From contig NC_008340.1 in assembly GCF_000014785.1 (NCBI RefSeq), positions 2,730,001 to 2,762,000 on the forward strand: a stretch of 32,000 nucleotides of DNA. The letters are read 5' to 3'. Made by a program: the position numbers and the translations under genes. Below the pieces are notes generated by a model. The model was not told where the DNA came from, did no database searches, and was given only the letters and a program-made list of their open reading frames with translations. Of this stretch, positions 1 through 32,000 are shown one piece after another. How positions within the stretch are numbered: the stretch's first letter is position 1; each line of letters begins with the position of its first letter. This stretch comes from Alkalilimnicola ehrlichii MLHE-1. Its GTDB lineage: Bacteria; Pseudomonadota; Gammaproteobacteria; Nitrococcales; Halorhodospiraceae.

Positions 1-275
1 AGCGCCGAGAGGAAGACCTGATAGAGGCCGTCAGCGTCCACCGGGGTCTGCGAGACGATGGTGACATCGCCCCGCACCCGCGGGTCGACGATGAAGTTGA
101 CCCCGGTCTCCTGGGAGACCAGTGCCACCACCTCGCGCAGGTCCGCATCCTGGAAGTTGAGGGTGATCCCCTCGTCCTCTTCGGCCAGTACCGGCCCGCA
201 GAGCAGCAGCCCCACCAGCAGCACGCCGGCCCCGCAGCCGAGCCAGCGCCGCGCCCCCGCTATCAGCTGAATCAT
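1..275 (-). CDS. gspD: Type II secretion system secretin GspD, N-terminal fragment (continues beyond the left edge)
   Basis: The reverse complement of 1-275 reads MIQLIAGARRWLGCGAGVLLVGLLLCGPVLAEEDEGITLNFQDADLREVVALVSQETGVNFIVDPRVRGDVTIVSQTPVDADGLYQVFLSAL. This is a signal peptide followed by the typical secretin N0 motif (ITLNFQDADLREVV..G.NFIVDP.V.G.VT). The ATG (275-273) overlaps the gspC stop as ATGA, giving the canonical gspC-gspD order. It is absent from the ORF track because there is no stop in the window. Confidence 0.85.
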   Translation of the reverse strand, partial: MIQLIAGARRWLGCGAGVLLVGLLLCGPVLAEEDEGITLNFQDADLREVVALVSQETGVNFIVDPRVRGDVTIVSQTPVDADGLYQVFLSA

Positions 276-1258
276 TGCAGCTCCACTATCACGGTTTCCA
301 TCCGCCCGTCCCGGCGGACATCCAGGGTTATCCGGTCGGCGGTCGCCAGGCTGCCCATGAGTTCCCCCATCCGCGCCGGGTTATCCAGACCCACGCCGTT
401 GACCGCCGTCACCACGTCATCATCCCGCAGTCCGGCCTGACGGAACAGCGCCTGGTGCTGGACGGGCTGCAGCCGGTAGCCCTGCAGTCGTCCGCCCTCC
501 ATCACCGGCCGGACGTTGACGATATCCCACAGCCGTTCCGGGTTGCGCGTGAGTTCACCGCGCAGGTCGGACAGGGCCTCGCGGTCCACATCGCCCCGCG
601 CGGCCGCCGGGAGCACCCGGGCGGCATCCGACCCACGCCCGGCCTGGGTCCCGGGCACATCGAAGTCGGCGCTCGCGAGCAGTTCGGCCACTTTCCGGGG
701 CAGGCGCAGCAGCTCGTGGCGGCCGTCACGGCGCAGCACCACCCGGTCGGTGTGGACCTGGACCAGGGTGGCGCCACCCGGCACCTCGTCCGATACCCGG
801 AAGACCTCAGTGCGGCCCCGGCTGGCGATCAGCGCCGCGCCCTGGCCCTGGCCGCCACGGGCCAGCACCCCTTTCAGCTCCAGGTTGAGCCGGGTCTCCG
901 GGAGTTCCTCGGTGGCCAGGACGGCGTCCAGCTCGTCGTCGTCCTCGGCCTGCCCCAACAGGTGCAGGCGGGCCACCGCCGCCAGGCGCGTCTCGCCGGC
1001 ATCGGCCTCATCGCCGCCAGGCGCGGCAGGCTCCTCCGGCCCGGACCACGCCGCGGCAGGCACCTCCTGGGCCGGGCCGTAACCGAGCAGCCACCAGGTC
1101 AGGCGGGCACCCCCCTGCGCCAGCAGAATCACCAGCAGCACCGCCAGCAGCCAGCGCAGCCAGTGCCCGCCACGCCCGGTCAGCAGGCCGCCGGCAAAGG
1201 CGCCCAACCGCTCGACCCCGGCAATACCCAGCCCTCTGTATCCTGATTCGGCCGCCAT
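272..1258 (-). CDS. gspC: Type II secretion system protein GspC (N-terminal TM helix, HR/PilP-like domain, C-terminal PDZ)
   Basis: TM segment WLRWLLAVLLVILLAQ. HR-domain pattern TRLNLELKGVLA...ALIASRGRTEVFRVSDEVPGGATLVQVHTDRVVLRRDGRHELLRLP. PDZ-like C-terminus LRDDDVVTAVNGVGLDNPARMGELMGSL. It lies directly upstream of gspD. The track start at 1264 is GTG; the ATG at 1258 has GAGGTG 5 nt upstream and is preferred. Confidence 0.85.
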   Translation of the reverse strand: MAAESGYRGLGIAGVERLGAFAGGLLTGRGGHWLRWLLAVLLVILLAQGGARLTWWLLGYGPAQEVPAAAWSGPEEPAAPGGDEADAGETRLAAVARLHLLGQAEDDDELDAVLATEELPETRLNLELKGVLARGGQGQGAALIASRGRTEVFRVSDEVPGGATLVQVHTDRVVLRRDGRHELLRLPRKVAELLASADFDVPGTQAGRGSDAARVLPAAARGDVDREALSDLRGELTRNPERLWDIVNVRPVMEGGRLQGYRLQPVQHQALFRQAGLRDDDVVTAVNGVGLDNPARMGELMGSLATADRITLDVRRDGRMETVIVELQ

Positions 1259-1395
1259 GATCACCTCGGTGAATGAGTCCGCAGCATACCGGATGACCGG
1301 CAGGCCTTGAAGGGACCTGACACGCGTCGCATCGGGGCCATGAACATGCTGTAATAGGCGGCGTTCATCCTGGGCGACTCTCGGAGTGTTTCACG

Positions 1396-2133
1396 ATGCT
1401 GTGGCGTACCTCCCCGGTACTGGTTCTCCTGTTACTGGTGCTTTCCGGCTGTGCCACCACTTCAGGGCCGGACGACCGCCGCGCCGGTACCGCGGCGGAG
1501 CAGTACCGTGCGGGGGTGGCGGCACTGGACGAGGACGACCGGGCGGCCGCGCGCGAGCGCTTCGAGGCGCTGATCGAACGCCACGCCACCAGCCGCCACG
1601 CCGGCCAGGCCCGGGCGGAACTGGCCTGGCTGCATTACCGCGCCGGCGAGTTGGACGCCGCCCGGGAGCAGGCCTCCCGCATGGCGGAGACCCACCCGGA
1701 CCACCCCAGTCTGCCCTACGCGCTGTATGTCGCGGCCATGGCCGCGGAGCAACAGTGGGAGGACAGCCTGGCACGGGGTGAGCCGGATCAGCGGCTGGCC
1801 CGCCGCGCCTTTGCCGATTACCGGGCCGTGGTGGACCTGGATGCGGAGGACCGCCACGCCGGTCTGGCCCTGGAGGCGATGAGCGCACTGCGCGAGGCCA
1901 TCGCCCGCCACGAGCTGGACCTGGCCCGGACCCGGCTGGAGGATGGGGCGGCAGACGAGGCGCTGGACCGCGCCCGCTACGTGGGTGAGCACTACCCCCG
2001 TTCCGAGACGTTGGGCGATGCCATGGCGCTGCAGATCAATGCGCTGGAATCCCTGGGGGAGCAGGACAAGGCCGGCGAAGTGCGCCGGATGCTGCGCCTG
2101 CATCAACCGGACCATCCGGCGGTGCAGGATTAG
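1396..2133 (+). CDS. bamD: Outer membrane protein assembly factor BamD (lipoprotein, TPR-like)
   Basis: Lipobox LLVLSGC at the N-terminus. It is collinear with my recollection of E. coli BamD: RFEALIERH...AELAWLHYRAGELDAAREQASRMAETHPDHPSLPYALYVAAM, then ARRAFADYRAVV, ...ARHELDLARTRLEDGA..A..RA.YVGEHYPRSE. Length is 245 aa. Confidence 0.85.
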   Translation: MLWRTSPVLVLLLLVLSGCATTSGPDDRRAGTAAEQYRAGVAALDEDDRAAARERFEALIERHATSRHAGQARAELAWLHYRAGELDAAREQASRMAETHPDHPSLPYALYVAAMAAEQQWEDSLARGEPDQRLARRAFADYRAVVDLDAEDRHAGLALEAMSALREAIARHELDLARTRLEDGAADEALDRARYVGEHYPRSETLGDAMALQINALESLGEQDKAGEVRRMLRLHQPDHPAVQD

Positions 2134-2906
2134 CCCACCCCGCTGAGGTGATCCAGCACCCGGGACATCGCCGGGTTGAAGCGCGCGGGGTCCTCCATCT
2201 GCAGGAAATGCCCGCACCCTGCCAGGCGCTGCTCCTCAATCCGACCGGCCCAGCGCGCGCGGGCGCTCTCCGGGATCAGGTCACCGTTAATGGCGTGCAC
2301 CGGGCATTCCACCCGCTCCAGCACCGGCGCCGGATCCCAGGCCAGCAGTGCCTGCCAGGCCGGGAGCACGGCGGCCACATCCACCGCGCTCATCTCCCGG
2401 CTCAGGCGTGCCTTCAGGCTCGCCGGCGTCCCGGCGGTGCTGGTCTGCTCCAGCAGCCCCTGGATCGCGGCGGGAAAGTCCGCCGCGAAGGGCGCGTAGA
2501 TGGCCTGCCGGGTGGCGGCATCCAACCCGCCATAGTCGATCACGAAGGTGTCCACCAGCAGCACGCCGGCGACCCGGTCGGGTCGCCGGGCAGCCAGTTC
2601 CAGGGCCACCGCACCGCCCATGGAGTGCCCCATCACCACAACGCCCTGCAGGTCCCTCTCCAGCACCAGGGTCTCCAGGTCCTCGGCGTAGCGCGCCGGT
2701 GAGCGCGGCTCCACGGGCCTGTCGGAACACCCGTGCCCGGGCAGGTCCGGCAACACTACCCGGTGACGGCCTGCCAGGGCGTCCAACTGATCCGCCCAAT
2801 AGTCCGACCGGCAGGACCAGCCGTGCACCGCCAGTACCGTCGGGTCGGGGCCGTCGACCCAGCCATGGCGCATCACCGCGCCGTCTGCGCACAGGGTCTC
2901 ACCCAT
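2130..2906 (-). CDS. Alpha/beta-fold hydrolase
   Basis: Motifs HGWSCRSDYW (oxyanion-hole HG region), nucleophile elbow GHSMGG, and a C-terminal GCGHFLQMEDP catalytic His region. I chose the internal ATG at 2906 (MGETLCADGAVMRHGW) over the track start at 3035, which would overlap the divergent LuxR gene. Confidence 0.8.
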   Translation of the reverse strand: MGETLCADGAVMRHGWVDGPDPTVLAVHGWSCRSDYWADQLDALAGRHRVVLPDLPGHGCSDRPVEPRSPARYAEDLETLVLERDLQGVVVMGHSMGGAVALELAARRPDRVAGVLLVDTFVIDYGGLDAATRQAIYAPFAADFPAAIQGLLEQTSTAGTPASLKARLSREMSAVDVAAVLPAWQALLAWDPAPVLERVECPVHAINGDLIPESARARWAGRIEEQRLAGCGHFLQMEDPARFNPAMSRVLDHLSGVG

Positions 2907-3004
2907 ATTAGTGAACTGCTTCACAGCCAAGCCCTCTCCAAGGGTGCCGGAAAATCCGTACAGCGCTACTCTGTTTGTGGGAAGACTAGACCAGCGTCGC
3001 GAAA

Positions 3005-4270
3005 ATGGCAGTGGCGAACCGGCATTGCGGCGCATTCCGGAGCCGGAGGGGGAGTGGGGCGTTGAGTTCGCAATGGGTTAAGGTGAAGGGGCGGTGCCTG
3101 TCCACGCTGGATGACCTGGTCGAGACCCTCTACACCGCCGCCGCCTCGTCCCTGGGCTGGGATGAGTTCTTGCAGGCGGTGGTACGGGCCAGCGATTCGC
3201 GCTCGGCACGCATGCTGATCCTGAACGCGGACGCCGACCAGGTGACCAGCAGTATCCAGTGGCAGATTGACCCCGGCTATCACCAGCGCTACGTCGATTA
3301 TTACGTCAATGCCTGCCCCTGGCGCCCCGAATTGCGCCAGAAACCCCCCGGCCGCCTCTACTCCACCTACACCGACTTCAGTTGCCCTCAGCCCGATTAT
3401 TATCGCACCGAGTTTTTCAACGACTGGGCCGGCCCACAGGACATTCACCATGGCGCCTGCGGCACCTTTTATCGGGACGGCGACCAGACCCTGCAACTGC
3501 TGGTGCAGCGCACCCGGCGCCAGGGCCCCTATCTGGCACAGGACATGCGCCTACTCAACGATCTGATCCCGCACCTGCAACGGGCGGTGCTGATACAGCG
3601 CCAGATCGTCGCCTGCGAAGGACTGCACCGATCGGTCTCGGCCGCGGCCCGGCTGGCACCGCTGCCCTTTGTGCTGTTCAATGAGCAGGGGCGGGTGGTG
3701 CACCTGGAACCCACCGCCGAGGCCCTGATCGACAACGATCCACGCCTGCAGCTCCACCAGGCCCGGTTGACCCTGACCGTGCCCTGCCAGGGGCCACACC
3801 TTTCCCACCTGATCCGGCAGGCCATCCGTGCCGCCCTGGGCCATACCTGGTCCGCCGCCGGTGGCCTGCTCCGGCTGGATGCCCAGGGCAAGCAGCCGCT
3901 GAACCTGCTGGTGGCACCGTTACCCCCGGAAGCACGCCCCTTTCACCTCTGCCCCTACCCCGCTCACGCCGCACTCTTTCTGCATGACCCGGCACAGACC
4001 CGTCAGGTGGACCAGGGGTTGCTGGCGGAGCTCCATGGATTGACCGAGGCCGAGGCCCGGGTGGCGGCCGAGCTGGTGACCGGCGCCTCGCCAGGCCAGG
4101 TGGCGGAGCTGTTGGGCGTAACCGACCACACCGTGCGCACCCAGCTCAAGTCGGTCTTTCGCAAGATGCGCGTCTCCCGGCAGGCCGATCTCGTCCGGGC
4201 GGTGCTCACCGGCCCCGCCTACCGCTGCGCGCTCGGCCTGCCGGGTTTCTCCCTGGTACCTCGCCACTGA
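3005..4270 (+). CDS. LuxR-family transcriptional regulator (uncharacterised N-terminal domain plus C-terminal GerE/LuxR HTH)
   Basis: The C-terminal sequence LTEAEARVAAELVTGASPGQVAELLGVTDHTVRTQLKSVFRKMRVSRQADLVRAV is a classic LuxR/GerE HTH. The N-terminus contains the DDLVETLYTAAASSLGWDEFLQAVV motif common at the very start of this regulator class. The true start may therefore be the GTG at 3083 rather than the ATG at 3005. Confidence 0.8.
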   Translation: MAVANRHCGAFRSRRGSGALSSQWVKVKGRCLSTLDDLVETLYTAAASSLGWDEFLQAVVRASDSRSARMLILNADADQVTSSIQWQIDPGYHQRYVDYYVNACPWRPELRQKPPGRLYSTYTDFSCPQPDYYRTEFFNDWAGPQDIHHGACGTFYRDGDQTLQLLVQRTRRQGPYLAQDMRLLNDLIPHLQRAVLIQRQIVACEGLHRSVSAAARLAPLPFVLFNEQGRVVHLEPTAEALIDNDPRLQLHQARLTLTVPCQGPHLSHLIRQAIRAALGHTWSAAGGLLRLDAQGKQPLNLLVAPLPPEARPFHLCPYPAHAALFLHDPAQTRQVDQGLLAELHGLTEAEARVAAELVTGASPGQVAELLGVTDHTVRTQLKSVFRKMRVSRQADLVRAVLTGPAYRCALGLPGFSLVPRH

Positions 4271-4301
4271 ATCGCTTCCCCATTCCGGTCACACCCGGGT
4301 T

Positions 4302-4317
4302 TCACCCATTTGGGTGA
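4302..4317. promoter_or_regulatory. Perfect palindrome TCACCCA-TT-TGGGTGA, a candidate operator
   Basis: 7+7 bp inverted repeat with a 2-nt spacer, too tight to form a hairpin loop. It lies about 30 nt after the LuxR stop and about 93 nt upstream of the lipoprotein ATG. A second inverted repeat, CACGGCA-N10-TGCCGTG, lies at 4354-4377. Confidence 0.3.
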
Positions 4318-4409
4318 TGCCGCCGGGTCGCCGGGCCCGCTATAAGCCCGGGACACGGCAACAGCGGGTGTGCCGTGGACCATCCGTGGTTGAATCGAGG
4401 GGAGAGACC

Positions 4410-6473
4410 ATGAAACGGCTATTACTGATCGCGCTCACCCTGTTGCTGAGCCTGGCCCTGGCCGGTTGCTTCAGCAGCAGCAGTAGCAGCAATGGAACGG
4501 ACACGGACAACGGGGCCCCGGAGAACGGGGAGATCGACAACGGCGTACCGGGTGAGGATGAGAACGGCGACGCGGACATTGACGAGATTTCCGGCGAGGC
4601 GCTGATCGGTGCCGACTGGGCCACCGTCGGCGCCACCGCACGGATCGATGACGACAGGCTGGTGGCGGCCCAGACCAATGGCTTGGTCCCGGTGGCAGGC
4701 GGCACCGTCCAGCTCATCGAACTGAACGACAATGGCGAACCGGTGAGAACGGAGGGTGACGCTGGTGAGGTGGTGGTGCTCGCCGAAGCCTCCATCAGTG
4801 AAACCGGCAACTACTCCATCGCCCTGCCGGATGATGTGGCACTGGGGGCCAATATGGCCCTGCGTTTCCAGGTCCCGGAAAGCGATCAGTACCTCCGGGC
4901 CGCAACCACCGGCGCAGAGGTGGAGATCAGCCCGGTCTCGGAGTACGTGCTGCGCCGCCTGGCGGAGCAGCGGGTGCGCCTCAGCCGCCTGGATACCGGC
5001 ACCCTGCTCAACCTCACTGGCCAGGTACGGGATAACGCCACTGATTTCGGGGCCACACCGGAAAGTTGGGCGGAGACCGTGATCGAAGAGGTGGATCAGG
5101 ACTTCTCGGAGGCAAAGGATGCCCGCGACATCGACATGATCGCCGGGGCGTGGCACCTGTTGGACTTCAACCTGTACGTCGGCGCCTGGAACGACGCCCC
5201 CCAGGAGGAGTTGGCCGCCGGGACCGGGTTGTTGACCCTGGATCTGAGCCCCTCCGCGGAGGACCCCCGCGACGGGGACGTGACCATAATCGATGACCTG
5301 TTCGTTTTCGGCTCACGCCGTGGTGAGTTTGTCCACACCGAAATCGCGGTGGACAGTGGACTGAACGAGGCACTGCCCGGGATCGCGCAATTGGGCGACA
5401 CCGACCCCCGGCTCTTTGTCTCGGCACCCGCCGAGGTCCATTGTGATGATGACAACGGCGGGTTGATCTTCGTGTGGGGTCCGCAGGCGCTGACATTCAA
5501 TCCGGCCGGCGTGCTCGGTGAGGACACCAGTCTGTTTGCCGGCAGCCTGGTGCGCACCGAGCGCATCTTCACCTTCGACACCCAGGGCAACTGTGTGGTG
5601 GACGCGGACAACCGCACCGCCACCCGGGCAGAAATGCAGGTCAACGTCCTGGCCCGGGGCGACGGCCGCGCGCTGTCCGCCGCGGAGAACGTGACCTACG
5701 GAATCGTCGGGCTTCAGGTGGAACTCCCGGAAAACGACGAGCAGCCACTGCTGCTGGGCCGCATTGGCACCTTTGCCTTCGGTGACCGGATCAACGGCGA
5801 GATAGGCGGCGATGCCCGGCTGGACGAATGGGAGGTGGAGCTGTTCGAGGGGCGGATGGAGGAAGACGCCCTGGGTTCCGAGTTCGACATCACCCTGCAC
5901 GACACCGGTAGCGGGCCGCTGCGCCTGGCCTTCGAGGGCGATGACCCGCAGGACGGCCTGGACGCCACCGTGTCGGAAGATGGCGGTCTGTTCTCCATGG
6001 TCACCCTGGTCGGCGACGAGGACGAGGCCAGCCCGGGCCTGTTCCTGGGCGTCCCCTTAGGCAGCCCGAGCGACGACCCGATACCCACGGGCCGTTACGC
6101 CTGGCAGGGAGTGGATGCGGAGTTCAACGAGGGCGGTAACGTCCTGGTGGCCCGGTACCGGGGGACGATAGAAATCGCCTCCAATGGCAACGGCGGCACC
6201 CTGACCCTCGTCGAGCTGAGCGAGCGAGCAGCAGAGGTGCAGGGCGGTGCGCTGCAGTGGCGCCAGGAGGAGGAGGCCGACATCGCCTTTGATATCAGCC
6301 CGGTGGGCACCAATGGCCGGATCGTGGTGGACGCGGGAGACACCGTGATTGAGGGCTACGCCTCAGCGGATGGCGACACCGTCGTGCTGCTCCGGCGGTA
6401 TGCCGGCCCTTCCCCGGAGGGTGAGCCCGAGGCCGGCTTCGGCCTGTGGATCGGCACCCGCATCGACGACTGA
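4410..6473 (+). CDS. Large, strongly acidic secreted lipoprotein of unknown function
   Basis: The ATG at 4410 is preceded by GAGGGGAGAG. The N-terminus is MKRLLLIALTLLLSLALAGC (signal peptide plus lipobox), followed by a Ser-run linker (FSSSSSSNG) and a D/E/G/N-rich stretch. The segment VAGGTVQLIELNDNGEP...ETGNYSIALPDD resembles a carboxypeptidase-regulatory-like beta-sandwich (inference). The 687-aa ORF is uninterrupted. Confidence 0.8.
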   Translation: MKRLLLIALTLLLSLALAGCFSSSSSSNGTDTDNGAPENGEIDNGVPGEDENGDADIDEISGEALIGADWATVGATARIDDDRLVAAQTNGLVPVAGGTVQLIELNDNGEPVRTEGDAGEVVVLAEASISETGNYSIALPDDVALGANMALRFQVPESDQYLRAATTGAEVEISPVSEYVLRRLAEQRVRLSRLDTGTLLNLTGQVRDNATDFGATPESWAETVIEEVDQDFSEAKDARDIDMIAGAWHLLDFNLYVGAWNDAPQEELAAGTGLLTLDLSPSAEDPRDGDVTIIDDLFVFGSRRGEFVHTEIAVDSGLNEALPGIAQLGDTDPRLFVSAPAEVHCDDDNGGLIFVWGPQALTFNPAGVLGEDTSLFAGSLVRTERIFTFDTQGNCVVDADNRTATRAEMQVNVLARGDGRALSAAENVTYGIVGLQVELPENDEQPLLLGRIGTFAFGDRINGEIGGDARLDEWEVELFEGRMEEDALGSEFDITLHDTGSGPLRLAFEGDDPQDGLDATVSEDGGLFSMVTLVGDEDEASPGLFLGVPLGSPSDDPIPTGRYAWQGVDAEFNEGGNVLVARYRGTIEIASNGNGGTLTLVELSERAAEVQGGALQWRQEEEADIAFDISPVGTNGRIVVDAGDTVIEGYASADGDTVVLLRRYAGPSPEGEPEAGFGLWIGTRIDD

Positions 6474-6493
6474 CGTCCGTCCCGCCGGCCTTT

Positions 6494-6521
6494 CCCCGGC
6501 CACCACCCTCGGTGGCCGGGG
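6494..6521. terminator. GC-rich hairpin between convergent genes (candidate bidirectional terminator)
   Basis: CCCCGGCCACC-accctc-GGTGGCCGGGG, a perfect 11-bp stem. The flanking T/A tracts are poor (TTT on the 5' side only). Confidence 0.4.
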
Positions 6522-6548
6522 CTTCCTACTCCACCGCACGCTGTCACG

Positions 6549-9029
6549 CTAGTCATCCGGATCGCGCAACAGCGCCATCGGCGACTGCCGGTAGTGCGCC
6601 CGCGTGGCCAGTGCCCCGGCGACCCAGACCAGCACCGCGCCCCCCGCCGCTCCCAGCATCGGCAGCCAGGGGTTGAACCGGTAGTCCAGGTCGAACAACG
6701 GCCCGGCCGCGCCCCAGCCGGCCACCCCGGCGGCCAGCCCGGCCAGCCCCCCGCTCAGCGCCCCCAGCAACAGGAACTCACCCCGCGCCATGCGCCGGAT
6801 ATGCGCCCGGCTGGCCCCCAGCGAGCGCATCAGCGCGGTCTCGAACCGGCGCTGGTCGCCCGTGATCTGCAGCGCCGCCAGCAGCACCAGCACGCCGGCC
6901 ACCAAGGTCAGGGTGGCCATCAGCTCCACCACCCGCGAGCCCTGGCGGATGATATCGCGGGCCGCCTCCAGGATCACCCCCAGGTCCACCGGGGTGACGC
7001 TGGGGAACTGGCGGACCAGGTCGGCGATGACCCGCGCCTCGCCCTGCGGCAGGTGGAAGCTGGTGATGTAGGTGGTGGGGGCACCCGCCAACAGCCCCGG
7101 GTTGCCGATGACGAAGAAGTTCACATTGAAGCTGTCCCATTGCACCCGGCGAAGGCTGGTGACCTCCCCGCTCACCTCGCGGCCGCTGATGCGGTAGGTG
7201 AGCGTGTCGCCCACGTCGACCCCAATGCGCCGGGCGATGTCCTCCTCCACCGACCACTCGGGCCGGTCGCTGTCGCGCTCATCGAACCAGCGGCCGCGGA
7301 CGACCCGGTTGTCGTCGGGCATCGCATCGGTGTGCGAGAGATTGAACTCCCGCGAGACCAGCCGCCGGGTGCGCGGCTCGGCGTACGTCTCCGGGTTGAC
7401 CGCCTCACCGTTTATGCCCACCAGGCGCCCCCGGATCATCGGGTAGAGTTCAGGCCGCACGCCGGCCTCCTCCTGCAGGAAGGCCTGCAGGCTGTCCACC
7501 TCGTCGGGCTGGACGTTGATCAGGAAGTAATTGGGGGCCTGGGGGTCGACACCCCGCTCCCAGGTGGCGAGCAGGTCCTCGCGCACCACTGACAGCAGGA
7601 GCAACGCGGTCAGCCCCAGCCCCACGGCGACGATCTGCAGGGTGGCAGTGGCCGGCCGGCGCACCAGCCCGGAGAGGGTGGTGATACGGGCCCGGCGGGT
7701 CCGGCGCAGGCCGTAGACCACCGCGGCGGCGATCAACCCGAGGGCGCCCAGCCCGGCCATCACCGCCGCAAAGACCGAGACGGCCAGGCGCAGGTCGCCG
7801 CCCTGCCACCACATGAGTGCGAAGATGACCACCAGCGCCACCGGATAGGGCAGCCAGCCGCGCAGCACCCCGGCGCCGGCGTCCCGGCGCAGCACCCGCA
7901 GGGGTGGGACATCCCGCAGGCGCAGCAGGCTGGGCAGGGCGAAGCCGAGCAGCGAGGCCAACGCCACCAGGATGCCGGTCACCGCAGGCAGCGGCCCGGG
8001 GCCGGCGAGATCGTCGGGCAGGTAGTCGGCGAGCAGTTCCACCATGCCCAGGTGCAGGCCGTAACCCAACACGGTACCCACCAGCCCCGCCAGCAGCCCC
8101 AGCCAGAGCAGCTTCCAAGCGAGGATGGCGGTGACCTGGCGCTGGGTGGCCCCCAGACAGCGCATGATGGCAATACGGTCGATCTGCCGGCCGGCGTAGT
8201 GGCGCACGGTGAGCAGGATGGCCACCCCCGCCACCACCACGGTGAGCAGCGCGGCCAGCCCGAGGAAGCGCTGGGCCTGCTCCATGACCGAGCTCAGGGC
8301 CGGGTCGCCCTCTCCCGGGGCCTGGATTTCCGCCCCCGGGGCGTGATCGGTGAGCCACGCCTCGTAGCGGGAGAGATCCGCCGGTGCGCCCGCCAGCATG
8401 AGCCGGTAGCGGATGCGGCTGCCCTCCTGGACAAGGCCGGTCGCTTCCAGGTCCTCCCAGTGGATCAGCACCCGCGGAGCCAGGTTGAAGAAGCCACCGC
8501 CACGATCCGGCTCCAGGGCGATCAGCCGCTCTGCCCGGAACGCCCGGGCGCCCACTTCCAGGGTATCGCCCAGGCTCATTTCCAGGAGCGGCAGCAGGCG
8601 TGGCGCGACCCAGGCAGTGCCAGGCGCCGGCGGCTGCCGCACTGCGCTCTGCGGGCCATCGGGCCGGTCCCGCAGTTGCAGGCTGCCGCGCAGCGGGTAA
8701 CCCGACTCCACCGCCTTCAGGGAGACCAGTTGGGTGTGGTCGTCGGCCAGGACCACGCTGGGGAACTCGGCGCTGCGCACCACCCGCAACCCGTGTTCGC
8801 GGGCCTGCTCCACCCACTCCAGCGGGATGGGCTCGTTGCTGCGCACCACCCGGTCGCCGCCCAGCAGTTCCGCGGCCCGGGCGTCGGTGGCCTGGGCCAC
8901 CCGGTCGGCCAGCCAGGCCACCCCGGAGACGGCCGCCACGGCGATGATCACCGCCGCCAGCAGCAGGCGCAGCTCGCCGGCACGGGCGTCGCGCCAGAGC
9001 AGGCGCAGGGCCTGGCGCCAGGGTTTCAT
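6549..9029 (-). CDS. ybbP: FtsX-like ABC transporter permease, YbbP family (two FtsX/MacB-type permease modules)
   Basis: 826 aa. N-terminus MKPWRQALRLLWRDARAGELRLLLAAVIIAVAAVSG. There are about 10 TM segments flanking large periplasmic loops. The ATG overlaps the ybbA stop (ATGA at 9026-9029). The tesA / ybbA-ybbP arrangement is conserved. Confidence 0.9.
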   Translation of the reverse strand: MKPWRQALRLLWRDARAGELRLLLAAVIIAVAAVSGVAWLADRVAQATDARAAELLGGDRVVRSNEPIPLEWVEQAREHGLRVVRSAEFPSVVLADDHTQLVSLKAVESGYPLRGSLQLRDRPDGPQSAVRQPPAPGTAWVAPRLLPLLEMSLGDTLEVGARAFRAERLIALEPDRGGGFFNLAPRVLIHWEDLEATGLVQEGSRIRYRLMLAGAPADLSRYEAWLTDHAPGAEIQAPGEGDPALSSVMEQAQRFLGLAALLTVVVAGVAILLTVRHYAGRQIDRIAIMRCLGATQRQVTAILAWKLLWLGLLAGLVGTVLGYGLHLGMVELLADYLPDDLAGPGPLPAVTGILVALASLLGFALPSLLRLRDVPPLRVLRRDAGAGVLRGWLPYPVALVVIFALMWWQGGDLRLAVSVFAAVMAGLGALGLIAAAVVYGLRRTRRARITTLSGLVRRPATATLQIVAVGLGLTALLLLSVVREDLLATWERGVDPQAPNYFLINVQPDEVDSLQAFLQEEAGVRPELYPMIRGRLVGINGEAVNPETYAEPRTRRLVSREFNLSHTDAMPDDNRVVRGRWFDERDSDRPEWSVEEDIARRIGVDVGDTLTYRISGREVSGEVTSLRRVQWDSFNVNFFVIGNPGLLAGAPTTYITSFHLPQGEARVIADLVRQFPSVTPVDLGVILEAARDIIRQGSRVVELMATLTLVAGVLVLLAALQITGDQRRFETALMRSLGASRAHIRRMARGEFLLLGALSGGLAGLAAGVAGWGAAGPLFDLDYRFNPWLPMLGAAGGAVLVWVAGALATRAHYRQSPMALLRDPDD

Positions 9030-9760
9030 CCGGCCTCCAGCCGGCCGTCGGCCAGGTTAAGCATCCGGTCACAGCGCCCGCCCACCGCCGGGTCGTGGGT
9101 GACCAGCACCAGGGTGGTGCCCTGCTCCTCGTTCAGCCGGAAGAGCAGATCGGCCACCTGCTCGCCGGTGCGGCGGTCCAGGTTGCCGGTGGGCTCGTCG
9201 CCCATCAGCACGCTGGGCCCGGTCACCAGGGCACGGGCGATGGCCACCCGCTGCTGCTCGCCGCCGGAGAGCTGGCGGGGGTAGTGGTGCAGCCGCCCGC
9301 CCAGGCCCACCCGCCGCAGGGCCTCCTCGGCCCGCGCCCCGGCCCGGACGCCACCGGCGAGTTCCAGCGGCAGCATGACGTTCTCCAGGGCGTTGAGCCC
9401 GCCCAGGAGGTGAAAAGCCTGGAAGACGAAGCCCAGGTGTTCACCGCGCACCCGGGCCCGTTGGTCCTCGTCCAGCGCGGTGAGTTCATTGCCCGCCAGC
9501 CAGACCCGACCGGCGGTGGGCACATCCAGCCCCGCGAGCAGTCCAAGGAGGGTGGACTTGCCTGAACCGGAGGCGCCCAGGATGGCCACGGAGCGCCCCC
9601 GGGGAATGCTAAGATCGACCCCGTCGAACAGCCGGATCTCACCGTCCGGGCCGGAAAAGCGCATGCTCAGGCCCTCGGTGCGCAAAACCGGCGTGCCGGC
9701 GCTCGCGCTGCCGGCCCCGGGGTCGGCCGTGTCGCTGGCCAGAATGGAGGTTTCCGTCAT
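9026..9760 (-). CDS. ybbA: ABC transporter ATP-binding protein YbbA
   Basis: Walker A GASGSGKST, Q-loop, signature LSGGEQQRVAIARAL, Walker B VLMGDEPTGNLD, and H-loop VTHD. It is collinear with my recollection of E. coli YbbA. I chose the internal ATG at 9760 (MTETSILAS...); the track start at 9835 would run through tesA. Confidence 0.9.
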   Translation of the reverse strand: MTETSILASDTADPGAGSASAGTPVLRTEGLSMRFSGPDGEIRLFDGVDLSIPRGRSVAILGASGSGKSTLLGLLAGLDVPTAGRVWLAGNELTALDEDQRARVRGEHLGFVFQAFHLLGGLNALENVMLPLELAGGVRAGARAEEALRRVGLGGRLHHYPRQLSGGEQQRVAIARALVTGPSVLMGDEPTGNLDRRTGEQVADLLFRLNEEQGTTLVLVTHDPAVGGRCDRMLNLADGRLEAG

Positions 9761-10373
9761 GCTGCTGCGTCTCCTGCTGATTGTCCTGTTACTGGGCACG
9801 GCCACCGCCTCGCCGGCGGAGGAAGCCCCGCGCATCGCGGTGCTCGGCGACAGCCTGAGCGCCGCCTACGGCCTGGAGCGCGAGCGTGAGGGCTGGGTGA
9901 CGCTGCTGCAGGACCGACTGACAGCCGAGGGCCACCCGCATCAGGTTATCAATGCTGCCACCAGCGGCGATACGACCCGCCAGGCCCTCAACCGGCTCGC
10001 CCCCCTGCTGGAGGCGCACAGCCCCGAAGTGCTGGTGGTGCAACTGGGCGGCAACGACGGCCTGCGCGCCCTGCCCCCGGCGGAGACACGGCGCAACCTG
10101 TCGGCCATTATCGAGATGGGACAGTCGGCGGGGGCAGAGGTTCTGCTCGTGGGTATACGGCTGCCGCCCAATTACGGGCCGGCCTATAACCAACGCTTCG
10201 AGGCCCTGTTCCATGAACTGGCCGAGGACTACGACGTGCCGCTGGTCCCCTTCCTGCTGGAAGGTATCGCCACCGATGATGCCCTGATGCAGGACGACCG
10301 CATCCACCCCAACGCCAAGGCCCAGCCGAAGATGCTGGAGTTGGTGTGGCCGGAGCTGGTGCCGTTGCTCTGA
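9759..10373 (+). CDS. tesA: SGNH/GDSL arylesterase / acyl-CoA thioesterase I (TesA)
   Basis: ATG at 9759. MLLRLLLIVLLLGTATA is a signal peptide. Block I IAVLGDSLSAAYG, ATSGDTT, block III LGGNDGLR, and block V DRIHPN. It is highly collinear with my recollection of E. coli TesA and divergent from ybbA as in enterobacteria. Confidence 0.88.
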   Translation: MLLRLLLIVLLLGTATASPAEEAPRIAVLGDSLSAAYGLEREREGWVTLLQDRLTAEGHPHQVINAATSGDTTRQALNRLAPLLEAHSPEVLVVQLGGNDGLRALPPAETRRNLSAIIEMGQSAGAEVLLVGIRLPPNYGPAYNQRFEALFHELAEDYDVPLVPFLLEGIATDDALMQDDRIHPNAKAQPKMLELVWPELVPLL

Positions 10374-10384
10374 CCGGCCCGGGA

Positions 10385-10629
10385 TTGCCGTCACAGGCAC
10401 CCCGACATGGACTGCCGCGCCCCTGCGGGGGCGCGAATCAGCGAGGAACGGGGCACCCCCGTCATCGCGAGGGCCGAAGGCCCGTGGCGATCCAGAGGGG
10501 TAGACTGCCGCGTCGGCTTCGCCTCCTCGCAGTGACGGTGGGGGTGTCCCTCCCCGCCGTGACGGTGGGGCCCACCACCCCCGTCATCGCGAGGAGCGCA
10601 GCGACGCGGCGATCCAGGCGGCTGCAGAG
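10385..10629. repeat. REP/BIME-like palindromic repeat cluster 1
   Basis: Contains the units CCCCCGTCATCGCGAGGGCCGAAGGCCCGTGGCGATCCA, its convergent partner ...GACTGCCGCGTCGGCTTCGCCTCCTCGCAGTGACGGTGGGGG, and GTCATCGCGAGGAGCGCAGCGACGCGGCGATCCA. It lies between the convergent tesA and rdgC. Confidence 0.9.
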
Positions 10630-11628
10630 CTAGGCGCGAGGCGTGGCGCTACCGGTGATGCCGTCCTCGCTGGCCAGGGTGGCCTCTTCGTCCGGAGACG
10701 AGGGGCGGTCCTCTTCCGCCGGCCCCTGCCGTTCACCACCGAACAGTTCCATCAGCCGCGGGTAGAACCGCTGCAGCTCGAGGCTCATCAGGGAGAAGTC
10801 CACGTCCAGGCGCTCTTCCGGGGTCTCGGCCTCCTCCTCGGCGGCCTGCTCCTGCACCATGTCCAGAAACTTCAGGCGCTTGACCACCAGGCCGGCGTCC
10901 AGCACGCAGGAGAGGCGCTCGCCCCAGGTCAGGGCCAGGGTGCGCACCCGCTTGCCCGCCTGGATGTGGGCGCGCATCTCCTCGGCCACCAGGTCCTGGC
11001 GCTTGACCCGCACCTCGCAGCCCTCGGCGCGGGGGTCCTCCAGCACCGCCTCCTCGCCCAGCTCGACGTCACCGGGGATATCGTCCTCGGCCAGCCAGCG
11101 GGTCATCACCGCCTGCGGGCTTTCCTTCGTCTCCGGCAGGGCCACCGGCAGGGTGCCCAGGGCCTCGCGCAGGTGCTCGACGAAGTCCTCGGCGGCACGG
11201 GCGCTGGCGGTGTCCACCACCAGCCAGCCGTCGCGGGCGTCAATGTAGCCCCAGGTGCGGCGGTGGCGGCTGAAGGCACGGGGCAGCAGGTCGAGGATCA
11301 CCTCCTCCTTGAGCTGGTCCTTCTCGCGCCGGCGCACCTTACGGCTCTCCTTGTGCTCGATCTCGCCGACCTTCTCGTCCAGGGCGTCGCGGATGACCGA
11401 GGCGGGCAGGAGTTTGCTCTCCTCGTGCAGGCAGAGCAGGTGGAAATTGCCGACGGAGTGGGTCAACGGCGCATCCGGCCGGCCCATGGGCGGCACCCAC
11501 CCCACCCGCTGCATCTCGAACCGGGCGGCGGGCTCCCAGGCAAAGGCGGCCAGCGCCTCCTGCAGGCCCTCGGCCGTCTCGCGCAGGGGGGATTGGAGCT
11601 TGTAGAGGGTGAGGTTCTTGAACCACAT
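10630..11628 (-). CDS. rdgC: Recombination-associated protein RdgC
   Basis: The internal ATG at 11628 gives MWFKNLTLYKLQSPL..., the hallmark RdgC N-terminus. Also GWVPPMG, LLPRAFSRHRRT and VKRLKF blocks are collinear with my recollection of E. coli RdgC. The upstream part of the track ORF lies in repeat sequence. Confidence 0.9.
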   Translation of the reverse strand: MWFKNLTLYKLQSPLRETAEGLQEALAAFAWEPAARFEMQRVGWVPPMGRPDAPLTHSVGNFHLLCLHEESKLLPASVIRDALDEKVGEIEHKESRKVRRREKDQLKEEVILDLLPRAFSRHRRTWGYIDARDGWLVVDTASARAAEDFVEHLREALGTLPVALPETKESPQAVMTRWLAEDDIPGDVELGEEAVLEDPRAEGCEVRVKRQDLVAEEMRAHIQAGKRVRTLALTWGERLSCVLDAGLVVKRLKFLDMVQEQAAEEEAETPEERLDVDFSLMSLELQRFYPRLMELFGGERQGPAEEDRPSSPDEEATLASEDGITGSATPRA

Positions 11629-11654
11629 GGCGTGTGCATCCGCTGCGAAGGGAA

Positions 11655-12350
11655 AGCGGGACATTATGCGAGTCGCGCTGCGACGGGACAACCAGGCGTG
11701 GCAATCCAGGCCGGCGGGTGGATCGCCACGTCGCTGCGCTCCTCGCGATGACGGGGGTGGCGCCCCCACCGTCACTGCGAGCGCGGCCCCACCCCCACCG
11801 TCACTGCGAGGAGGCGAAGCCGACGCGGCAGTCTACCGCCCTGGATCGCCACGGGCCTGCGGCCCTCTTGATGAACATGGCCAGACGCTGCGGGCGCCCC
11901 CTACCCTCACTGCGAGCGCGGACCCACCCCCACCGTCACTGCGAGGAGGCGAAGCCGACGTGGCAGTCTACCGCCCTGGATCGCCGCGGGCCTTCGGCCC
12001 TCGCGATGACGGGTGGGGCGCCCCCTCGCGATGACGACCAAAAACCCGCGGCGCTCGCCATGGCAGCTCCGCTGTTCTTCCCTGATTCGGGCCCGCGCAG
12101 CGGGGAGGGGGGCTCGCGATGACCGGGAGTGCCCCGTTCCTCGTTGATTCGGGCCCGCGCAGCGGGAGGGGGGCTCGCGATGACCGGGAGTGCCCCGTTC
12201 CTCGTTGATTCGGGCCCGCGCAGCGGGAGGGGGGCTCGCGATGACGGGGTGGTGACCCCCACCGTCACTGCGAGCCCCGAAGGGGCGCGGCAGTCCAGGC
12301 CGGCGGGTGGATCGCCGCGTCGCTGCGCTCGCGATGACGGGGGTTGGAGG
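11655..12350. repeat. REP/BIME-like repeat cluster 2 (about 0.7 kb, includes a 61-62 bp tandem triplet at 12084-12245)
   Basis: Multiple copies of CCTCGCGATGAC / GTCACTGCGAGG units in both orientations, for example TGGATCGCCACGTCGCTGCGCTCCTCGCGATGACGGGGG. The unit GATTCGGGCCCGCGCAGCGGGAGGGGGGCTCGCGATGACCGGGAGTGCCCCGTTCCTCGTT occurs three times. Confidence 0.9.
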
Positions 12351-12358
12351 CTTGCATT

Positions 12359-12850
12359 TCAGTTCAACCACCAGATGGCGCCATTGAGCACTGCGGCGAA
12401 GGCCACCCACAGCGCGTAAGGCACGAACAGGATGGCGGCCCAGCGATCCACCGGTGCGAATTGCCGGATGCAGGCCAGCAACACCAGAAAGAGCAGACCG
12501 ATCCAGACCAGCGCCGCTCCCGGCGCCTGCAGGCCGAAGAAGATCACCGACCAGCACAGGTTCATCACCAGCTGCAGCCCCCAGAGCGCCAGCACGCCCC
12601 GCCCCTGCACCCAGCCCAGCACCCGCCACAGACGCCAGCCGGCGATGGCAATGGCCAGGTAGAGCGCCGTCCAGACCGGACCGAAGAGCCAGTCCGGGGG
12701 GTTGAACGGTGGCTTGGCCAGGTCGCGATACCAATCGTCCAGGCCGGTGGCGGTCACCGCCCCACCCAGGGAGGAGACCACCAGCACCAGGAACAGGAAG
12801 GCCAGCAGCATCGGGAAGTGGTGCCGGGGATTGGTCTGCATTGGGGTCAT
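12359..12850 (-). CDS. tspO: TspO/MBR family tryptophan-rich sensory protein
   Basis: The internal ATG at 12850 gives MTPMQTNPRHHFPMLLAFLFLVLVVSSLGG. Motifs WYRDLAKPPFNPPDWLFGPVWTALYLAIAIAGWRLW and FVPYALWVAFAAVLNGAIWWLN are diagnostic TspO motifs. There are 5 TM helices in about 163 aa. Confidence 0.9.
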   Translation of the reverse strand: MTPMQTNPRHHFPMLLAFLFLVLVVSSLGGAVTATGLDDWYRDLAKPPFNPPDWLFGPVWTALYLAIAIAGWRLWRVLGWVQGRGVLALWGLQLVMNLCWSVIFFGLQAPGAALVWIGLLFLVLLACIRQFAPVDRWAAILFVPYALWVAFAAVLNGAIWWLN

Positions 12851-12892
12851 AGTCCGTTGCTTCAGGATTGCCTCGAAAATACCAGACCGGGG

Positions 12893-13506
12893 CGTGGATC
12901 GCCGCGTCGCTGCGAAAGCCGACCCGTCCCCCACCGTCATTGCGAGGGCCGCAGGCCCCGTGGTGACCCAGGGCGGTAGACTGCCACGTCGGCTTCGCCT
13001 CCTCGCAGTGACGGTGGGGGCGACCTGCCGCTTCCGGCTCAGTCAAGTTCTTCAAGAGGGCCGAAGGCTTTCCCCCGTCGTCGCGAGGGCCGAAGGCCCG
13101 TGGCGATCCAGGGCGGTAGACTGCCACGTCGGCTTCGCCTCCTCGCAGTGACGGTGGGGGCGACCTGCCGCTTCCGGCTCAGTCAAGTTCTTCAAGAGGG
13201 CCGAAGGCTTTCCCCCGTCGTCGCGAGGGCCGAAGGCCCGTGGCGATCCAGGGCGGTAGACTGCCACGTCGCTTCGCTCCTCGCAGTAACGGTGGGGGCC
13301 ACTACCACCCCGTCATCGCGAGGAGCGCAGCGACGCGGCGATCCAGACGCCGGCATGGACTGCCACGCCCCTTCGGGGCTCGCAGTGACGGTGGGGATGG
13401 GACCGCGCTCGCAGTGACGGTGGGGATGGGACCGCGCTCGCAGTGACGGCGGGGGTGGCCCGCCCCTTGGCTGCACAGTCCAGTTCTTCAAGAGCCGCGC
13501 GATGAC
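12893..13506. repeat. REP/BIME-like repeat cluster 3 (includes a perfect 140-bp tandem duplication at 12971-13250 and a 31-bp tandem at about 13378-13445)
   Basis: 12971-13110 and 13111-13250 are identical by direct reading. A diverged partial third copy follows from 13251. The same unit types as the other clusters are present. It lies between the divergent tspO and fumA. Confidence 0.95.
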
Positions 13507-13556
13507 AGCCCAAGGCCCGCCAACACCATGTTGCCACGGACAAAACCCGCCGGCTG

Positions 13557-13565
13557 TGGTATAAC
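13557..13565 (+). promoter_or_regulatory. Candidate extended -10 element (TGgTATAAC) for the fumarase gene
   Basis: TGGTATAAC lies about 59 nt upstream of the ATG at 13624. No good -35 is present at 17 bp (TTGCCA lies 23 nt upstream). Confidence 0.3.
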
Positions 13566-13623
13566 CTGCCGCGCGAACACCCGACGCACAGACGACTATA
13601 AAGACACGCCCCGGAGGACGCCC

Positions 13624-15141
13624 ATGGCTACCATCCGCCAGGATGACTTCATCCAGAGCATCGCCGATGCGCTGCAGTATATCTCCTACTACCACCCCAA
13701 GGACTTCATCGACGCCGCCCACGAGGCCTGGGAGCGGGAGGAATCGCCGGCCGCCAAGGATGCCCTGGCGCAGATCCTGATCAACTCGCGCATGTGCGCC
13801 GAGGGCCGCCGGCCCATCTGCCAGGATACCGGCATCGTCACGGTGATCCTCAAGATCGGCATGAACGTCCAGTGGGACGCCGAGATGAGTGTGGAGGACA
13901 TGGTCAACGAGGGCGTGCGCCGGGCCTACAACCTGCCCGACAACAAGCTGCGCGCCTCCATCCTGGCCGACCCGGCCGGCGAGCGGAAGAACACCGGCGA
14001 CAACACCCCGGCGGTGATCCACATGAGCCTGGTACCGGGGGACACCGTGGACGTGCAGGTGGCGGCCAAGGGGGGCGGCTCCGAGGCCAAGACCAAGTTC
14101 GCCATGCTCAACCCCTCCGACTCCATCGTCGACTGGGTACTGGAACAGGTGCCGAAGATGGGCGCCGGCTGGTGCCCGCCGGGCATCCTGGGCATCGGCA
14201 TCGGCGGTACCGCGGACAAGGCGATGCTGATGGCCAAGGAGGCCTGCATGGAGTCCATCGACATCCACGAGCTGAAGGCCCGCGGCCCACGGAACACCGC
14301 CGAGGAACTGCGTCTGGAGCTGTTCGACAAGGTCAACGAGCTGGGCATCGGCGCCCAGGGCCTGGGCGGGCTGACCACGGTGCTGGATATCAAGATCCGC
14401 GACTACCCCACCCACGCGGCCAACAAGCCCGTGGCGATGATCCCCAACTGCGCGGCCACCCGCCACGCCCACTTCGTGCTGGACGGCTCCGGGGTGGCGG
14501 ACCTGCCGGCGCCCAAGCTGGAGGATTGGCCGCAGGTGGCCCGCGAGGGCGGCGGCGACGTCAAGCGGGTCAACCTCGACGAGGTGACCACCGAGGAGGC
14601 GCGAAGCTGGAAGCCGGGTGACACCCTGCTGGTCTCCGGCACCATCCTCACCGGCCGCGATGCCGCCCACAAGCGCATGACCGACATGCTGAGCCGGGGA
14701 GAAGAGCTGCCGGTGGACCTGAAGGGCAAGTTCATCTACTACGTGGGCCCGGTGGACCCGGTGCGCGACGAGCCCGTGGGCCCGGCCGGCCCCACCACCG
14801 CCACCCGGATGGACAAGTTCACCGATCAGATGCTGGCCGAGACCGGCCTGATGGGCATGATCGGCAAGGCCGAGCGCGGCCCCGAGGCGGTGGCGGCCAT
14901 CCGTAAGCACGGCGCGGTCTACCTGATCGCCGTGGGCGGTGCCGCCTACCTGGTCTCCAAGGCCATCCGCAAGGCCCGGGTGGTGGCCTTCGAGGACCTG
15001 GGCATGGAGGCCATCCACGAATTTGAGGTGGAGGACATGCCGGTGACGGTGGCGGTGGACAGCCGTGGCGAATCGGTGCACGAAGCCGGCCCCCGCGAGT
15101 GGCAGGCCCGGATCAAGGGCATCCCCGTCACCGAGGCCTGA
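13624..15141 (+). CDS. fumA: Class I (Fe-S dependent) fumarate hydratase
   Basis: The ATG at 13624 is preceded by GGAGGA. MATIRQDDFIQSIADALQYISYYHPKDFI..., the CQDTGIV cluster-ligand motif, GGGSEAKTKF, PPGILGIGIGGTADKA, and the C-terminal beta-domain GTILTGRDAAHKRM...YYVGP. 505 aa, matching the single-polypeptide class I enzymes. Confidence 0.95.
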   Translation: MATIRQDDFIQSIADALQYISYYHPKDFIDAAHEAWEREESPAAKDALAQILINSRMCAEGRRPICQDTGIVTVILKIGMNVQWDAEMSVEDMVNEGVRRAYNLPDNKLRASILADPAGERKNTGDNTPAVIHMSLVPGDTVDVQVAAKGGGSEAKTKFAMLNPSDSIVDWVLEQVPKMGAGWCPPGILGIGIGGTADKAMLMAKEACMESIDIHELKARGPRNTAEELRLELFDKVNELGIGAQGLGGLTTVLDIKIRDYPTHAANKPVAMIPNCAATRHAHFVLDGSGVADLPAPKLEDWPQVAREGGGDVKRVNLDEVTTEEARSWKPGDTLLVSGTILTGRDAAHKRMTDMLSRGEELPVDLKGKFIYYVGPVDPVRDEPVGPAGPTTATRMDKFTDQMLAETGLMGMIGKAERGPEAVAAIRKHGAVYLIAVGGAAYLVSKAIRKARVVAFEDLGMEAIHEFEVEDMPVTVAVDSRGESVHEAGPREWQARIKGIPVTEA

Positions 15142-15146
15142 GTGCG

Positions 15147-15171
15147 TGCCGCCCGGCACGACCGGGCGGCA
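15147..15171 (+). terminator. Hairpin just after the fumarase stop (candidate terminator, weak U-tract)
   Basis: TGCCGCCCGG-cacga-CCGGGCGGCA, a perfect 10-bp stem starting 6 nt after the stop. It is followed by TCCGCCTTCC. Confidence 0.45.
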
Positions 15172-15282
15172 TCCGCCTTCCCCCTGCGGCCCCGCTCGGA
15201 GCCGATGATGGACATTTGCCCTGGATCAAGCTTTCCGGCACTGCTATAGGTGTCATTGACGCTCAGCGCCGATTACAGGGGA

Positions 15283-16080
15283 ATGGCCATGACCGACACA
15301 CCCTCACCGCCGCGGCCGCCGGAGGAGCTGCCCATGCTGGCGCCGTGCCACGACGTCGCGGCCGACGCCCCCTTGCGCTGGATGCAGCGCGGCTGGGCGG
15401 ATCTGCGGGCGGCACCCCGCCAGAGCCTGCTCTTCGGGGTGATGACGGTGGTGCTGAGCTACCTGGTCACCGCAGCCACCTGGGTGTACGGCAACATCGG
15501 GCTCTACCTCGGTCTGGTCTCCGGGTTCGTGTTCGTGGCACCGTTGTTGGCGCTCACCGTGTACGCCATCAGCCTGCAGCTCGAGCGGGGGCGCCCCCCG
15601 TCCCTGCGGCGCAGCCTGCGCAGTGCCGTGCAGTCGCTGCGGGGTGCGATGTTCTTCGCCGTGATCCTGGTGATAGTGCTGCTGGTCTGGGCGCGGGCGG
15701 CGAATACCCTGTACATCTTCTTCCCTGACACCGCCGACCCGGCCCTCGCCGATCTAGTGCTCTTTCTGGGCATCGGCAGCGTGGTGGGGGCGCTGTTCAG
15801 TCTGGTGGTCTTCGCGGCCAGCGCCTTTTCGCTGCCGATGCTGGTGGAGCGCCGAACCGACGCCATCACCGCGGTGGTGACCAGCGTCAACGCGGTGCTG
15901 CGGAACAAGCGGACCATGCTGGTCTGGGCGCTGATGATCGCCGCCTGCGTGGCGGTGGCCATCGTCACCGCCTGGCTGGCCTTTGTGGTGCTGATGCCGC
16001 TGCTGGGGCACGCCACCTGGCACGCCTACCGCGAGACCATCGACGCCTCGGAGTGGCCGTTGCTGGAGCAGGAGGCGTAG
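15283..16080 (+). CDS. DUF2189-like integral membrane protein
   Basis: The ATG at 15283 follows AGGGGA. The N-terminal pattern APLRWMQRGWADLRAAPRQSLLFGVMTVVLSYL, followed by several TM helices, matches my recollection of the DUF2189 family. The function is unknown. Confidence 0.65.
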   Translation: MAMTDTPSPPRPPEELPMLAPCHDVAADAPLRWMQRGWADLRAAPRQSLLFGVMTVVLSYLVTAATWVYGNIGLYLGLVSGFVFVAPLLALTVYAISLQLERGRPPSLRRSLRSAVQSLRGAMFFAVILVIVLLVWARAANTLYIFFPDTADPALADLVLFLGIGSVVGALFSLVVFAASAFSLPMLVERRTDAITAVVTSVNAVLRNKRTMLVWALMIAACVAVAIVTAWLAFVVLMPLLGHATWHAYRETIDASEWPLLEQEA

Positions 16081-16095
16081 GGCGGCACCAGGTCA

Positions 16096-16290
16096 ACCGT
16101 CACCGCGAGGTTTGGAGCGCCGCGGCGATCCACACACCGGCATGGACTGCCGCGCCCCCTGCGGGGGCTCGCAGTGACGTGGTGGGGGCATTCCACCGTC
16201 ATCGCGAGGGCCGGAGGCCCGTGGCGATCCAGGGCGGTGGACTGCCGCGTCGCTTCGCTCCTCGCAGTGACGGTGGGGGCGGACTGCCGG
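16096..16290. repeat. REP/BIME-like repeat cluster 4
   Basis: GTCACCGCGAGG...GGCGATCCACACACCGGCATGGACTGCCGCGCCCCCTGCGGGGGCTCGCAGTGAC and GTCATCGCGAGGGCCGGAGGCCCGTGGCGATCCAGGGCGGTGGACTGCCGCGTCGCTTCGCTCCTCGCAGTGACGGTGGGGG. It lies between convergent genes. Confidence 0.9.
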
Positions 16291-16291
16291 C

Positions 16292-17524
16292 TCAGGCTTC
16301 GCCCATCAGGGCCTTTTCCAGGGCTTCCAGCTCCATGCGGGCGGCGTGGAGCACCTCCAGGTCAGCCTCCGGGCCGTCGCCCGGCAATTGCAGCCGGGTG
16401 AGTGCCGGGGTGGCGTGCAGGGTCTTCATGGCCGCTTCGTCCCCGGCGTTGGCATCGCAGAAGAGCCGCGCGACGATGACCGCGTCGGCCAGGTCGGCCG
16501 GGCCGTCGTGTGCCCGCATGGGATCGGCCATCTGTTCGGGCACCTCGGCCAACGCCTCGTCAAACTCCCAGGCCTCCAACACCTCGCGCCCCACCATGCC
16601 GCTCAGGCCTTCGATGACCTCGGCCAACCCCTGGCTGTCGTGGATGCCGGCCCGCTCGGCGAACATCACGATGGGCACGATGCCGATGGAATGGGTCAGG
16701 CCGGCGAGCAGGCAGCGGTCGCGGTCGAGACCGGCCGCCGAGCGCTGGGCGATCACGGCGGCGGTCACCGAGGCGCAGACGCTGTGGCGCCAGGTCCGCT
16801 TGAGCAGCCGGCGGGCGGAGGGGCTCTGGCGCTCGAAGGGTGCGGACAGGGTCATCGCCAGAGCGAGTTTTTTCACGGTGATGAACCCGAGCATGGCCAC
16901 CGCCTCACGCAGACTGCTGACCGACCCGGCACTGCGCCGGTAGACGGGGCTGTTGGAGGCCTGGATGACCCGCGCCGCCACGGAAGGATCCAGCCGCACG
17001 ATGTCGCTCAGCGCCTCCAGGTCCGCCTCTTCCTCGGGCAACGCCTTCAGACGCATGGTGATCTCCGGCATCACCGGCAGTTCCAGGGAGCCGTCGTGCA
17101 GGTGGTGCAGGATGCGCTGAAAGAGCCGCATGCCGCTCTCGTCCACCTGGACCTCGCGGACGTCGTAGCCGGCGTTGCGCTCCTCGTCGGCCAGCACATC
17201 GAACAGCGGCCGCGGCAGGCGCAGGATGATGCAGTCCCGATCGGCACGGGCCACGGTCTGGCGAGGCCGCCCGTCGAACAACGGCTGGCAGGCGCCATCG
17301 TCGTCCCCTTTGATGCGCTCGGCCCCTCCCCCTCTAGAGACAAGCGTGAGCTGGCCTTCCAGCAGGTAGACCAGGTTCCTGTCCTCGTTGGGGGCCTGCA
17401 GGGTCTCGCCGCGATGGACGCGGGCCAGTTCCCCTTTCTCCCTGAGGCGGCTCAGACGCTCACCGCTCAGTTCATTGAGCGGCGTCAGCTTGGCGAGGCG
17501 GGCTTCATCCGGTATCGCGATCAT
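16292..17524 (-). CDS. Cyclic-nucleotide-binding domain plus HDOD domain signalling protein
   Basis: The N-terminal cNMP-binding-like beta-roll is LNELSGERLSRL...RVHRGETLQAP...LVYLLEGQLTL. The central and C-terminal HDOD part is LPVMPEITMRLKAL...IVRLDPSVAARVIQASNSPVYRR...VSSLREAVAMLGFITVKKLALAMTL...HSIGIVPIV. Confidence 0.85.
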   Translation of the reverse strand: MIAIPDEARLAKLTPLNELSGERLSRLREKGELARVHRGETLQAPNEDRNLVYLLEGQLTLVSRGGGAERIKGDDDGACQPLFDGRPRQTVARADRDCIILRLPRPLFDVLADEERNAGYDVREVQVDESGMRLFQRILHHLHDGSLELPVMPEITMRLKALPEEEADLEALSDIVRLDPSVAARVIQASNSPVYRRSAGSVSSLREAVAMLGFITVKKLALAMTLSAPFERQSPSARRLLKRTWRHSVCASVTAAVIAQRSAAGLDRDRCLLAGLTHSIGIVPIVMFAERAGIHDSQGLAEVIEGLSGMVGREVLEAWEFDEALAEVPEQMADPMRAHDGPADLADAVIVARLFCDANAGDEAAMKTLHATPALTRLQLPGDGPEADLEVLHAARMELEALEKALMGEA

Positions 17525-17609
17525 AGTGAGGGTTACTTCACCGCGGGTACGTGTTTAAGGCGTCATATTGCCACACCTGGCGGCGCTTTTCCGTCAACCG
17601 CCGTCGCGG

Positions 17610-17638
17610 TTTAACTGCCCCGGCCGGGCGCGTATACT
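17610..17638 (+). promoter_or_regulatory. Candidate sigma70 promoter for slyD (TTTAAC-N17-TATACT)
   Basis: The -10 element TATACT (5/6 match) is at 17633-17638. The -35 element TTTAAC (3/6 match) is at 17610-17615 with a 17-nt spacer. It lies about 36 nt upstream of the ATG. Confidence 0.35.
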
Positions 17639-17673
17639 GCTCGGTTCATTCTCGAGAAATCAGGTGTAACACC

Positions 17674-18144
17674 ATGCAGGTTGCCAAAGACCGGGTCGTG
17701 TCCATCGACTACACCCTTAAAGACACCGAAGGCACGTTGCTGGACTCCTCCGAGGGGCGCGGGCCGCTGGCTTACCTTCACGGCGCGGGCAATATCATCC
17801 CGGGCCTGGAACAGGCGCTCGAGGGGCAGAACAGCGGTGATTCGGTGGAAGTGACCATCGAGCCGGGCGATGCCTACGGCGAGCGCGACGACAACCTGAT
17901 CCAGGATGTCCCCAAGCAGATGTTTGACTCGGTGGAGAAGGTCGAGCCCGGCATGCAGTTCCAGGCCCAGACCCCCAACGGCACGCAGGTAATCACCGTG
18001 CGCGAAGTAGGCGACGAGACGGTCAAGGTGGATGCCAACCATCCGCTGGCCGGCGTCACCCTCAACTTCGACGTCAAGGTGATCGACGTCCGTGACGCCT
18101 CCAGTGAGGAGGTCGAGAACGGCCAGCCCGACCAGCAGCAGTAA
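17674..18144 (+). CDS. slyD: FKBP-type peptidyl-prolyl cis-trans isomerase SlyD (no His-rich tail)
   Basis: The internal ATG at 17674 gives MQVAKDRVVSIDYTLKDTEGTLLDSS...LAYLHGAGNIIPGLEQALEGQ..GDS..V.I.P..AYGERDDNLIQ.VP...F, then NHPLAGVTLNFDVKVIDVR. This is the canonical SlyD FKBP plus IF domain. Confidence 0.9.
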   Translation: MQVAKDRVVSIDYTLKDTEGTLLDSSEGRGPLAYLHGAGNIIPGLEQALEGQNSGDSVEVTIEPGDAYGERDDNLIQDVPKQMFDSVEKVEPGMQFQAQTPNGTQVITVREVGDETVKVDANHPLAGVTLNFDVKVIDVRDASSEEVENGQPDQQQ

Positions 18145-18172
18145 GCGGCCCGGGCACCGCCGATCAATTAGG

Positions 18173-18204
18173 GGCGCGGCGCGACCAACGCCGCGCCTTT
18201 TTTT
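18173..18204 (+). terminator. Rho-independent terminator of slyD
   Basis: GGCGCGGCG-cgaccaa-CGCCGCGCC followed by TTTTTTT. Confidence 0.8.
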
Positions 18205-18267
18205 CGGGCCCGTTCCGGGGCAACCCGCCTTTGTCCTCCGCCCCCCCGTGCTAAGGCTCGCCCGCGC

Positions 18268-18606
18268 CTATTCAGCCTTCACCGGCCGCGGCGGCGCAGG
18301 GCTGCGCTCGATCTCGAAGAGCTTCTGGAAATTGGCCGTGCGCAGGATTTCATCCACCTCCTCCTGACAGTGGCGCAATACCACGCGAGCGCCCTGACCG
18401 GAGGCATGCTCGCGGAGCAGCAGCAGCATGCCGAGCGCGGAGCTGTCCATGGATTCCGCCTGACGCAGATCCACCCGGTAGGTCTCCAGGCCGGCGCGGC
18501 CCCGGTAGGCCCGACGGAAGGGCTTGTGCAGCCCGAAGTCGAACCGGCCCTGGATCTCGAGCACCAGTTCCTTGCCGTTGCGGGCGGTGTAGGCGTTCAC
18601 CGACAT
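18268..18606 (-). CDS. Single-domain STAS protein (anti-sigma-factor-antagonist-like)
   Basis: 112 aa. LVLEIQGRFDFGLHKPFRRAY...VDLRQAESMDSSALGMLLLLRE....GARVVLRHCQEEVDEILRTANFQKLFEI is the typical SpoIIAA/STAS fold signature, including the DSS(A)LG segment. Confidence 0.8.
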   Translation of the reverse strand: MSVNAYTARNGKELVLEIQGRFDFGLHKPFRRAYRGRAGLETYRVDLRQAESMDSSALGMLLLLREHASGQGARVVLRHCQEEVDEILRTANFQKLFEIERSPAPPRPVKAE

Positions 18607-18646
18607 GGTTAAAGGGCTCCTCCGACAGGGCGGGCCAGGGCCTCGC

Positions 18647-18856
18647 TCACGGCTCCAGGGTAAAACCGATCTTCAGGGTGACCTGCCAGTGGGCCACGCG
18701 ACCGTCCTCGATATGGCCCCGGGTCTCGGTGACCTCGAACCAGCGCATGTGGTGGAGGGTGCGGGCCGCCCGTTCAACGGCCTGGTTGACGGCATCCTCC
18801 ATGCTCTTGCTGGAGGATCCAGTCAGTTCCACGATCTTGTAGACGTGATCGCTCAT
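18647..18856 (-). CDS. Dodecin-family flavin-binding protein
   Basis: The internal ATG at 18856 has AAGGAG upstream. [68 protein letters not shown] (69 aa) matches the dodecin pattern (VYK..E..G.S..S.EDA...A...A..T......WFEV...RG.I......YQV.LKVGF). Confidence 0.8.
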
Positions 18857-18914
18857 GGTCAGGCTCCTTGGGCGGAGGCCCCGCCCGCTTGTTGCATCGG
18901 TGTCCGGGCGCTGG

Positions 18915-19451
18915 TCAGCGGATGTAGCGCTGCAGCACCTCCCGGAAGACGTCGGTCCCGGCCCGGCGCAGCCACTCAAAGGCCACCATCTCGCGGGTGA
19001 CCACCCAGCAGCCGGCCTGGCGCATGCGCGCCAGCGCGGTGTCGCGATCGTGCGGCCGGCGCGAGCCCACCGCCTCGGCCACCACGAACACCTCGCGCCC
19101 GGCCTCGCGCAGGCCCAGCGCCGTCTGCAGCACGCAGACGTGGGCCTCAGTGCCCACCAGCACCACCTGGGGCTCGTTCAGCTGGCTGAGCGCCTCGGGC
19201 TCGTCCGCCCAGCCGAAGCAGACCTTCTCGTGGATGTGCTCCGCCTCCAACCGCCCCCGCAACAGCGGAATGGTGGGGCCCAGGCCCTCGGGGTACTGCT
19301 CGGTGGCATGGACCGGGATCTTGAGGACCGCCGCCACGTCCATCAGCCAGGCCGTACAGTCCACCACCCGTTCGTGGTCGTGGATCTCGGGCACCAGCTG
19401 CTGTTGGATATCCACCACCAGTAACGACGATTCCTCTGCTTTCAGACGCAT
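18915..19451 (-). CDS. Isochorismatase-family (cysteine) hydrolase
   Basis: The internal ATG at 19451 has GGGAG upstream. [12 protein letters not shown] (catalytic Asp region), [19 protein letters not shown] (catalytic Cys), and a conserved Lys region HEKVCFG. 178 aa. Confidence 0.85.
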
Positions 19452-19511
19452 ACGGGCTCCCGAGGTTTCTGTCTCATAAATTGACGAACCAGTGTAACTA
19501 AACGCTGAGTA

Positions 19512-19890
19512 CACCGTCATCGCGAGCCCCCCTCCCCGCTGCGCGGGCCCGAATCAACGAGGAACGGGGCACCCCCGTCATTGCCAGGGCCGAAGGCTTT
19601 CCCCCCGTCATCGCGAGGGCCGAAGGCCCGTGGCGATCCAGGGCTGTAGACTGCCGCGTCGGCTTCGCCTCCTCGCAGTGACGGTGGGGGGGTAGCCCTT
19701 CCCGCCGTGACGGTGGGGGCGCCACCCCGTCATCGCGAGGAGCGCAGCGACGTGGCGATCCACACGCCGGCATGGACTGCCGCGCCCCTTCGGGGCTCGC
19801 AGTGACGGTGGGGCGGGTCGCCGCTTGCCGTGACGGTGGGGCGGGCCGCCGGCCGCCGTGACGGTGGGGCGGGTCGCCGTGACGGAGTGG
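19512..19890. repeat. REP/BIME-like repeat cluster 5
   Basis: GTCATCGCGAGCCCCCCTCCCCGCTGCGCGGGCCCGAATCAACGAGGAACGGGGCACCCCCGTCATTGCC..., the full composite GTCATCGCGAGGGCCGAAGGCCCGTGGCGATCCAGGGCTGTAGACTGCCGCGTCGGCTTCGCCTCCTCGCAGTGACGGTGGGGG, and then 3-4 short CCGTGACGGTGGGGCGGG reiterations. Confidence 0.9.
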
Positions 19891-19925
19891 GCTTGCCCCA
19901 GCGCTTTCGTCACAAAATAGTTGAC

Positions 19926-20426
19926 CTAGTTAGTGAGTATAATCCCCACGCCGAATCTGACACGCGGGGCGGTACGCTCGGCCTCCACTGCACGTGGCCA
20001 CAGGTGGAGATCATCGGGCACCACCCGGGGGTAGCGATAAGCGGCCTCACCAATGCGGCCGTCCACCACCTCGTCCACCTGTCCCTGCACGGTCAGGCTG
20101 CGACCGGGGGCGTAGTCGGCCGTCTCCAGGTACCCCGGGTGCTCGACCAGGAATCGCCCCCGGGGGGGTTGCCCGGTGCGGGGCCGCTGGCTGCGGTCCA
20201 GGGGATAGGCGAGCACCTCCAGGCGCGTGCGATCCTCCAGGTTCTCACTGGCGACAATGACCCCGCCCCAGACCACCGGCTGGTCCACGTGGTCGGGGGC
20301 ATCGGCAGCCAGCCGTTGGGGCGTCAGGTCAGGATCAACCTGAGCGGTGTCGTAGCGGGGGCCGGTGGCACAGGCGGCAAGCGCCAGGGCCAGCAACACC
20401 ACGAGTAGTGCTCGCGAAACGGTCAT
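19926..20426 (-). CDS. Slp-family outer-membrane lipoprotein (paralog 1)
   Basis: The ATG at 20426 gives MTVSRALLVVLLALALAAC (lipobox). VVWGGVIVASENLEDRTRLEVLAYPLD....P......RGRFLV.HPGYLE.ADYAPGR.LTV.G is the Slp family pattern. Confidence 0.8.
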   Translation of the reverse strand: MTVSRALLVVLLALALAACATGPRYDTAQVDPDLTPQRLAADAPDHVDQPVVWGGVIVASENLEDRTRLEVLAYPLDRSQRPRTGQPPRGRFLVEHPGYLETADYAPGRSLTVQGQVDEVVDGRIGEAAYRYPRVVPDDLHLWPRAVEAERTAPRVRFGVGIILTN

Positions 20427-20437
20427 GCGCACGGGCT

Positions 20438-20983
20438 TCACCAATAGGGTCCGTAGAAGGGATGGCGGTAGTAGCGCGGAAAGGGGCCGTACCAGGGGTC
20501 ATACCAGGGATCGTAGAAGGGGTCCCGGCGGTAGCTGGGGACCGGCTCGCGCTCCGGCCACAGGTGGTAGACCTCGACCCGCACCCACGGGAAGGTGTAG
20601 CGGTAATCCCCCACGGCCTGCTCCCGCAGCCCCTCAAAGGTACCCACCACCGTGATCGCACGGCCAGGCGCGTGGATGGCGGGGTCGAGAAAGCCCGGCA
20701 CACGGGCCAGGAAGCGGCCGGGGCTGTCATCGTCCCGCTCCGCCGGGCGCCCCCCGACCTGCAACCGGCGGGCGACCACCTCCAGCTCGGTGTGATCGGA
20801 GCGGTTGCGCACCTCGGCAATCACCCCACCCCAGCGCACCGTGCGCCCGGCATGGGCGTCCGGGTCGGCCCGCGCCTCGGCCAAGTCCGGGGCCTCTGGC
20901 GGGGCGCTGCGGATAGGTTCCGGGGCACCGGGCGCGCAGCCCGCCAGCAACAGCACCAACATCAGGGCAATCAGGACCTTCAT
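20438..20983 (-). CDS. Slp-family outer-membrane lipoprotein (paralog 2) with an aromatic/Pro-rich C-terminal tail
   Basis: The ATG at 20983 has GGAGG upstream. MKVLIALMLVLLLAGC (lipobox). VRWGGVIAEVRNRSDHTELEVVARRL...PGRFLARVPGFLDPAIHAPGRAITVVG. The tail is YRRDPFYDPWYDPWYGPFPRYYRHPFYGPYW. It lies 11 nt upstream of paralog 1. Confidence 0.8.
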   Translation of the reverse strand: MKVLIALMLVLLLAGCAPGAPEPIRSAPPEAPDLAEARADPDAHAGRTVRWGGVIAEVRNRSDHTELEVVARRLQVGGRPAERDDDSPGRFLARVPGFLDPAIHAPGRAITVVGTFEGLREQAVGDYRYTFPWVRVEVYHLWPEREPVPSYRRDPFYDPWYDPWYGPFPRYYRHPFYGPYW

Positions 20984-21027
20984 AGCGCACCTCCGTGGCC
21001 CTTGGACCGCCCCGGCACCACTGCGGT

Positions 21028-21660
21028 TCAGTCCATGGCCAGGCGGTCGATCACGGGCAGACACTCCGGGCCGTGGAAATGCAGGCCCAGGTCCTTGAGG
21101 CGACCGCTGGCCAGCCCGTAGATCCAACCATGCACCGACAGCGGCTGCCCCCGCTGCCAGGCCTGTTGTACCACCGTGCTGCGGCAGACATTGCGCACGC
21201 TCTGCTGGACGTTCAATTCGCACAGCAGATCCACCTGCCGCTCCTCGGGCAGATCGCGAAACTGCCCTTCATTCAGATGATAGACGTCCTCGATGTGGCG
21301 CAACCAGTTGTTGACGAAGCCCACGTACTGGTTGCTCAGCGCCGCCTTCACCCCGCCACAGCCGTAGTGGCCACAGACGATGATGTGCCGCACCTTGAGG
21401 ACATCCACGGCGTACTGCAGCACACTCAGGCAATTCACATCGGCGTGGGTGACCACATTGGCGATGTTCCGGTGGACGAACAGTTCGCCCGGCGGCATGT
21501 CGACGATCTCGCTGGCCGGCACCCGGCTGTCCGAGCAGCCAATCCAGAGGTACTCGGGCTTCTGTTCCCTGGCGAGCCGCTGGAAGAACGCCGGATCCTC
21601 CCGCTGCTTGCGCTCGGCCCAGGCCTGGTTGTTGGCCAATAGGTCTTTCAATTCGGGCAT
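21028..21660 (-). CDS. can: Beta-class carbonic anhydrase (Can-type)
   Basis: MPELKDLLANNQAWAE....EDPAFFQRLAREQKPEYLWIGCSDSRVPASEIV...PGELFVHRNIANVV.H.D.NCLSVLQYAVDVLKV.HIIVCGHYGCGGV is near-collinear with my recollection of E. coli Can. The Zn ligands C-D-R / H-x2-C are present. AGGAGG lies upstream of the ATG. Confidence 0.95.
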   Translation of the reverse strand: MPELKDLLANNQAWAERKQREDPAFFQRLAREQKPEYLWIGCSDSRVPASEIVDMPPGELFVHRNIANVVTHADVNCLSVLQYAVDVLKVRHIIVCGHYGCGGVKAALSNQYVGFVNNWLRHIEDVYHLNEGQFRDLPEERQVDLLCELNVQQSVRNVCRSTVVQQAWQRGQPLSVHGWIYGLASGRLKDLGLHFHGPECLPVIDRLAMD

Positions 21661-21760
21661 GGGGCCTCCTGGTCGGTGAATGGGACGGGACTATCGGCCA
21701 AGATACCGCAACCGGCCGGCTTGTGAAGCACCGGCCACCTCCCTCGGCTGGGCCGCCCCC

Positions 21761-22525
21761 TCAGGCCAGGTGATGGCCGGGCAGGCCTTCCAAGTGCTGG
21801 CGCACCTCATCCCAGAGGGCCTCGTAGGCACGGGCCGCCGGGCTGGTGGGGGCGAAGTCGCAGACCGGCCGTTGGTGCAGGCCCATCTGCTCAACCTGGG
21901 TGCTGTAGGGGATGGCCGGGCCAAGCAGCCGCTTCATGTTCAATGGCGGCTGCTCCACCAGTTGCCGGTGCATTCCCCTCCGGCGGTCCACCATTGACCA
22001 GAAGGGCACCAGCTTGCGCCGCGGAAGCTCGTGCTGTTTGAAAAACGCGCGCAGCTGTGCCCAGGCCCGCAGCGACAACGGTGTCGGCACCAGCGGCACC
22101 AGCACCCGGCTGGCGGCACGGAAGACGTTCTCCGACAGGCGGGAGAAGCTGGGCGGGCAGTCGAGCACCGCAAGGGCGTAGCGCTCCGAGAGCGGTTCCA
22201 GAAGCTGGTGGAGCCGGTCGTCCCCGCCCTTCTCGTCCAGGTGGAGATCCAGGTGGCGGTAGCGCTCGTCCGCTGGCAGCAGCTGCAGGTTGTCCCAGGC
22301 GGTGTCGCACAGCTCGCGGCCGATGGGGCGCTTGCCGCTGAGCAGCTTGCGGGGCTTGCCTTGGAGCCCCTCCTCCACCCCCAGGTACCAGCTCGCCGCT
22401 CCCTGCGCGTCCAGGTCCCAGAACACCGTGGGCAGCCCGTCGCGGGCGGCGAGCCAGGCCAGGTTGACGGCGGCGGCGGTCTTGCCGACGCCCCCCTTCA
22501 GGTTGTAAAAGGCGATAACTTCCAA
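21761..22525 (-). CDS. Orphan ParA/MinD-family P-loop ATPase
   Basis: Deviant Walker A with the signature lysine: IAFYNLKGGVGKTAAAVNLA. Walker A' FWDLDAQGAAS. Walker B ALAVLDCPPS. A TTG start at 22525 is inferred from GGAGGA 6 nt upstream (ggaggatctTTGgaagttatc). The longer track ORF (to 22621) overlaps the CHAD gene and adds a Gly/Arg/Pro-rich N-terminus. Confidence 0.85.
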   Translation of the reverse strand: MEVIAFYNLKGGVGKTAAAVNLAWLAARDGLPTVFWDLDAQGAASWYLGVEEGLQGKPRKLLSGKRPIGRELCDTAWDNLQLLPADERYRHLDLHLDEKGGDDRLHQLLEPLSERYALAVLDCPPSFSRLSENVFRAASRVLVPLVPTPLSLRAWAQLRAFFKQHELPRRKLVPFWSMVDRRRGMHRQLVEQPPLNMKRLLGPAIPYSTQVEQMGLHQRPVCDFAPTSPAARAYEALWDEVRQHLEGLPGHHLA

Positions 22526-22572
22526 AGATCCTCCAGGGCACACACCCCCGCAAGGGGGCGCTACCGAATGGT

Positions 22573-23496
22573 TCAGACGGTGCCGCCCTCGTGGCCCAGC
22601 TCCTCGCGCCAGACCTCCCACCAGGCCCGGAGACGGCGCGACAGGGCGCCCGGGCGGTCGGCGTACAGGCGCCGGCCCAGGCGCAGGGCGGGCAGGCGCA
22701 GCTCGTCGTGGCGTTGGGCGATCATGCCGCGGATCAGGCGCCGGTGGACCTCGCCGACATGACCGGGTTCGTCCACCAGGAGCTGGTCCAATACCTGTAG
22801 ATCGTGATCGTCACCGAGCAGATCGGAGAGGGTCTTCAGTTCCGATTGCAGGGTCTTCATCAGCGGTGACCAGAGCAGACGCAGCACCTGCACATGGTAC
22901 CAGTAGTCCTTCACCCGCTTGCGCCATTCGTGCCAGGCCTCCGGGTCGTCGCTGAACCGGCTGGCCTGGAATGCCTGACCGCCGGCCTGATAACAGCGCT
23001 GGAAACCGGCCAGAAAGGCATCCGCCCCCTCGGCCTTCGATGGCCAGTCGGCGATGCGTTCGCGGGCGCCGTGCAGCTCGTCGACCAGGTTCGCCATCTG
23101 CCCGGCCAGGTCCCCCTCCTCCGCGGCCAGTCGGTCGCGGCGAACCTCAAGGGCCCGCTGACAGGCCCCCAGCGCCTCCTGTTGGGTGGGCAGCCGGAAC
23201 CGCTCGCTCAGGGCATCCACCGTTTCCAGCACTGCCTGGGCGTCGCGATAGCCGGACAGGGCGCGGGCCTGGTCCCGATACCAGGCGTTCTCCGCCTGCG
23301 CCCGCTTGCGCCCCAGCGTCGGGCGGAATAGCCGGAGCAGGGCGCGCAGCTCCTTGAAGCGCTTGCGCGCCTGGTGCACCGCCTCGTGGGGATCGCCACC
23401 GCCCTGCAACACCTCAATGGCCGCATCCACCCGGCCCCGGGCCAGCTTGCGGATGTCCGCAGCGAGCGCCCTGCGTCCTTCCAGCCGGAATGCCAT
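22573..23496 (-). CDS. CHAD-domain protein
   Basis: 307 aa and all-helical. VHQARKRFKELRALLRLFRP...YRDAQV and later WHEWRKRVKDYWYHVQVL...LGDDHDLQVL are the conserved His/Arg-rich CHAD repeats. Confidence 0.85.
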   Translation of the reverse strand: MAFRLEGRRALAADIRKLARGRVDAAIEVLQGGGDPHEAVHQARKRFKELRALLRLFRPTLGRKRAQAENAWYRDQARALSGYRDAQAVLETVDALSERFRLPTQQEALGACQRALEVRRDRLAAEEGDLAGQMANLVDELHGARERIADWPSKAEGADAFLAGFQRCYQAGGQAFQASRFSDDPEAWHEWRKRVKDYWYHVQVLRLLWSPLMKTLQSELKTLSDLLGDDHDLQVLDQLLVDEPGHVGEVHRRLIRGMIAQRHDELRLPALRLGRRLYADRPGALSRRLRAWWEVWREELGHEGGTV

Positions 23497-23530
23497 GTCC
23501 CTCTCCAGTGTCTTCCTGACCTCAGGGTAC

Positions 23531-23562
23531 CTTATATAATAATGGAATTAATCATAGTCCAA
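23531..23562 (-). promoter_or_regulatory. Candidate sigma70 promoter for the CHAD/ParA-like genes in a local AT-rich patch
   Basis: On the minus strand: TTGGAC (23562-23557), 18-nt spacer, TATATA(A) (23538-23533). It lies about 35 nt upstream of the CHAD ATG, which has a GGAGAGGG Shine-Dalgarno. This is the only AT-rich stretch in that intergenic region. Confidence 0.35.
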
Positions 23563-23611
23563 CACGGGGTTTTGCTGCAGAACGGCAACCGGGCCGGCCG
23601 CCACGGAGCGG

Positions 23612-25567
23612 TCAACCCAACGCGGCCTCGGCCGCCTCCAACGCCTCCAGGGCCTCCATCCAGTCCGCCTCCAAGGCCTCCTGGCGGGCCTTGAGCACCC
23701 CCTGCCGGTGCAGCAGTTCGGTCAGGCGGTCCTTGCCCGCTGCCTCGTACAAAGCGGGCTCACCCAGGGCCCTCTCCACGTCAGCCAGCTCCCCGCTCAG
23801 TTCATCCAGCGCCTTCTCCAACTGCTCGGCCTTGCGACGCAACGGGCGAAGCTGCTCGCGTTGCCGCGCCTGGGCGCGGCGCTGGGCCTTGCGCGATTCA
23901 GCCGTGTGCGCCGGGGAGGACCCGTGCCGCGGTTCGTCGCCATCAGGCGCGGGCCCGGTCCCGGCAGAGGCGACGCCGTTGACGGCCTTCTGCGCCTCGC
24001 GCCATTCGAGGAACCACTGGCGGTAGGTCTCCAGGTCGCCGTCCAGCGGGCGGACGCGGCCCTCGGCCACCAGGTAGTACTCATCGCAGGTGGTGGTGAG
24101 CAGGTGACGGTCGTGGGAGACGAGGACCACGGCGCCTTCGTATTCCTGCAAGGCGACGGTCAGGGCGTGGCGCATCTCCAGGTCCAGGTGGTTGGTGGGC
24201 TCGTCCAACAGCAACAGGTTGGGCCGCTGCCAGACCAGCAGTGCCAGCACCAGGCGGGCCTTTTCACCACCGCTGAAGGGGGCCACGGCACGGTCCGCAT
24301 CGTCGCCGGAGAAGCCGAAACCGCCGATAAAGTTGCGCAGGGTCTGTTCCTGCGCCTTCGGGGCCAGGCGCTGCAGGTGCAGCAGCGGCGAGGCCTGGCC
24401 ATCCAGTTGCTCCAGTTGATGCTGGGCGAAGTAGCCCACGGCCAGCCCCTGACTGCCGGTGATCTGGCCCGCCTGGGGTTTCAACTCGCCGGCCAGGGCG
24501 CGGATGAAGGTGGACTTGCCGGCCCCGTTCGGTCCCAGCAGGCCCATCCGCTCCCCCGGGCGCAGCGAGAGCTGAATCCGGCGCAGGACCGGGTCACCGC
24601 CATAGCCCAAATCCACCCGGTCGAGCACCAGCAGCGGGTTGGCGGCCCGGGGCGGGTCGGGGAAGTGGAACTCGAAGGGCGCGTCCACGTGCGCCGGGGC
24701 GATGCGCTCCATCCGCTCCAGCGCCTTGATACGGCTCTGCGCCGCCTTGGCCTTGTTGGCCTGGGCGCGGAAGCGGTCGATGAATTTGTGCAGATGGGCA
24801 ATCTCCGCCTGCTGCTTCTCGTACTGGGCCTGCTGTTGCGCCAGGCGCTCGGCGCGGCGCTTTTCGAAGTCGCTGTAGCCGCCCGTATAGTGCACCAGCC
24901 GCCGGCCATCGAAGTGGACGATGCCCTGGACCACGGTGTCGAGGAAGTCGCGGTCGTGGGAGATGAGCAGCAGCGCCCCCGGGTACTGGCAGAGCCACTG
25001 CTCCAGCCAGAGCACAGCCTCCAGGTCCAGGTGGTTGGTGGGCTCGTCCAACAGCAGCAGGTCGGAGGGCTGGATGAGCGCGCGGGCCAGGTTGAGGCGC
25101 ATGCGCCAGCCGCCGGAGAAATCGCTCACCGGCCGGGCCCGCCCGGCGGCGTCAAAACCCAGCCCCTCCAGCAGGGTCTCCGCCCGGGAGGCGGCGGTGT
25201 AGCCGTCGATGGCGTCCAGGCGGGCGTGCAGTTGCCCCATGGCCTCGCCGTCGCCCGCCGCTTCCGCCTCGGCCAGCCGCGCCTGGAGTGCTCGCAGCTC
25301 CAGGTGGCCATCCAGCACGTAGTCCAGGGCGCTGCTGGCCAGCGCCGGGGTCTCCTGGACCACATGGGCGATACGCCAATCACGGGGGATGCCCACCTCG
25401 CCGGCGTCCGGGCCGATCTCGCCCTGCAGCAGGGCGAACAGGGTGCTCTTGCCGCAGCCGTTGGGACCGACCAGGCCGAGGCGCTGCCCCGGGTAGACGG
25501 TGAGACTGGCCTGGTGGAGGAGTTCCTCGGGGCCGCGGGAAAGGGTGATGTCCTTGAGGGTGATCAT
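23612..25567 (-). CDS. yheS: ABC-F family ATPase YheS (tandem ABC domains, coiled-coil C-terminal tail)
   Basis: The internal ATG at 25567 gives MITLKDITLSRG. GPNGCGKSTLF, VSDFSGGWRMRLNLARAL, LLLLDEPTNHLD, the linker RIKALERMERIAPAHVD, the second domain GPNGAGKSTFI, FSGGEKARLVLALLVWQRPNLLLLDEPTNHLD, and VSHDRHLL. It is collinear with my recollection of E. coli YheS throughout. Confidence 0.9.
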   Translation of the reverse strand: MITLKDITLSRGPEELLHQASLTVYPGQRLGLVGPNGCGKSTLFALLQGEIGPDAGEVGIPRDWRIAHVVQETPALASSALDYVLDGHLELRALQARLAEAEAAGDGEAMGQLHARLDAIDGYTAASRAETLLEGLGFDAAGRARPVSDFSGGWRMRLNLARALIQPSDLLLLDEPTNHLDLEAVLWLEQWLCQYPGALLLISHDRDFLDTVVQGIVHFDGRRLVHYTGGYSDFEKRRAERLAQQQAQYEKQQAEIAHLHKFIDRFRAQANKAKAAQSRIKALERMERIAPAHVDAPFEFHFPDPPRAANPLLVLDRVDLGYGGDPVLRRIQLSLRPGERMGLLGPNGAGKSTFIRALAGELKPQAGQITGSQGLAVGYFAQHQLEQLDGQASPLLHLQRLAPKAQEQTLRNFIGGFGFSGDDADRAVAPFSGGEKARLVLALLVWQRPNLLLLDEPTNHLDLEMRHALTVALQEYEGAVVLVSHDRHLLTTTCDEYYLVAEGRVRPLDGDLETYRQWFLEWREAQKAVNGVASAGTGPAPDGDEPRHGSSPAHTAESRKAQRRAQARQREQLRPLRRKAEQLEKALDELSGELADVERALGEPALYEAAGKDRLTELLHRQGVLKARQEALEADWMEALEALEAAEAALG

Positions 25568-25912
25568 GGCTGGGATTCTACCAGCCGATGGTGCCAAGGC
25601 GTCAGGGCGATGCCCCAGGCGGATGCGCACGCAAACCCCGTCGCGGCGACCCTGTGCCACAGCCCTTGGGGTTCACTCACGCACCAATATACGCCACCAA
25701 ACGCAGCGAACACCAAACCATTGCTGCCCCGTGCAACCCCTATATTTGGAATGCACACAATACGTCGCCACCCCCCGGAACAGGGCTGCGCAATACATTG
25801 ATTTTATGGAGGTGGCATTATCCTGGAGCAGAATGATCAGGAATAACCAGGTCCTACTAGCTCGGTCTTTTTTACCATTTCGTAACAGAAAAGACATCGT
25901 TTCTAACCACCC

Positions 25913-25928
25913 GTTACCGCACGGTAAC
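25913..25928. promoter_or_regulatory. Perfect palindrome GTTACCG-CA-CGGTAAC, a candidate upstream activator site
   Basis: 7+7 bp inverted repeat centred about 64 nt upstream of the -24 GG of the putative sigma54 promoter. A weaker TTAC-N6-GTAA sharing the half-site lies at 25872-25885. Confidence 0.3.
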
Positions 25929-25982
25929 AACGGCCCGACCGGGCGGTGCCCAAGCGACTACTTAGGCAGGGCTTTTTCTGTT

Positions 25983-25998
25983 TGGCATTGCATTTGCT
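25983..25998 (+). promoter_or_regulatory. Putative sigma54 (-24/-12) promoter TGGCAT-N5-TTGCT
   Basis: The sequence TGGCATtgcatTTGCTT has GG and GC separated exactly as in the consensus TGGCAC-N5-TTGCW. It lies about 46 nt upstream of the ATG at 26044, which has an AGGAG Shine-Dalgarno at 26031-26035. It sits in an unusually AT-rich 380-bp intergenic region. Confidence 0.6.
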
Positions 25999-26043
25999 TA
26001 AACCCCTCACCGAAAACCGCCGATTCGGCTAGGAGATCCGGTA

Positions 26044-27153
26044 ATGAGTAGCGATAGCACAGTGATTCCAAGAGATACCAATAGCGGCTGGGCCGCGGAA
26101 CGGGCTCGCCGCGGCGGCAGGCAGCGCCACTCCAAGTGGTGGCTGCTCGCCGTCATCGTCTCAGTGACGCTAAGCCTTCCGCTCAGCGGCTACCTGGCGC
26201 CGGCGGCCGCCAGCCAAGGCGCGGATCTGGCGGGGTTCTATCCTGAGAGCCAGATCAGCTACAGCTGGTCGTCGCTACGCGAAGGGCCCCTCACGATCTT
26301 CGCCCTACTGGCCATCGCCGGGTCGATACTCGTCTTTCTCGCGTTCCATCTGTTCGCCGGCAAGGTAAGGATTGACGGCGGCCGGTCCGGCACCACCGTG
26401 CCGAGGTGGAGCAGGTTCGAGCGCCTTCTGCACTGGCTGCTCGCCGGCTCGTTCATCGTGCTGGCGATCACCGGCCTATCGCTGTTCTTCGGTCGGTACG
26501 CGCTGATGCCCTTGCTGGGGGAGAGGGGTTTCTCCACCTACGCCTCGGGGGCGATCTGGATTCATGAAACCATCGGGCTGGTATTCGTGGCCCTCCTGGT
26601 CGCCGCCATCCTGCAGTGGATAAAGGGCAACCTTTTCCGGAGCTACGACTGGCAATGGTTCAAGCAGGGCGGCGGCTATATCGGCGATCGCAACACCCAC
26701 CCGCCGGCAGGGAAGGCGAACGGCGGCGAAAAGCTCTACTTCTGGCTCGGCATCGTTAGCATGGGGTCGGTCACAGCGATCACCGGTCTCGTACTCTACT
26801 TCACCACTTGGACCGGATCGGAGGGCTTGGTCGCCTGGTCGTTGATTTTCCATGTGCTCGGCGCCGCAGGATTCATCGCCCTGGCGATCGGCCATGTCTA
26901 CCTGGGTGCCATCGGCAATGAAGGGACGCTGGAGGGCATGGTGAGCGGCCGGGTGGACTGCAACTGGGCGAAACAGCACCACAACATCTGGTACGAAGAG
27001 ATCCTCCAGGACGGCGTGCAGCCGGAGCCCGCGAGCACGTCTGCGGCAGACGCCTCCGTGCCGAGCGCAAAGAGTTCGAAGTCCACGGCAACCGACGCCG
27101 CGTCATTGACGATTCGGACCGACGATGCGCCGGCGCGTCGCCCTTTGTCTTGA
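26044..27153 (+). CDS. FdnI-type (formate-dehydrogenase-gamma-like, PF01292-type) di-haem cytochrome b membrane subunit with an N-terminal extension
   Basis: The core aligns with my recollection of E. coli FdnI. RFERLLHWLLAGSFIVLAITGL, IWIHETIGLVF, GKANGGEKLYFWLGIVSMGSVTAITGLVLYF, and IFHVLGAAGFIALAIGHVYLGAIGNEGTLEGMVSGRVDCNWAKQHHNIWYEEI. All four haem-ligand His positions are present. There is also a predicted signal peptide (WWLLAVIVSVTLSLPLSGYLAPAAA/SQ), one additional TM helix, and a Ser/Ala/Thr-rich tail of about 50 aa. Confidence 0.85.
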   Translation: MSSDSTVIPRDTNSGWAAERARRGGRQRHSKWWLLAVIVSVTLSLPLSGYLAPAAASQGADLAGFYPESQISYSWSSLREGPLTIFALLAIAGSILVFLAFHLFAGKVRIDGGRSGTTVPRWSRFERLLHWLLAGSFIVLAITGLSLFFGRYALMPLLGERGFSTYASGAIWIHETIGLVFVALLVAAILQWIKGNLFRSYDWQWFKQGGGYIGDRNTHPPAGKANGGEKLYFWLGIVSMGSVTAITGLVLYFTTWTGSEGLVAWSLIFHVLGAAGFIALAIGHVYLGAIGNEGTLEGMVSGRVDCNWAKQHHNIWYEEILQDGVQPEPASTSAADASVPSAKSSKSTATDAASLTIRTDDAPARRPLS

Positions 27154-27203
27154 GCCGAGCGCCCCGGGAAGTCCCCTGTGGCCGTAGGCTATTGAATGAG
27201 TTT

Positions 27204-27412
27204 GTTGCGAGCCCCCTCCCCGCTGCGCGGGCCCGAATCAACGAGGAACGGGGTACCCCTGTCATCGCGAGGGCCGAAGGCCCGTGGCGATCCAGGGCGG
27301 TAGACTGCCGCGTCGGCTTCGCCTCCTCGCAGTGACGGTGGGGGTGGGGCCCCGCTCGCAGTGACGGTGGGGGCAACCTTCCGCTTCCGGCACAGTCCAG
27401 TTCTTCAAGAGG
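27204..27412. repeat. REP/BIME-like repeat cluster 6, inside the molybdoenzyme operon
   Basis: GCGAGCCCCCTCCCCGCTGCGCGGGCCCGAATCAACGAGGAACGGGGTACCCCTGTCATCGCGAGGGCCGAAGGCCCGTGGCGATCCAGGGCGGTAGACTGCCGCGTCGGCTTCGCCTCCTCGCAGTGACGGTGGGGG..., followed by the CCGCTTCCGGCACAGTCCAGTTCTTCAAGAGG module, which ends at the Shine-Dalgarno of the next gene. Confidence 0.9.
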
Positions 27413-27423
27413 AGAGAGCACGA

Positions 27424-29904
27424 ATGAATGTACTGCAGAATAAGCTCAACAGGAGACGATTCCTGCAGGCGTCCGGGGCCGCCGGTGCGGCGGGTGTGGC
27501 AGGCCTGAATGCGATCCCAGGTATATCGACGCTGGAGGCCAGCCCTGGGACCCGGGCGCGGGCCACGTCGGATACCGTCGTCACCAAGAGCGTCTGCCAG
27601 CAGTGCTCCACTCGCTGCGGGCTCGACGTCTATACGACCAACGGCCGGGTGCATGCCATCTACGGCAATCCAGACGCTCCGTTATCCAACGGCAAGCTCT
27701 GCCCCAAAGGCCACCTGGGCCCATACATCCTTTACGATGCCGACCGCTTCAAGGGGCCGATGAAGCGCACCAATCCCAAGAAGGGCCGCAACGAAGACCC
27801 GGGCTTCGTGCCGATCTCCTGGGACGAGGCCCTGGATACGGTCGCTGCCCGCTTGACGGCGCTGCGCGAGCGGAACGAGTCGCATCGCTTCGTTGTGGCG
27901 TACGGCCGCGGCTGGGGCCCCGCCGACGCCGGCCTGTTCGGCACCTGGGGCCGGTTGTACGGCTCCTCGAGCATCGGCATCGGCCATTCGAGCATCTGCG
28001 CCGATGGCTCCAAGAAGGTCAAGCGCGCCATGGACGGCAATGACTCATACAACTCCTACGACTACGAGAATTGCAATTGCCTGCTGATCTTCGGCGCCGG
28101 CTTCCTCGAGTCTTTCCGGCCTTACAATGCCAACATGCAGATGTGGGGCAGGATGCGCAGCAAGGGCACCCGCATCACCATGGTCGATGTGCGCAACTCT
28201 GTGACCGCCGCCGCTGCCGATCGCAAGCTGATCGTGTCTCCCGGCACTGACGGTGCGATCGCTTTGGCCATCGCCCACGTCATCCTCACCGAAGGCCTGT
28301 GGGACAGGCCCTTCGTTGGCGACTTCACCCGGTCCCGACTGCGATTCGAGACCGGCAAGCCGATCGATCCCGACACCTTCTCGGAAAACTGGGTGAAGGA
28401 CCTTCCGGCTTGGTGGAACACAACGCTGAAGGACGCCACTCCTGCCTGGGCCGAGGGCATCACCGGCGTGCCGGCGGAGAAGATCGTCGCCACGGCGAAG
28501 GAGTTCGGCAGCACCCGGCCGGCCATAGCGGTGTTCGAGCGCGGTCCCACGGCGCACACCAACGGCGCCTACAACGGCATGGCCATTCACGCCCTGAACG
28601 CGCTGGTCGGCTCAATGTTCGCCAAGGGTGGCCTGAGCTACCAGATGGGCTCGTCCGCCGGCAGCCTGCCGATCAACCCCGATGACTACATGGACGACTA
28701 CGCCCGTGAGATGGAGGGCAAATACCCGCGCATCGATATGGCGCGGACCGACGCCTGGCCGATGACCTCCAACATGATCCAGGACATCGCCAAGAACCAT
28801 CTGACCGGCTCACCGTACAAGATGGACACGATCATGTTCTATACGGTGGGTCCGATCTATTCCGGCCCCGACTGCACGGTGTGGGAAGAGGCACTCCAGG
28901 ACGTGTTCGTGATCGACACCTCGCCCTCGCCGCAGGAGAGTGCGCAGTTCGCCGACCTGATCCTGCCCGATCACACCTACCTGGAACGACTCGAAGTCGC
29001 CAACACTTACCCGTTCCAGGGCTATCCGATGTCGATGATCCGCGAGCCGGCGGTAAAACCGCTTTACGACACGATGCAGTTCGGCAACATCATGATCGAA
29101 CTTGGCAAGCGGATGCCCGGCCCGATGGCCGATTACTACCAGCAGGTGGGCAGTGTCGAGAACGTGGTGGCCGCATTCGCCGCGGGCTTTGAAAACGACC
29201 CCGGCGATAACGGCGTTAATGACCTGGCCAGCTTCAAAGAGAAGGGTGTCTGGTACAAGACCCCCTATTTGTGGCGCCAAATCGACGGCGAGTTCTACGA
29301 ATGGGACGGCCACCGCTACAGCATTCGGATGAGCGAGGACGATGTTAAGGCGAAACTGCTGAAGACCCCATCCGGGAAGTTCGAGTTCCAGCCCGCTTGG
29401 TTCACCAACGAGAAACACGCCGCGCATATCCAGAAACATCTCGGTATTCCGCGCGATATGATCGGCTTCCCCCATTACGTCGAACCGCAATACCAGGGCG
29501 GCGGCGACCTGCACCTGATCAGCCCGAAGCTACCGCTCTCCGCTGAGGGGCGCTCCGCCAACCTGCCGCATACCCACGCGGTATGGCAACCCACGCAGGG
29601 TGGCACCGACACGGTGTACATGGAGATTCACCCACAGGCCGCCGCCGCCCGCGGCATCAAGGACCGCGACCGGGTCCGGATAAGCTCCTCGGTGGGCGCC
29701 ATCGAGTGCTTCGCCAGCGTCTCTGGCGGGGTGCCGAAGGACACGGTAGTGCTGCCGCTGGCCCACGGCCACTGGGGCTCCGGCCGTTGGGCCCAGAACA
29801 AGGGGGTTTCCGGCAGTGTCAACGAAGTCATTCCCAACGTCGTCGAGCCGGTTTCCGGGCTCGTGGCCTTCAGCGCCGCCAAGGTCTTCGTTGAGAAGGT
29901 TTGA
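27424..29904 (+). CDS. Tat-exported molybdopterin (Mo/W-bisPGD) oxidoreductase catalytic subunit, Psr/Phs/Arr-like clade with Cys metal ligand. Substrate unknown.
   Basis: The ATG at 27424 follows AGGAGA. Twin-arginine signal NRRRFLQASGAAGAAGVAG. FS0 motif C-x2-C-x3-C-x27-C (CQQCSTRCGLDV...NGKLCPKGH). RTNPKKGRNEDPGFVPISWDEAL. Probable Mo-ligand region IGHSSICADGSKK. SPGTDGAIALAIAHVIL. 826 aa with no in-frame stop, so there is no selenocysteine. Confidence 0.9.
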   Translation: MNVLQNKLNRRRFLQASGAAGAAGVAGLNAIPGISTLEASPGTRARATSDTVVTKSVCQQCSTRCGLDVYTTNGRVHAIYGNPDAPLSNGKLCPKGHLGPYILYDADRFKGPMKRTNPKKGRNEDPGFVPISWDEALDTVAARLTALRERNESHRFVVAYGRGWGPADAGLFGTWGRLYGSSSIGIGHSSICADGSKKVKRAMDGNDSYNSYDYENCNCLLIFGAGFLESFRPYNANMQMWGRMRSKGTRITMVDVRNSVTAAAADRKLIVSPGTDGAIALAIAHVILTEGLWDRPFVGDFTRSRLRFETGKPIDPDTFSENWVKDLPAWWNTTLKDATPAWAEGITGVPAEKIVATAKEFGSTRPAIAVFERGPTAHTNGAYNGMAIHALNALVGSMFAKGGLSYQMGSSAGSLPINPDDYMDDYAREMEGKYPRIDMARTDAWPMTSNMIQDIAKNHLTGSPYKMDTIMFYTVGPIYSGPDCTVWEEALQDVFVIDTSPSPQESAQFADLILPDHTYLERLEVANTYPFQGYPMSMIREPAVKPLYDTMQFGNIMIELGKRMPGPMADYYQQVGSVENVVAAFAAGFENDPGDNGVNDLASFKEKGVWYKTPYLWRQIDGEFYEWDGHRYSIRMSEDDVKAKLLKTPSGKFEFQPAWFTNEKHAAHIQKHLGIPRDMIGFPHYVEPQYQGGGDLHLISPKLPLSAEGRSANLPHTHAVWQPTQGGTDTVYMEIHPQAAAARGIKDRDRVRISSSVGAIECFASVSGGVPKDTVVLPLAHGHWGSGRWAQNKGVSGSVNEVIPNVVEPVSGLVAFSAAKVFVEKV

Positions 29905-29928
29905 TCGAATTAGCAGGAGTAAATTGCG

Positions 29929-30675
29929 ATGACTAAGTGGGGCATGGTTATAGACTTGGAGAAATGCACCGGCTGCCAGGCCTGCACGATCGCCTGTGGC
30001 ATGGAGAACAACCTTCTGCCGGGCGAGCACTGGCAGGACGTTCTCTATTACTCGGAAGGCCAACTACCGGACCACGAATTGAAGTGGCTGCCGAGGCCCT
30101 GCATGCAATGTGAAGATGCCACCTGCGTCACGGTCTGCCCGACGGGGGCAACCTATAAGGATGCGGAGGCGGGCGGCGTGGTTTTCATCGACTGGGACCG
30201 CTGCATCGGCTGCAAATATTGCATCGTGGCCTGCCCCTATGGTGTGCGCTTCTCCACGGCCGAGCTCAAAACGCAGTCGCCGGACATGCGCGAGGTCTTT
30301 CCCAGCGGCGACGGCCACACCTGGAATCCGCCCTGGAGGGCGCCGGATTCCCGGGACAACCCCAAACGCGGGATCGGCATCCCGCCGAAGAATGTGGTGA
30401 GCAAGTGCACCTTTTGTCATCACCGCACCTCCACCGCCCCCGCCGACACGGCGGATCTCGATCCGAGCAACCCGGACCTGCGCGAGCATACGCCGGCCTG
30501 TGTGGTGACCTGCGCCCCCGGGGCCCGTTACTTTGGCGACCTCAACAACCCGAACAGCCAGGTGTCCAAGCTCATCGCAGAGCACAACGGGCAACCGGTG
30601 CTGAGTCACCTGAAGAACAAGCCGCAGGTGTATTACCTCGGCCGCAAGCGCGCTTCGCCGTCCCGGAGCAGTTGA
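29929..30675 (+). CDS. Four-cluster [4Fe-4S] ferredoxin electron-transfer subunit (PsrB/DmsB/FdnH-like), no TM anchor
   Basis: AGGAG Shine-Dalgarno. Four Cys groups: CTGCQACTIAC, CMQCEDATCVTVCP, CIGCKYCIVACP, and CTFCHHR...ACVVTCAP. There is an insertion of about 40 aa before group IV. The C-terminus (GRKRASPSRSS) is hydrophilic. Confidence 0.9.
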   Translation: MTKWGMVIDLEKCTGCQACTIACGMENNLLPGEHWQDVLYYSEGQLPDHELKWLPRPCMQCEDATCVTVCPTGATYKDAEAGGVVFIDWDRCIGCKYCIVACPYGVRFSTAELKTQSPDMREVFPSGDGHTWNPPWRAPDSRDNPKRGIGIPPKNVVSKCTFCHHRTSTAPADTADLDPSNPDLREHTPACVVTCAPGARYFGDLNNPNSQVSKLIAEHNGQPVLSHLKNKPQVYYLGRKRASPSRSS

Positions 30676-30676
30676 G

Positions 30677-31510
30677 GTGGGGGTGGATGATACGTCGGGC
30701 CTGTCGTTGCAGGGCGAACTGCTCGCCTGCCTTGGGCAGGCGATGCAACCTCCGCGCTCGGATGCGTTCTTCAACGCGTTGCGGGATGGGTTGGTGGACG
30801 ATATCGCCGACCTATGCGGGGCACTCGGGGCGGAGTCCGTAGCCGCCGATCTGCCACCGTTGCGTTGCGCGTTGGGCGAGGTGGAGGATCGGGAGTCGTT
30901 GCTATTGGCCTACAGCGTGTTGTTTCTCGCGCCCCCGCCCAAGGTGCGCCTCAACCTGGTCCGATTGATGGATGGGGCTTCCAGTGGTGCCGGTCTCGGC
31001 TACCTGGACGAAATGCTGGCCAGGCACCAGCTCAACCTCCGCTCCGAACACCGGGAACTGCCGGATCACCTCACGGTGGTTCTGGAGTTGGCCGCCTGCC
31101 TGATCAGCCGGGGTGAGCAAGGCAATGACCAGGCAGAACGAGACGCCAAGGCCTTGCTGCAACAAATGGTGGCACCGGCAGCCCGACACCTTGCCGAAAC
31201 GGCGGCCGACGTGGAGCAGGCACATGGCCTGCCCAAGGTCTACTCACGGCTGCTGGCGCTGATCGGCACGACCGGCCAGGACCCGGATGGCTGTCTGCTT
31301 CCCGGCACCCGTTCGGTTGCCGGGGAGGCCACCGGTGCGAGCAAATCCGCGCCGGACACCGGCCCAGCCATGGCCGCCTGCGCGCGCTGCGGGACACCTT
31401 TCGTGAGCCTGCGCGACCAGGCGGTGCTGATCGCGCATTTACAGGAGGCGGGAGCGCCGGCCGATCATCTGCACGTCTGTCCCGACTGCCGCACGGGGCC
31501 CGGCGGCTGA
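30677..31510 (+). CDS. TorD/DmsD-family redox-enzyme maturation chaperone with a C-terminal CxxC...CxxC zinc-ribbon-like extension
   Basis: A GTG start 1 nt after the upstream stop (another GTG lies at 30683). LLLAYSVLFLAPPP...YLDEMLARHQLNL....ELPDHLTVVLELAACL is the TorD-family core. The tail is CARCGTPFVSLRDQAVLIAHLQEAGAPADHLHVCPDCR. Confidence 0.75.
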   Translation: MGVDDTSGLSLQGELLACLGQAMQPPRSDAFFNALRDGLVDDIADLCGALGAESVAADLPPLRCALGEVEDRESLLLAYSVLFLAPPPKVRLNLVRLMDGASSGAGLGYLDEMLARHQLNLRSEHRELPDHLTVVLELAACLISRGEQGNDQAERDAKALLQQMVAPAARHLAETAADVEQAHGLPKVYSRLLALIGTTGQDPDGCLLPGTRSVAGEATGASKSAPDTGPAMAACARCGTPFVSLRDQAVLIAHLQEAGAPADHLHVCPDCRTGPGG

Positions 31511-31583
31511 GGGCTTGGCGCGGTGCAGGGCGACACCCCTGGATGCTTCCAGGGAGGCTTCCAGCCCCGGCCAGGGGTGCGGG

Positions 31584-32000
31584 TCACCGGGACTCCACCG
31601 GCAGGCAGCCCTGTGCGGCCAGGCGCAGGCAGGCGTCCACCACCTCCGGGTCGTAGAGCCTGCCGCGCTTGGCGCGCAGTTCGTCCAGCGCCGCGGCCAG
31701 CCCCAGGGCGGGCCGGTAGGGGCGGTGGGAGGAGATGGCCTCGACCACGTCGGCTACGGCCAGAATGCGTGCTTCCAGCAGGATGGCCTCCCCCCGCAGG
31801 CCGTCCGGGTAACCGGAGCCGTCCAGCCGCTCGTGGTGTTGGCGAATGATCTCCGCCACCGGCCAGGGGAACTCGATCCCCTTGATGATCTCGTAGCCGA
31901 CGGCCGGATGGGTCTTGATCATCTCGAACTCGAGGTCACTCAGCCGCCCCGGGCGCGAGAGGATCTCCACGGGGATGGCGACCTTGCCGATGTCGTGGAT
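31584..32000 (-). CDS. HD-GYP domain protein, C-terminal part (continues beyond the right edge)
   Basis: The reverse complement of the window end reads IHDIGKVAIPVEILSRPGRLSDLEFEMIKTHPAVGYEIIKGIEFPWPVAEIIRQHHERLDGSGYPDGL....I.LEARILAVADVVEA. This gives the HDxGK, HHERxDGxGYP and ADxxxA motifs of HD-GYP phosphodiesterases. Confidence 0.85.
   Translation of the reverse strand: MHDIGKVAIPVEILSRPGRLSDLEFEMIKTHPAVGYEIIKGIEFPWPVAEIIRQHHERLDGSGYPDGLRGEAILLEARILAVADVVEAISSHRPYRPALGLAAALDELRAKRGRLYDPEVVDACLRLAAQGCLPVESR

Follow-up and report, generated by a model that had tools for sequence, protein, structure and literature searches.

Clusters of bipartite hairpin repeats in Alkalilimnicola ehrlichii probably belong to the CGTC-tagged REP superfamily

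The window analysed here, a 32,000-nt stretch of the Alkalilimnicola ehrlichii MLHE-1 genome (NC_008340.1, positions 2,730,001 to 2,762,000), holds six repeat clusters, all of them intergenic in the public annotation of this part of the genome. A sequence-only reading had described them as a modular, palindromic, BIME-like family restricted to intergenic DNA, and this observation is confirmed. A mismatch-tolerant scan of the window recovered 26 full a or b units, two c modules and four d modules, i.e. all four unit types of that reading, in the six regions it had named, with further c copies lying inside a 61-nt array; the phantom peptides it had quoted are present in the ORF translations with one or two residues different. 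The 11-nt arm GTCAYYGCGAG occurs in 33 copies over both strands, against 0.09 ± 0.29 expected from 100 dinucleotide-preserving shuffles, and all 33 lie within the six clusters. A repeat search returned direct families with six to eight copies and, between clusters, inverted pairs of 113–134 nt with 89–96% complementarity. The clusters and their parts are as follows, with the strand where one applies.

10405–10616: cluster 1, between a convergent tesA-like gene and rdgC
10405–10460: b-short remnant joined to the right half of module c
10461–10494, plus strand: a-short
10501–10536, minus strand: b-long
10583–10616, plus strand: a-long, after a G-rich linker
11695–12338: cluster 2, between the rdgC start and the tspO stop
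11719–11752, minus strand: a-long
11771 and 12025: solo b arms
11800–11875 and 11935–12010: two b-long/a-short doublets, 135-nt direct repeat
12083–12249, minus strand: module c tandem array with GTCATCGCGAG arm, period 61 nt, 2.7 copies, 98% matches
12264–12338: b-short/a-long doublet
12895–13494: cluster 3, in the divergent tspO/fumA spacer
12934–13299, plus strand: tandem array of a-short (plus), b-long (minus), linker and module d
13312–13389: a-long/b-short doublet
13378–13458: 29-nt solo b arm array
13476–13494: module d
16099–16271: cluster 4, between convergent DUF2189 and HDOD genes
16099–16178: doublet of an a-long variant and a b-short variant
16198–16271: doublet of a-short and a 34-nt b-long
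19516–19879: cluster 5, downstream of slp, upstream of an isochorismatase gene
19516–19575: arm and module c
19577–19606: degenerate unit
19607–19682: a-short/b-long doublet
19729–19806, plus strand: reference type-2 doublet (a-long/b-short)
19795–19879: 28-nt solo arm array
27206–27411: cluster 6, directly upstream of the ribosome-binding site of a molybdopterin oxidoreductase gene; its other neighbour is a 369-aa ORF (26044–27153)
27206–27259: module c
27261–27336, plus strand: reference type-1 doublet (a-short/b-long)
27355–27365: solo b arm
27393–27411: module d

Short-read contigs from the same organism begin within the module d of cluster 6.

Read on the strand showing 5'-CGTCA-3', the 26 full units share one layout, in which an unpaired CGTC or TGTC tag is followed by a 5-bp outer stem, GAG, an inner hairpin with a GNA triloop, the 3' stem arm and a CCA or CTA tail, an internal loop separating the two stems. 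Units are 34–36 nt long, and their outer stem is ATCGC or ACTGC (starting AT in a units and AC...GT in b units). The doublets, about 76 nt long, consist of two different units placed tail to tail, every one being a convergent a/b pair with a spacer fixed at 6 or 10 nt. The type-1 doublet at 27261–27336 reads, 5' to 3', GTCATCGCGAG-GGCCGAAGGCC-CGTGGCGATCCA, the spacer GGGCGG and the reverse complement of GTCACTGCGAGGAGGCGAAGCCGACGCGGCAGTCTA, with tags outward and tails inward. In the type-2 doublet, a and b exchange their long and short interiors: the a-long unit (GAGGAGCGCAGCGACG interior) is followed by the 10-nt spacer CACGCCGGCA and the reverse complement of b-short (GCCCCGAAGGGGC interior), and this region (19729–19806) shares 97% identity with 13305–13396. 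Tandem arrays in the clusters have periods of 140, 61 and 28–29 nt. The 140-nt array at 12934–13299 (2.6 copies, 96% matches, 99% identity copy versus copy) is a whole doublet with linker and module d, locally amplified.

The case for a hairpin rests on covariation and not on folding energy. Single units did not fold significantly better than shuffled sequences of the same G+C content (z from -0.7 to -1.7, with one at +0.6), and doublets did so modestly (z -1.6 to -2.2). When both stem arms were left free in the search pattern, 210 of 218 units from other organisms were fully Watson-Crick paired; 27 of the 218 differ from ATTGC/GCAAT, 19 of them through double compensatory changes. For the inner stem, all eight possible G/C versions occur among 124 short-type units, 123 of which are perfectly complementary. 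Both stems thus covary, and the structure is selected.

The units are not private to this genome. The same a/b doublet was found in soda-lake metagenome contigs, and a betaproteobacterial MAG carries an a/b doublet with the long and short interiors on opposite units. AT-richer versions are spread over megaplasmids, phage contigs and genomes whose labels cover at least seven phyla; a degenerate 33-mer gave at least 120 matches in the genome collection, again with labels from at least seven phyla, and picked out 92 stretches of viral contigs. When translated, the consensus matches 52 database entries annotated as 'hypothetical proteins' (50–104 aa; Bradyrhizobium, a Spirochaetaceae MAG, metagenomes). 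The peptides of 'LAMT / ARNDG' flavour that the sequence-only reading had associated with unrelated bacteria come from a very widespread relative of the units. Between close strains, where that reading had proposed comparing the same intergenic regions, unit content differs: in a related strain (L337, RdgC 95% identical) the tspO-rdgC spacer is devoid of units and two neighbouring sites hold different ones. In another relative (L339) the spacer syntenic to cluster 1 is 68 nt long and contains no units, and none were found in the syntenic DNA of relatives with RdgC identity of 70% or lower. Once present, the units multiply locally, through tandem duplication and unit-unit recombination, which yields BIME-like mosaics and fast turnover between strains.

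Could the clusters have arisen through local events only, slippage and unequal recombination having amplified a handful of hairpin units within this 17-kb region, with neither a dedicated enzyme nor a genome-wide family in this organism? The tandem arrays of 140, 135, 61 and 28–29 nt point that way, the window-specific phantom peptides have a single database match, and 10 kb on the left and 8 kb on the right of the window are free of clusters; the clusters span 17 kb of the 50-kb stretch examined, which leaves room for such amplification. Slippage alone is nevertheless insufficient, because conserved genes separate the six clusters and near-identical doublets recur in either orientation over distances of up to 17 kb. 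The soda-lake doublet and its interior-swapped betaproteobacterial form, together with units at the same and at different sites in a related strain, also speak against this explanation, which we regard as unlikely.

A second alternative holds that the units are functional RNA elements selected for a host role, whether they terminate transcription, stabilise mRNA 3' ends or act as small RNAs. Of the six clusters, four follow at least one gene; both stems covary, and 3'-end hairpins can protect transcripts, a role proposed for REPs generally (PMC3733652). However, the units match no Rfam family at the gathering or E-value threshold, they have no T tail, and none of five terminator-like sites falls in the clusters. 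They occur in both orientations, one cluster sits in a divergent promoter spacer, and their content is wholly different between strains with 95% identical flanking proteins; moreover, the nuclease SsnA shows no binding to its repeat in RNA form (PMC11893778). Side effects on transcripts are possible, but an RNA function as the explanation of the clusters appears quite improbable.

The sequence-only reading had suggested a RAYT-like mobiliser, i.e. GTAG-type REP/REPIN elements moved by a RAYT (Y1 HUH transposase) encoded elsewhere. The doublet architecture resembles that of REPINs and BIMEs, on the opposite strand GTAG immediately precedes the ACTGC stem in the eight 36-nt b-long units (as GTGG does in several others), and a RAYT, typically single-copy, might sit beyond the 50 kb examined. 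Yet the widespread relatives have CTGG at that position and not GT[AG]G, and the basal stems measure 5 bp, whereas RAYT-associated REPs are defined with 7–20 bp. A RAYT/TIRYT HMM, built from 29 sequences and recovering left-out members at E 1e-22 to 1e-41, had no match in the window, in agreement with the earlier statement that it contains no RAYT or IS200-like gene, nor in 1.72 and 0.70 Mb (2.4 Mb) around more than 340 units, a zero that is modest evidence because about three matches are expected even with one flanked RAYT per genome. Di Nocera et al. (PMC3733652) likewise report no tyrosine transposase gene with CGTC repeat flanks. The enzyme family actually found between doublets is a different one, GIY-YIG, and the RAYT proposal is not supported and appears very unlikely.

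Genes of this GIY-YIG family (Pfam PF01541) lie 0–55 nt from units in seven of 120 metagenome loci, all seven coming from the short-type pattern scan; among 212 loci fetched with the long-type pattern, none was ssn-adjacent. Where both flanks were present, doublets stood on either side of the gene (5/5). The encoded proteins are single-domain Ssn homologues of 94–98 aa, 53–61% identical to a gonococcal Ssn-type homologue whose own gene has NTS repeats on its flanks, and Y6, Y17 and E64, the residues mutated in Chenal 2025 (PMC11893778), are invariant in all seven aligned sequences. The window's a/b units are present in one of the seven loci, L273, where an ssn gene is flanked by the window's type-1 doublet with one to three substitutions per unit and a 12-nt spacer, and where the protein is 61% identical to the gonococcal homologue over 93 residues (E 1e-43); L262, like L273, carries the window's own a/b doublet. 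In the reverse test, ssn homologues from named plasmids and chromosomes had CGTC-tagged hairpins of local type on both sides in five of six cases, the flanks of the sixth (S. meliloti) being direct copies of a CGTC-containing element. The window itself, together with 10 kb on its left and 8 kb on its right, contains neither an ssn gene nor a remnant of one.

SsnA is known to bind its repeat as ssDNA only, on one strand only, and to cut a few nucleotides upstream; the C that follows the palindrome matters most for binding, and the 3 nt preceding the palindrome matter most for cutting (PMC11893778). These positions are conserved in the window's units. An association of related repeats with the nuclease has already been published (PMC11893778), and the spreading of repeats by Ssn proteins still stands in the literature as a hypothesis only. 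As judged from gene neighbourhood and sequence, the likely partner of the units is a small GIY-YIG ssDNA nuclease and not a RAYT.

MITEs derived from a DDE-transposase insertion sequence, with the GTCAYYGCGAG arms as terminal inverted repeats, can be all but discarded: the doublets of 67–138 nt do have 12-nt perfect terminal inverted repeats, but target-site duplications of 2–8 nt are no commoner at 199 doublets than with shuffled partners, the only gene families recurring beside units are phage structural genes in viral contigs, ORFs between inverted arms are mutually unrelated except for the GIY-YIG genes, and the compensatory changes by which each half keeps its own fold would be superfluous in terminal inverted repeats.

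Taken together, we propose that the clusters probably represent a branch of the CGTC-tagged REP superfamily that is rich in G+C and specific to its lineage; the hairpin repeats of this kind now go by the name of Ssn-related motifs (SRMs). In units from other organisms C or T precedes GTC in 205 of 218 cases and a CCA tail follows in 145 of 218; tag, CCA tail, AT-starting a-unit stem and predominance of inverted dimers are features of CGTC REPs. Membership in the SRM class rests on shared tag, tail and context and not on the published definition, since the SRM search pattern, which matches control units, misses every unit of the window and all 828 arm-defined units. When DNA is single-stranded, during replication or repair or as incoming DNA, the hairpin would be exposed to a small Ssn-family nuclease encoded elsewhere in the genome, which would bind it with the conserved GTC before and C after and nick a few nt 5' of the tag. 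A doublet-flanked ssn gene may represent an autonomous-looking form, of which the window's doublets would be non-autonomous copies. The earlier interpretation is thus partly supported: of its own counter-hypothesis, an already named REP/BIME family with a described RAYT in this taxon, half holds, the units falling in a named superfamily with a described partner enzyme (CGTC REPs, PMC3733652; SRMs, PMC11893778), while the literature searched describes neither this unit class nor this taxon.

The CGTC superfamily, as set out by Di Nocera, De Gregorio and Rocco (2013, BMC Genomics 14:522; PMC3733652), comprises families CGTC-1 to CGTC-4 and takes in the Neisseria dRS3 and Rickettsia RPE-4 and RPE-6 repeats; A. 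ehrlichii is not among the genomes analysed there. Like these REPs, the window's units have an unpaired CGTC/TGTC end tag, an AT-starting stem (a units) and a 3-nt CCA tail, are intergenic, form predominantly inverted dimers, often heterodimers, and have no linked tyrosine transposase. CGTC-1 to -4 are described with uninterrupted 8–9 bp stems and 4–5 nt loops, whereas the 34–36 nt units of the window have two stems, an outer one of 5 bp and, beyond an internal loop, another closed by a GNA triloop. Further differences are that b units begin AC...GT instead of AT, that large clusters are described as rare among CGTC repeats, and that none of the peptide signatures in Additional file 3 corresponds to the window's unit class. 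This superfamily corresponds to the hairpin repeats, NTS and SRMs, that flank the Ssn family of GIY-YIG single-strand nucleases (Chenal et al. 2025, Nat Commun 16:2388; PMC11893778). Shared with NTS/SRMs are the oriented hairpin with conserved GTC upstream and C downstream of the palindrome, a repeat-ssn-repeat cassette that exists for the window's unit class too, and, in the homologues from the metagenome loci, the single domain and the catalytic residues of Ssn. Unlike SRMs, the units escape the published pattern (0/828), have no ssn gene in the window or its flanks, and form bipartite hairpins with two different stems per doublet, nuclease specificity here being putative; for the role of Ssn in Neisseria, where it restricts how much transforming DNA is integrated, no counterpart is known in A. 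ehrlichii. From E. coli BIMEs and Pseudomonas REPINs the clusters differ in the CGTC instead of GTAG tag, in sequence family and in a candidate enzyme that is GIY-YIG and not HUH-Y1, no RAYT having been found. What they share is the architecture, with inverted REP units of two alternating types, conserved linkers and doublets as the units of mosaic clusters, and a presumed mode of recognition, in which, as with RAYT (TnpA-REP), an ssDNA hairpin with a short tag would be recognised by a small trans-acting nuclease.

The modular palindromic repeat family that the sequence-only reading had described in this window is real. The window contains 33 copies of its 11-nt arm, GTCAYYGCGAG, where shuffles predict 0.09; none of them lies beyond six clusters, and all six are intergenic according to the public gene calls for the same stretch of genome. 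The clusters are distributed as follows:

10405-10616, cluster 1, spacer between convergent tesA-like and rdgC genes
11695-12338, cluster 2, spacer between rdgC and tspO
12895-13494, cluster 3, spacer between divergent tspO and fumA
16099-16271, cluster 4, spacer between convergent genes for a DUF2189 and an HDOD protein
19516-19879, cluster 5, spacer between slp and an isochorismatase gene
27206-27411, cluster 6, spacer between a 369-aa ORF (26044-27153) and a Tat-signal molybdopterin oxidoreductase gene

Repeat finding returned families of 6-8 copies in the window; it also linked clusters as distant as 15 kb from one another through inverted matches of 113-134 nt at 89-96%. Complete units numbered 26 in a mismatch-tolerant scan of the window, which also placed two copies of module c and four of module d (c and d being extra modules defined by the same reading). 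The flanking DNA, 10 kb on the left and 8 kb on the right, contains neither clusters nor units. The recurrent phantom peptides that had been read from the repeats are present in ORF translations, with one- or two-residue differences; a protein search with a phantom ORF of the window, meant to locate further loci in this genome, returned one match only. The G+C content along the window is 61-73%. Two other features of the window deserve mention. An 81-nt direct repeat (24176-24256 and 25019-25099, 78% identity, 843 nt spacing) lies within one long ORF, resembles the paired homologous nucleotide-binding domains of an ABC-F-type ATPase and bears no relation to the repeat family. ARAGORN called a 93-nt tRNA-Glu (CTC) at 1635-1727 on the minus strand, opposite to the enclosing TPR/YfiO-like coding region; this call is probably a false positive, and Rfam showed no tRNA in the window.

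Read on the strand starting CGTCA, each unit opens with a (C/T)GTC tag and a 5-nt arm; GAG leads into an inner hairpin, RYG leads out of it, and the complementary arm is followed by a CCA or CTA tail. All units of the window begin with (C/T)GTCA. Two hairpin types are distinguished by their stems: the a units read ATCGC...GCGAT-CCA, and the b units, in which the second stem position is a C-G pair, read ACTGC...GCAGT followed by CCA or CTA. In the resulting geometry, the arms form an outer stem of 5 bp, GAG and RYG face each other as an internal loop, and beyond them an inner stem (2-5 bp) is capped by a GNA loop of 3 nt, the G-N-A being present on the CGTCA strand in every intact copy of the window. 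The inner hairpin is either short (GGGCC-GAA-GGCCC or GCCCC-GAA-GGGGC) or long (GAGCG-CAG-CGAC or GAGGCGAAGCCGAC), and a search pattern for the whole class would be, for example, YGTCAYYGCGAG N(8-20) GCRRTCY. From the 26 full units, 12 convergent doublets were obtained, always of one a and one b unit with the tails facing each other and the tags outermost, separated by a spacer of 6 nt when a-short is paired with b-long and of 10 nt when a-long is paired with b-short. Two further a/b doublets, made of variant units, were recognized by eye at 12936-13012 and 16099-16178. The remainder of the clusters consists of G-rich linkers, solo arms and modules c and d. Local amplification is evident from several arrays, one of 140 nt with 2.6 copies at 96%, one of module c (61 nt, 2.7 copies, 98%) and others of solo arms (28-29 nt), and from a direct repeat of 135 nt. 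Folding energies of single units were unimpressive for G+C-rich DNA (z from -0.7 to -1.7, with one at +0.6); those of doublets gave z from -1.6 to -2.2.

The content of these spacers differs between close strains, as revealed by the comparison of intergenic regions that the sequence-only reading had proposed. In a strain with a 95% identical RdgC (L337), the tspO-rdgC spacer is devoid of units, and different units are found upstream of tspO and downstream of rdgC. By eye, the place of cluster 2 is taken in this strain by an apparent C-terminal remnant of a HipA-type toxin gene (L337:640-1200, minus strand; ...HAKNFSLFLRPGG...). Upstream of rdgC, the minus strand of the window resembles a promoter at 11663-11691 (TTGTCC, 17 nt, CATAAT), and the -35 hexamer of this site marks the point where conservation with L337 resumes and the cluster ends. 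Relatives with 57-70% identical RdgC had no units; two of them are syntenic at the rdgC-lipase junction. In a relative (L342:1632-1910), the syntenic rdgC/lipase spacer of 279 nt contains an unrelated palindromic element: an arm of about 30 nt (GCCGCAGATTAACGCGGATGGACGCAGATG) faces an imperfect inverted version of itself across the length of the spacer. Logan short-read contigs of the organism and of a close relative (L002, L215, L216, L337) end in a-long units, module d or doublets, and the repeats do limit assembly contiguity.

Related units were sought elsewhere with patterns that left both stem arms free to vary independently. The first, GTCAYYGCGAGGAGCGNAGCGACGNNGCRRTCC, was derived from the a-long unit of the window and an AT-richer form. 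It returned 92 stretches in viral contigs and at least 120 matches in a one-genome-per-species collection, covering at least seven phyla by genome label; since many of the matched genomes are MAGs, single taxon assignments may be wrong, the wide spread not being in doubt. The genome matches listed include Bradyrhizobium, many other Alphaproteobacteria, Limnohabitans, Azoarcus, Solimonas and Halofilum, as well as Opitutaceae, an Armatimonadetes MAG, Clostridia, Oscillospiraceae, Treponema, Spirochaetaceae, Anaerolineae and Rikenellaceae, with a locus G+C of 35-74%. A second pattern, for short units, gave at least 120 matches in metagenomes. By BLAST, the doublet turned up in Methylosinus, Methylocystis and Novosphingobium megaplasmids, one Novosphingobium record having it in at least 40 places, and all these sites lie within unannotated DNA. 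It was rare in deposited phages. In viral contigs (L003-L094), the unit class sits between structural genes (terminase, P22-type portal, capsid and tail tube), and a median of 45 nt separates unit and portal gene in 13 viral loci. These contigs are apparently genuine phage genomes, and phages could carry the repeats between hosts.

The related loci contain 214 doublets, and outside the window, too, a long unit usually converges with a short one to make up the doublet, at a median length of 82 nt. The outer stem is fully Watson-Crick in 210 of 218 non-redundant related units. Deviations from ATTGC/GCAAT concern 27 units: double compensatory changes account for 19 of them, a T·G pair for 6 and a C·A mismatch for 2. 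For the inner stem, all eight of the eight possible G/C versions were seen, and complementarity is perfect in 123 of 124 units. These compensatory changes in outer and inner stems indicate, at the level of sequence, that the hairpins are under selection. Among the 218 related units, GTC is preceded by C in 138 cases and by T in 67, and the CCA tail is present in 145. In Clostridia-like contigs (viral and genome loci such as L010, L040, L088 and L190), the partner of the ATTGC unit differs in stem and interior (GTCATTCCGAGCCAGTGCGCACACTGGCGTGGGAATCC). Because ATTGC is there paired with a different stem, two-stem doublets are general and not special to A. ehrlichii.

What mobilizes such units? 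A RAYT-like enzyme had been tentatively suggested by the sequence-only reading. RAYTs are usually single-copy genes. The 29 RAYT/TIRYT sequences in Additional file 5 of the 2013 survey of CGTC REPs (PMC3733652) served to train an HMM, which recovered left-out members at E-values of 1e-22 to 1e-41. It had no match in the window, nor in the 1.72 Mb and 0.70 Mb around more than 340 units (window, flanks and loci of other organisms). This null result is modest evidence alone, because about three matches would be expected even with one gene per genome. The units themselves also depart from GTAG REPs and REPINs: their basal stem is only 5 bp against the fully paired 7-20 bp of the definition, which places the tag 0-2 nt 5' of the hairpin, and no RAYT gene with such repeats at its sides was found in the DNA searched (window, flanks and other organisms' loci). 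GTAG or GTGG does occur on the opposite strand of b-long and some other units; at the GTAG position, CTGG is found in most a-short units and in related units elsewhere. The sequence-only observation is confirmed; its RAYT interpretation is not supported in the DNA searched. A MITE of a DDE insertion sequence would end in inverted repeats with a target-site duplication outside them; direct repeats of 2-8 nt beside 199 doublets were no commoner than with shuffled partners. Tag covariation between doublet halves did not exceed expectation. An all-against-all BLAST of the ORFs from 212 loci found only phage structural proteins of viral contigs to recur, and the genes enclosed by inverted arms were mutually unrelated, with the exception of GIY-YIG genes. 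Rfam returned nothing relevant, either at the gathering threshold (window and 14 related loci) or at the E-value threshold (10300-13700). As for intrinsic terminators, none of five terminator-like sites lay inside a cluster.

The small GIY-YIG ORFs surfaced in the scan for genes enclosed by inverted arms, and an HMM built from them identified seven genes among the 120 short-type loci listed, the distance to a unit being 0-55 nt. Five of these loci have both flanks present (L233, L255, L257, L267 and L273), and in every one of the five the gene has doublets on either side. The encoded nucleases are single-domain GIY-YIG proteins, 53-61% identical to a gonococcal homologue of Ssn type (small ssDNA nuclease) that itself lies between NTS repeats; the aligned proteins all share Y6, Y17 and E64. 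In the soda-lake metagenome locus L273, ssn lies between doublets matching the type-1 doublet of the window (a-short with b-long, as at 27261-27336), with 1-3 substitutions per unit; its nuclease had no exact match in the protein collection. Neither an ssn gene nor a remnant was found in the window, in the 10 kb to its left or in the 8 kb to its right.

The reverse test, a tblastn search of plasmid records, yielded 32 records with ssn homologues, including Neisseria, Sinorhizobium, Rhizobium, Shinella, Novosphingobium, Sphingobium and Azospirillum; the 2013 survey lists several of these ssn-positive genera as CGTC-repeat hosts (PMC3733652). In five of six fetched regions, CGTC-tagged hairpins of the type seen locally stand at either side of the ssn homologue, and in the sixth, on S. 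meliloti pSymB, it lies between direct copies of a different CGTC-containing element. In A. lipoferum, the ssn homologue and its two flanking CGTC-1 doublets are located between sufB and sufC. In Additional file 1 of the 2013 survey, only two dimers were counted on the 648-kb replicon bearing this sufB-ssn-sufC cassette (PMC3733652), and these two may be the pair flanking ssn. Three loci (L233:3030-3500, and L267 and L255 in reverse) carry a doublet-ssn-doublet arrangement at the 5' end of one common host gene (product MKLGRLNHIGVATPSI...), L233 and L267 being assigned to Erythrobacteraceae (Erythrobacter/Qipengyuania) by exact protein match. The first 22 nt of this host gene (ATGAAACTCGGCCGTCTCAACC) are duplicated, abutting the left doublet and recurring downstream of the right one, and the ssn start codon is an ATG inside the terminal ...GCAATGACG of the unit. 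A duplication of this 22-nt type is absent at ordinary doublets.

The association between GIY-YIG proteins and repeats is itself already published (Chenal 2025, PMC11893778). In that study, SsnA of N. meningitidis, a 94-aa cd10448 GIY-YIG protein, binds the NTS repeat (CGTCATTCCCGCGMAVGCGGGAATCYRG) solely as ssDNA and solely on one strand, and cuts a few nucleotides upstream of the repeat; the C after the palindrome matters most for binding, and cutting depends on the 3 nt that precede the palindrome. Ssn-related motifs (SRMs) were reported near 71% of Ssn homologues and on both sides in 42%, and the repeat-ssn-repeat unit was likened, as an idea, to an insertion sequence (PMC11893778). That Ssn proteins spread the repeats is a hypothesis. 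The published SRM pattern, HGTCWYN(0-2)YYVSBRHN(0-5)WNVSBRGN(0-2)RNCYNB (PMC11893778), had no match in the window and matched none of 828 arm-defined units of the fetched loci, yet it does match control units (NTS, A. lipoferum, Rhizobium and Shinella); we therefore regard the unit class as an unrecognized variant of a known system. Our literature searches for the unit sequence on either strand and for the phantom peptides returned nothing beyond primer coincidences, and no paper was found on repeats or RAYTs in Alkalilimnicola. The genus goes unmentioned in the supplement to the 2010 RAYT paper by Nunvar, and neither RepRanger (2025) nor a 2018 HuH phylogenomics paper treats the family.

On this basis we tentatively propose, with slightly less than even confidence, that the GCGAG units are a separate and very widespread Ssn recognition class (5-bp stem, internal loop and GNA hairpin) missed by the SRM definition, and, as part of the same proposal, that this class is nearly base-identical across genomes of 35-74% G+C and at least seven labelled phyla, and also in phage genomes. 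If so, the obligatory use of two different stems per doublet (ATCGC plus ACTGC in this window, ATTGC plus ATTCC in Clostridia-like contigs) would mean a dual-specificity nuclease or two co-resident nucleases. The class would also add new site specificities to a nuclease family proposed as ssDNA tools, and would supply the partner enzyme that the 2013 survey failed to find for CGTC repeats.

Elements of this kind are known: CGTC REPs were catalogued in 2013 and tied to GIY-YIG Ssn nucleases in 2025. According to the 2013 survey (Di Nocera 2013, PMC3733652), CGTC REPs have an unpaired CGTC tag at one end of the stem-loop (TGTC or CCTC being tolerated), A-T pairs at stem positions 1 and 2, so that the stem starts with AT, and a 3-nt tail, mostly CCA. 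The superfamily takes in Neisseria dRS3 and Rickettsia RPEs, occurs mainly as inverted dimers and 'apparently lacks a dedicated transposase'; its families CGTC-1 to CGTC-4 have an 8-9 bp stem and a 4-5 nt loop. Measured against these published descriptions, all window units carry the tag; the a units share tag, AT stem start and tail, whereas the b units share tag and tail but have a stem starting with AC. Inverted dimers prevail here as well, and no Y1 transposase matches were found in 2.4 Mb. The geometry differs from that of the four families, with a 5-bp stem, an internal loop and a GNA hairpin, which sets the units outside all four as described, and none of the repeat-encoded peptides in the survey corresponds to the unit class. 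With respect to the Ssn system, the window units do not conform to the published motif, but ssn genes flanked on both sides by units of this class do exist in other loci, though not inside the window, and what the window units conserve, namely the 3 nt ahead of the palindrome and the C behind it, are the positions that proved critical in Neisseria. The element is a structural variant of the CGTC-REP/SRM kind not previously recognized. It does not overturn current understanding; it adds a unit class that lies outside the four CGTC families and the SRM pattern, yet surrounds ssn genes and occurs in many phyla, megaplasmids and phages, so that surveys relying on the published pattern will under-count Ssn-associated repeats. 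For annotation and assembly, such units yield recurrent spurious 'hypothetical proteins' and break short-read assemblies. The system is also extended to a haloalkaliphilic gammaproteobacterium, where the units form unusually large BIME-like mosaics that vary among close strains.

Follow-up and report, generated by a model that had tools for sequence, protein, structure and literature searches.

Organisation of the CHAD-ParA locus

The window analysed here is a stretch of 32,000 nt of the Alkalilimnicola ehrlichii MLHE-1 genome (NC_008340.1, positions 2,730,001 to 2,762,000), and all coordinates given are those of the window. On the minus strand, strain MLHE-1 possesses a gene for a stand-alone CHAD protein of the 'phosin' type (307 aa, 22573..23496; Pfam CHAD 2e-30), followed by a gene for an orphan ATPase of the ParA/MinD family (254 aa, 21761..22525, with a TTG start at 22525; Pfam AAA_31 2e-24 and CbiA). 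Along its whole length, the ParA-like ORF shows 100% identity to a protein annotated in A. ehrlichii MLHE-1. The initial annotation had placed the two genes 47 nt apart and in the same direction, and this is exact, with the spacer covering positions 22526..22572 of the minus strand. The spacer carries a ribosome binding site (RBS; GGAGGA, 22530-22535) and a GC hairpin. Both the RBS and the context of the TTG start are also kept in the two closest relatives (loci L163 and L164). A regulatory role of the hairpin was considered and rejected, given that its stability lies within the range of shuffled sequences (z -1.3) and its sequence is not conserved.

An AT-rich patch located 5′ of the CHAD gene (23506..23565, minus strand) is a possible promoter region of the pair. 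It is the 60-nt stretch with the lowest GC content in the window (38% versus ~68%), so that the AT-richness described earlier is confirmed. However, the term promoter-like stays a guess, because a scan for the sigma-70 consensus called no minus-strand promoter at this patch. On the other side of the pair, the gene scan of the window placed the start of a beta-carbonic anhydrase gene (21660..21028, minus strand) 100 nt 3′ of the ParA-like gene on the same strand, followed by two Slp genes. In agreement with the initial annotation, Pfam scans of the window's genes gave no hit to parB or to plasmid, flagellar, chemotaxis-operon or division functions, and a search of the window for parS-like sites that allowed up to 3 mismatches had 0 matches.

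The CHAD protein

The CHAD protein passes the Pfam CHAD model with 106.9 bits (cut-off 25.6), and its family profile aligns to the polyphosphate (polyP)-bound CHAD structure of Chlorobium tepidum (CtCHAD, 6QV7/6QVA) with an E value of 2.4e-9. CtCHAD binds polyP, and mutations of H253/R256/R260 lower its polyP affinity (PMC6537752). These positions align with H41, R44 and K48 in the first basic motif of the window CHAD, HQARKRFK (23353..23376, minus strand), and the three residues are invariant in the family alignment A4. R84, located in an RD motif (23245..23247, minus strand) and also invariant in A4, aligns with R296, a polyP-binding residue of CtCHAD (PMC6537752). The second basic motif, HEWRKRVKDYWY (H189, R192, K196 and Y200; 22897..22932, minus strand), aligns with CtCHAD LHELRIDCKKLRY, the stretch containing R418/Y419. 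Y419 is kept as Y200, and R418 is replaced by W199. The residues of this motif are invariant or nearly so in A4.

Judging from these alignments, the window CHAD keeps the conserved polyP-binding positions of CtCHAD, save for the Trp in place of R418, and it is proposed here as a polyP-granule-binding adaptor. A stand-alone CHAD and the His/Arg/Lys polyP-binding positions are shared with the CHAD phosins, namely R. eutropha PptA/PptB, CtCHAD, and S. chartreusis PptA. Reviews give no function of phosins beyond polyP binding and granule localisation, and a phosin acting as adaptor for a ParA ATPase was not proposed in the literature searched.

The ParA-like ATPase

The ATPase belongs to the ParA/MinD (deviant Walker A, SIMIBI) superfamily, and the complete set of deviant Walker A, A′ and B motifs ascribed to it was found on the minus strand. 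The deviant Walker A motif, KGGVGKT (residues 10-16, 22478..22498), with the signature lysine K10, is invariant in 83 family members. The Walker A′ region, TVFWDLDAQG (22400..22429), contains W36, which the alignment identifies as a hallmark of the family and which is V or L in Soj. The Walker B motif, LAVLDCPP (22151..22174), includes D122, which is invariant in the family alignment, as are D37/D39. The AF2 model of the ATPase (pLDDT 90.9) has a Soj-like fold, with TM scores of 0.83-0.87 to Soj/ParA, and its C-terminus consists of a helix (229-244) and a disordered tail ending in LEGLPGHHLA.

Comparison with curated families placed the ATPase below every NCBIfam cut-off, including ParA_partition (71.3 versus 180 bits), RepA (44 versus 348), SopA (19 versus 725), minD_bact (25.9 versus 212.9), and BcsQ (49.8 versus 157.85). 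Pfam MipZ gave 21.1 bits with no single stretch passing by itself, and FleN structures were only distant matches. Its clade is closest to Soj, at ~30% identity. The best matches were ParA/Soj proteins of ParABS systems (8RAY, E 2.7e-34; T. thermophilus Soj, E 1e-26; 26-31% identity), which have the same three motifs and a DNA-binding Arg equivalent to R182. Unlike them, the ATPase has no ParB/parS and has lost three of the four residues of the DNA patch. The window ATPase also carries the signature residues of its clade, W36, R90, D93, P147, L150, S151, F175, H186, E212, M214, and W238, which are family invariants absent from Soj (in the case of W36, mostly absent). In a plain neighbour-joining tree without support values, the ATPase did not group with a family of known cargo; it was placed inside a clade linked to CHAD and PPK1, which is separated from Soj/ParA by a long branch.

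Assignments to other known systems were rejected. For a ParA of a ParABS system, a ParB-like gene and parS are missing and the ParA_partition score is far below the cut-off; the ParB family was among the conserved neighbours in none of 80 loci. For MinD, the window contains no min genes, the protein has no membrane-targeting helix, and the minD_bact score is below the cut-off. For BcsQ, MipZ or FlhG (FleN), no curated score was reached and bcs, flagellar or division genes are absent nearby.

In T. thermophilus, the nsDNA-binding patch of Soj is formed by R182/R194/R208/R211 (PMC6393308). Only R182 is conserved in the ATPase, which has P194, Y207, and Q210 at the other positions. Nucleoid binding through the canonical Soj surface is doubtful, because three of the four patch residues are not conserved. 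According to the alignment with T. thermophilus Soj, R182 and H186 are part of a basic cluster, DRRRGMHR (21965..21988, minus strand), and the basic residues R181, R183, H186, and R187 could substitute in the DNA patch. H186 is a family-specific invariant, and the cluster, DRR(R/K)xLH, is invariant in the family.

Gene neighbourhood of the ATPase clade

The gene-neighbourhood census covered 80 GTDB species-level genomes with orthologs of the ATPase (41-57% identity), four of which were not assessable as the gene lies at a contig edge. A same-strand Pfam-CHAD ORF was found directly 5′ of the ATPase gene in 45 of the 80 genomes, PPK1 directly 5′ in six, all Methylophaga, and CHAD directly 3′ in one. 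The adjacency described for A. ehrlichii is therefore conserved beyond this genome, with CHAD or ppk1 as immediate same-strand neighbour in 52 of the 80 genomes, from about ten phyla. The linked genomes belong to Gamma-, Alpha- and Betaproteobacteria, Desulfobacterota, Actinomycetota, Chloroflexota, Chlorobiaceae, Calditrichaceae, Dadabacteria, and Dormiibacterota, and Acidithiobacillus can be added from the literature. First look-ups in Thioalkalivibrio ALJ1 and Mangrovitalea, both without a CHAD neighbour, had pointed to an unconserved adjacency, a view that was overturned by the larger census.

Twenty-eight out of the forty-five CHAD-ParA junctions have a 4-nt ATGA or GTGA stop-start overlap, which was confirmed in the sequence for a sample. 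All-against-all clustering of flanking ORFs (90 aa or longer; 82 loci) gave two cross-lineage neighbours and no others, CHAD in 41 loci and PPK1 in 10, the latter including four loci with the order ppk1-CHAD-parA (L008, L025, L031, and L071). A third conserved gene, as adaptor or second cargo, was rejected: none besides CHAD and PPK1 was present among these ORFs, and the window has no room for a smaller ORF. The linkage of the ATPase clade to CHAD and ppk1 genes is strong, phylum-wide, and often translationally coupled.

The usual partner of the ATPase

The usual partner of the ATPase is a protein of ~520 aa, in which CHAD is preceded by a degenerate TTM/CYTH-like barrel. The family of this long partner matches PDB 3E0S/6QV7 with an E value of 1e-106, and the long partners of the ATPase clade are orthologs of CtCHAD. 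A protein 97.8% identical to the crystallised C. tepidum CHAD is encoded in the order ppk1, a 265-aa ORF, CHAD, and ParA-like. Pfam CYTH was detected in the N-terminal half of none of 60 upstream ORFs and none of 120 Chlorobiaceae proteins; the TTM-like barrel was revealed only by a structure model and fold search. The long partner shares the two-domain architecture of E. coli YgiF (TTM(CYTH)-CHAD), whose full-length structure 5A60 was matched with an E value of 8e-9, and the fold search also matched thiamine triphosphatase and archaeal TTM structures. In contrast to YgiF and other TTM(CYTH)-CHAD proteins, the long partner lacks the EXEXK signature in alignments A3/A5. It further differs from YgiF in that its CHAD is of the 'long' 300-aa type and its barrel is not seen by Pfam CYTH. 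The window CHAD differs from TTM(CYTH)-CHAD proteins by lacking a TTM-like domain altogether.

The view of CHAD as the adjoining partner of the ATPase thus holds for the adjacency but not for the type of protein, which is usually the ~520-aa TTM-like and CHAD protein and not a short stand-alone CHAD. The short CHAD family was located next to the ATPase in only two of 60 assessable metagenome loci. The window pair departs from the usual type: its CHAD (307 aa) stands alone and is of a different subfamily, and its genes are separated by 47 nt rather than overlapping. This is the rarer variant, in which a stand-alone CHAD of 300 aa holds the place of the long partner, and A. ehrlichii shares it with its close relatives. 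A search for a motif that sets ParA-linked short CHADs apart yielded nothing convincing; the sole difference seen was a possible Q-to-R change near residue 22, in too few sequences to count.

Close relatives and subclade of strain MLHE-1

Alkalispirillum (ParA 85% identical) and a relative with 76% identity both keep the CHAD-ParA pair, with different genes downstream. The two genes stay paired at identities as low as 76% (ParA) and 64% (CHAD) amid changing flanks. Most orthologs of the window's subclade are stand-alone ATPases, among them those of Marinobacter, Alcanivorax, Nevskiaceae, and Thioalkalivibrio ALJ1. Other, independent arrangements in this subclade are ppk1 located 5′ (Methylophaga), a short CHAD located 5′ (L010), and a short CHAD located 3′ (L034). 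A short CHAD and the ATPase are also paired in the metagenome loci L083 and L095. The CHADs of L010 and L034 are not the closest relatives of the window CHAD, which argues for repeated recruitment.

Proposed role in the positioning of polyP granules

The CHAD-ParA pair had been put forward as a candidate for the positioning of polyP granules. This proposal is supported by the conserved adjacency and by the placement of the ATPase outside clades of known cargo, and granule spacing is what we infer from gene context and analogy. On these grounds, the pair is most likely a ParA-type positioning or partitioning system with the polyP granule as cargo, a reading that we hold with modest confidence. 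The CHAD protein would coat the granule via its conserved basic His/Arg/Lys surface. Via its deviant Walker A motif, the ATPase would form ATP-dependent sandwich dimers and bind a polyanionic matrix, probably the nucleoid. Contact with granule-bound CHAD would stimulate ATP hydrolysis and release the ATPase. Because of this proposed release upon contact, granules would climb a self-generated gradient of the ATPase, resulting in even spacing and inheritance by both daughter cells, similar to McdAB carboxysomes or ParABS DNA. We infer the physical contact between CHAD and ATPase, the matrix, and the effect on granule position in the same way.

A wider proposal, which in our judgement could go either way, is that the ATPase clade represents the missing ATP-driven machine that positions and partitions polyP granules in about ten phyla, with CHADs as cargo adaptors and ppk1 often in the same operon; the window would then be a case in which a stand-alone phosin took over from the TTM-CHAD adaptor. 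A bolder version would have the ATPase use polyP itself, and not DNA, as polyanionic matrix. The literature searched assigns no ParA/MinD ATPase to polyP granules, with an early mention in Iyer & Aravind 2002 or Tumlirsch & Jendrossek 2017 being possible, and two Acidithiobacillus papers merely draw the ppk-parA-CHAD cluster. The CHAD/PPK1-linked ParA clade is unnamed in the literature searched, and it is the first concrete candidate for a machine placing polyP granules.

The ATPase could also be linked to polyP as a regulator and not as a spacer, being an ATP-dependent switch on where or whether PPK1 nucleates a granule, on granule number, or on the loading of CHAD/PPK1, comparable to FlhG, MipZ, and PomZ. 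The position of ppk1 directly 5′ of the ATPase gene in the six Methylophaga genomes, and as first gene in ppk1-CHAD-parA clusters, is consistent with a regulator, as are the mostly lost canonical Soj DNA patch and the invariant DRR(R/K)xLH cluster, which could bind polyP itself. However, a regulator appears unlikely, as a CHAD neighbour is far more common than PPK1 (46 versus 6 loci) and the fold of the ATPase most resembles the Soj and McdA types, which bind the nucleoid. CHAD is a granule-surface binder without known enzymatic activity (PMC6537752). With roles reversed, the granule or polyP chain would be the matrix for the ATP-bound ATPase, and the system would organise nucleoid regions or other cargo, or would be a plain tether between granule and DNA. 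The retention of one of the four Soj patch residues next to an invariant Arg/Lys/His cluster fits such an arrangement, and reviews place polyP granules embedded in the nucleoid, influencing chromatin. Nevertheless, the 80 loci contain no third conserved gene for another cargo or adaptor, and a passive tether would not need the intact catalytic set of the ATPase, which makes reversed roles improbable.

There is likewise a small chance that the adjacency has no meaning in A. ehrlichii, where an ATPase of the gammaproteobacterial subclade would serve another cargo and the CHAD would be an independent phosin located upstream by chance. Most of the window's subclade has no polyP gene nearby, the ATPase is missing from 58 of 60 assessable short-CHAD loci, and the junction is a spacer rather than an overlap. 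Against chance, the pair survives to the identities given above despite the turnover of its flanks, the RBS/TTG junction is conserved, and three or more other, distinct pairings with polyP genes occur in the subclade, far above the ~0.1% expected per neighbour by our own estimate, which assumes 1-3 such genes in ~3,500. Finally, the carbonic anhydrase located 100 nt 3′ on the same strand, together with the recognisable structural similarity of the ATPase to McdA, would agree with an McdA-like positioning factor for carboxysomes or carbon concentration. This can hardly be right and is already contradicted by synteny. The carbonic anhydrase adjoins the ATPase in no other lineage; ParA and carbonic anhydrase are separated in Alkalispirillum by a P-II/SbtA pair encoded on the opposite strand, and the locus of the 76% relative lacks the carbonic anhydrase. 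A promoter-like site is present in the gap between ParA and carbonic anhydrase. The window possesses no McdB-like, shell or carboxysome gene, carboxysome genes and McdB were found in none of the 80 loci, and the ATPase matches Soj far more closely than it does McdA. A link of the carbonic anhydrase and Slp genes to the ATPase was accordingly rejected, these neighbours being conserved in no other lineage and differing even in the closest relatives. Their earlier description as genes following on the same strand without evident link is borne out.

Comparison with known granule and organelle positioning systems

According to reviews and a 2026 preprint, proteins for the spacing of polyP granules have been identified only as AlgP of Pseudomonas, and these sources raise the question of whether granule positioning consumes energy at all. 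In the one cyanobacterium tested, McdA, its only ParA-family protein, was not involved in the positioning of polyP granules. AlgP of P. aeruginosa and PhaM/PhaF are nucleoid tethers for polyP/PHB granules and address the same problem, even spacing and inheritance. However, each of them is a single DNA-binding protein of the histone-H1-like kind, without known energy input, whereas the system proposed here has two genes, one of them for an ATPase, and no AlgP-like gene. If correct, a role for the CHAD-ParA pair in granule positioning would provide a concrete, testable candidate for the spacing and inheritance of polyP granules, assign a role to CHAD proteins, which are widespread polyP binders, and extend the ParA/MinD family by a new cargo and a new class of adaptor. 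Such a role would further be relevant to polyP-accumulating organisms used in phosphorus removal and biomining, as Acidithiobacillus has clusters of the same type.

Similar to the ATPase, McdA of the McdA/McdB system is a small Soj-like ParA without parB/parS (TM 0.76-0.78 to the ATPase), and both are encoded beside a binder of a non-DNA (protein or polymer) organelle. Spacing by a Brownian ratchet, as proposed here, would also be alike. In sequence, McdA is matched only weakly and in the N-terminal half alone (E 1e-15), and the cargo genes are CHAD and ppk1 instead of carboxysome genes. McdB is disordered or coiled-coil, whereas the partner here has a helical domain that binds polyP, either alone or joined to a TTM barrel.

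Genomic organisation of the CHAD and ParA-like genes

The 254-aa ParA-like ATPase gene of A. ehrlichii MLHE-1 (minus strand, TTG start at 22525, end at 21761) encodes a protein identical over its full length (100%) to the annotated protein of this strain, with the intact motifs KGGVGKT, WDLDAQG (A' motif) and LDCPP (Walker B). It is preceded on the same strand by the gene of a 307-aa CHAD protein (23496..22573; Pfam CHAD, 2e-30), from which it is separated by a 47-nt spacer containing GGAGGA. Further 5', after a gap of 115 nt, an ABC-F ATPase gene (25660..23612, minus) is located. This gap includes an AT-rich patch (23506-23565, 38% GC), which the initial annotation had described as promoter-like; it is the lowest-GC 60-nt stretch in the 32 kb, but a consensus promoter scan calls no promoter there. 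In all its other testable points, including gene order and motifs, the initial observation was accurate. Pfam scans of the remaining window genes revealed no parB, plasmid, flagellar, chemotaxis-operon, division, ppk or ppx genes, and no parS-like site was found in the window.

The spacer also contains an 8-bp GC hairpin at 22538-22560 (minus; GCGCCCCC-UUGC-GGGGGUGU), whose stability is not above that of shuffled controls (z -1.3). GC hairpins of different sequence occur in the CHAD-ParA spacers of the relatives. The hairpin could adjust how strongly the two genes are expressed relative to each other, or have no meaning at 68% genome GC.

Downstream of the ATPase, a 100-nt gap (21661-21760) with a promoter-like site (TTCACA-16-TATCTT, 21727..21700, minus) precedes genes encoding a beta-carbonic anhydrase, two Slp lipoproteins, an isochorismatase-family protein, dodecin and a STAS protein, all on the same strand.

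Phylogenetic position of the ATPase

None of the curated NCBIfam cut-offs was reached by the ATPase (score/cut-off in bits: ParA_partition 71/180, BcsQ 50/158, MinD 26/213). The structures nearest to its ortholog profile are Soj and chromosomal ParA (8RAY, E 2.7e-34; Thermus thermophilus Soj, E 1e-26), whereas McdA (1e-15, N-terminal half only) and MinD and FleN (about 1e-12) are much more distant. The AlphaFold model (pLDDT 90.9) shows a plain Soj-type fold with no extra domain, with TM-scores of 0.83-0.87 to Soj/ParA and 0.76-0.78 to McdA, and a disordered tail instead of the C-terminal amphipathic helix of MinD. Orthologs are numerous and well conserved (41-61% identity), and possess family residues absent from Soj, namely W36, R90, D93, P147, L150, S151, F175, H186, E212, M214 and W238. 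A neighbour-joining tree of 83 family sequences and two Soj/ParA outgroups, calculated without support values, placed the family as one clade on a long branch and split it in two groups. Judged by these sequence comparisons, the ATPase is a member of a distinct ParA clade, outside the families of known cargo.

Conservation of the gene neighbourhood

Neighbours were surveyed in 80 loci with ATPase orthologs, one genome per GTDB species, selected by ATPase similarity and not by gene context, using ORF calling, Pfam on the ORF directly upstream and clustering of all flanking ORFs. The CHAD-ATPase adjacency noted initially is conserved outside A. ehrlichii: CHAD or PPK1 is the immediate same-strand neighbour in 52 of the 80 loci. 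CHAD is located upstream in 45 loci (44 of the ~500-550-aa type and one short, in Macondimonas, L010), PPK1 upstream in six (Methylophaga), and a short CHAD downstream in one (Thioalkalivibrio ALJT, L034). Twenty-four loci have no polyP-related gene within 6 kb, and four were not assessable because of contig edges. With one to three such genes per few thousand, we estimate chance adjacency at about 0.1% per neighbour. The CHAD stop codon and the ATPase start codon share nucleotides (ATGA or GTGA) at 28 of these 45 junctions (confirmed in sequence for a sample), a signature of translational coupling. Four loci show the order ppk1-CHAD-parA. Clustering of the flanking ORFs revealed no further protein family common to several lineages. 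Linked genomes belong, among others, to Gamma-, Alpha- and Betaproteobacteria, Desulfobacterota, Actinomycetota, Chloroflexota, Chlorobiaceae, Calditrichaceae, Dadabacteria and Dormiibacterota.

In the larger, multi-phylum group of the tree nearly all ATPases are linked to the long CHAD partner. The second group is gammaproteobacterial (Alcanivorax, Marinobacter, Nevskiaceae, Thioalkalivibrio, Salinicola, Methylophaga, Macondimonas and A. ehrlichii), and its gene is mostly stand-alone. Several juxtapositions occur in this group: Methylophaga has ppk1 upstream, Thioalkalivibrio ALJT has a short CHAD downstream, and a short CHAD precedes the ATPase gene in the window, Alkalispirillum (ParA 85% identical), a 76% relative and Macondimonas. 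Alkalispirillum and the 76% relative keep the pair with differing downstream genes. A short CHAD beside the ATPase is likewise found in two metagenome loci (L083, L095), whose ATPases lie outside the sequence set of the tree. Since the closest relatives of the window CHAD do not include those of Macondimonas and Thioalkalivibrio ALJT, the sequences point to repeated and independent recruitment of short CHAD beside the ATPase. Among 80 metagenome loci of the short-CHAD family, the ATPase is downstream in two of the 60 assessable, and no such link is seen for the nearest short CHADs beyond the Alkalilimnicola group. The link, rare from the CHAD side and common from the ATPase side, is therefore a property of the ATPase family, of which the window is a minority form. 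By sequence comparison, the window CHAD keeps the polyP-binding positions H41, R44, K48, R84, H189, R192, K196 and Y200.

The long CHAD partner

The long-partner profile matches the Chlorobium tepidum CHAD structures 3E0S and 6QV7/6QVA (E 1e-106), in which bound polyP was seen (PMC6537752). Mutation of H253/R256/R260, R296 and R418/Y419 lowered polyP binding in that protein (PMC6537752), and these positions are invariant in the long-partner alignment. A Chlorobaculum genome carries a gene cluster whose CHAD protein (522 aa) shares 97.8% identity with the crystallised fragment. In this cluster ppk1 (728 aa) is followed by an unannotated 265-aa ORF and the CHAD gene, and a member of the ATPase clade (247 aa) begins 2 nt after the latter. 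An ORF of this size (~265 aa), without Pfam family, occupies the place between ppk1 and the TTM-CHAD gene in Chlorobiaceae (L166, 5183-5980), and a similar gap is present in L071 (3287-4347). It may represent an additional component of the CHAD-parA system.

The N-terminal ~200 residues of the long partner had no Pfam match in L008, L071, L166 and 41 other loci. In the AlphaFold model (pLDDT 85.9) they form a beta-barrel, and the model matches full-length E. coli YgiF (E 8e-9), thiamine triphosphatases and an archaeal triphosphate tunnel metalloenzyme. The EXEXK signature was not found in the long-partner alignments. By its modelled fold and the missing signature, the long partner combines a degenerate TTM/CYTH-like barrel with a long-type CHAD, and for want of EXEXK the barrel is probably a non-catalytic derivative. 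Many long partners end in short Lys/Arg-rich tails (e.g. GKGRRGKRV, AKRRRKGA), which resemble the ATPase-stimulating peptides of ParA partners.

Possible role in polyphosphate granule positioning

The ATPase is probably tied functionally to polyP. In the reading that we consider best supported, with moderate confidence, the pair would position or partition polyP granules in the manner of ParA systems. CHAD would be the granule-bound partner, in physical contact with the ATPase; the ATPase would bind a matrix, and the system would affect the granules. The candidate positioning pair proposed in the initial annotation is supported, as the adjacency is conserved and the ATPase falls outside known-cargo families. 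Pure coincidence of the two genes is poorly supported, since Alkalispirillum and the 76% relative keep the pair despite changed downstream genes. These differing genes, together with the promoter-like site before the carbonic anhydrase gene, also leave a McdA-like link of the ATPase to carbonic anhydrase poorly supported. The same gap in Alkalispirillum holds an inserted P-II/SbtA bicarbonate-transporter pair on the opposite strand (L163, 5795-7038). Because of this insertion and the promoter-like site, the carbonic anhydrase appears to be part of an inorganic-carbon module and not of the CHAD-ParA pair. This agrees with the initial annotation, which saw no evident link to the carbonic anhydrase and Slp genes; no neighbour other than CHAD and PPK1 is shared across lineages, and the downstream genes vary.

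The identity of the matrix is the main weak point of granule positioning. The nsDNA patch of T. thermophilus Soj consists of four basic residues, R182, R194, R208 and R211 (PMC6393308), whereas only R182 is conserved in the window protein, with P194, Y207 and Q210 at the other positions, which are also non-basic across the family. Instead, the family possesses an invariant DRR(R/K)xLH cluster around R182, which, from its sequence, could bind DNA in another way, or polyP. For this reason two alternatives retain some weight. Regulation of PPK1 or of granule nucleation by the ATPase, with which the largely unconserved patch is compatible, is unlikely; a reversed arrangement, in which the ATPase binds polyP as the matrix, possibly through the invariant cluster, is more doubtful still.

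No ParA/MinD ATPase assigned to polyP granules was found in the searchable literature. A 2023 survey of ParA/MinD cargos and a 2024 review do not mention polyP among the cargos. A 2025 review lists AlgP as the sole entry for polyP granules, with ATP dependence marked unknown, and states that the Caulobacter proteins responsible for these granules are not identified. A 2026 preprint calls the basis of polyP organisation unclear and describes this organisation as McdAB-independent in Synechococcus. Two papers on Acidithiobacillus depict a conserved folD-ppk-parA-(CYTH-)CHAD cluster, whose parA they label as a chromosome or plasmid partition gene, nothing further. The CHAD-ParA pair belongs to the ParA/MinD kind of system and, with moderate confidence, brings to it a new cargo and a new partner class; it makes the open question of polyP-granule placement directly testable.

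Other features of the window

A GC-rich intergenic repeat family is present at 19528-19870, 3' of the second Slp gene, and at 27212-27374, 5' of a molybdopterin oxidoreductase gene. Its ~160-nt unit occurs twice (92-94% identity), with several 28-38-nt sub-repeats ending in CCGTGACGGTGGGG; by sequence it looks like a REP-type element. The oxidoreductase belongs to a four-gene operon (26044-31510, plus) encoding a cytochrome b of the formate-dehydrogenase-gamma type, the molybdopterin oxidoreductase (847 aa), a 4Fe-4S subunit and a NarJ/TorD-like chaperone. The nearest family of the oxidoreductase is the respiratory arsenate reductase ArrA, with a score far below the cut-off (436 vs 1600 bits); in view of the organism, it may represent an ArrA/ArxA-like arsenic enzyme. 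A 719-aa ORF (4314-6473, plus) had no Pfam or NCBIfam match and shows gene-like codon-position GC (GC3 0.82). The ABC-F gene contains direct repeats of 45 and 81 nt (24092-24256 and 24935-25099, with a spacing of 843 nt), which simply reflect its two homologous ABC cassettes.

What the first reader, a model, noticed from the sequence alone, without database searches (positions are those of the whole stretch)
25661..31510. Lower-GC, probably acquired gamma-alpha-beta-chaperone molybdoenzyme module with an unusual subunit combination and unknown substrate
Four co-directional genes encode an FdnI-type di-haem cytochrome b, a Tat-exported Cys-ligand Mo-bisPGD subunit of the Psr/Phs/Arr type, a four-cluster ferredoxin, and a TorD-like chaperone.

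Known Psr, Ttr, Arr/Arx and Sre-type enzymes normally use an NrfD/PsrC-type membrane anchor. FdnI-type cytochromes normally pair with 1000-aa formate dehydrogenase alpha subunits and a TM-anchored beta subunit. Here the beta subunit has no TM helix, the cytochrome gene comes first, and the alpha subunit is short (826 aa) and PsrA-like. Only PhsABC is broadly comparable, with a different gene order and no chaperone.

Codon usage and G+C are visibly different from the flanks. Sampled lines in this block are about 55-60% G+C, against 70-80% in ybbP and yheS. The block is preceded by a 380-bp AT-rich spacer. Together these suggest horizontal acquisition.

In a probable sulfur/arsenic-cycling lineage the substrate could be thiosulfate, polysulfide, tetrathionate, arsenate/arsenite or a selenium oxyanion. 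The sequence alone does not decide.
Basis: partly seen in the sequence, partly recalled or inferred. Interest (0 to 1): 0.75.

Follow-up and report, generated by a model that had tools for sequence, protein, structure and literature searches.

The report
Arsenite oxidase with swapped membrane anchor
This is a second, divergent copy of the anaerobic arsenite oxidase (Arx) of the soda-lake bacterium Alkalilimnicola ehrlichii. Its usual membrane partners have been replaced by a formate-dehydrogenase-type cytochrome b, but it keeps the arsenite-oxidase promoter, making it a one-off natural rewiring of how arsenic oxidation connects to the respiratory chain.

Summary
The four genes are real and are those of A. 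ehrlichii MLHE-1 (ABI57765-57768; alpha = Mlg_2426 by numbering).

The "unknown substrate" is largely resolved:
- The 826-aa alpha subunit falls inside the ArxA (anaerobic arsenite oxidase) clade. ArxA plus query was monophyletic in 100/100 bootstraps, with the query nested in 81/100.
- It keeps the Arx GRGWG and HSSIC..K signatures.
- Beta is ArxB-like, at about 62% identity.
- The chaperone carries the ArxD-specific C-terminal Cys motif.

The unusual part holds up. In 160 other ArxA loci, NrfD-type arxC is always present where the contig allows (132/132), arxB2 almost always (120/122), and a cytochrome b never (0/160). Here both arxC and arxB2 are absent. A six-helix, di-haem FdnI-fold cytochrome b sits in the arxB2 position. 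Its nearest relatives (35-49% identity) are gamma subunits of soda-lake formate dehydrogenases.

The "AT-rich spacer" is a canonical arx promoter. It holds two GTTACC-N4-GGTAAC sites 42 bp apart, with a sigma-54 element 70 bp downstream. The same layout occurs in 30/34 arx loci with arxR nearby.

The block is a clean 6.0-kb insertion relative to a close relative. GC3 is not anomalous.

I infer an arsenite-induced, cytochrome-b-coupled and possibly electrogenic arsenite:quinone oxidoreductase. This is a new variant of a known kind, and its activity is untested.

The parts
25587..31594 (.). 6.0-kb island lying between the HD-GYP response-regulator gene and the ABC-F (yheS-like) gene. It is absent from a close relative.
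   Evidence: blastn of L090 against the window. L090 3798-4203 matches window 32000-31595 at 83% identity. L090 4232-8063 matches window 25586-21763 at 80%. Only 28 bp lie between these two segments in L090. The L090 gene order is HK, RR, ABC-F, CHAD, ParA.
25871..25886 (+). Distal upstream activator site, TTTACCATTTCGTAAC. It has 2 mismatches to GTTACC-N4-GGTAAC.
   Evidence: One of only two matches with 2 or fewer mismatches in the 32-kb window, against 0.35 expected. It lies 42 bp from the proximal site, which is the modal spacing in arx promoters.
25913..25928 (+). Proximal upstream activator site, GTTACCGCACGGTAAC. It is a perfect 6-4-6 palindrome and the putative ArxR operator.
   Evidence: The motif, with 1 or fewer mismatches, lies upstream of arxB2 in 30/34 arx loci with arxR nearby and in 2/32 without. 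Fisher p = 3e-12.
25983..25998 (+). Sigma-54 (-24/-12) promoter element, TGGCATTGCATTTGCT. It lies 46 bp upstream of the cytochrome b ATG.
   Evidence: It is the only match to TGGCAY-N5-TTGCW on either strand of the window, against 0.04 expected. No sigma-70-like site was found in 25400-32000. It starts 70 bp downstream of the proximal activator site, as in Thioalkalivibrio arx promoters.
26044..27153 (+). Six-helix, di-haem, FdnI-type cytochrome b of formate-dehydrogenase gamma origin. It occupies the position that arxB2 holds in canonical operons. It is ABI57765.1.
   Evidence: - PF01292 and TIGR01583 hits.
- His130, His174, His270 and His284 align with FdnI His18, His57, His155 and His169, and are invariant in 37 homologues.
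- The AF2 model has pLDDT 83. Its best PDB match is 1kqf_C, with TM 0.83 and rmsd 2.5 A.
- Six hydrophobic helices are predicted.
- The nearest relatives sit in formate dehydrogenase operons.
27207..27412 (.). Copy of a dispersed native repeat that fills the gap between the cytochrome b and alpha genes.
   Evidence: It is 92-98% identical to at least 8 other places in the window. The 19-nt core occurs 22 times in the window, against 0.03 expected. It accounts for 206 of the 270 bp between the genes. It also covers the upstream GTG at 27361, which supports the ATG at 27424 as the start.
27424..29904 (+). ArxA-clade Mo-bisPGD catalytic subunit, Tat-exported, 826 aa. It is ABI57766.1, which is Mlg_2426 by numbering.
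   Evidence: -.
- Identity to 82 ArxA sequences is 57-64%.
- ArxA plus query is monophyletic in 100/100 bootstraps.
- The CxxCxxxC...C, YGRGWG and GHSSICADGSKK motifs are kept.
- Identity to the MLHE-1 protein was confirmed by exact look-up.
29929..30675 (+). ArxB-type four-[4Fe-4S] ferredoxin, 248 aa, with no transmembrane helix. It is ABI57767.1.
   Evidence: Median identity is 62% to ArxB and 27-38% to formate-dehydrogenase beta. It has 16 Cys. It deviates at 7 of 115 conserved ArxB columns, where canonical ArxB sequences deviate at 4 at most. Three of the seven changes cluster at residues 223-229.
30677..31510 (+). ArxD-type chaperone of the NarJ/TorD fold. It has the C-terminal motif CxxC...CPDCR. 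It is ABI57768.1, Mlg_2428. NCBI places its start at 30683.
   Evidence: PF02613 hit. Identity to ArxD is 30-35% over the full length. The C-terminal Cys motif is shared with 47 of 67 ArxD ORFs.

Best explanation
The block is the Mlg_2425-2428 operon of Alkalilimnicola ehrlichii MLHE-1. It encodes a second, divergent Arx-type (anaerobic) arsenite oxidase with a replaced membrane module.

Shown:
- The catalytic, ferredoxin and chaperone subunits are ArxA, ArxB and ArxD homologues.
- The two other canonical components, the polyferredoxin ArxB2 and the haem-less NrfD-type quinone subunit ArxC, are missing without remnants.
- A six-helix, di-haem, FdnI-fold cytochrome b sits immediately after the promoter, where arxB2 normally sits. 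Its relatives are the gamma subunits of soda-lake formate dehydrogenases.
- The promoter has the canonical arx layout of two GTTACC-N4-GGTAAC sites followed by a sigma-54 element.
- The whole unit is a 6.0-kb insertion relative to a close relative.

Inferred:
- ArxD' matures ArxA'.
- The ArxA'B' dimer is exported by Tat and docks on the periplasmic face of the cytochrome.
- Arsenite is oxidised to arsenate at the Mo centre.
- Electrons pass through five FeS clusters to haem bP and then haem bC. They reduce ubiquinone at the cytoplasmic face, as in Fdn-N. The enzyme would then be one arm of a charge-separating redox loop, unlike the NrfD-coupled canonical Arx.
- Transcription is activated by ArxR with sigma-54 in response to arsenite sensed by ArxX and ArxS.
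For: Alpha subunit:
- ArrA (6cz7) is the best solved structure, at 2.4e-110.
- The NCBIfam profile is the same as for a canonical ArxA. The ArrA model scores 436 bits here and 447 bits for the A. mobile ArxA. Both are far below the cutoff of 1600, and no ArxA-specific model matched either protein.
- Identity to 82 ArxA sequences is 57-64%, within the ArxA-to-ArxA range of 55-98%.
- In the NJ tree, ArxA plus query is monophyletic in 100/100 bootstraps. ArxA excluding the query is monophyletic in only 19/100.
- GRGWG and HSSIC..K are kept, whereas ArrA-like representatives have RGRY. The query deviates at 14 of 276 conserved ArxA columns, where canonical sequences reach up to 16.

Beta and chaperone.

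Cytochrome b.

Uniqueness of the architecture:
- Genome loci: NrfD in 70/70, arxB2 in 64/66, cytochrome b in 0/80.
- Metagenome loci: NrfD in 62/62, arxB2 in 56/56, cytochrome b in 0/80.
- No arxB2 or NrfD remnants are found in the island.

Promoter:
-.
- The published canonical MLHE-1 arx promoter is RpoN-type, and ArxR is an AtoC-type activator (PMC5908839).

Island.
Against: - No activity or expression data for this operon could be retrieved. Zargar 2010 is not held.
- Published genetics say that arxA (Mlg_0216) is essential for anaerobic arsenite oxidation in MLHE-1 (PMC6549141). This paralogue therefore does not substitute under those conditions.
- From memory only, Zargar 2010 reported that mlg_2426 was not arsenite-induced in the way arxA was.
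- Only the proximal activator site is perfect.
- No arxXSR genes lie next to the operon.
- At pH 7 the As(V)/As(III) couple (+60 mV) to ubiquinone (+100 mV) offers too little driving force for electron transfer against the membrane potential (values from PMC2500031). The electrogenic direction is plausible only at the alkaline pH of the habitat.
- The tree is neighbour-joining only.
- A 206-bp repeat separates the cytochrome gene from arxA', so co-transcription is assumed.
Confidence: 0.62

Rival explanations
1. The proteins are the same but the enzyme runs in the opposite direction. It would be a quinol:arsenate reductase in which the FdnI-type cytochrome works as a reverse redox loop. Ubiquinol would be oxidised at the cytoplasmic face, and the membrane potential would push electrons outward. 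This would let a ubiquinone organism reduce arsenate at a cost in proton-motive force, as proposed for PhsABC and thiosulfate.
For: - Arx is reversible in vitro (Richey 2009, as cited in PMC6620896).
- The only well-known Psr/Arr-superfamily enzyme with a PF01292 cytochrome anchor is PhsABC. Its reaction is reported to be driven by proton-motive force (Stoffels 2012, title seen).
- A. ehrlichii uses ubiquinone, so arsenate reduction would need such assistance (PMC2500031).
Against: - MLHE-1 is reported to be unable to respire arsenate.
- The alpha subunit carries the Arx signature GRGWG, not the Arr signature RGRY.
- The promoter is the arx type associated with arsenite sensing.
- An energy-consuming arsenate reductase has no obvious benefit where cytoplasmic ArsC already exists.
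Confidence: 0.12
2. It is a neofunctionalised ArxA paralogue acting on a different substrate, while still using the Arx scaffold. Candidates are antimonite, thioarsenite or thioarsenate, selenite, or a sulfur compound.
For: - It is a second copy in a genome whose canonical arxA is essential for arsenite oxidation.
- The sequence is relatively divergent. Alpha deviates at 14 conserved columns, including P182S and N183S just before the Cys-ligand loop. Beta deviates more than any canonical ArxB.
- As-handling molybdoenzymes are known to accept Sb (PMC11521347 introduction).
Against: - The residues that distinguish Arx from Arr, and the Cys/Lys loop, are unchanged.
- The number of alpha deviations is within the range of canonical ArxA sequences.
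- The arx-type operator implies control by the arsenite sensor.
Confidence: 0.16
3. One reading: a Psr/Phs-type sulfur-compound reductase, or an enzyme of undetermined specificity, that happens to use a cytochrome b.
For: PhsA is the second-best NCBIfam hit, at 247 bits. PsrA (2vpw) is the second-best solved structure. JGI names some homologues 'thiosulfate/polysulfide reductase chain A'.
Against: - The PhsA score is far below the cutoff of 694, and it is about the same as for a genuine ArxA, which scores 282 bits.
- The homologues with those JGI names lie in the ArxA-level hit list, at 58-60% identity.
- ArxA plus query is monophyletic in 100/100 bootstraps, with ArrA-like and other representatives outside.
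- The chaperone and the promoter are arx-specific.
Confidence: 0.04
4. It is a non-functional evolutionary leftover. The module would be an accidental junction of a formate-dehydrogenase gamma gene with a truncated arx operon, and would no longer assemble.
For: - It is found only in A. ehrlichii.
- A repeat element is inserted between the cytochrome gene and arxA'.
- The cytochrome lacks about 30 residues of a periplasmic loop that is nearly invariant in formate-dehydrogenase gammas.
- It does not complement an arxA mutant.
Against: - All four ORFs are intact.
- All cofactor ligands are present: 4 His, 16 plus 4 Cys, the Mo-ligand Cys and the Tat motif.
- GC3 is adapted to the host.
- The cluster is kept in two A. 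ehrlichii genomes, of 3.28 and 3.19 Mb.
- The promoter elements are intact.
Confidence: 0.06

Closest known systems
Canonical Arx arsenite oxidase, arxB2ABCD with divergent arxXSR (A. ehrlichii Mlg_0216 cluster, Ectothiorhodospira, Azoarcus CIB and others)
   Same: - The catalytic subunit is in the same clade at 57-64% identity, with the same GRGWG and HSSIC..K signatures.
- The ferredoxin is ArxB-like at about 62% identity.
- The ArxD chaperone has the same C-terminal Cys motif.
- The promoter has the same layout of two GTTACC-N4-GGTAAC sites followed by a sigma-54 element.
   Different: - There is no NrfD-type ArxC and no ArxB2 polyferredoxin. A di-haem cytochrome b takes their place, as the first gene of the operon.
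- No adjacent arxXSR genes.
- It lies on a separate 6-kb island.
PhsABC thiosulfate reductase (Salmonella)
   Same: It is a three-subunit enzyme of the Psr/Arr superfamily with a Cys-ligand Mo subunit. Its membrane anchor is a PF01292-type b cytochrome rather than NrfD.
   Different: - The alpha subunit is not PhsA: 247 bits against a cutoff of 694, and it lies in a different clade.
- The gene order is A-B-C with no chaperone.
- The cytochrome here scores only with formate-dehydrogenase gamma and hydrogenase cytochrome b models, and has two extra N-terminal helices.
Formate dehydrogenase-N (FdnGHI), and the related soda-lake and proteobacterial formate dehydrogenases with an anchorless beta of about 196 aa and a six-helix gamma of about 360 aa (loci L006-L008)
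   Same: - The gamma subunit has the same fold as FdnI, with TM 0.83.
- The four haem His ligands and Asn110 of the cytoplasmic-side quinone site are conserved; FdnI Gln113 is Glu229 here.
- The N-terminal two-helix extension and the pairing with an anchorless beta are both shared with the long-gamma class.
   Different: - The alpha and beta subunits are not formate-dehydrogenase proteins.
- The cytochrome is only 35-49% identical to these gammas.
- It lacks a conserved periplasmic loop of about 30 residues.
- The gene comes first in the operon rather than last.
ArrAB(C) respiratory arsenate reductase (Shewanella ANA-3, PDB 6cz7)
   Same: It is the closest solved structure, at 2.4e-110, with the same domain order, Cys ligand and substrate chemistry.
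   Different: - Identity to an ArrA-like representative is about 33%.
- The RGRY motif is replaced by GRGWG.
- The ArrA model scores 436 bits against a cutoff of 1600.
- The membrane partner differs, being CymA or ArrC in Arr systems.

Membership tests
Arx (anaerobic arsenite oxidase) | Catalytic subunit belongs to the ArxA clade of the DMSO-reductase family | tested here: met
   NJ tree of 82 ArxA sequences, the query and 19 outgroup representatives. ArxA plus query was monophyletic in 100/100 bootstraps, with the query nested in 81/100. Identity is 57-64%.
Arx (anaerobic arsenite oxidase) | Arx-type active-site signature: GRGWG instead of the Arr RGRY, plus the Cys-ligand loop H-S/A-S-x-C-x4-K | tested here: met
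   The query has YGRGWG and GHSSICADGSKK. All ArxA sequences shown share GRGWG, while ArrA-like representatives have RGRY. That this motif is the accepted Arx/Arr discriminator is recalled from the literature and was not checked here.
Arx (anaerobic arsenite oxidase) | ArxB four-cluster ferredoxin encoded directly downstream of arxA | tested here: met
   62% median identity to ArxB, with 16 Cys.
Arx (anaerobic arsenite oxidase) | ArxC, an NrfD-type membrane quinone subunit (arxABC order reported conserved in all genomes, PMC6549141) | tested here: not met
   No NrfD homologue or remnant lies in 25500-31700. It is present in 132/132 comparison loci that have room for it.
Arx (anaerobic arsenite oxidase) | ArxB2 polyferredoxin encoded upstream of arxA | tested here: not met
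   The only tblastn matches are to the ferredoxin motifs of beta. It is present in 120/122 comparison loci.
Arx (anaerobic arsenite oxidase) | ArxD chaperone | tested here: met
   PF02613 hit. Identity to ArxD is 30-35% over the full length. The C-terminal CxxC...CPxCR motif is shared.
Arx (anaerobic arsenite oxidase) | Regulation by ArxXSR through a sigma-54 promoter | tested here: inconclusive
   The promoter and operator layout matches arx loci. However, arxXSR is not adjacent, binding and induction are untested, and the operator assignment is itself a comparative inference.
Arx (anaerobic arsenite oxidase) | Arsenite oxidase activity | not testable with these tools
   Needs biochemistry or genetics.
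Formate dehydrogenase-N type (FdnGHI) | FdnI-type di-haem cytochrome b gamma subunit | tested here: met
   TIGR01583 scores 157 bits against a cutoff of 115.85. The four His ligands align. The fold matches 1kqf_C with TM 0.83.
Formate dehydrogenase-N type (FdnGHI) | Formate dehydrogenase alpha subunit of about 1000 aa, with Sec or Cys ligand | tested here: not met
   Formate-dehydrogenase alpha models score 84-153 bits against cutoffs of 666-1400. The alpha subunit is ArxA-clade.
PhsABC thiosulfate reductase | PhsA catalytic subunit | tested here: not met
   NF012032 scores 247 bits against a cutoff of 694. A canonical ArxA scores 282 bits on the same model.
PhsABC thiosulfate reductase | PF01292 cytochrome b anchor instead of NrfD | tested here: met
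   PF01292 hit at 4.6e-29. Specific homology to PhsC was not tested because no PhsC sequence was in hand.
ArrAB respiratory arsenate reductase | ArrA equivalog score and RGRY motif | tested here: not met
   NF041714 scores 436 bits against a cutoff of 1600. The motif is GRGWG.

The most novel reading that the evidence does not exclude
This would be the first Arx/Arr-family enzyme that conserves energy by itself. It would be an electrogenic arsenite:ubiquinone oxidoreductase. A recruited FdnI-type di-haem cytochrome carries electrons from periplasmic arsenite across the membrane to a cytoplasmic-side quinone site, forming a redox-loop arm.

The arrangement would be feasible because the As(V)/As(III) potential falls steeply at the pH of about 10 found in soda lakes. 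The enzyme would be co-induced with the canonical Arx through the same ArxR operator.
Probability: 0.3. Interest if true: 0.8.

Novelty: new variant of a known kind. Interest (0 to 1): 0.6.

Why it matters
How Arx connects to the quinone pool is unsettled, and so are the roles of ArxC and ArxB2. This operon is a natural experiment. One di-haem cytochrome b replaces both proteins, while the catalytic dimer, the chaperone and the promoter are kept.

If the enzyme is active, several things follow:
- It would show that the membrane modules of complex iron-sulfur molybdoenzymes can be exchanged between formate and arsenic metabolism.
- It would offer a direct test of whether arsenite oxidation can be made charge-separating.
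- It would mean MLHE-1, the model organism for Arx, has two arsenite oxidases.

The analysis also yields a well-supported candidate ArxR operator, GTTACC-N4-GGTAAC, usually present as a pair. It can be used to annotate arx regulons and to build arsenite biosensors.

Tried and rejected
- Rfam scan of the whole window gave no match.
- tblastn for remnants of arxB2 or arxC in the island found none. The only hits were ferredoxin motifs in beta.
- The sigma-70 promoter scan found none. Terminator-like sites were at chance level.
- RNA folding of the gap between cytochrome b and alpha gave z = -0.06, so no special structure. The gap is a dispersed repeat instead.
- Composition as evidence of transfer was rejected, because GC3 is within the native range.
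- The neighbouring Tll0287-type kinase and HD-GYP regulator were rejected as dedicated regulators. They sit next to the ABC-F gene in L090, which lacks the island.
- Literature searches for Mlg_2426 and Mlg_0216 returned nothing relevant. Zargar 2010 and Stoffels 2012 are not held.
- The genome-contig scan did not return A. ehrlichii itself. The canonical MLHE-1 arx locus could therefore not be fetched, and the A. mobile locus L001 was used instead.
- The antimony-oxidase paper (NaoABC) turned out to describe a NapA-related enzyme, not an Arx relative.
- Multimer modelling of alpha, beta and gamma is not possible with the single-chain tool.


Full report
**Observation**

The four co-directional ORFs are present as described.
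- Cytochrome b, 26044-27153, 369 aa.
- Alpha subunit, 27424-29904, 826 aa.
- Beta subunit, 29929-30675, 248 aa.
- Chaperone, 30677-31510, 277 aa.

Pfam and NCBIfam confirm a PF01292 cytochrome b, with the formate-dehydrogenase gamma model TIGR01583 scoring above its cutoff. They also confirm a Tat-signal Mo-bisPGD subunit, a multi-cluster ferredoxin and a NarJ/TorD-family chaperone.

Exact-sequence look-up identifies the proteins as ABI57765-ABI57768 of Alkalilimnicola ehrlichii MLHE-1. The last is named Mlg_2428, so the alpha subunit is Mlg_2426 by consecutive numbering. A second A. ehrlichii genome, CP184336.1, carries the same cluster.

**Composition**

- The block is 63.9% G+C and the rest of the window is 69.1%. 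The upstream spacer is 52%.
- GC3 of the four genes is 0.78-0.84. This overlaps native genes such as 2130-6473, at 0.82-0.83.
- The deficit lies in first codon positions, so it reflects amino-acid composition rather than foreign codon usage.
Composition alone does not show acquisition.

**What the alpha subunit is**

- The best solved relative is ArrA (6cz7), at 2.4e-110. PsrA is next.
- All 120 best database hits other than A. ehrlichii's own protein are 56-63% identical.
- Two of those hits were examined in their genomic context. Alkalispirillum mobile has arxXSR divergent from arxB2-A-B-C(NrfD)-D. A gammaproteobacterial MAG has A-B-NrfD-D.
- A canonical ArxA gives the same NCBIfam profile as the query. 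The ArrA model scores 447 against 436 bits, and the PhsA model 282 against 247 bits. All of these are far below the cutoffs.
- A genome scan returned 80 ArxA loci.
- A search of 1.84 billion 50%-identity cluster representatives gave outgroups at 31-49% identity. These include ArrA-like proteins, one of which (P0252) scores 1178 bits on the ArrA model.
- Over 822 trimmed columns, the query is 57-64% identical to ArxA sequences. ArxA sequences are 55-98% identical to each other.
- In a neighbour-joining tree with 100 bootstraps, ArxA plus query is monophyletic in 100. ArxA excluding the query is monophyletic in 19, so the query is nested in 81. In the best tree it sits beside a betaproteobacterial group with 71% support.
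- The FS0 cysteines, the GRGWG motif (RGRY in ArrA-like proteins) and the GHSSIC..K loop are all kept.
- The query departs from 14 of 276 columns that are at least 95% conserved in ArxA. In a leave-one-out test, canonical members depart from up to 16.
- The alpha subunit is therefore an ArxA, not a Psr/Phs-type enzyme of open specificity.

**Beta and chaperone**

- Beta is 62% identical (median) to ArxB and only 27-38% to formate-dehydrogenase beta subunits. It has all 16 cluster cysteines and no hydrophobic helix, like every ArxB.
- Beta is nevertheless the most deviant ArxB in the set. It has 7 changes at 115 conserved columns, where canonical members have at most 4. Three of the changes cluster at residues 223-229. 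I read this, as inference, as adaptation to a new membrane partner.
- The chaperone aligns with ArxD over its full length at 30-35% identity. It shares the C-terminal CxxC...DHL..CPDCR motif found in 47 of 67 ArxD ORFs.

**The cytochrome**

- The nearest relatives outside A. ehrlichii are 35-49% identical.
- All three that were examined sit last in genuine formate dehydrogenase operons. These have an alpha of 959-997 aa, a beta of 195-196 aa and a gamma of 353-368 aa. One of the three (L008) comes from the same soda-lake Ectothiorhodospiraceae MAG that also has a canonical arx locus (L077).
- Those beta subunits have no transmembrane helix, and those gamma subunits have six hydrophobic helices, as here. 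An anchorless beta on a long gamma is therefore the native state of the donor class, not an anomaly.
- His130, His174, His270 and His284 align with the FdnI haem ligands His18, His57, His155 and His169. They are invariant in 37 homologues.
- An AlphaFold2 model with mean pLDDT 83 matches FdnI (1kqf_C) with TM-score 0.83 and rmsd 2.5 A. No other chain reaches E below 0.001.
- The query lacks about 30 residues of a periplasmic loop between helices 1 and 2. That loop is nearly invariant in the formate-dehydrogenase gammas.

**How unusual the combination is**

| Comparison set | NrfD gene downstream, where the contig allows | arxB2 present | Cytochrome b homologue |
|---|---|---|---|
| 80 genome loci | 70/70 | 64/66 | 0/80 |
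| 80 metagenome loci | 62/62 | 56/56 | 0/80 |

- This agrees with the published statement that arxABC order is conserved in all genomes surveyed (PMC6549141).
- In the window there is no trace of arxB2 or arxC.
- The cytochrome gene stands where arxB2 normally stands, and the chaperone gene follows beta directly.

**The spacer is a promoter**

- TGGCATTGCATTTGCT at 25983-25998 is the only match to the sigma-54 pattern TGGCAY-N5-TTGCW in the window, on either strand. The chance expectation is 0.04. No sigma-70-like site is found.
- Seventy base pairs upstream is the perfect palindrome GTTACCGCACGGTAAC at 25913. Forty-two base pairs further upstream is TTTACCATTTCGTAAC at 25871. These are the only two matches with 2 or fewer mismatches in 32 kb, against 0.35 expected.
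- The A. mobile arx promoter has the same motif twice, 43 bp apart and 80 bp before its sigma-54 element.
- Across the genome loci, the motif with 1 or fewer mismatches lies upstream of arxB2 in 30 of 34 loci that have arxR nearby, and in 2 of 32 that do not. Fisher p = 3e-12. The sites usually occur as a pair 41-45 bp apart, with the sigma-54 element 58-137 bp downstream.
- ArxR is an AtoC-type sigma-54 activator, and an RpoN promoter has been proposed for the canonical MLHE-1 arx operon (PMC5908839). Regulation by ArxRS has not been shown experimentally (PMC6683785).
- I infer that GTTACC-N4-GGTAAC is the ArxR operator and that this operon belongs to the arx regulon.

**Acquisition**

- A metagenomic contig from a close relative (ABC-F protein 89% identical, DNA 80-83% identical) has the same flanking genes. 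The response-regulator and ABC-F genes there are 28 bp apart.
- The window has 25587-31594 inserted at that point. This supports gain in the A. ehrlichii lineage, or loss in the relative.
- Gain is favoured because neither the alpha subunit nor the cytochrome has any close relative elsewhere. In addition, the alpha subunit does not group with the Ectothiorhodospiraceae ArxA sequences.
- Residence in this genome is not recent. GC3 is host-like. A native dispersed repeat, 92-98% identical to at least eight other copies in the window, fills 206 of the 270 bp between the cytochrome and alpha genes.

**Mechanism (inferred)**

- ArxD' matures ArxA'. The ArxA'B' dimer is exported by Tat and docks on the cytochrome. 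Arsenite is oxidised at the Mo centre.
- Electrons flow through the FeS chain to haem bP and then haem bC. They reduce quinone at the cytoplasmic face, as established for Fdn-N.
- The enzyme would then separate charge, unlike an NrfD-coupled enzyme.
- At pH 7 the driving force from As(V)/As(III) (+60 mV) to ubiquinone (+100 mV) is insufficient (values in PMC2500031).
- The arsenic couple falls by roughly 90-120 mV per pH unit. This is established electrochemistry and my own estimate. The loop therefore becomes plausible at the pH of about 10 found in the habitat.
- The reverse reading is the main mechanistic rival: a quinol:arsenate reductase assisted by proton-motive force, by analogy with PhsABC.

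**Caveats**

- Published genetics make arxA (Mlg_0216) essential for anaerobic arsenite oxidation in MLHE-1. This operon therefore does not compensate under those conditions.
- I could not retrieve the one paper that, to my recollection, measured mlg_2426 transcripts.
- The tree is distance-based.
- Co-transcription across the repeat, ArxR binding, assembly with the cytochrome and substrate specificity are all untested.

**Novelty**

- The locus has been in a public genome since 2006, and its alpha subunit has been noted as a second arrA-like gene. That last point is from memory.
- I found no description of four things: its placement inside ArxA, the replacement of both ArxC and ArxB2 by a formate-dehydrogenase-type cytochrome, its arx-type promoter, or its island structure.
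- Module exchange among complex iron-sulfur molybdoenzymes is a known theme. I therefore rate this a new variant of a known kind and score its interest at 0.6.

Noticed in passing
window 10423-10571, 11762-12275, 12934-13494, 16168-16280, 19528-19879, 27207-27412: A dispersed repeat family with the 19-nt core CTCGCAGTGACGGTGGGGG occurs 22 times in the window, against 0.03 expected. Copies often come in pairs 29 bp apart. It also forms tandem arrays with 61-, 140- and 29-bp units at 12083-12249, 12934-13299 and 13378-13458. The long ORFs listed at 11907-13127 and 13192-15159 have abnormal GC3 (0.62-0.67), and at least the first overlaps these arrays, so they may not be genes.
   Followed up: partly
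L001 6505-6563; upstream of arxB2 in L012, L015, L016, L019, L031, L032, L034, L037, L039 and others: GTTACC-N4-GGTAAC, usually as two copies 41-45 bp apart upstream of a sigma-54 element, is conserved in arx promoters of Alpha-, Beta- and Gammaproteobacteria that carry arxXSR. It is missing where arxR is not adjacent, as in the Halomonas and Marinospirillum type of locus. It is a better-supported candidate ArxR operator than the 'gtaacaattcaagc' proposed in PMC5908839.
   Followed up: partly
L006 6788-6985; L007 6552-6755 and 6806-6982; L008 6793-6984: The formate dehydrogenase operons that hold the nearest cytochrome relatives carry one or two small ORFs of 58-67 aa between beta and gamma. 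These have lipoprotein-like signal sequences (for example LSACG) and end in a conserved D-R. No counterpart was looked for in the window.
   Followed up: no
L001 6751-8004 (ArxB2): The one ArxB2 sequence read closely has only ferredoxin-type domains and no twin-arginine motif near its start. If it is cytoplasmic, the canonical Arx could span the membrane through ArxC. Its simultaneous loss with ArxC in the window operon fits the idea that the two act together.
   Followed up: no
L041 and L070 (Rhodospirillales MAGs): These are the only two ArxA loci with at least 1.5 kb of upstream DNA and no arxB2 homologue. Their contigs end soon after arxA, so the rest of the architecture is unknown.
   Followed up: no
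window 31584-32000 (minus strand) and beyond; L003 14161-17489: Next to the island are an HD-GYP response regulator and a histidine kinase with a Tll0287-like (haem-PAS-like) sensor domain. The pair is conserved next to the ABC-F gene in the relative that lacks the island, so it is probably unrelated to the island.
   Followed up: partly
(genome-contig scan): The scan returned no A. ehrlichii locus, even though the query contains one of the two search peptides (GKLCPKGH). The species appears to be absent from, or masked in, that collection.
   Followed up: no
P0004, P0016, P0018, P0074 and others; P0241: A subgroup of mostly betaproteobacterial ArxA proteins is 931-942 aa long (the cluster representative P0241 is 903 aa). 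In P0241 the extra length is an Ala/Pro-rich insertion after about residue 310. This matches the 'unique inserted sequence' reported for Sulfuricella (PMC6549141).
   Followed up: no

Follow-up and report, generated by a model that had tools for sequence, protein, structure and literature searches.

Positions 25871–25998 of the window (the whole 32,000-nt stretch of Alkalilimnicola ehrlichii MLHE-1 DNA that we analysed) probably make up the regulatory region for a second arx-like operon, with an ArxR-type sigma-54 promoter that would be served in trans. The parts of this reading differ in strength. That the region holds a real sigma-54 promoter with an upstream activator site of the ArxR/AioR family is very likely, and that the activator is ArxR itself is reasonably likely; activation in trans by ArxXSR, responding to arsenite, would be the most likely mode of control.

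The -24/-12 element and the two inverted repeats

The motifs lie in a 476-bp intergenic region, and the features in and beside it are as follows:

23612–25567, minus strand: divergent ABC-F ATPase (YheS/Uup-like), which borders the intergenic region and does not belong to the system
25871–25886, no strand assigned: distal ArxR-type box TTTACCATTTCGTAAC, 10/12 to GTTACC-N4-GGTAAC, centre ~-130.5 from the predicted start
25913–25928, no strand assigned: proximal ArxR-type box GTTACCGCACGGTAAC, 12/12 to GTTACC-N4-GGTAAC, centre ~-88.5
25983–25998, plus strand: sigma-54 -24/-12 element TGGCAT-TGCAT-TTGCT (TGGCAT at 25983–25988, spacer TGCAT, TTGCT at 25994–25998)
26009, plus strand: predicted transcription start
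26031–26035, plus strand: ribosome-binding site AGGAG, 8 nt before ATG 26044

The GG at 25984–25985 and the GC at 25996–25997 are 10 bp apart, which is the exact -24/-12 spacing, and the element differs from TGGCAC-N5-TTGCW by one conservative mismatch. The pattern TGGCAY-N5-TTGCW has this single match on both strands of the 32 kb (0.04 expected, from dinucleotide shuffles). The element is non-coding and on the plus strand, and ATG 26044 comes 45 nt after the end of TTGCT. The first-pass annotation had reported a sigma-54 element of exact spacing at 25983–25998, ~46 nt before the first gene, and both points agree with what we observed. Placed from the -12 GC by the sigma-54 convention, the start at 26009 would give a 5' UTR of ~35 nt.

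Upstream of this element, TTAC-N6-GTAA has exactly two matches in the window (25872–25885 and 25914–25927; 0.03 expected), both in the one intergenic region and 42 bp apart from centre to centre, and none of 100 shuffles had two or more. The same two boxes are the only sites in the window that score at least 10/12 to GTTACC-N4-GGTAAC. These results exclude a chance origin of the motifs, because the -24/-12 pattern is unique and the two TTAC-N6-GTAA sites stand together at such low expected numbers. The proximal site had been described as a perfect palindrome; the site is there, with 7-bp arms, but its central CA is not self-complementary, so it is not a perfect 16-mer palindrome. It is a 7+2+7 repeat that is best written GTTACC-N4-GGTAAC. 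The weaker TTAC-N6-GTAA that had been noticed further upstream is the distal box.

The centre of the proximal box lies about 63–64 bp from the -24 GG, and both box centres fall within the ~80–150 bp upstream that is expected of activator sites for enhancer-binding proteins (bEBPs). Read as GTT-ACCGCACGGT-AAC, the proximal box also fits the AioR consensus GTT-N10-AAC, which the distal box misses at its first G alone. Between the boxes and the -24 element, no clear IHF site was found, the best candidate being a two-mismatch match. The intergenic region held no other meaningful repeats, and Rfam families had no match across the window.

The same layout at other arx loci

We found the same arrangement at 15 arx-like loci of other bacteria (Rhodocyclaceae, Azoarcus, Thioalkalivibrio, Halorhodospira, Tepidimonas, an alphaproteobacterium and Alkalispirillum), where two boxes 41–43 bp apart are followed 40–130 bp downstream by a -24/-12 element. 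The three-part layout did not occur in 1.1 Mb of control DNA, of which 0.37 Mb came from non-arx Mo/FDH loci and 0.73 Mb from the surroundings of generic bEBPs. Similarly, perfect boxes occurred 22 times in 0.99 Mb of arx-like loci and not once in the non-arx or the generic-bEBP loci, and an identical copy of the 16-mer GTTACCGCACGGTAAC lies upstream of the arx genes in locus L045. This comparison shows that boxes four helical turns apart, near -130 and -88 of the predicted start, are an architecture conserved at arx operons, and it bears out the earlier suggestion that the geometry is that of a bEBP upstream activator site.

The closest counterpart is the arx locus of Alkalispirillum mobile (L083), which, like the window, has two GTTACC-N4-GGTAAC boxes at a distance of 42–43 bp from each other (in L083 at 8505 and 8548), followed by a sigma-54 promoter (TGGCAAGGCAATTGCT at 8629). 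Its box-to-(-24) distance is 73 bp, compared with about 63–64 bp in the window. The box-to-promoter distances give no more than a suggestion of helical phasing: with a 10.5-bp period, p was ~0.01, rising to 0.06 when unique distances were used, and the result depended on the period. A second assembly of the strain (L171) gives no footprinting information, since its sequence is the same as that of the window (100% identity).

The boxes also go together with activator genes. When a box was scored as present at 11/12 or better in the 2.5 kb that precede the Mo gene, 21 of the 22 loci with a linked GAFTGA bEBP had one, compared with none of the 14 loci without (Fisher p = 4e-9, with kin loci counted as independent). 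Only the window has a box but no linked bEBP.

Could the sigma-54 match nevertheless be a coincidence, the palindromes binding instead a dimeric repressor or activator at a sigma-70 promoter, possibly one for the divergent ABC-F gene? In related loci, sites with at most one mismatch to TGGCAC-N5-TTGCW occur roughly once per 20–40 kb, so a lone match is not decisive. On the other hand, no sigma-70-like promoter or intrinsic terminator was found in 25400–26200, and the element is correctly oriented and close before a start codon. The combined architecture recurs at the 15 arx loci and is absent from the controls, and the boxes keep company with AAA+ bEBP genes. We consider a coincidence very improbable.

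A chimeric molybdoenzyme operon

Downstream of the predicted ArxR-type promoter, the window contains:

26044–27153, plus strand: first gene, encoding a 369-aa di-haem cytochrome b of the FdnI (formate-dehydrogenase gamma) type (Pfam Ni_hydr_CYTB, TIGR01583)
27219–27374, plus strand: copy of a REP-like dispersed element in the 270-bp gap that separates the cytochrome b gene from the Mo gene; it does not belong to the promoter
27424–29904, plus strand: ArxA-clade molybdopterin subunit, 826 aa (ATG 27424, with the ORF open from GTG 27361; Tat signal; GRGWG)
29929–30675, plus strand: ArxB-like 4Fe-4S subunit, 248 aa, 60–68% identical to ArxB
30677–31510, plus strand: ArxD-like chaperone of the NarJ/TorD family, 32% identical to Alkalispirillum ArxD (E = 1e-28)
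31584–32000, minus strand: 3' part of a response-regulator/HD-GYP gene, at the right edge of the window

The cytochrome b scores 101.9 bits against Ni_hydr_CYTB and 157 bits against TIGR01583 (cut-off 115.85). Its nearest homologues (41–49% identity) are gamma subunits in true fdh operons; these were considered as orthologous loci and rejected, and they are therefore uninformative on the conservation of the promoter. A structured RNA in the gap that follows was likewise rejected, as the fold was no better than that of shuffled sequences (z = -0.06).

In a neighbour-joining tree, the Mo subunit groups within the bacterial ArxA clade; it carries GRGWG, compared with RGRY in ArrA-like outgroups, to which it is 32–35% identical. 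GRGWG, a motif of the active-site region, is said to have been assigned to ArxA by Zargar et al. in 2012. The subunit is 55–64% (about 60%) identical to any other ArxA and forms a separate lineage within the clade.

In both the canonical arxB2ABCD operon and the window, the promoter stands before one gene that precedes the ArxA-type Mo subunit, and ArxB- and ArxD-like genes follow. Those of the window encode proteins with 63% and 32% identity to ArxB and ArxD, respectively. The first gene, however, encodes the multi-cluster ferredoxin ArxB2 in canonical arx and the FDH-gamma-type cytochrome b here; and arxXSR, which is divergent from arxB2ABCD in canonical arx, is unlinked to the operon in the window. 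The NrfD-type membrane anchor ArxC of the canonical system left no tblastn trace in the window, nor did ArxB2. The genes arxABC are conserved in all arx genomes (PMC6549141). Judged by its gene content, the operon is chimeric, with an FDH-gamma-like cytochrome b in place of ArxB2 and ArxC.

Is the control region still in use? It could be the relic of a duplicated or transferred arx module, its motifs no longer functional and the operon silent or expressed in some other way. The G+C content of the operon (0.639, compared with 0.691 in its surroundings), the loss of arxB2, arxC and arxXSR, and the insertion of the REP-like element between the first and second genes are all consistent with this. 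Furthermore, Zargar et al. in 2010 reportedly found that mlg_2426, a second arrA-like gene of MLHE-1 and presumably the one for the Mo subunit of this operon, was dispensable for arsenite oxidation. A literature search on this second gene returned nothing relevant. If mlg_2426 were also not induced by arsenite, the model of ArxR acting in trans would be weakened. On the other hand, 16-bp motifs without selection would be expected to decay, whereas the proximal box matches at 12/12, the -24/-12 element has the exact spacing and a near-consensus sequence, and the box-to-box and box-to-promoter distances match those of functional-looking loci. None of the four ORFs is disrupted, and their ribosome-binding sites are good. 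A relic is therefore improbable, though less so than a coincidental promoter match, and the reading of an ArxR-type promoter served in trans is preferred.

The predicted activator and its signal

Where is the activator encoded? Among the large ORFs of the window, the Pfam profile Sigma54_activat had no match, and no ORF of at least 200 aa contained GAFTGA. The window also gave no tblastn match to ArxR or ArxS and held no remnant of arxX, arxS or arxR. The absence of a bEBP gene from the window, as first described, is thus upheld by three empty searches; it is the atypical point of the locus, as the usual regulator gene beside the target operon is missing. The response-regulator/HD-GYP gene at the right edge forms a pair with a Tll0287-like histidine kinase just beyond the window, and this pair was rejected as the regulator: since the response regulator has neither an AAA+ nor a DNA-binding domain, the adjacent two-component system is not a sigma-54 activator.

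A candidate is present elsewhere in the genome. A. ehrlichii MLHE-1 encodes P0242, a sigma-54-dependent response regulator of 444 aa that shares 81% identity with ArxR from the canonical arx locus of Alkalispirillum; the C-terminus of ArxS lies upstream of P0242. Its recognition helix, LGISRKNLWEKMKKLG, recurs in the bEBPs encoded at arx loci, and nearly all of these loci carry the box. A metagenome scan with P0242 returned nothing closer than 60% identity, and the loci from that scan served as negative controls only. From the sister genus and the conservation of the helix, we infer that the ArxR of MLHE-1 recognises GTTACC-N4-GGTAAC. The first-pass annotation had placed the regulator in trans or elsewhere on an acquired segment. 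Action in trans is required because the window encodes no bEBP, and P0242 lies in the same genome; location on an acquired segment is not needed, because the canonical arxXSR locus supplies a regulator.

Published work bears on this assignment from both sides. Badilla et al. 2018 described a putative RpoN promoter, tggcaaggctattgct, at the arx operon of A. ehrlichii, and ArxX binds arsenite with a Kd of 311 nM (PMC5908839). Together with the Sigma54_activat domain of P0242, this putative promoter is indirect support for the presence of rpoN in the genome. The same study proposed a different ArxR site, gtaacaattcaagc, which has only a GTAAC half-site in common with the GTTACC-N4-GGTAAC box and counts against the ArxR reading (PMC5908839). 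The role of ArxRS was without experimental demonstration as of 2019 (PMC6683785).

The promoter and boxes might also be real and answer to another unlinked bEBP of A. ehrlichii, an ArxR/AioR-like paralogue with a different signal, e.g., the true substrate of the enzyme. The Mo subunit is divergent from every ArxA and has a different membrane partner, which would allow the enzyme a different substrate and a sensor of its own. Paralogues do exist in nature, as loci L017 and L054 each encode two ArxR-like bEBPs. However, P0242 is the sole A. ehrlichii protein among the best 120 ArxR homologues, the proximal box is perfect to the arx-locus consensus and identical to the L045 box, and the box was found only alongside ArxR-type genes. 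A paralogue seems unlikely on this evidence, albeit a little less so than a relic, and we retain ArxR as the predicted activator.

In the mechanism that we propose, dimers of ArxR, a response regulator of the NtrC/AtoC family, would occupy both boxes from one face of the DNA. ArxX would detect periplasmic arsenite and signal to the kinase ArxS, which would lead to the phosphorylation of ArxR. Phosphorylated ArxR would then form an AAA+ oligomer, loop to the closed complex of the sigma-54 holoenzyme and open the promoter with ATP, and transcription would begin near 26009. The ArxR would have to be supplied in trans by the canonical arxXSR-arxB2ABCD locus elsewhere in the genome, because the window encodes no such activator.

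The textbook bEBP enhancer is that of NtrC at glnAp2 of E. coli. As is proposed for the window, two dimers bind there on one DNA face, ~100–140 bp upstream of the -24/-12 promoter; phosphorylation drives the activator to oligomerise, the DNA loops, and the open complex forms at the expense of ATP. The box sequences of glnAp2 and the window are unrelated, the spacing is three turns at glnAp2 and four in the window, and the signal is nitrogen status there, whereas arsenite is proposed here.

Closer in signal is aioBA of Agrobacterium tumefaciens, Herminiimonas arsenicoxydans and Rhizobium sp. NT-26, which is controlled by AioXSR and RpoN. It resembles the window in its sigma-54 promoter, in the AtoC/NtrC-family regulator of an X-S-R arsenite-sensing module and in its 16-bp inverted repeat GTT-N10-AAC (PMC5335332, PMC7533571). 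AioR, for which this consensus and the DNase footprint GTTCGGATTTCCGAAC are described (PMC5335332), works with RpoN at aioBA (PMC7533571). However, the half-site is GTTCGG in the AioR footprint and GTTACC in the window, and a single AioR site is described at aioBA (PMC5335332, PMC7533571), whereas the tandem pair is the rule at arx loci. ArxA groups with Arr/Psr-type enzymes and not with Aio, and Arx, not Aio, is the system reported for A. ehrlichii.

The combination of a bEBP and sigma-54 is a textbook mechanism, and the interest of the present case is specific to arsenic microbiology. A. ehrlichii MLHE-1 is the organism in which Arx was discovered, and for a molybdoenzyme operon that is otherwise uncharacterised, the analysis names a likely regulator (ArxR) and a likely signal (arsenite). 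The case would be one of regulatory capture, in which the arx control region was kept, the partners for electron transfer were exchanged and the sensor genes stand at another locus. The tandem GTTACC-N4-GGTAAC, four helical turns apart upstream of -24/-12, would be a cross-genome ArxR operator for predicting regulons, and it differs from the site proposed in PMC5908839. More tentatively, the operon may encode a second arsenite-type oxidoreductase, an ArxA-clade subunit with an FDH-type di-haem cytochrome b, wired through an unlinked ArxR enhancer into the ArxXSR regulon. The enzyme might then connect the quinone pool with arsenite or a related metalloid oxyanion by an alternative route, which could be proton-motive, and the tandem box might be a general ArxR operator that was previously mis-assigned.

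Control region of the operon

In this DNA of Alkalilimnicola ehrlichii MLHE-1, an intergenic region separates a four-gene plus-strand operon from its divergent neighbour; the coordinates are listed below.

Features of the control region and operon
23612–25567, minus strand: ABC-F ATPase gene, divergent neighbour of the operon
25568–26043: intergenic region (476 bp) from the ABC-F ATPase gene to the cytochrome b gene
26044–27153, plus strand: cytochrome b of the formate-dehydrogenase (FDH) gamma type (TIGR01583, 157 bits against a cut-off of 115.85)
27424–29904, plus strand: Tat-exported molybdopterin (Mo) subunit
29929–30675, plus strand: 4Fe-4S subunit
30677–31510, plus strand: NarJ/TorD-type chaperone

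The first-pass annotation had described a sigma-54 promoter before the first gene and two related repeats further upstream, and all of these motifs were found at the positions that it gave. TGGCAT-TGCAT-TTGCT (25983–25998), the -24/-12 element, is the sole match to TGGCAY-N5-TTGCW in 32 kb, where shuffled sequences lead one to expect 0.04, and it ends 45 nt before the cytochrome b ATG, which is preceded by an AGGAG site (26031–35). Similarly, TTAC-N6-GTAA occurs just twice in the window (0.03 expected), at 25872–85 and 25914–27, with a spacing of 42 bp, and none of 100 shuffles contained two. The occurrence of these motifs is non-random. The proximal repeat, the 16-mer GTTACCGCACGGTAAC, had been called a perfect palindrome; it is indeed an inverted repeat with 7-bp arms, but its 2-bp centre is non-palindromic, and GTTACC-N4-GGTAAC is the better notation for this box. 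The G+C of the promoter region is 0.554. Near the motifs, we detected no sigma-70-like promoter or terminator, no Rfam family match and no convincing IHF site. Beside the shuffle counts and the lack of a sigma-70-like promoter here, a coincidental match, with the palindrome being the site of a sigma-70 regulator, is highly improbable.

A chimeric operon with an ArxA-clade enzyme

Window positions 22044–31153 are 100% identical to a second assembly, CP183314.1. The operon (26044–31510) is chimeric: its ArxA-, ArxB- and ArxD-like genes follow one for an FDH-gamma-type di-haem cytochrome b. At 41–49% identity, the closest relatives of the 369-aa cytochrome b come from true formate-dehydrogenase operons, where they are the gamma subunits. 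The best curated match of the Mo subunit is ArrA, far under the cut-off (436 bits vs. 1600), and a database search returned hundreds of homologues at 55–64% identity from Halomonas, Marinospirillum, Thioalkalivibrio, Halorhodospira, Ectothiorhodospira, Azoarcus, Sulfuricella, Alkalispirillum and others, the taxa in which arx, the anaerobic arsenite oxidase, is known to occur (PMC6549141). Furthermore, in a neighbour-joining tree the Mo subunit forms a lineage of its own within the bacterial ArxA clade, ~60–64% identical to both ArxA sub-clades, and it contains the GRGWG common to all ArxA sequences, whereas the outgroups (32–35% identical) have RGRY. The cargo belongs to the ArxA clade.

Canonical arx operons, such as that of the sister genus Alkalispirillum (A. 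mobile; arxR-arxS-arxX / arxB2-arxA-arxB-arxC(NrfD)-arxD), include genes for ArxB2, ArxC, ArxX, ArxS and ArxR. The window operon, on the other hand, has no trace of any of the five, including the NrfD-type ArxC, and opens with the FDH-gamma-type cytochrome b instead. The databases yielded no closely orthologous operon (best cytochrome b 49%, best Mo subunit 63%). The lower G+C of the operon (0.639 vs. 0.691 in the remainder of the window, 1–25568) is compatible with acquisition by transfer but is not proof of it. Zargar et al. reportedly found in 2010 that a second arrA-like gene of MLHE-1 is dispensable for arsenite oxidation.

The cytochrome b and Mo genes are 270 bp apart, and this gap holds one copy of a dispersed REP/MITE-like element, whose core 18-mer TCGCAGTGACGGTGGGGG is present 19 times in the 32 kb (0 expected). 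The element lies at 27219–27374, 10420–10570, 11762–12013, 12928–13455, 16262–16279 and 19522–19814; it is often repeated head to tail two or three times at a 29-bp period, in either orientation and mainly between genes, and longer copies (85–150 bp) are mutually 90–96% identical. Copies crowd 11760–13460 (1.7 kb). The minus-strand ORFs 11907–13127 (406 aa) and 13192–15159 (655 aa) gave no Pfam match, and the former may be no gene at all but an artefact of the repeats; a fumarase gene lies at 13528–15141 (plus). Elsewhere, a 719-aa ORF without a Pfam match (4314–6473, plus) adjoins a 421-aa LuxR/GerE HTH protein (3005–4270).

Tandem boxes in arx promoters

Is this promoter layout shared with arx operons? 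A genome scan yielded 60 arx-like loci with the gene order A, B, ~1.3-kb gene, D. In many of them, a -24/-12 element lies ~1.2–1.4 kb before the Mo gene, ahead of arxB2, and the window element occupies the same relative position (-1378). The arx-locus promoters also carry the window palindrome, in pairs. We scanned for a box scoring at least 10/12 with a partner of at least 8/12 at 36–49 bp and a -24/-12 element 30–160 bp downstream. The window and 15 of 61 arx-like loci were positive, with no match in 0.37 Mb of non-arx Mo/FDH loci or in 0.73 Mb around generic genes for NtrC-type sigma-54 activators (bEBPs). In the 15 loci, the box spacing is always 41–43 bp and the box-to-promoter distance 40–130 bp (63 bp in the window). 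The 0.99 Mb of arx-like loci contain 22 perfect GTTACC-N4-GGTAAC boxes, against none in either control set, and the window 16-mer recurs identically in one arx locus (L045). The box-to-promoter distances are weakly phased, with the window at the mean phase, but the statistic varies with the period assumed and is no more than suggestive. In five betaproteobacterial loci (L017, L018, L049, L050 and L053), a sigma-54-like element is found immediately before the Mo gene, at 36–85 bp, where it either supplements or replaces the one in front of arxB2, and L017, L018 and L053 have extra perfect boxes near position 9050.

Regulation of this kind, by AioR or ArxR with RpoN, is well known. AioR, the homologous regulator of aerobic arsenite oxidase, works with RpoN at aioBA (PMC7533571) and has the consensus GTT-N10-AAC, with the DNase I footprint GTTCGGATTTCCGAAC (PMC5335332); the proximal window box, GTT-ACCGCACGGT-AAC, has equal length and the same outer triplets. 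For the A. ehrlichii arx genes, Badilla et al. (2018) proposed an upstream RpoN promoter, tggcaaggctattgct, and a putative ArxR site, gtaacaattcaagc (PMC5908839). The Alkalispirillum promoter (L083, 8505–8644) is one base off that RpoN site and has two boxes. All that the published ArxR site has in common with the palindromic box is a GTAAC half-site; the tandem palindrome appears to be the better-supported operator, and the published one may be mis-delimited.

A candidate activator in trans

We compared the 36 arx-like loci whose upstream sequence extends for 5 kb or more. A box of at least 11/12 in the 2.5 kb preceding the Mo gene was present in 21 of 22 loci with a linked GAFTGA bEBP vs. 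0 of 14 without (Fisher p = 4e-9, for loci that are phylogenetically non-independent). This split indicates that the box travels with the ArxR-type activator gene. Fourteen loci, namely L005, L009, L011, L012 and L039 (Halomonas/Vreelandella), L028 (Marinospirillum) and eight others, have neither a bEBP within 10 kb nor an ArxR box before the Mo gene; therefore, a substantial subset of arx operons must be regulated otherwise. As the one exception, the window has boxes but no linked activator. A control region inherited but since disused would fit this exception; with the paired boxes and -24/-12 element in the arx layout, we consider it quite unlikely.

As the first-pass annotation had noted, no bEBP gene is encoded in the window. 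The neighbouring pair consists of a Tll0287-like kinase and a response regulator with HD-GYP output, and the latter was rejected as activator, being without AAA+ and DNA-binding domains. The pair (31584–32000, minus, and beyond; 4199–7527 in the retrieved locus L001) is convergent with the operon end, and the gene of the response regulator, whose HD-GYP output is a c-di-GMP phosphodiesterase, is followed by that of the histidine kinase with the Tll0287-like sensor domain.

Outside the window, A. ehrlichii MLHE-1 encodes an ArxR (P0242; 444 aa) with receiver, Sigma54_activat and HTH_8 domains. It shares 81% identity with the ArxR of Alkalispirillum, and an ArxS C-terminus precedes it. Its recognition helix region, LGISRKNLWEKMKKLG, is common to the arx-locus bEBPs, nearly all of which come with a box. 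The earlier proposal of a regulator in trans thus gains support, and the sequence comparisons point to the canonical arx locus of A. ehrlichii as the predicted source. Another ArxR-like bEBP could recognize the same boxes, but P0242 is the sole A. ehrlichii protein among the best 120 ArxR homologues, and such an activator is unlikely. Experimental proof of the role of ArxRS was still lacking in 2019 (PMC6683785).

How might ArxR act here? The Kd of ArxX for arsenite is 311 nM (Badilla et al., 2018; PMC5908839). Arsenite-bound ArxX would activate ArxS, leading to phosphorylation of ArxR, dimers of which would bind the two boxes; these have their centres near -88.5 and -130.5 and lie on one DNA face because they are four helical turns apart. 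The ArxR oligomer would then loop to the sigma-54 holoenzyme at -24/-12 and open the promoter by ATP hydrolysis, with transcription starting near 26009.

Taken together, the data support an arx-type ArxR/sigma-54 control region before a chimeric second arx-like operon, which makes the first-pass reading of a sigma-54 promoter with an activator in trans more specific. What is new is a probable unlinked member of the ArxR/sigma-54 control regions, a tandem ArxR box defined across genomes, and an ArxA-clade enzyme paired with a cytochrome b of the FDH type.

Follow-up and report, generated by a model that had tools for sequence, protein, structure and literature searches.

CGTC-tagged REP units very probably form the repeat mosaic between the cytochrome b and ArxA-like catalytic subunit genes of Alkalilimnicola ehrlichii MLHE-1

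The 270-nt gap between the genes for a cytochrome b and an ArxA/ArrA-like catalytic subunit in Alkalilimnicola ehrlichii MLHE-1 is very probably occupied by a genomic repeat mosaic of the CGTC-tagged REP superfamily. At 91–96% identity, the same modules occupy a further five intergenic regions within the window (the whole 32-kb stretch of DNA that was analyzed). The assignment is based on the grammar of the repeat units, in which the tag, the A-T first pair of the stem, the CCA tail and the arrangement as head-to-head dimers match the definers given in the available part of the survey by Di Nocera, De Gregorio and Rocco (2013, PMC3733652). Judged by sequence, the units are members of this superfamily and not of the E. 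coli GTAG type, and the REP repeats of the preliminary description are to be read as CGTC-tagged head-to-head heterodimers with linkers, not as E. coli-type REP/BIMEs. A repeat-filled gap of this kind is ordinary for a repeat-rich genome, and the class is known, widespread and not known to have a transposase of its own. With this locus, the superfamily gains a gammaproteobacterium in which CGTC-tagged REPs are unusually dense and amplified in tandem.

The gap and its flanking genes

The cytochrome b stop codon (TGA) has its last base at 27153 and the molybdoenzyme gene opens with ATG at 27424, and the limits of the 270-nt spacer (27154–27423) reported earlier are therefore exact. The flanking genes and the signals around the repeat are the following:

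26044–27153, plus strand: FdnI-type cytochrome b, 369 aa, exact match to ABI57765/WP_011630158
27123–27140, plus strand: weak terminator-like GC hairpin followed by CCCTTTGTCTT, from a consensus scan, overlapping the cytochrome b stop codon
27154–27206, no strand: 53 nt of unique spacer, GC 0.60, without a repeat match in the window
27409–27415, plus strand: GAGGAGA, the Shine-Dalgarno sequence for the catalytic subunit, read from the sequence and unpaired in the predicted folds
27424–29904, plus strand: ArxA/ArrA-like molybdopterin oxidoreductase with a TAT signal, 826 aa, exact match to ABI57766, identified by Pfam and NCBIfam

The cytochrome b matches Pfam Ni_hydr_CYTB (4.6e-29) and TIGR01583 (formate dehydrogenase gamma; 157 bits, over the cutoff), and its closest homologs (40–49%) are encoded by the last gene of formate dehydrogenase operons. 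The closest homologs of the catalytic subunit are ArxA proteins of arx operons (60–63% identity), found in arxB2ABCD loci without a cytochrome b. By these sequence comparisons, the two genes have differing evolutionary affinities. They may nevertheless form a single operon; the cytochrome b gene is the sole membrane anchor gene accompanying the catalytic, iron-sulfur and chaperone genes, and functional coupling of the catalytic subunit to the cytochrome is therefore expected.

The preliminary description contrasted high-GC repeats with lower-GC flanks, and this holds modestly, with GC values of 0.707 for the repeat part, 0.681 for the whole gap and 0.68 for the window, compared with 0.637 for the cytochrome b gene and 0.630 for the catalytic subunit gene. 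Its proposal that the repeats colonized the module after the arrival of the latter is weakly favored, because the GC3 of the operon genes (0.78–0.84) overlaps that of the neighboring genes (0.79–0.94) and no empty-site allele of the gap cluster was found, so that the cluster may be an insertion or a resident of long standing.

Several reading frames of 61–182 aa overlap the gap. One database holds an 847-aa version of the catalytic subunit with a start at 27361, which amounts merely to an extension into the repeat, upstream of the canonical ribosome-binding site and the TAT N-terminus. For annotation, the gap is a REP mosaic; it neither holds a regulatory RNA nor lengthens the catalytic subunit at its N-terminus. 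The unique 53 nt and the linker upstream of the catalytic subunit gene (the D linker, below) were inspected by eye for a sigma-54 promoter, which was rejected for its misfitting spacing. Literature searches for Mlg_2426, the repeat sequence, and REPs or RAYTs in Alkalilimnicola gave no relevant paper.

Parts of the repeat mosaic

The preliminary description had the gap almost entirely filled with palindromic repeats of the kind found in other intergenic regions; the kinship stands, and the extent comes down to 205 of the 270 nt (76%; 27207–27411), with 27154–27206 and 27412–27423 as the only unique stretches. The repeat part consists of one head-to-head Y/Z heterodimer (27260–27337), one truncated 29-nt unit and two linker modules that are species-specific, as follows:

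27207–27253, plus strand: A linker module, GCGAGCCCCCTCCCCGCTGCGCGGGCCCGAATCAACGAGGAACGGGG, in which the REP head is degenerate
27260–27294, plus strand: Y-type unit, reading TGTC, ATCGC, GAG, GGCC-GAA-GGCC, CGTG, GCGAT, CCA
27295–27300, no strand: 6-nt spacer GGGCGG between the tails of the dimer
27301–27337, minus strand: Z-type unit, reading CGTC, ACTGC, GAG, GAGGC-GAA-GCCGA, CGCG, GCAGT, CTA
27338–27366, minus strand: truncated, head-only Z unit of 29 nt, member of a tandem array
27367–27411, plus strand: D linker module, …CCGCTTCCGGCACAGTCCAGTTCTTCAAGAG, whose last 3 nt overlap the ribosome-binding site

A unit reads in order CGTC, the 5-bp stem strand A-YY-GC, GAG, a mini-hairpin at the apex whose loop is C-GNA-G, GNR on the return side opposite GAG, GC-RR-T and CCA, and is thus built of a 5-bp basal stem, a GAG/GNR internal loop, an apical stem of 2–5 bp and a 3-nt GNA loop. 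The tag in the gap is TGTC in the Y unit (27260–27263) and CGTC in both the Z unit (27334–27337, minus strand) and the truncated unit (27363–27366). Y units have CCA tails and Z units CTA or CCA; within the window, the stem starts with A-T then T-A in Y units and with A-T then C-G in Z units. A single Z subtype shows GTAG, on its opposite strand (e.g., 27300–27303); the motif is missing from Y units and the other Z subtypes, with TGG or GTGG in its place in other Z units.

The canonical Y 35-mer, which begins with CGTC where the gap copy has TGTC, is also present at 10460 and 19606, and one-base variants lie at 16197 and, on the minus strand, at 12011. The arrangement of Y followed by an inverted Z, with the tags outside, is seen at 27260–27337 and again at 10460–10537, 13076–13153, 16197–16272 and 19606–19683. 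Other copies of the A linker open with the REP head CGTCATCGCGAG; they lie at 19516–19569, 12123–12245 (minus strand, three tandem 61-nt copies) and 10423–10453. The D linker shares 91% identity with 13016–13058 and 13156–13198 and has a partial copy at 13476–13494, upstream of fumA. For the 29-nt array, TRF reports a period of 29 with 2.1 copies (27326–27385).

Sister clusters in the window

The 12-mer CGTCAYYGCGAG has 30 copies in the window, where 0.03 would be expected, and every copy falls within six intergenic clusters, namely the gap and the five regions below:

10406–10617, no strand: sister REP cluster between the convergent GDSL lipase and rdgC genes
11695–12342, no strand: sister REP cluster between the TspO gene and rdgC, same direction
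12895–13506, no strand: sister REP cluster between the divergent TspO gene and fumA, in which a 140-nt segment (dimer plus D linker) is tandemly duplicated and a 29-nt array is present
16098–16280, no strand: sister REP cluster flanked by the convergent genes for DUF2189 and HDOD proteins
19515–19883, no strand: sister REP cluster flanked by the genes for isochorismatase and Slp, missing in strain CP184336

The gap segments match these regions at 92% identity (27215–27346 with 10415–10546) and 91% identity (27369–27411 with 13016–13058), and as complements at 96% (27262–27374 with 11762–11874) and 92% (27207–27259 with 12126–12178 and 12187–12239). Two of the six clusters lie between convergent, three between same-direction and one between divergent genes, with the nearest stop codon 12–54 nt away, and their borders vary from site to site. 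No transposase-type terminal inverted repeats or target-site duplication could be recognized at the element, and no direct repeat was found flanking 27207–27411, whose ends are approximate.

Strain comparison

About 12 kb were aligned between MLHE-1 and strain CP184336. The gap of CP184336 is identical except for two more 29-mers (+58 nt), which represent the only indel beyond a few bases in the operon stretch (~22–32 kb of the window, 99–100% identical). Together with the cluster at 19515–19883 that CP184336 lacks, this bears out the earlier suggestion that the repeat is still dynamic. Tandem arrays of 29-, 61- and 140-nt periods are present, and the clusters grow and shrink via local tandem duplication or slippage. 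Short-read assemblies break inside the repeat.

Folding and stem covariation

An imperfect hairpin of about 85 nt was described earlier, and the folding check shows it to be real, with 27258–27341 predicted at −43.3 kcal/mol (z −2.2 against dinucleotide shuffles) and 27250–27346 at −50 kcal/mol (z −1.6), but it stands only modestly above shuffles, and the fold of the gap as a whole is at shuffle level (z −0.06). The Y/Z dimer folds at about −40 kcal/mol on either strand. The Y unit alone (27258–27298) reaches −22.7 kcal/mol with a z of −3.3; on the sense strand, neither the Z unit nor the linkers surpass shuffles in folding.

The two free stem positions are exactly complementary in 23 of the 28 units of the window and 28 of the 40 units in other genomes, with three pair states. 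In an alignment of 74 units, 22 cells are changed on both sides compared with 5.8 in shuffles, none of the 500 shuffles scoring as high, and 96.5% of the cells are paired, compared with at most 69% when the partner is slid. The first stem pair is A-T in all 74 aligned units; at the second pair, 53 units have T-A and 11 have C-G. The two variable positions covary across phyla. This covariation supports the 5-bp stem within each unit and not the 85-nt dimer hairpin; the latter was rejected as a selected structure, as the compensatory swaps of Y and Z keep the units paired and mismatch the dimer. The non-Watson–Crick cells are divided between T-G and C-A, and hence give no sign of selection on one RNA strand. 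C-GNA-G loops form very stable DNA mini-hairpins, and the adherence of the apical loops to this rule points to a single-stranded DNA stage.

Occurrence in other genomes and metagenomes

A genome collection, which does not contain A. ehrlichii itself, was scanned with the 18-mer CTCGCAGTGACGGTGGGG. The same repeat family is present in Alpha-, Beta- and Gammaproteobacteria, Bacteroidota and Chloroflexota, as well as in more than 120 IMG/VR contigs, where TCCA is the commonest ending (87 of 150 units). The exact canonical 35-nt Y unit is carried by 15 metagenome contigs with unrelated flanks, and unrelated bacteria with a genome GC of ~34% to 72% share the 35-nt sequence without change or nearly so. 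The A. ehrlichii-specific dimer junction (a 24-mer) had no match in the metagenome scan. No recurrent neighbor gene, such as a small nuclease or transposase, lies beside the units at 14 loci of other taxa, and no transposase or mobilizing enzyme, including a Y1-transposase, is encoded in the 32-kb window.

The repeat head is absent from the closest homologous loci of other taxa (arx and formate dehydrogenase), and no orthologous cytochrome b–catalytic subunit operon was found beyond the species. The comparison with orthologous loci proposed in the preliminary description accordingly agrees with its view of a host repeat family that is not operon-specific, as do the six clusters of the window, although none of the loci compared holds the same operon.

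Relation to known repeat families

According to the available part of the survey (PMC3733652), CGTC-tagged REPs include Neisseria dRS3, located within NIME mosaics, and Rickettsia RPE-4/RPE-6, and possess an unpaired CGTC (or TGTC/CCTC), complementary A/T at the first two stem positions and a 3-nt tail that is mostly CCA. The families CGTC-1 to CGTC-4 are described there with an 8–9 bp stem and a 4–5 nt loop, loops of other length occurring in Bradyrhizobium CGTC-1. The same sections of the survey (PMC3733652) report that these REPs are mostly head-to-head dimers, often heterodimers, and rarely clusters, that they lie chiefly between same-direction or convergent genes and close to 3′ ends, and that no transposase gene flanked by CGTC repeats was found.

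As far as this description reaches, the A. ehrlichii units resemble the superfamily in the CGTC/TGTC tag, the A-T first stem pair (the second pair being T-A or C-G) and the CCA tail, and also in their organization as head-to-head (hetero)dimers in intergenic positions near 3′ ends in several phyla; like the Neisseria NIMEs, they are interleaved with other repeated linker segments. In contrast to the CGTC families as described, with their 8–9 bp stem and 4–5 nt loop, they have a 5-bp basal stem, an internal loop and a C-GNA-G triloop, and they are nearly always clustered and tandemly amplified, whereas clusters are stated to be rare in the superfamily. A. ehrlichii is not among the species lists in the available part of the survey (PMC3733652), and the ATTGCGAG-type unit was compared with CGTC-1 to CGTC-4 by their published description.

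The A. ehrlichii cluster is similar to the E. coli REP/BIME clusters (malE-malF, and REP325 in yjdMN) in that two hairpin variants alternate in orientation, linker motifs are present and the cluster lies between same-direction cistrons; by analogy, protection of the upstream mRNA and partial termination could be expected if it is transcribed. Unlike these GTAG-tagged, RAYT-linked elements, however, it carries the CGTC tag and an unrelated sequence, and we know of no RAYT for it. The likeness to Pseudomonas REPIN-RAYT systems consists in an inverted REP pair foldable as one long hairpin, multiple copies and differences in presence within the species. REPINs are lineage-specific and accompanied by a single-copy RAYT, in contrast to the A. 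ehrlichii unit, which is common to unrelated organisms over 35 identical bases and whose covarying stem is within the unit and not across the dimer. With MITEs such as Neisseria Correia and enterobacterial ERIC/IRU elements, it shares the imperfect intergenic palindrome of ~80–130 nt that can be transcribed as a long hairpin, but its building blocks are tagged hairpin units of 35 nt, and it grows through tandem duplication.

Possible origin of the cluster and its effect on expression

To our knowledge, no dedicated transposase is known for the CGTC-tagged superfamily. The units may spread as single-stranded DNA hairpins through the action of some enzyme, and the cluster may lie where it does because the non-coding spacer 54 nt past the stop codon tolerates it, the next ribosome-binding site being intact. 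Any regulatory effect would be a by-product. If the gap is co-transcribed with its flanking genes, the Y hairpin and the dimer could block 3′-to-5′ exonucleases and possibly bring about a partial transcription stop, and such a barrier or stop may bias expression to the upstream cytochrome b, as with REP clusters in E. coli. There, REP325 in a tandem gene pair stabilizes the upstream mRNA and causes partial, partly Rho-dependent termination, REP-containing tandem pairs show upstream-biased expression, and the REP elements of malEFG protect the upstream mRNA. A role of the gap cluster as an RNA stabilizer or attenuator is, by this analogy, plausible; it may skew the expression of the membrane cytochrome relative to the ArxA-like catalytic subunit in an arsenic-cycling bacterium, for which the copy-number difference between the strains represents a natural test.

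It is more doubtful, though conceivable, that the cluster owes its maintenance to RNA hairpins that fix how much cytochrome b is made relative to catalytic subunit, by 3′-end protection and/or attenuation, as the preliminary description envisaged. The cluster lies between same-direction genes, 54 nt after the stop codon, which corresponds to the same-direction or convergent placement near 3′ ends in the available part of the CGTC survey (PMC3733652); partial termination, mRNA stabilization and upstream bias are carried over by analogy from E. coli REPs in tandem gene pairs, and the Y hairpin is also stable on the sense strand. However, these modules are found elsewhere in the window between convergent and divergent genes and in antisense orientation, so that nothing about them is operon-specific. 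The whole gap folds at shuffle level, the T-G/C-A split shows no RNA-strand selection, and the copy number that varies between two near-identical strains argues against tight selection on the structure. No U-tract terminator was found by the consensus scan within 27154–27423, and the sense strand of the gap has more G (97) than C (87), which is poor for Rho loading. Less probable still is an arrangement as two transcription units, in which cytochrome b transcription ends at the 27123–27140 hairpin and the catalytic operon starts inside the gap, the repeats being incidental. The T-rich tail of that hairpin at the cytochrome b stop codon, the differing affinities of the two genes with formate dehydrogenase and arx operons, and the length of 270 nt, which is long for a gap within an operon, would fit such an arrangement, yet the T-run is weak and the terminator call is at chance (2 sites compared with 1.7 expected in shuffles, not significant). 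Moreover, no sigma-70-like promoter was found in 25600–27600, the D linker lacks a recognizable promoter in both of its copies (in the gap and upstream of fumA), and coupling to the only membrane anchor would be expected of the catalytic, iron-sulfur and chaperone genes.

That the units are GTAG-type REPs or REPINs moved by a RAYT transposase, like those of E. coli and Pseudomonas, is very unlikely. The Z units of the main dimer do read GTAG-ACTGC… on the opposite strand (27300–27308), which formally fits a GTAG-plus-stem pattern, and the dimer is REPIN-like in organization, but CGTC is the tag conserved in all units and all phyla and GTAG is confined to a single Z subtype. RAYT-linked REPs are lineage-specific, whereas the unit is identical across unrelated contigs; the window has no Y1-transposase gene, and in the available part of the survey no CGTC repeats flanking a transposase gene are reported (PMC3733652). 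It is hardly credible that the gap encodes a small protein or a structured RNA regulator (riboswitch or leader) specific to the operon. High GC, many possible helices and the overlapping reading frames could suggest one, but Rfam 15 gave 0 matches at the gathering score in the whole window and, at a permissive threshold in the sister clusters (10300–13600), only chance-level microRNA-like matches. The reading frames are the usual spurious ones of a 68% GC genome, the start at 27361 only lengthens the catalytic subunit into the repeat, and the distribution of the sequence as a multi-copy repeat in unrelated contexts and orientations effectively refutes an operon-specific regulatory RNA.

Within the preferred reading of a CGTC-tagged repeat mosaic, we tentatively consider that the A. 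ehrlichii units may represent a distinct, multi-phylum CGTC subfamily that is still propagated by a widespread enzyme recognizing hairpins in single-stranded DNA. Candidates for this activity on single-stranded DNA hairpins would be an orphan transposase or else a replication or repair factor of the housekeeping kind; conservation of the unit across phyla, combined with differences in copy number and presence between strains, would then mean that the enzyme is still active, and the dense clusters of A. ehrlichii would suit a search for it. As a separate observation, the dimers in small IMG/VR contigs were considered as integration sites of filamentous phages, by comparison with Neisseria dRS3, and this was rejected, since the contigs examined are gene-transfer-agent or phage head clusters that carry the dimer between the terminase and portal genes.

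Repeat Content of the Intercistronic Gap

The gap between the cytochrome b gene and the gene for the ArxA-like catalytic subunit spans 27154–27423 (270 nt), exactly as delimited in the preliminary description, and its filling is real and was correctly recognised there as a host intergenic repeat. Unique sequence is restricted to the first 53 nt and the last 12 nt of the gap, and 27207–27411 recurs elsewhere in the window, in five further intergenic regions (near 10.4, 11.7–12.3, 12.9–13.5, 16.1–16.3 and 19.5–19.9 kb) with 91–96% identity over 43–134 nt in repeat searches. BLAST searches module by module gave the same picture, and the 12-mer CGTCAYYGCGAG at the head (tag end) of the units occurs 30 times in the window against 0.03 expected, confined to the six clusters. 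The gap contains two types of CGTC-tagged REP unit (Y and Z) and two linker modules (A and D).

Modules of the gap
27154–27206: unique sequence, 53 nt after the cytochrome b stop codon
27207–27253: A linker
27260–27294: Y unit, tag mutated to TGTC
27295–27300: 6-nt spacer
27301–27337: inverted Z unit, in a tags-outside dimer with Y
27338–27366: head-only Z unit, 29 nt
27367–27411: D linker
27409–27415: Shine-Dalgarno sequence
27424: ATG of the catalytic subunit

Three independent short-read assemblies stop 38–39 nt upstream of the ATG, within the repeat, which is the behaviour expected of multi-copy sequence. The contrast drawn earlier between a high-GC repeat and lower-GC genes holds modestly for overall composition (repeat part 0.707, window 0.68, both flanking genes 0.63–0.64), but GC3 of the operon genes (0.78–0.84) overlaps that of other window genes (0.79–0.94), so that a foreign origin of the operon is only weakly indicated.

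Unit Structure and Covariation

In a census of every head on both strands of the window, the Y unit reads, from the tag, CGTC ATCGC GAG GGCC-GAA-GGCC CGTG GCGAT CCA, and the Z unit reads CGTC ACTGC GAG GAGGC-GAA-GCCGA CGCG GCAGT CTA (or CCA); within each type, the apical stem is the part that varies. The TC/CT swap between Y and Z on the 5' side is matched by a GA/AG swap on the 3' side, and each unit thus has a perfect 5-bp stem, while the long hairpin formed by Y and Z together contains mismatches. When the 3' partner was set by invariant flanks alone (GCNNTC[CT]), as a guard against circularity, exact complementarity at the two free stem positions was seen in 23 of the 28 units of the window and 28 of the 40 taken from other genomes, with three pair states (TC/GA, CT/AG and TT/AA). 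When 74 distinct units were aligned with MAFFT, 96.5% of cells paired, whereas sliding the partner gave 69% at most. Both sides had changed in 22 cells, compared with 5.8 in shuffled data, and none of 500 shuffles reached 22. The covarying structure is therefore the small hairpin within each unit. Non-Watson-Crick cells are divided between T-G and C-A, so that selection on one RNA strand is not apparent. An apical C-GNA-G is present in 110 of 186 distinct units from the window, other genomes and IMG/VR (GAA 74, GCA 19, GTA 10, GGA 7); d(GCGAAGC) and GNA triloops are reportedly exceptionally stable DNA mini-hairpins, a property associated with work by Hirao et al. in 1994 and Yoshizawa et al. 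in 1997. These loops hint that the repeat may pass through a single-stranded DNA stage.

Assignment to the CGTC Superfamily

CGTC-tagged REPs were defined by Di Nocera, De Gregorio and Rocco (2013; PMC3733652) as units with an unpaired CGTC, sometimes TGTC, at one end, a stem that almost invariably begins with complementary A/T residues, and a 3-nt tail, which CCA fits. In that study, head-to-head dimers with the tags outside predominate and are frequently heterodimers, the sites lie near the 3' ends of same-direction or convergent gene pairs, several phyla are represented, no transposase gene is flanked by the units, and the Neisseria dRS3 (the inverted repeats of NIME mosaics) and Rickettsia RPE-4/RPE-6 elements belong to the same superfamily (PMC3733652). 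The unit grammar of A. ehrlichii matches the published definition, with A-T as first stem pair throughout and, as second pair, T-A in Y units but C-G in Z units. However, the four published families have 8–9 bp stems with 4–5 nt loops and clusters are called rare (PMC3733652), whereas in the A. ehrlichii units a 5-bp basal stem leads through an internal loop to an apical stem closed by a 3-nt loop, and nearly all units are clustered. The units are assigned at the level of the CGTC superfamily. A. ehrlichii is missing from the text and supplementary lists of PMC3733652, and a literature search found no paper on Alkalilimnicola with REPs or RAYTs; the repeat is a member of a described superfamily, previously unreported in this species, and is unusual in the architecture of its units and strongly amplified in tandem.

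The E. coli GTAG type was rejected as the primary identity, since GTAG is limited to the opposite strand of one Z subtype (e.g., 27300–27303). Z units reading GTAG-ACTGC… opposite the CGTC tag lie at 27300–27308 and near 10.50, 11.83, 11.97, 12.97, 13.11, 13.25 and 19.65 kb, and formally carry both tags; this double tag may be coincidence, as other Z subtypes have TGG or GTGG there.

Distribution Beyond A. ehrlichii

A genome-collection scan with the 18-mer CTCGCAGTGACGGTGGGG (12 copies in the window) returned 33 exact matches; the A. ehrlichii genome was not among them and thus seems absent from, or masked in, the collection. About half of the matches belong to units with this same grammar, in organisms from widely separated groups: Bradyrhizobium, Inquilinus, Rubellimicrobium, an Acetobacteraceae MAG, a betaproteobacterium, Anaerolineae, Flavobacterium, Flavipsychrobacter and a Bacteroidia MAG. 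The degenerate unit pattern (archetype CGTCATTGCGAGCGAAGCGAAGCAATCCA) is present in more than 120 IMG/VR contigs, with GC of 0.34–0.72 among 14 of them. The contigs inspected for gene content look like gene-transfer-agent or phage head clusters with the dimer between the large terminase and portal genes, and these co-directional clusters are a further case of repeats between cistrons. Head-to-head dimers were located in IMG/VR contigs L087 (5184–5257), L076 (3189–3265) and L094 (3562–3646), and some adjoin a GTA-gp10 homolog.

The exact 35-nt Y unit was found in 15 metagenome contigs with unrelated flanks, GC of 0.56–0.69 and differing dimer partners. Three of these (L167, L170 and L177), whose names suggest soda-lake samples, have a Y-Z arrangement like that of A. 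ehrlichii; the A. ehrlichii-specific dimer junction was absent from the metagenomes scanned. For specialists in bacterial repeats the case is ordinary except for the conservation of 35-nt units across phyla with no known mobilising enzyme, a question for which A. ehrlichii would be a convenient organism.

The Flanking Putative Operon

The three proteins encoded around the gap match ABI57765–ABI57767 of A. ehrlichii MLHE-1 exactly. The operon is probably the second arrA-like locus of MLHE-1 (Mlg_2426).

Genes of the operon (26044–31510)
26044–27153, + strand: FdnI-type cytochrome b (Pfam Ni_hydr_CYTB; TIGR01583 above its cutoff)
27424–29904, + strand: molybdopterin oxidoreductase with TAT signal, catalytic subunit (top NCBIfam model ArrA, far below cutoff)
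29929–30675, + strand: four-cluster ferredoxin
30677–31510, + strand: TorD/NarJ-like chaperone

The closest homologs of the catalytic subunit outside the species (60–63% identical) belong to canonical arx loci (arxB2-A-B-C-D, with arxXSR upstream in some), in which cytochrome b is absent and 0–120 nt precede arxA. The nearest homologs of the cytochrome b (40–49% identical) are always the last gene of formate dehydrogenase (FDH) operons. Judged from these differing contexts, the operon is a chimera of an FDH-type cytochrome b with an ArxA-like subunit, ferredoxin and TorD-like chaperone, lacking an orthologous counterpart in the searched collections, and comparison of orthologous operons is therefore feasible within the species only. 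The repeat head occurs in none of the homologous loci, so that distant taxa do not share the spacer, in line with the earlier proposal of a host repeat. Neither an NrfD/ArxC-type anchor nor a close ortholog outside the species was seen for 26044–31510.

Co-transcription of the cytochrome b and catalytic subunit genes is plausible, since the cytochrome b is the only membrane anchor available to the catalytic, iron-sulfur and chaperone genes. The gap yielded no sigma-70-like promoter, and a terminator-like GC-rich hairpin, CGATGCGCCGGCGCGTCG followed by CCCTTTGTCTT (27123–27140), overlaps the cytochrome b stop codon, at a scan frequency equal to chance. Translation from an in-frame GTG at 27361 would extend the catalytic subunit to an 847-aa product that one protein database lists; this start was rejected as translated repeat, and the 826-aa start at 27424, with a ribosome-binding site and a TAT N-terminus, is credible. 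Elsewhere in the window, ARAGORN called a 93-nt tRNA-Glu(CTC) (1635–1727, - strand), which may be a false positive given its unusual length and its overlap with long ORFs on both strands.

Dynamics and Strain Comparison

Inside the clusters, Tandem Repeats Finder detected tandem repetition with units of 61 nt (A linkers), of 140 nt (a dimer with its D linker) and of 28–29 nt (head-only units), the last in the gap at 27326–27385. A second strain (CP184336) is 95–100% identical to MLHE-1 from about 22 kb onward and 99–100% over the operon, and its gap equals that of MLHE-1 base for base, plus two extra 29-mers. Beside the isochorismatase gene (window 19430–21700 against 470–4200 of L003, the CP184336 stretch compared), it lacks the repeat cluster: between the isochorismatase and Slp genes, CP184336 has a gene for a SulP/STAS transporter, whereas MLHE-1 has no such gene there but a 370-nt REP cluster; the neighbourhood is rearranged too, and the adjacent Slp and carbonic anhydrase genes are 60–76% identical between strains in surroundings of 95–100%. 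The arrays and strain differences indicate that the clusters turn over more quickly than the surrounding sequence, chiefly through slippage or duplication. These differences are in keeping with the suggestion that the repeats are actively spreading. Colonisation of the module after its arrival is weakly supported: no empty-site allele of 27154–27423 was found, and the module is only weakly marked as foreign.

Folding and Possible Effects on Expression

As regards the previously suggested 3'-end stabiliser or attenuator, the Y hairpin on the sense strand folds at -22.7 kcal/mol (z -3.3) and the Y-Z dimer at about -40 kcal/mol, but shuffled sequence folds as well as the Z unit, the linkers or the gap taken as a whole. 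The gap has no U-tract, the sense strand has more G (97) than C (87), which is poor for Rho, and the Shine-Dalgarno sequence (27409–27415) is unpaired in predicted folds. A REP cluster lying between tandem E. coli genes has recently been shown both to terminate transcription in a partly Rho-dependent way and to stabilise the upstream mRNA, its effects varying strongly with context.

The analysis establishes the structure and superfamily of the repeat, its multi-copy character and its instability. The gap is probably a mosaic of CGTC-tagged REPs, and any regulatory consequence would be a by-product. The cluster would be primarily selfish or neutral repeat DNA in a tolerant spacer, spread through single-stranded DNA hairpins by some enzyme, and, if transcribed with the operon, could bias expression towards the upstream gene. 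Work on malEFG by Newbury et al. in 1987 reportedly points the same way as the E. coli REP cluster. The stronger proposal of the preliminary description, in which setting the subunit ratio is the reason for the cluster's maintenance, is less likely than not; an upstream bias that is no more than measurable has a somewhat better chance.

The 29-mer array places runs of 4–5 G on the sense strand (GGTGGGGGTGGGG…GGTGGGGG, window 27339–27372; longer array at L003 9860–9960). More copies give more G-runs, and G-quadruplex formation in RNA or non-template DNA is conceivable.
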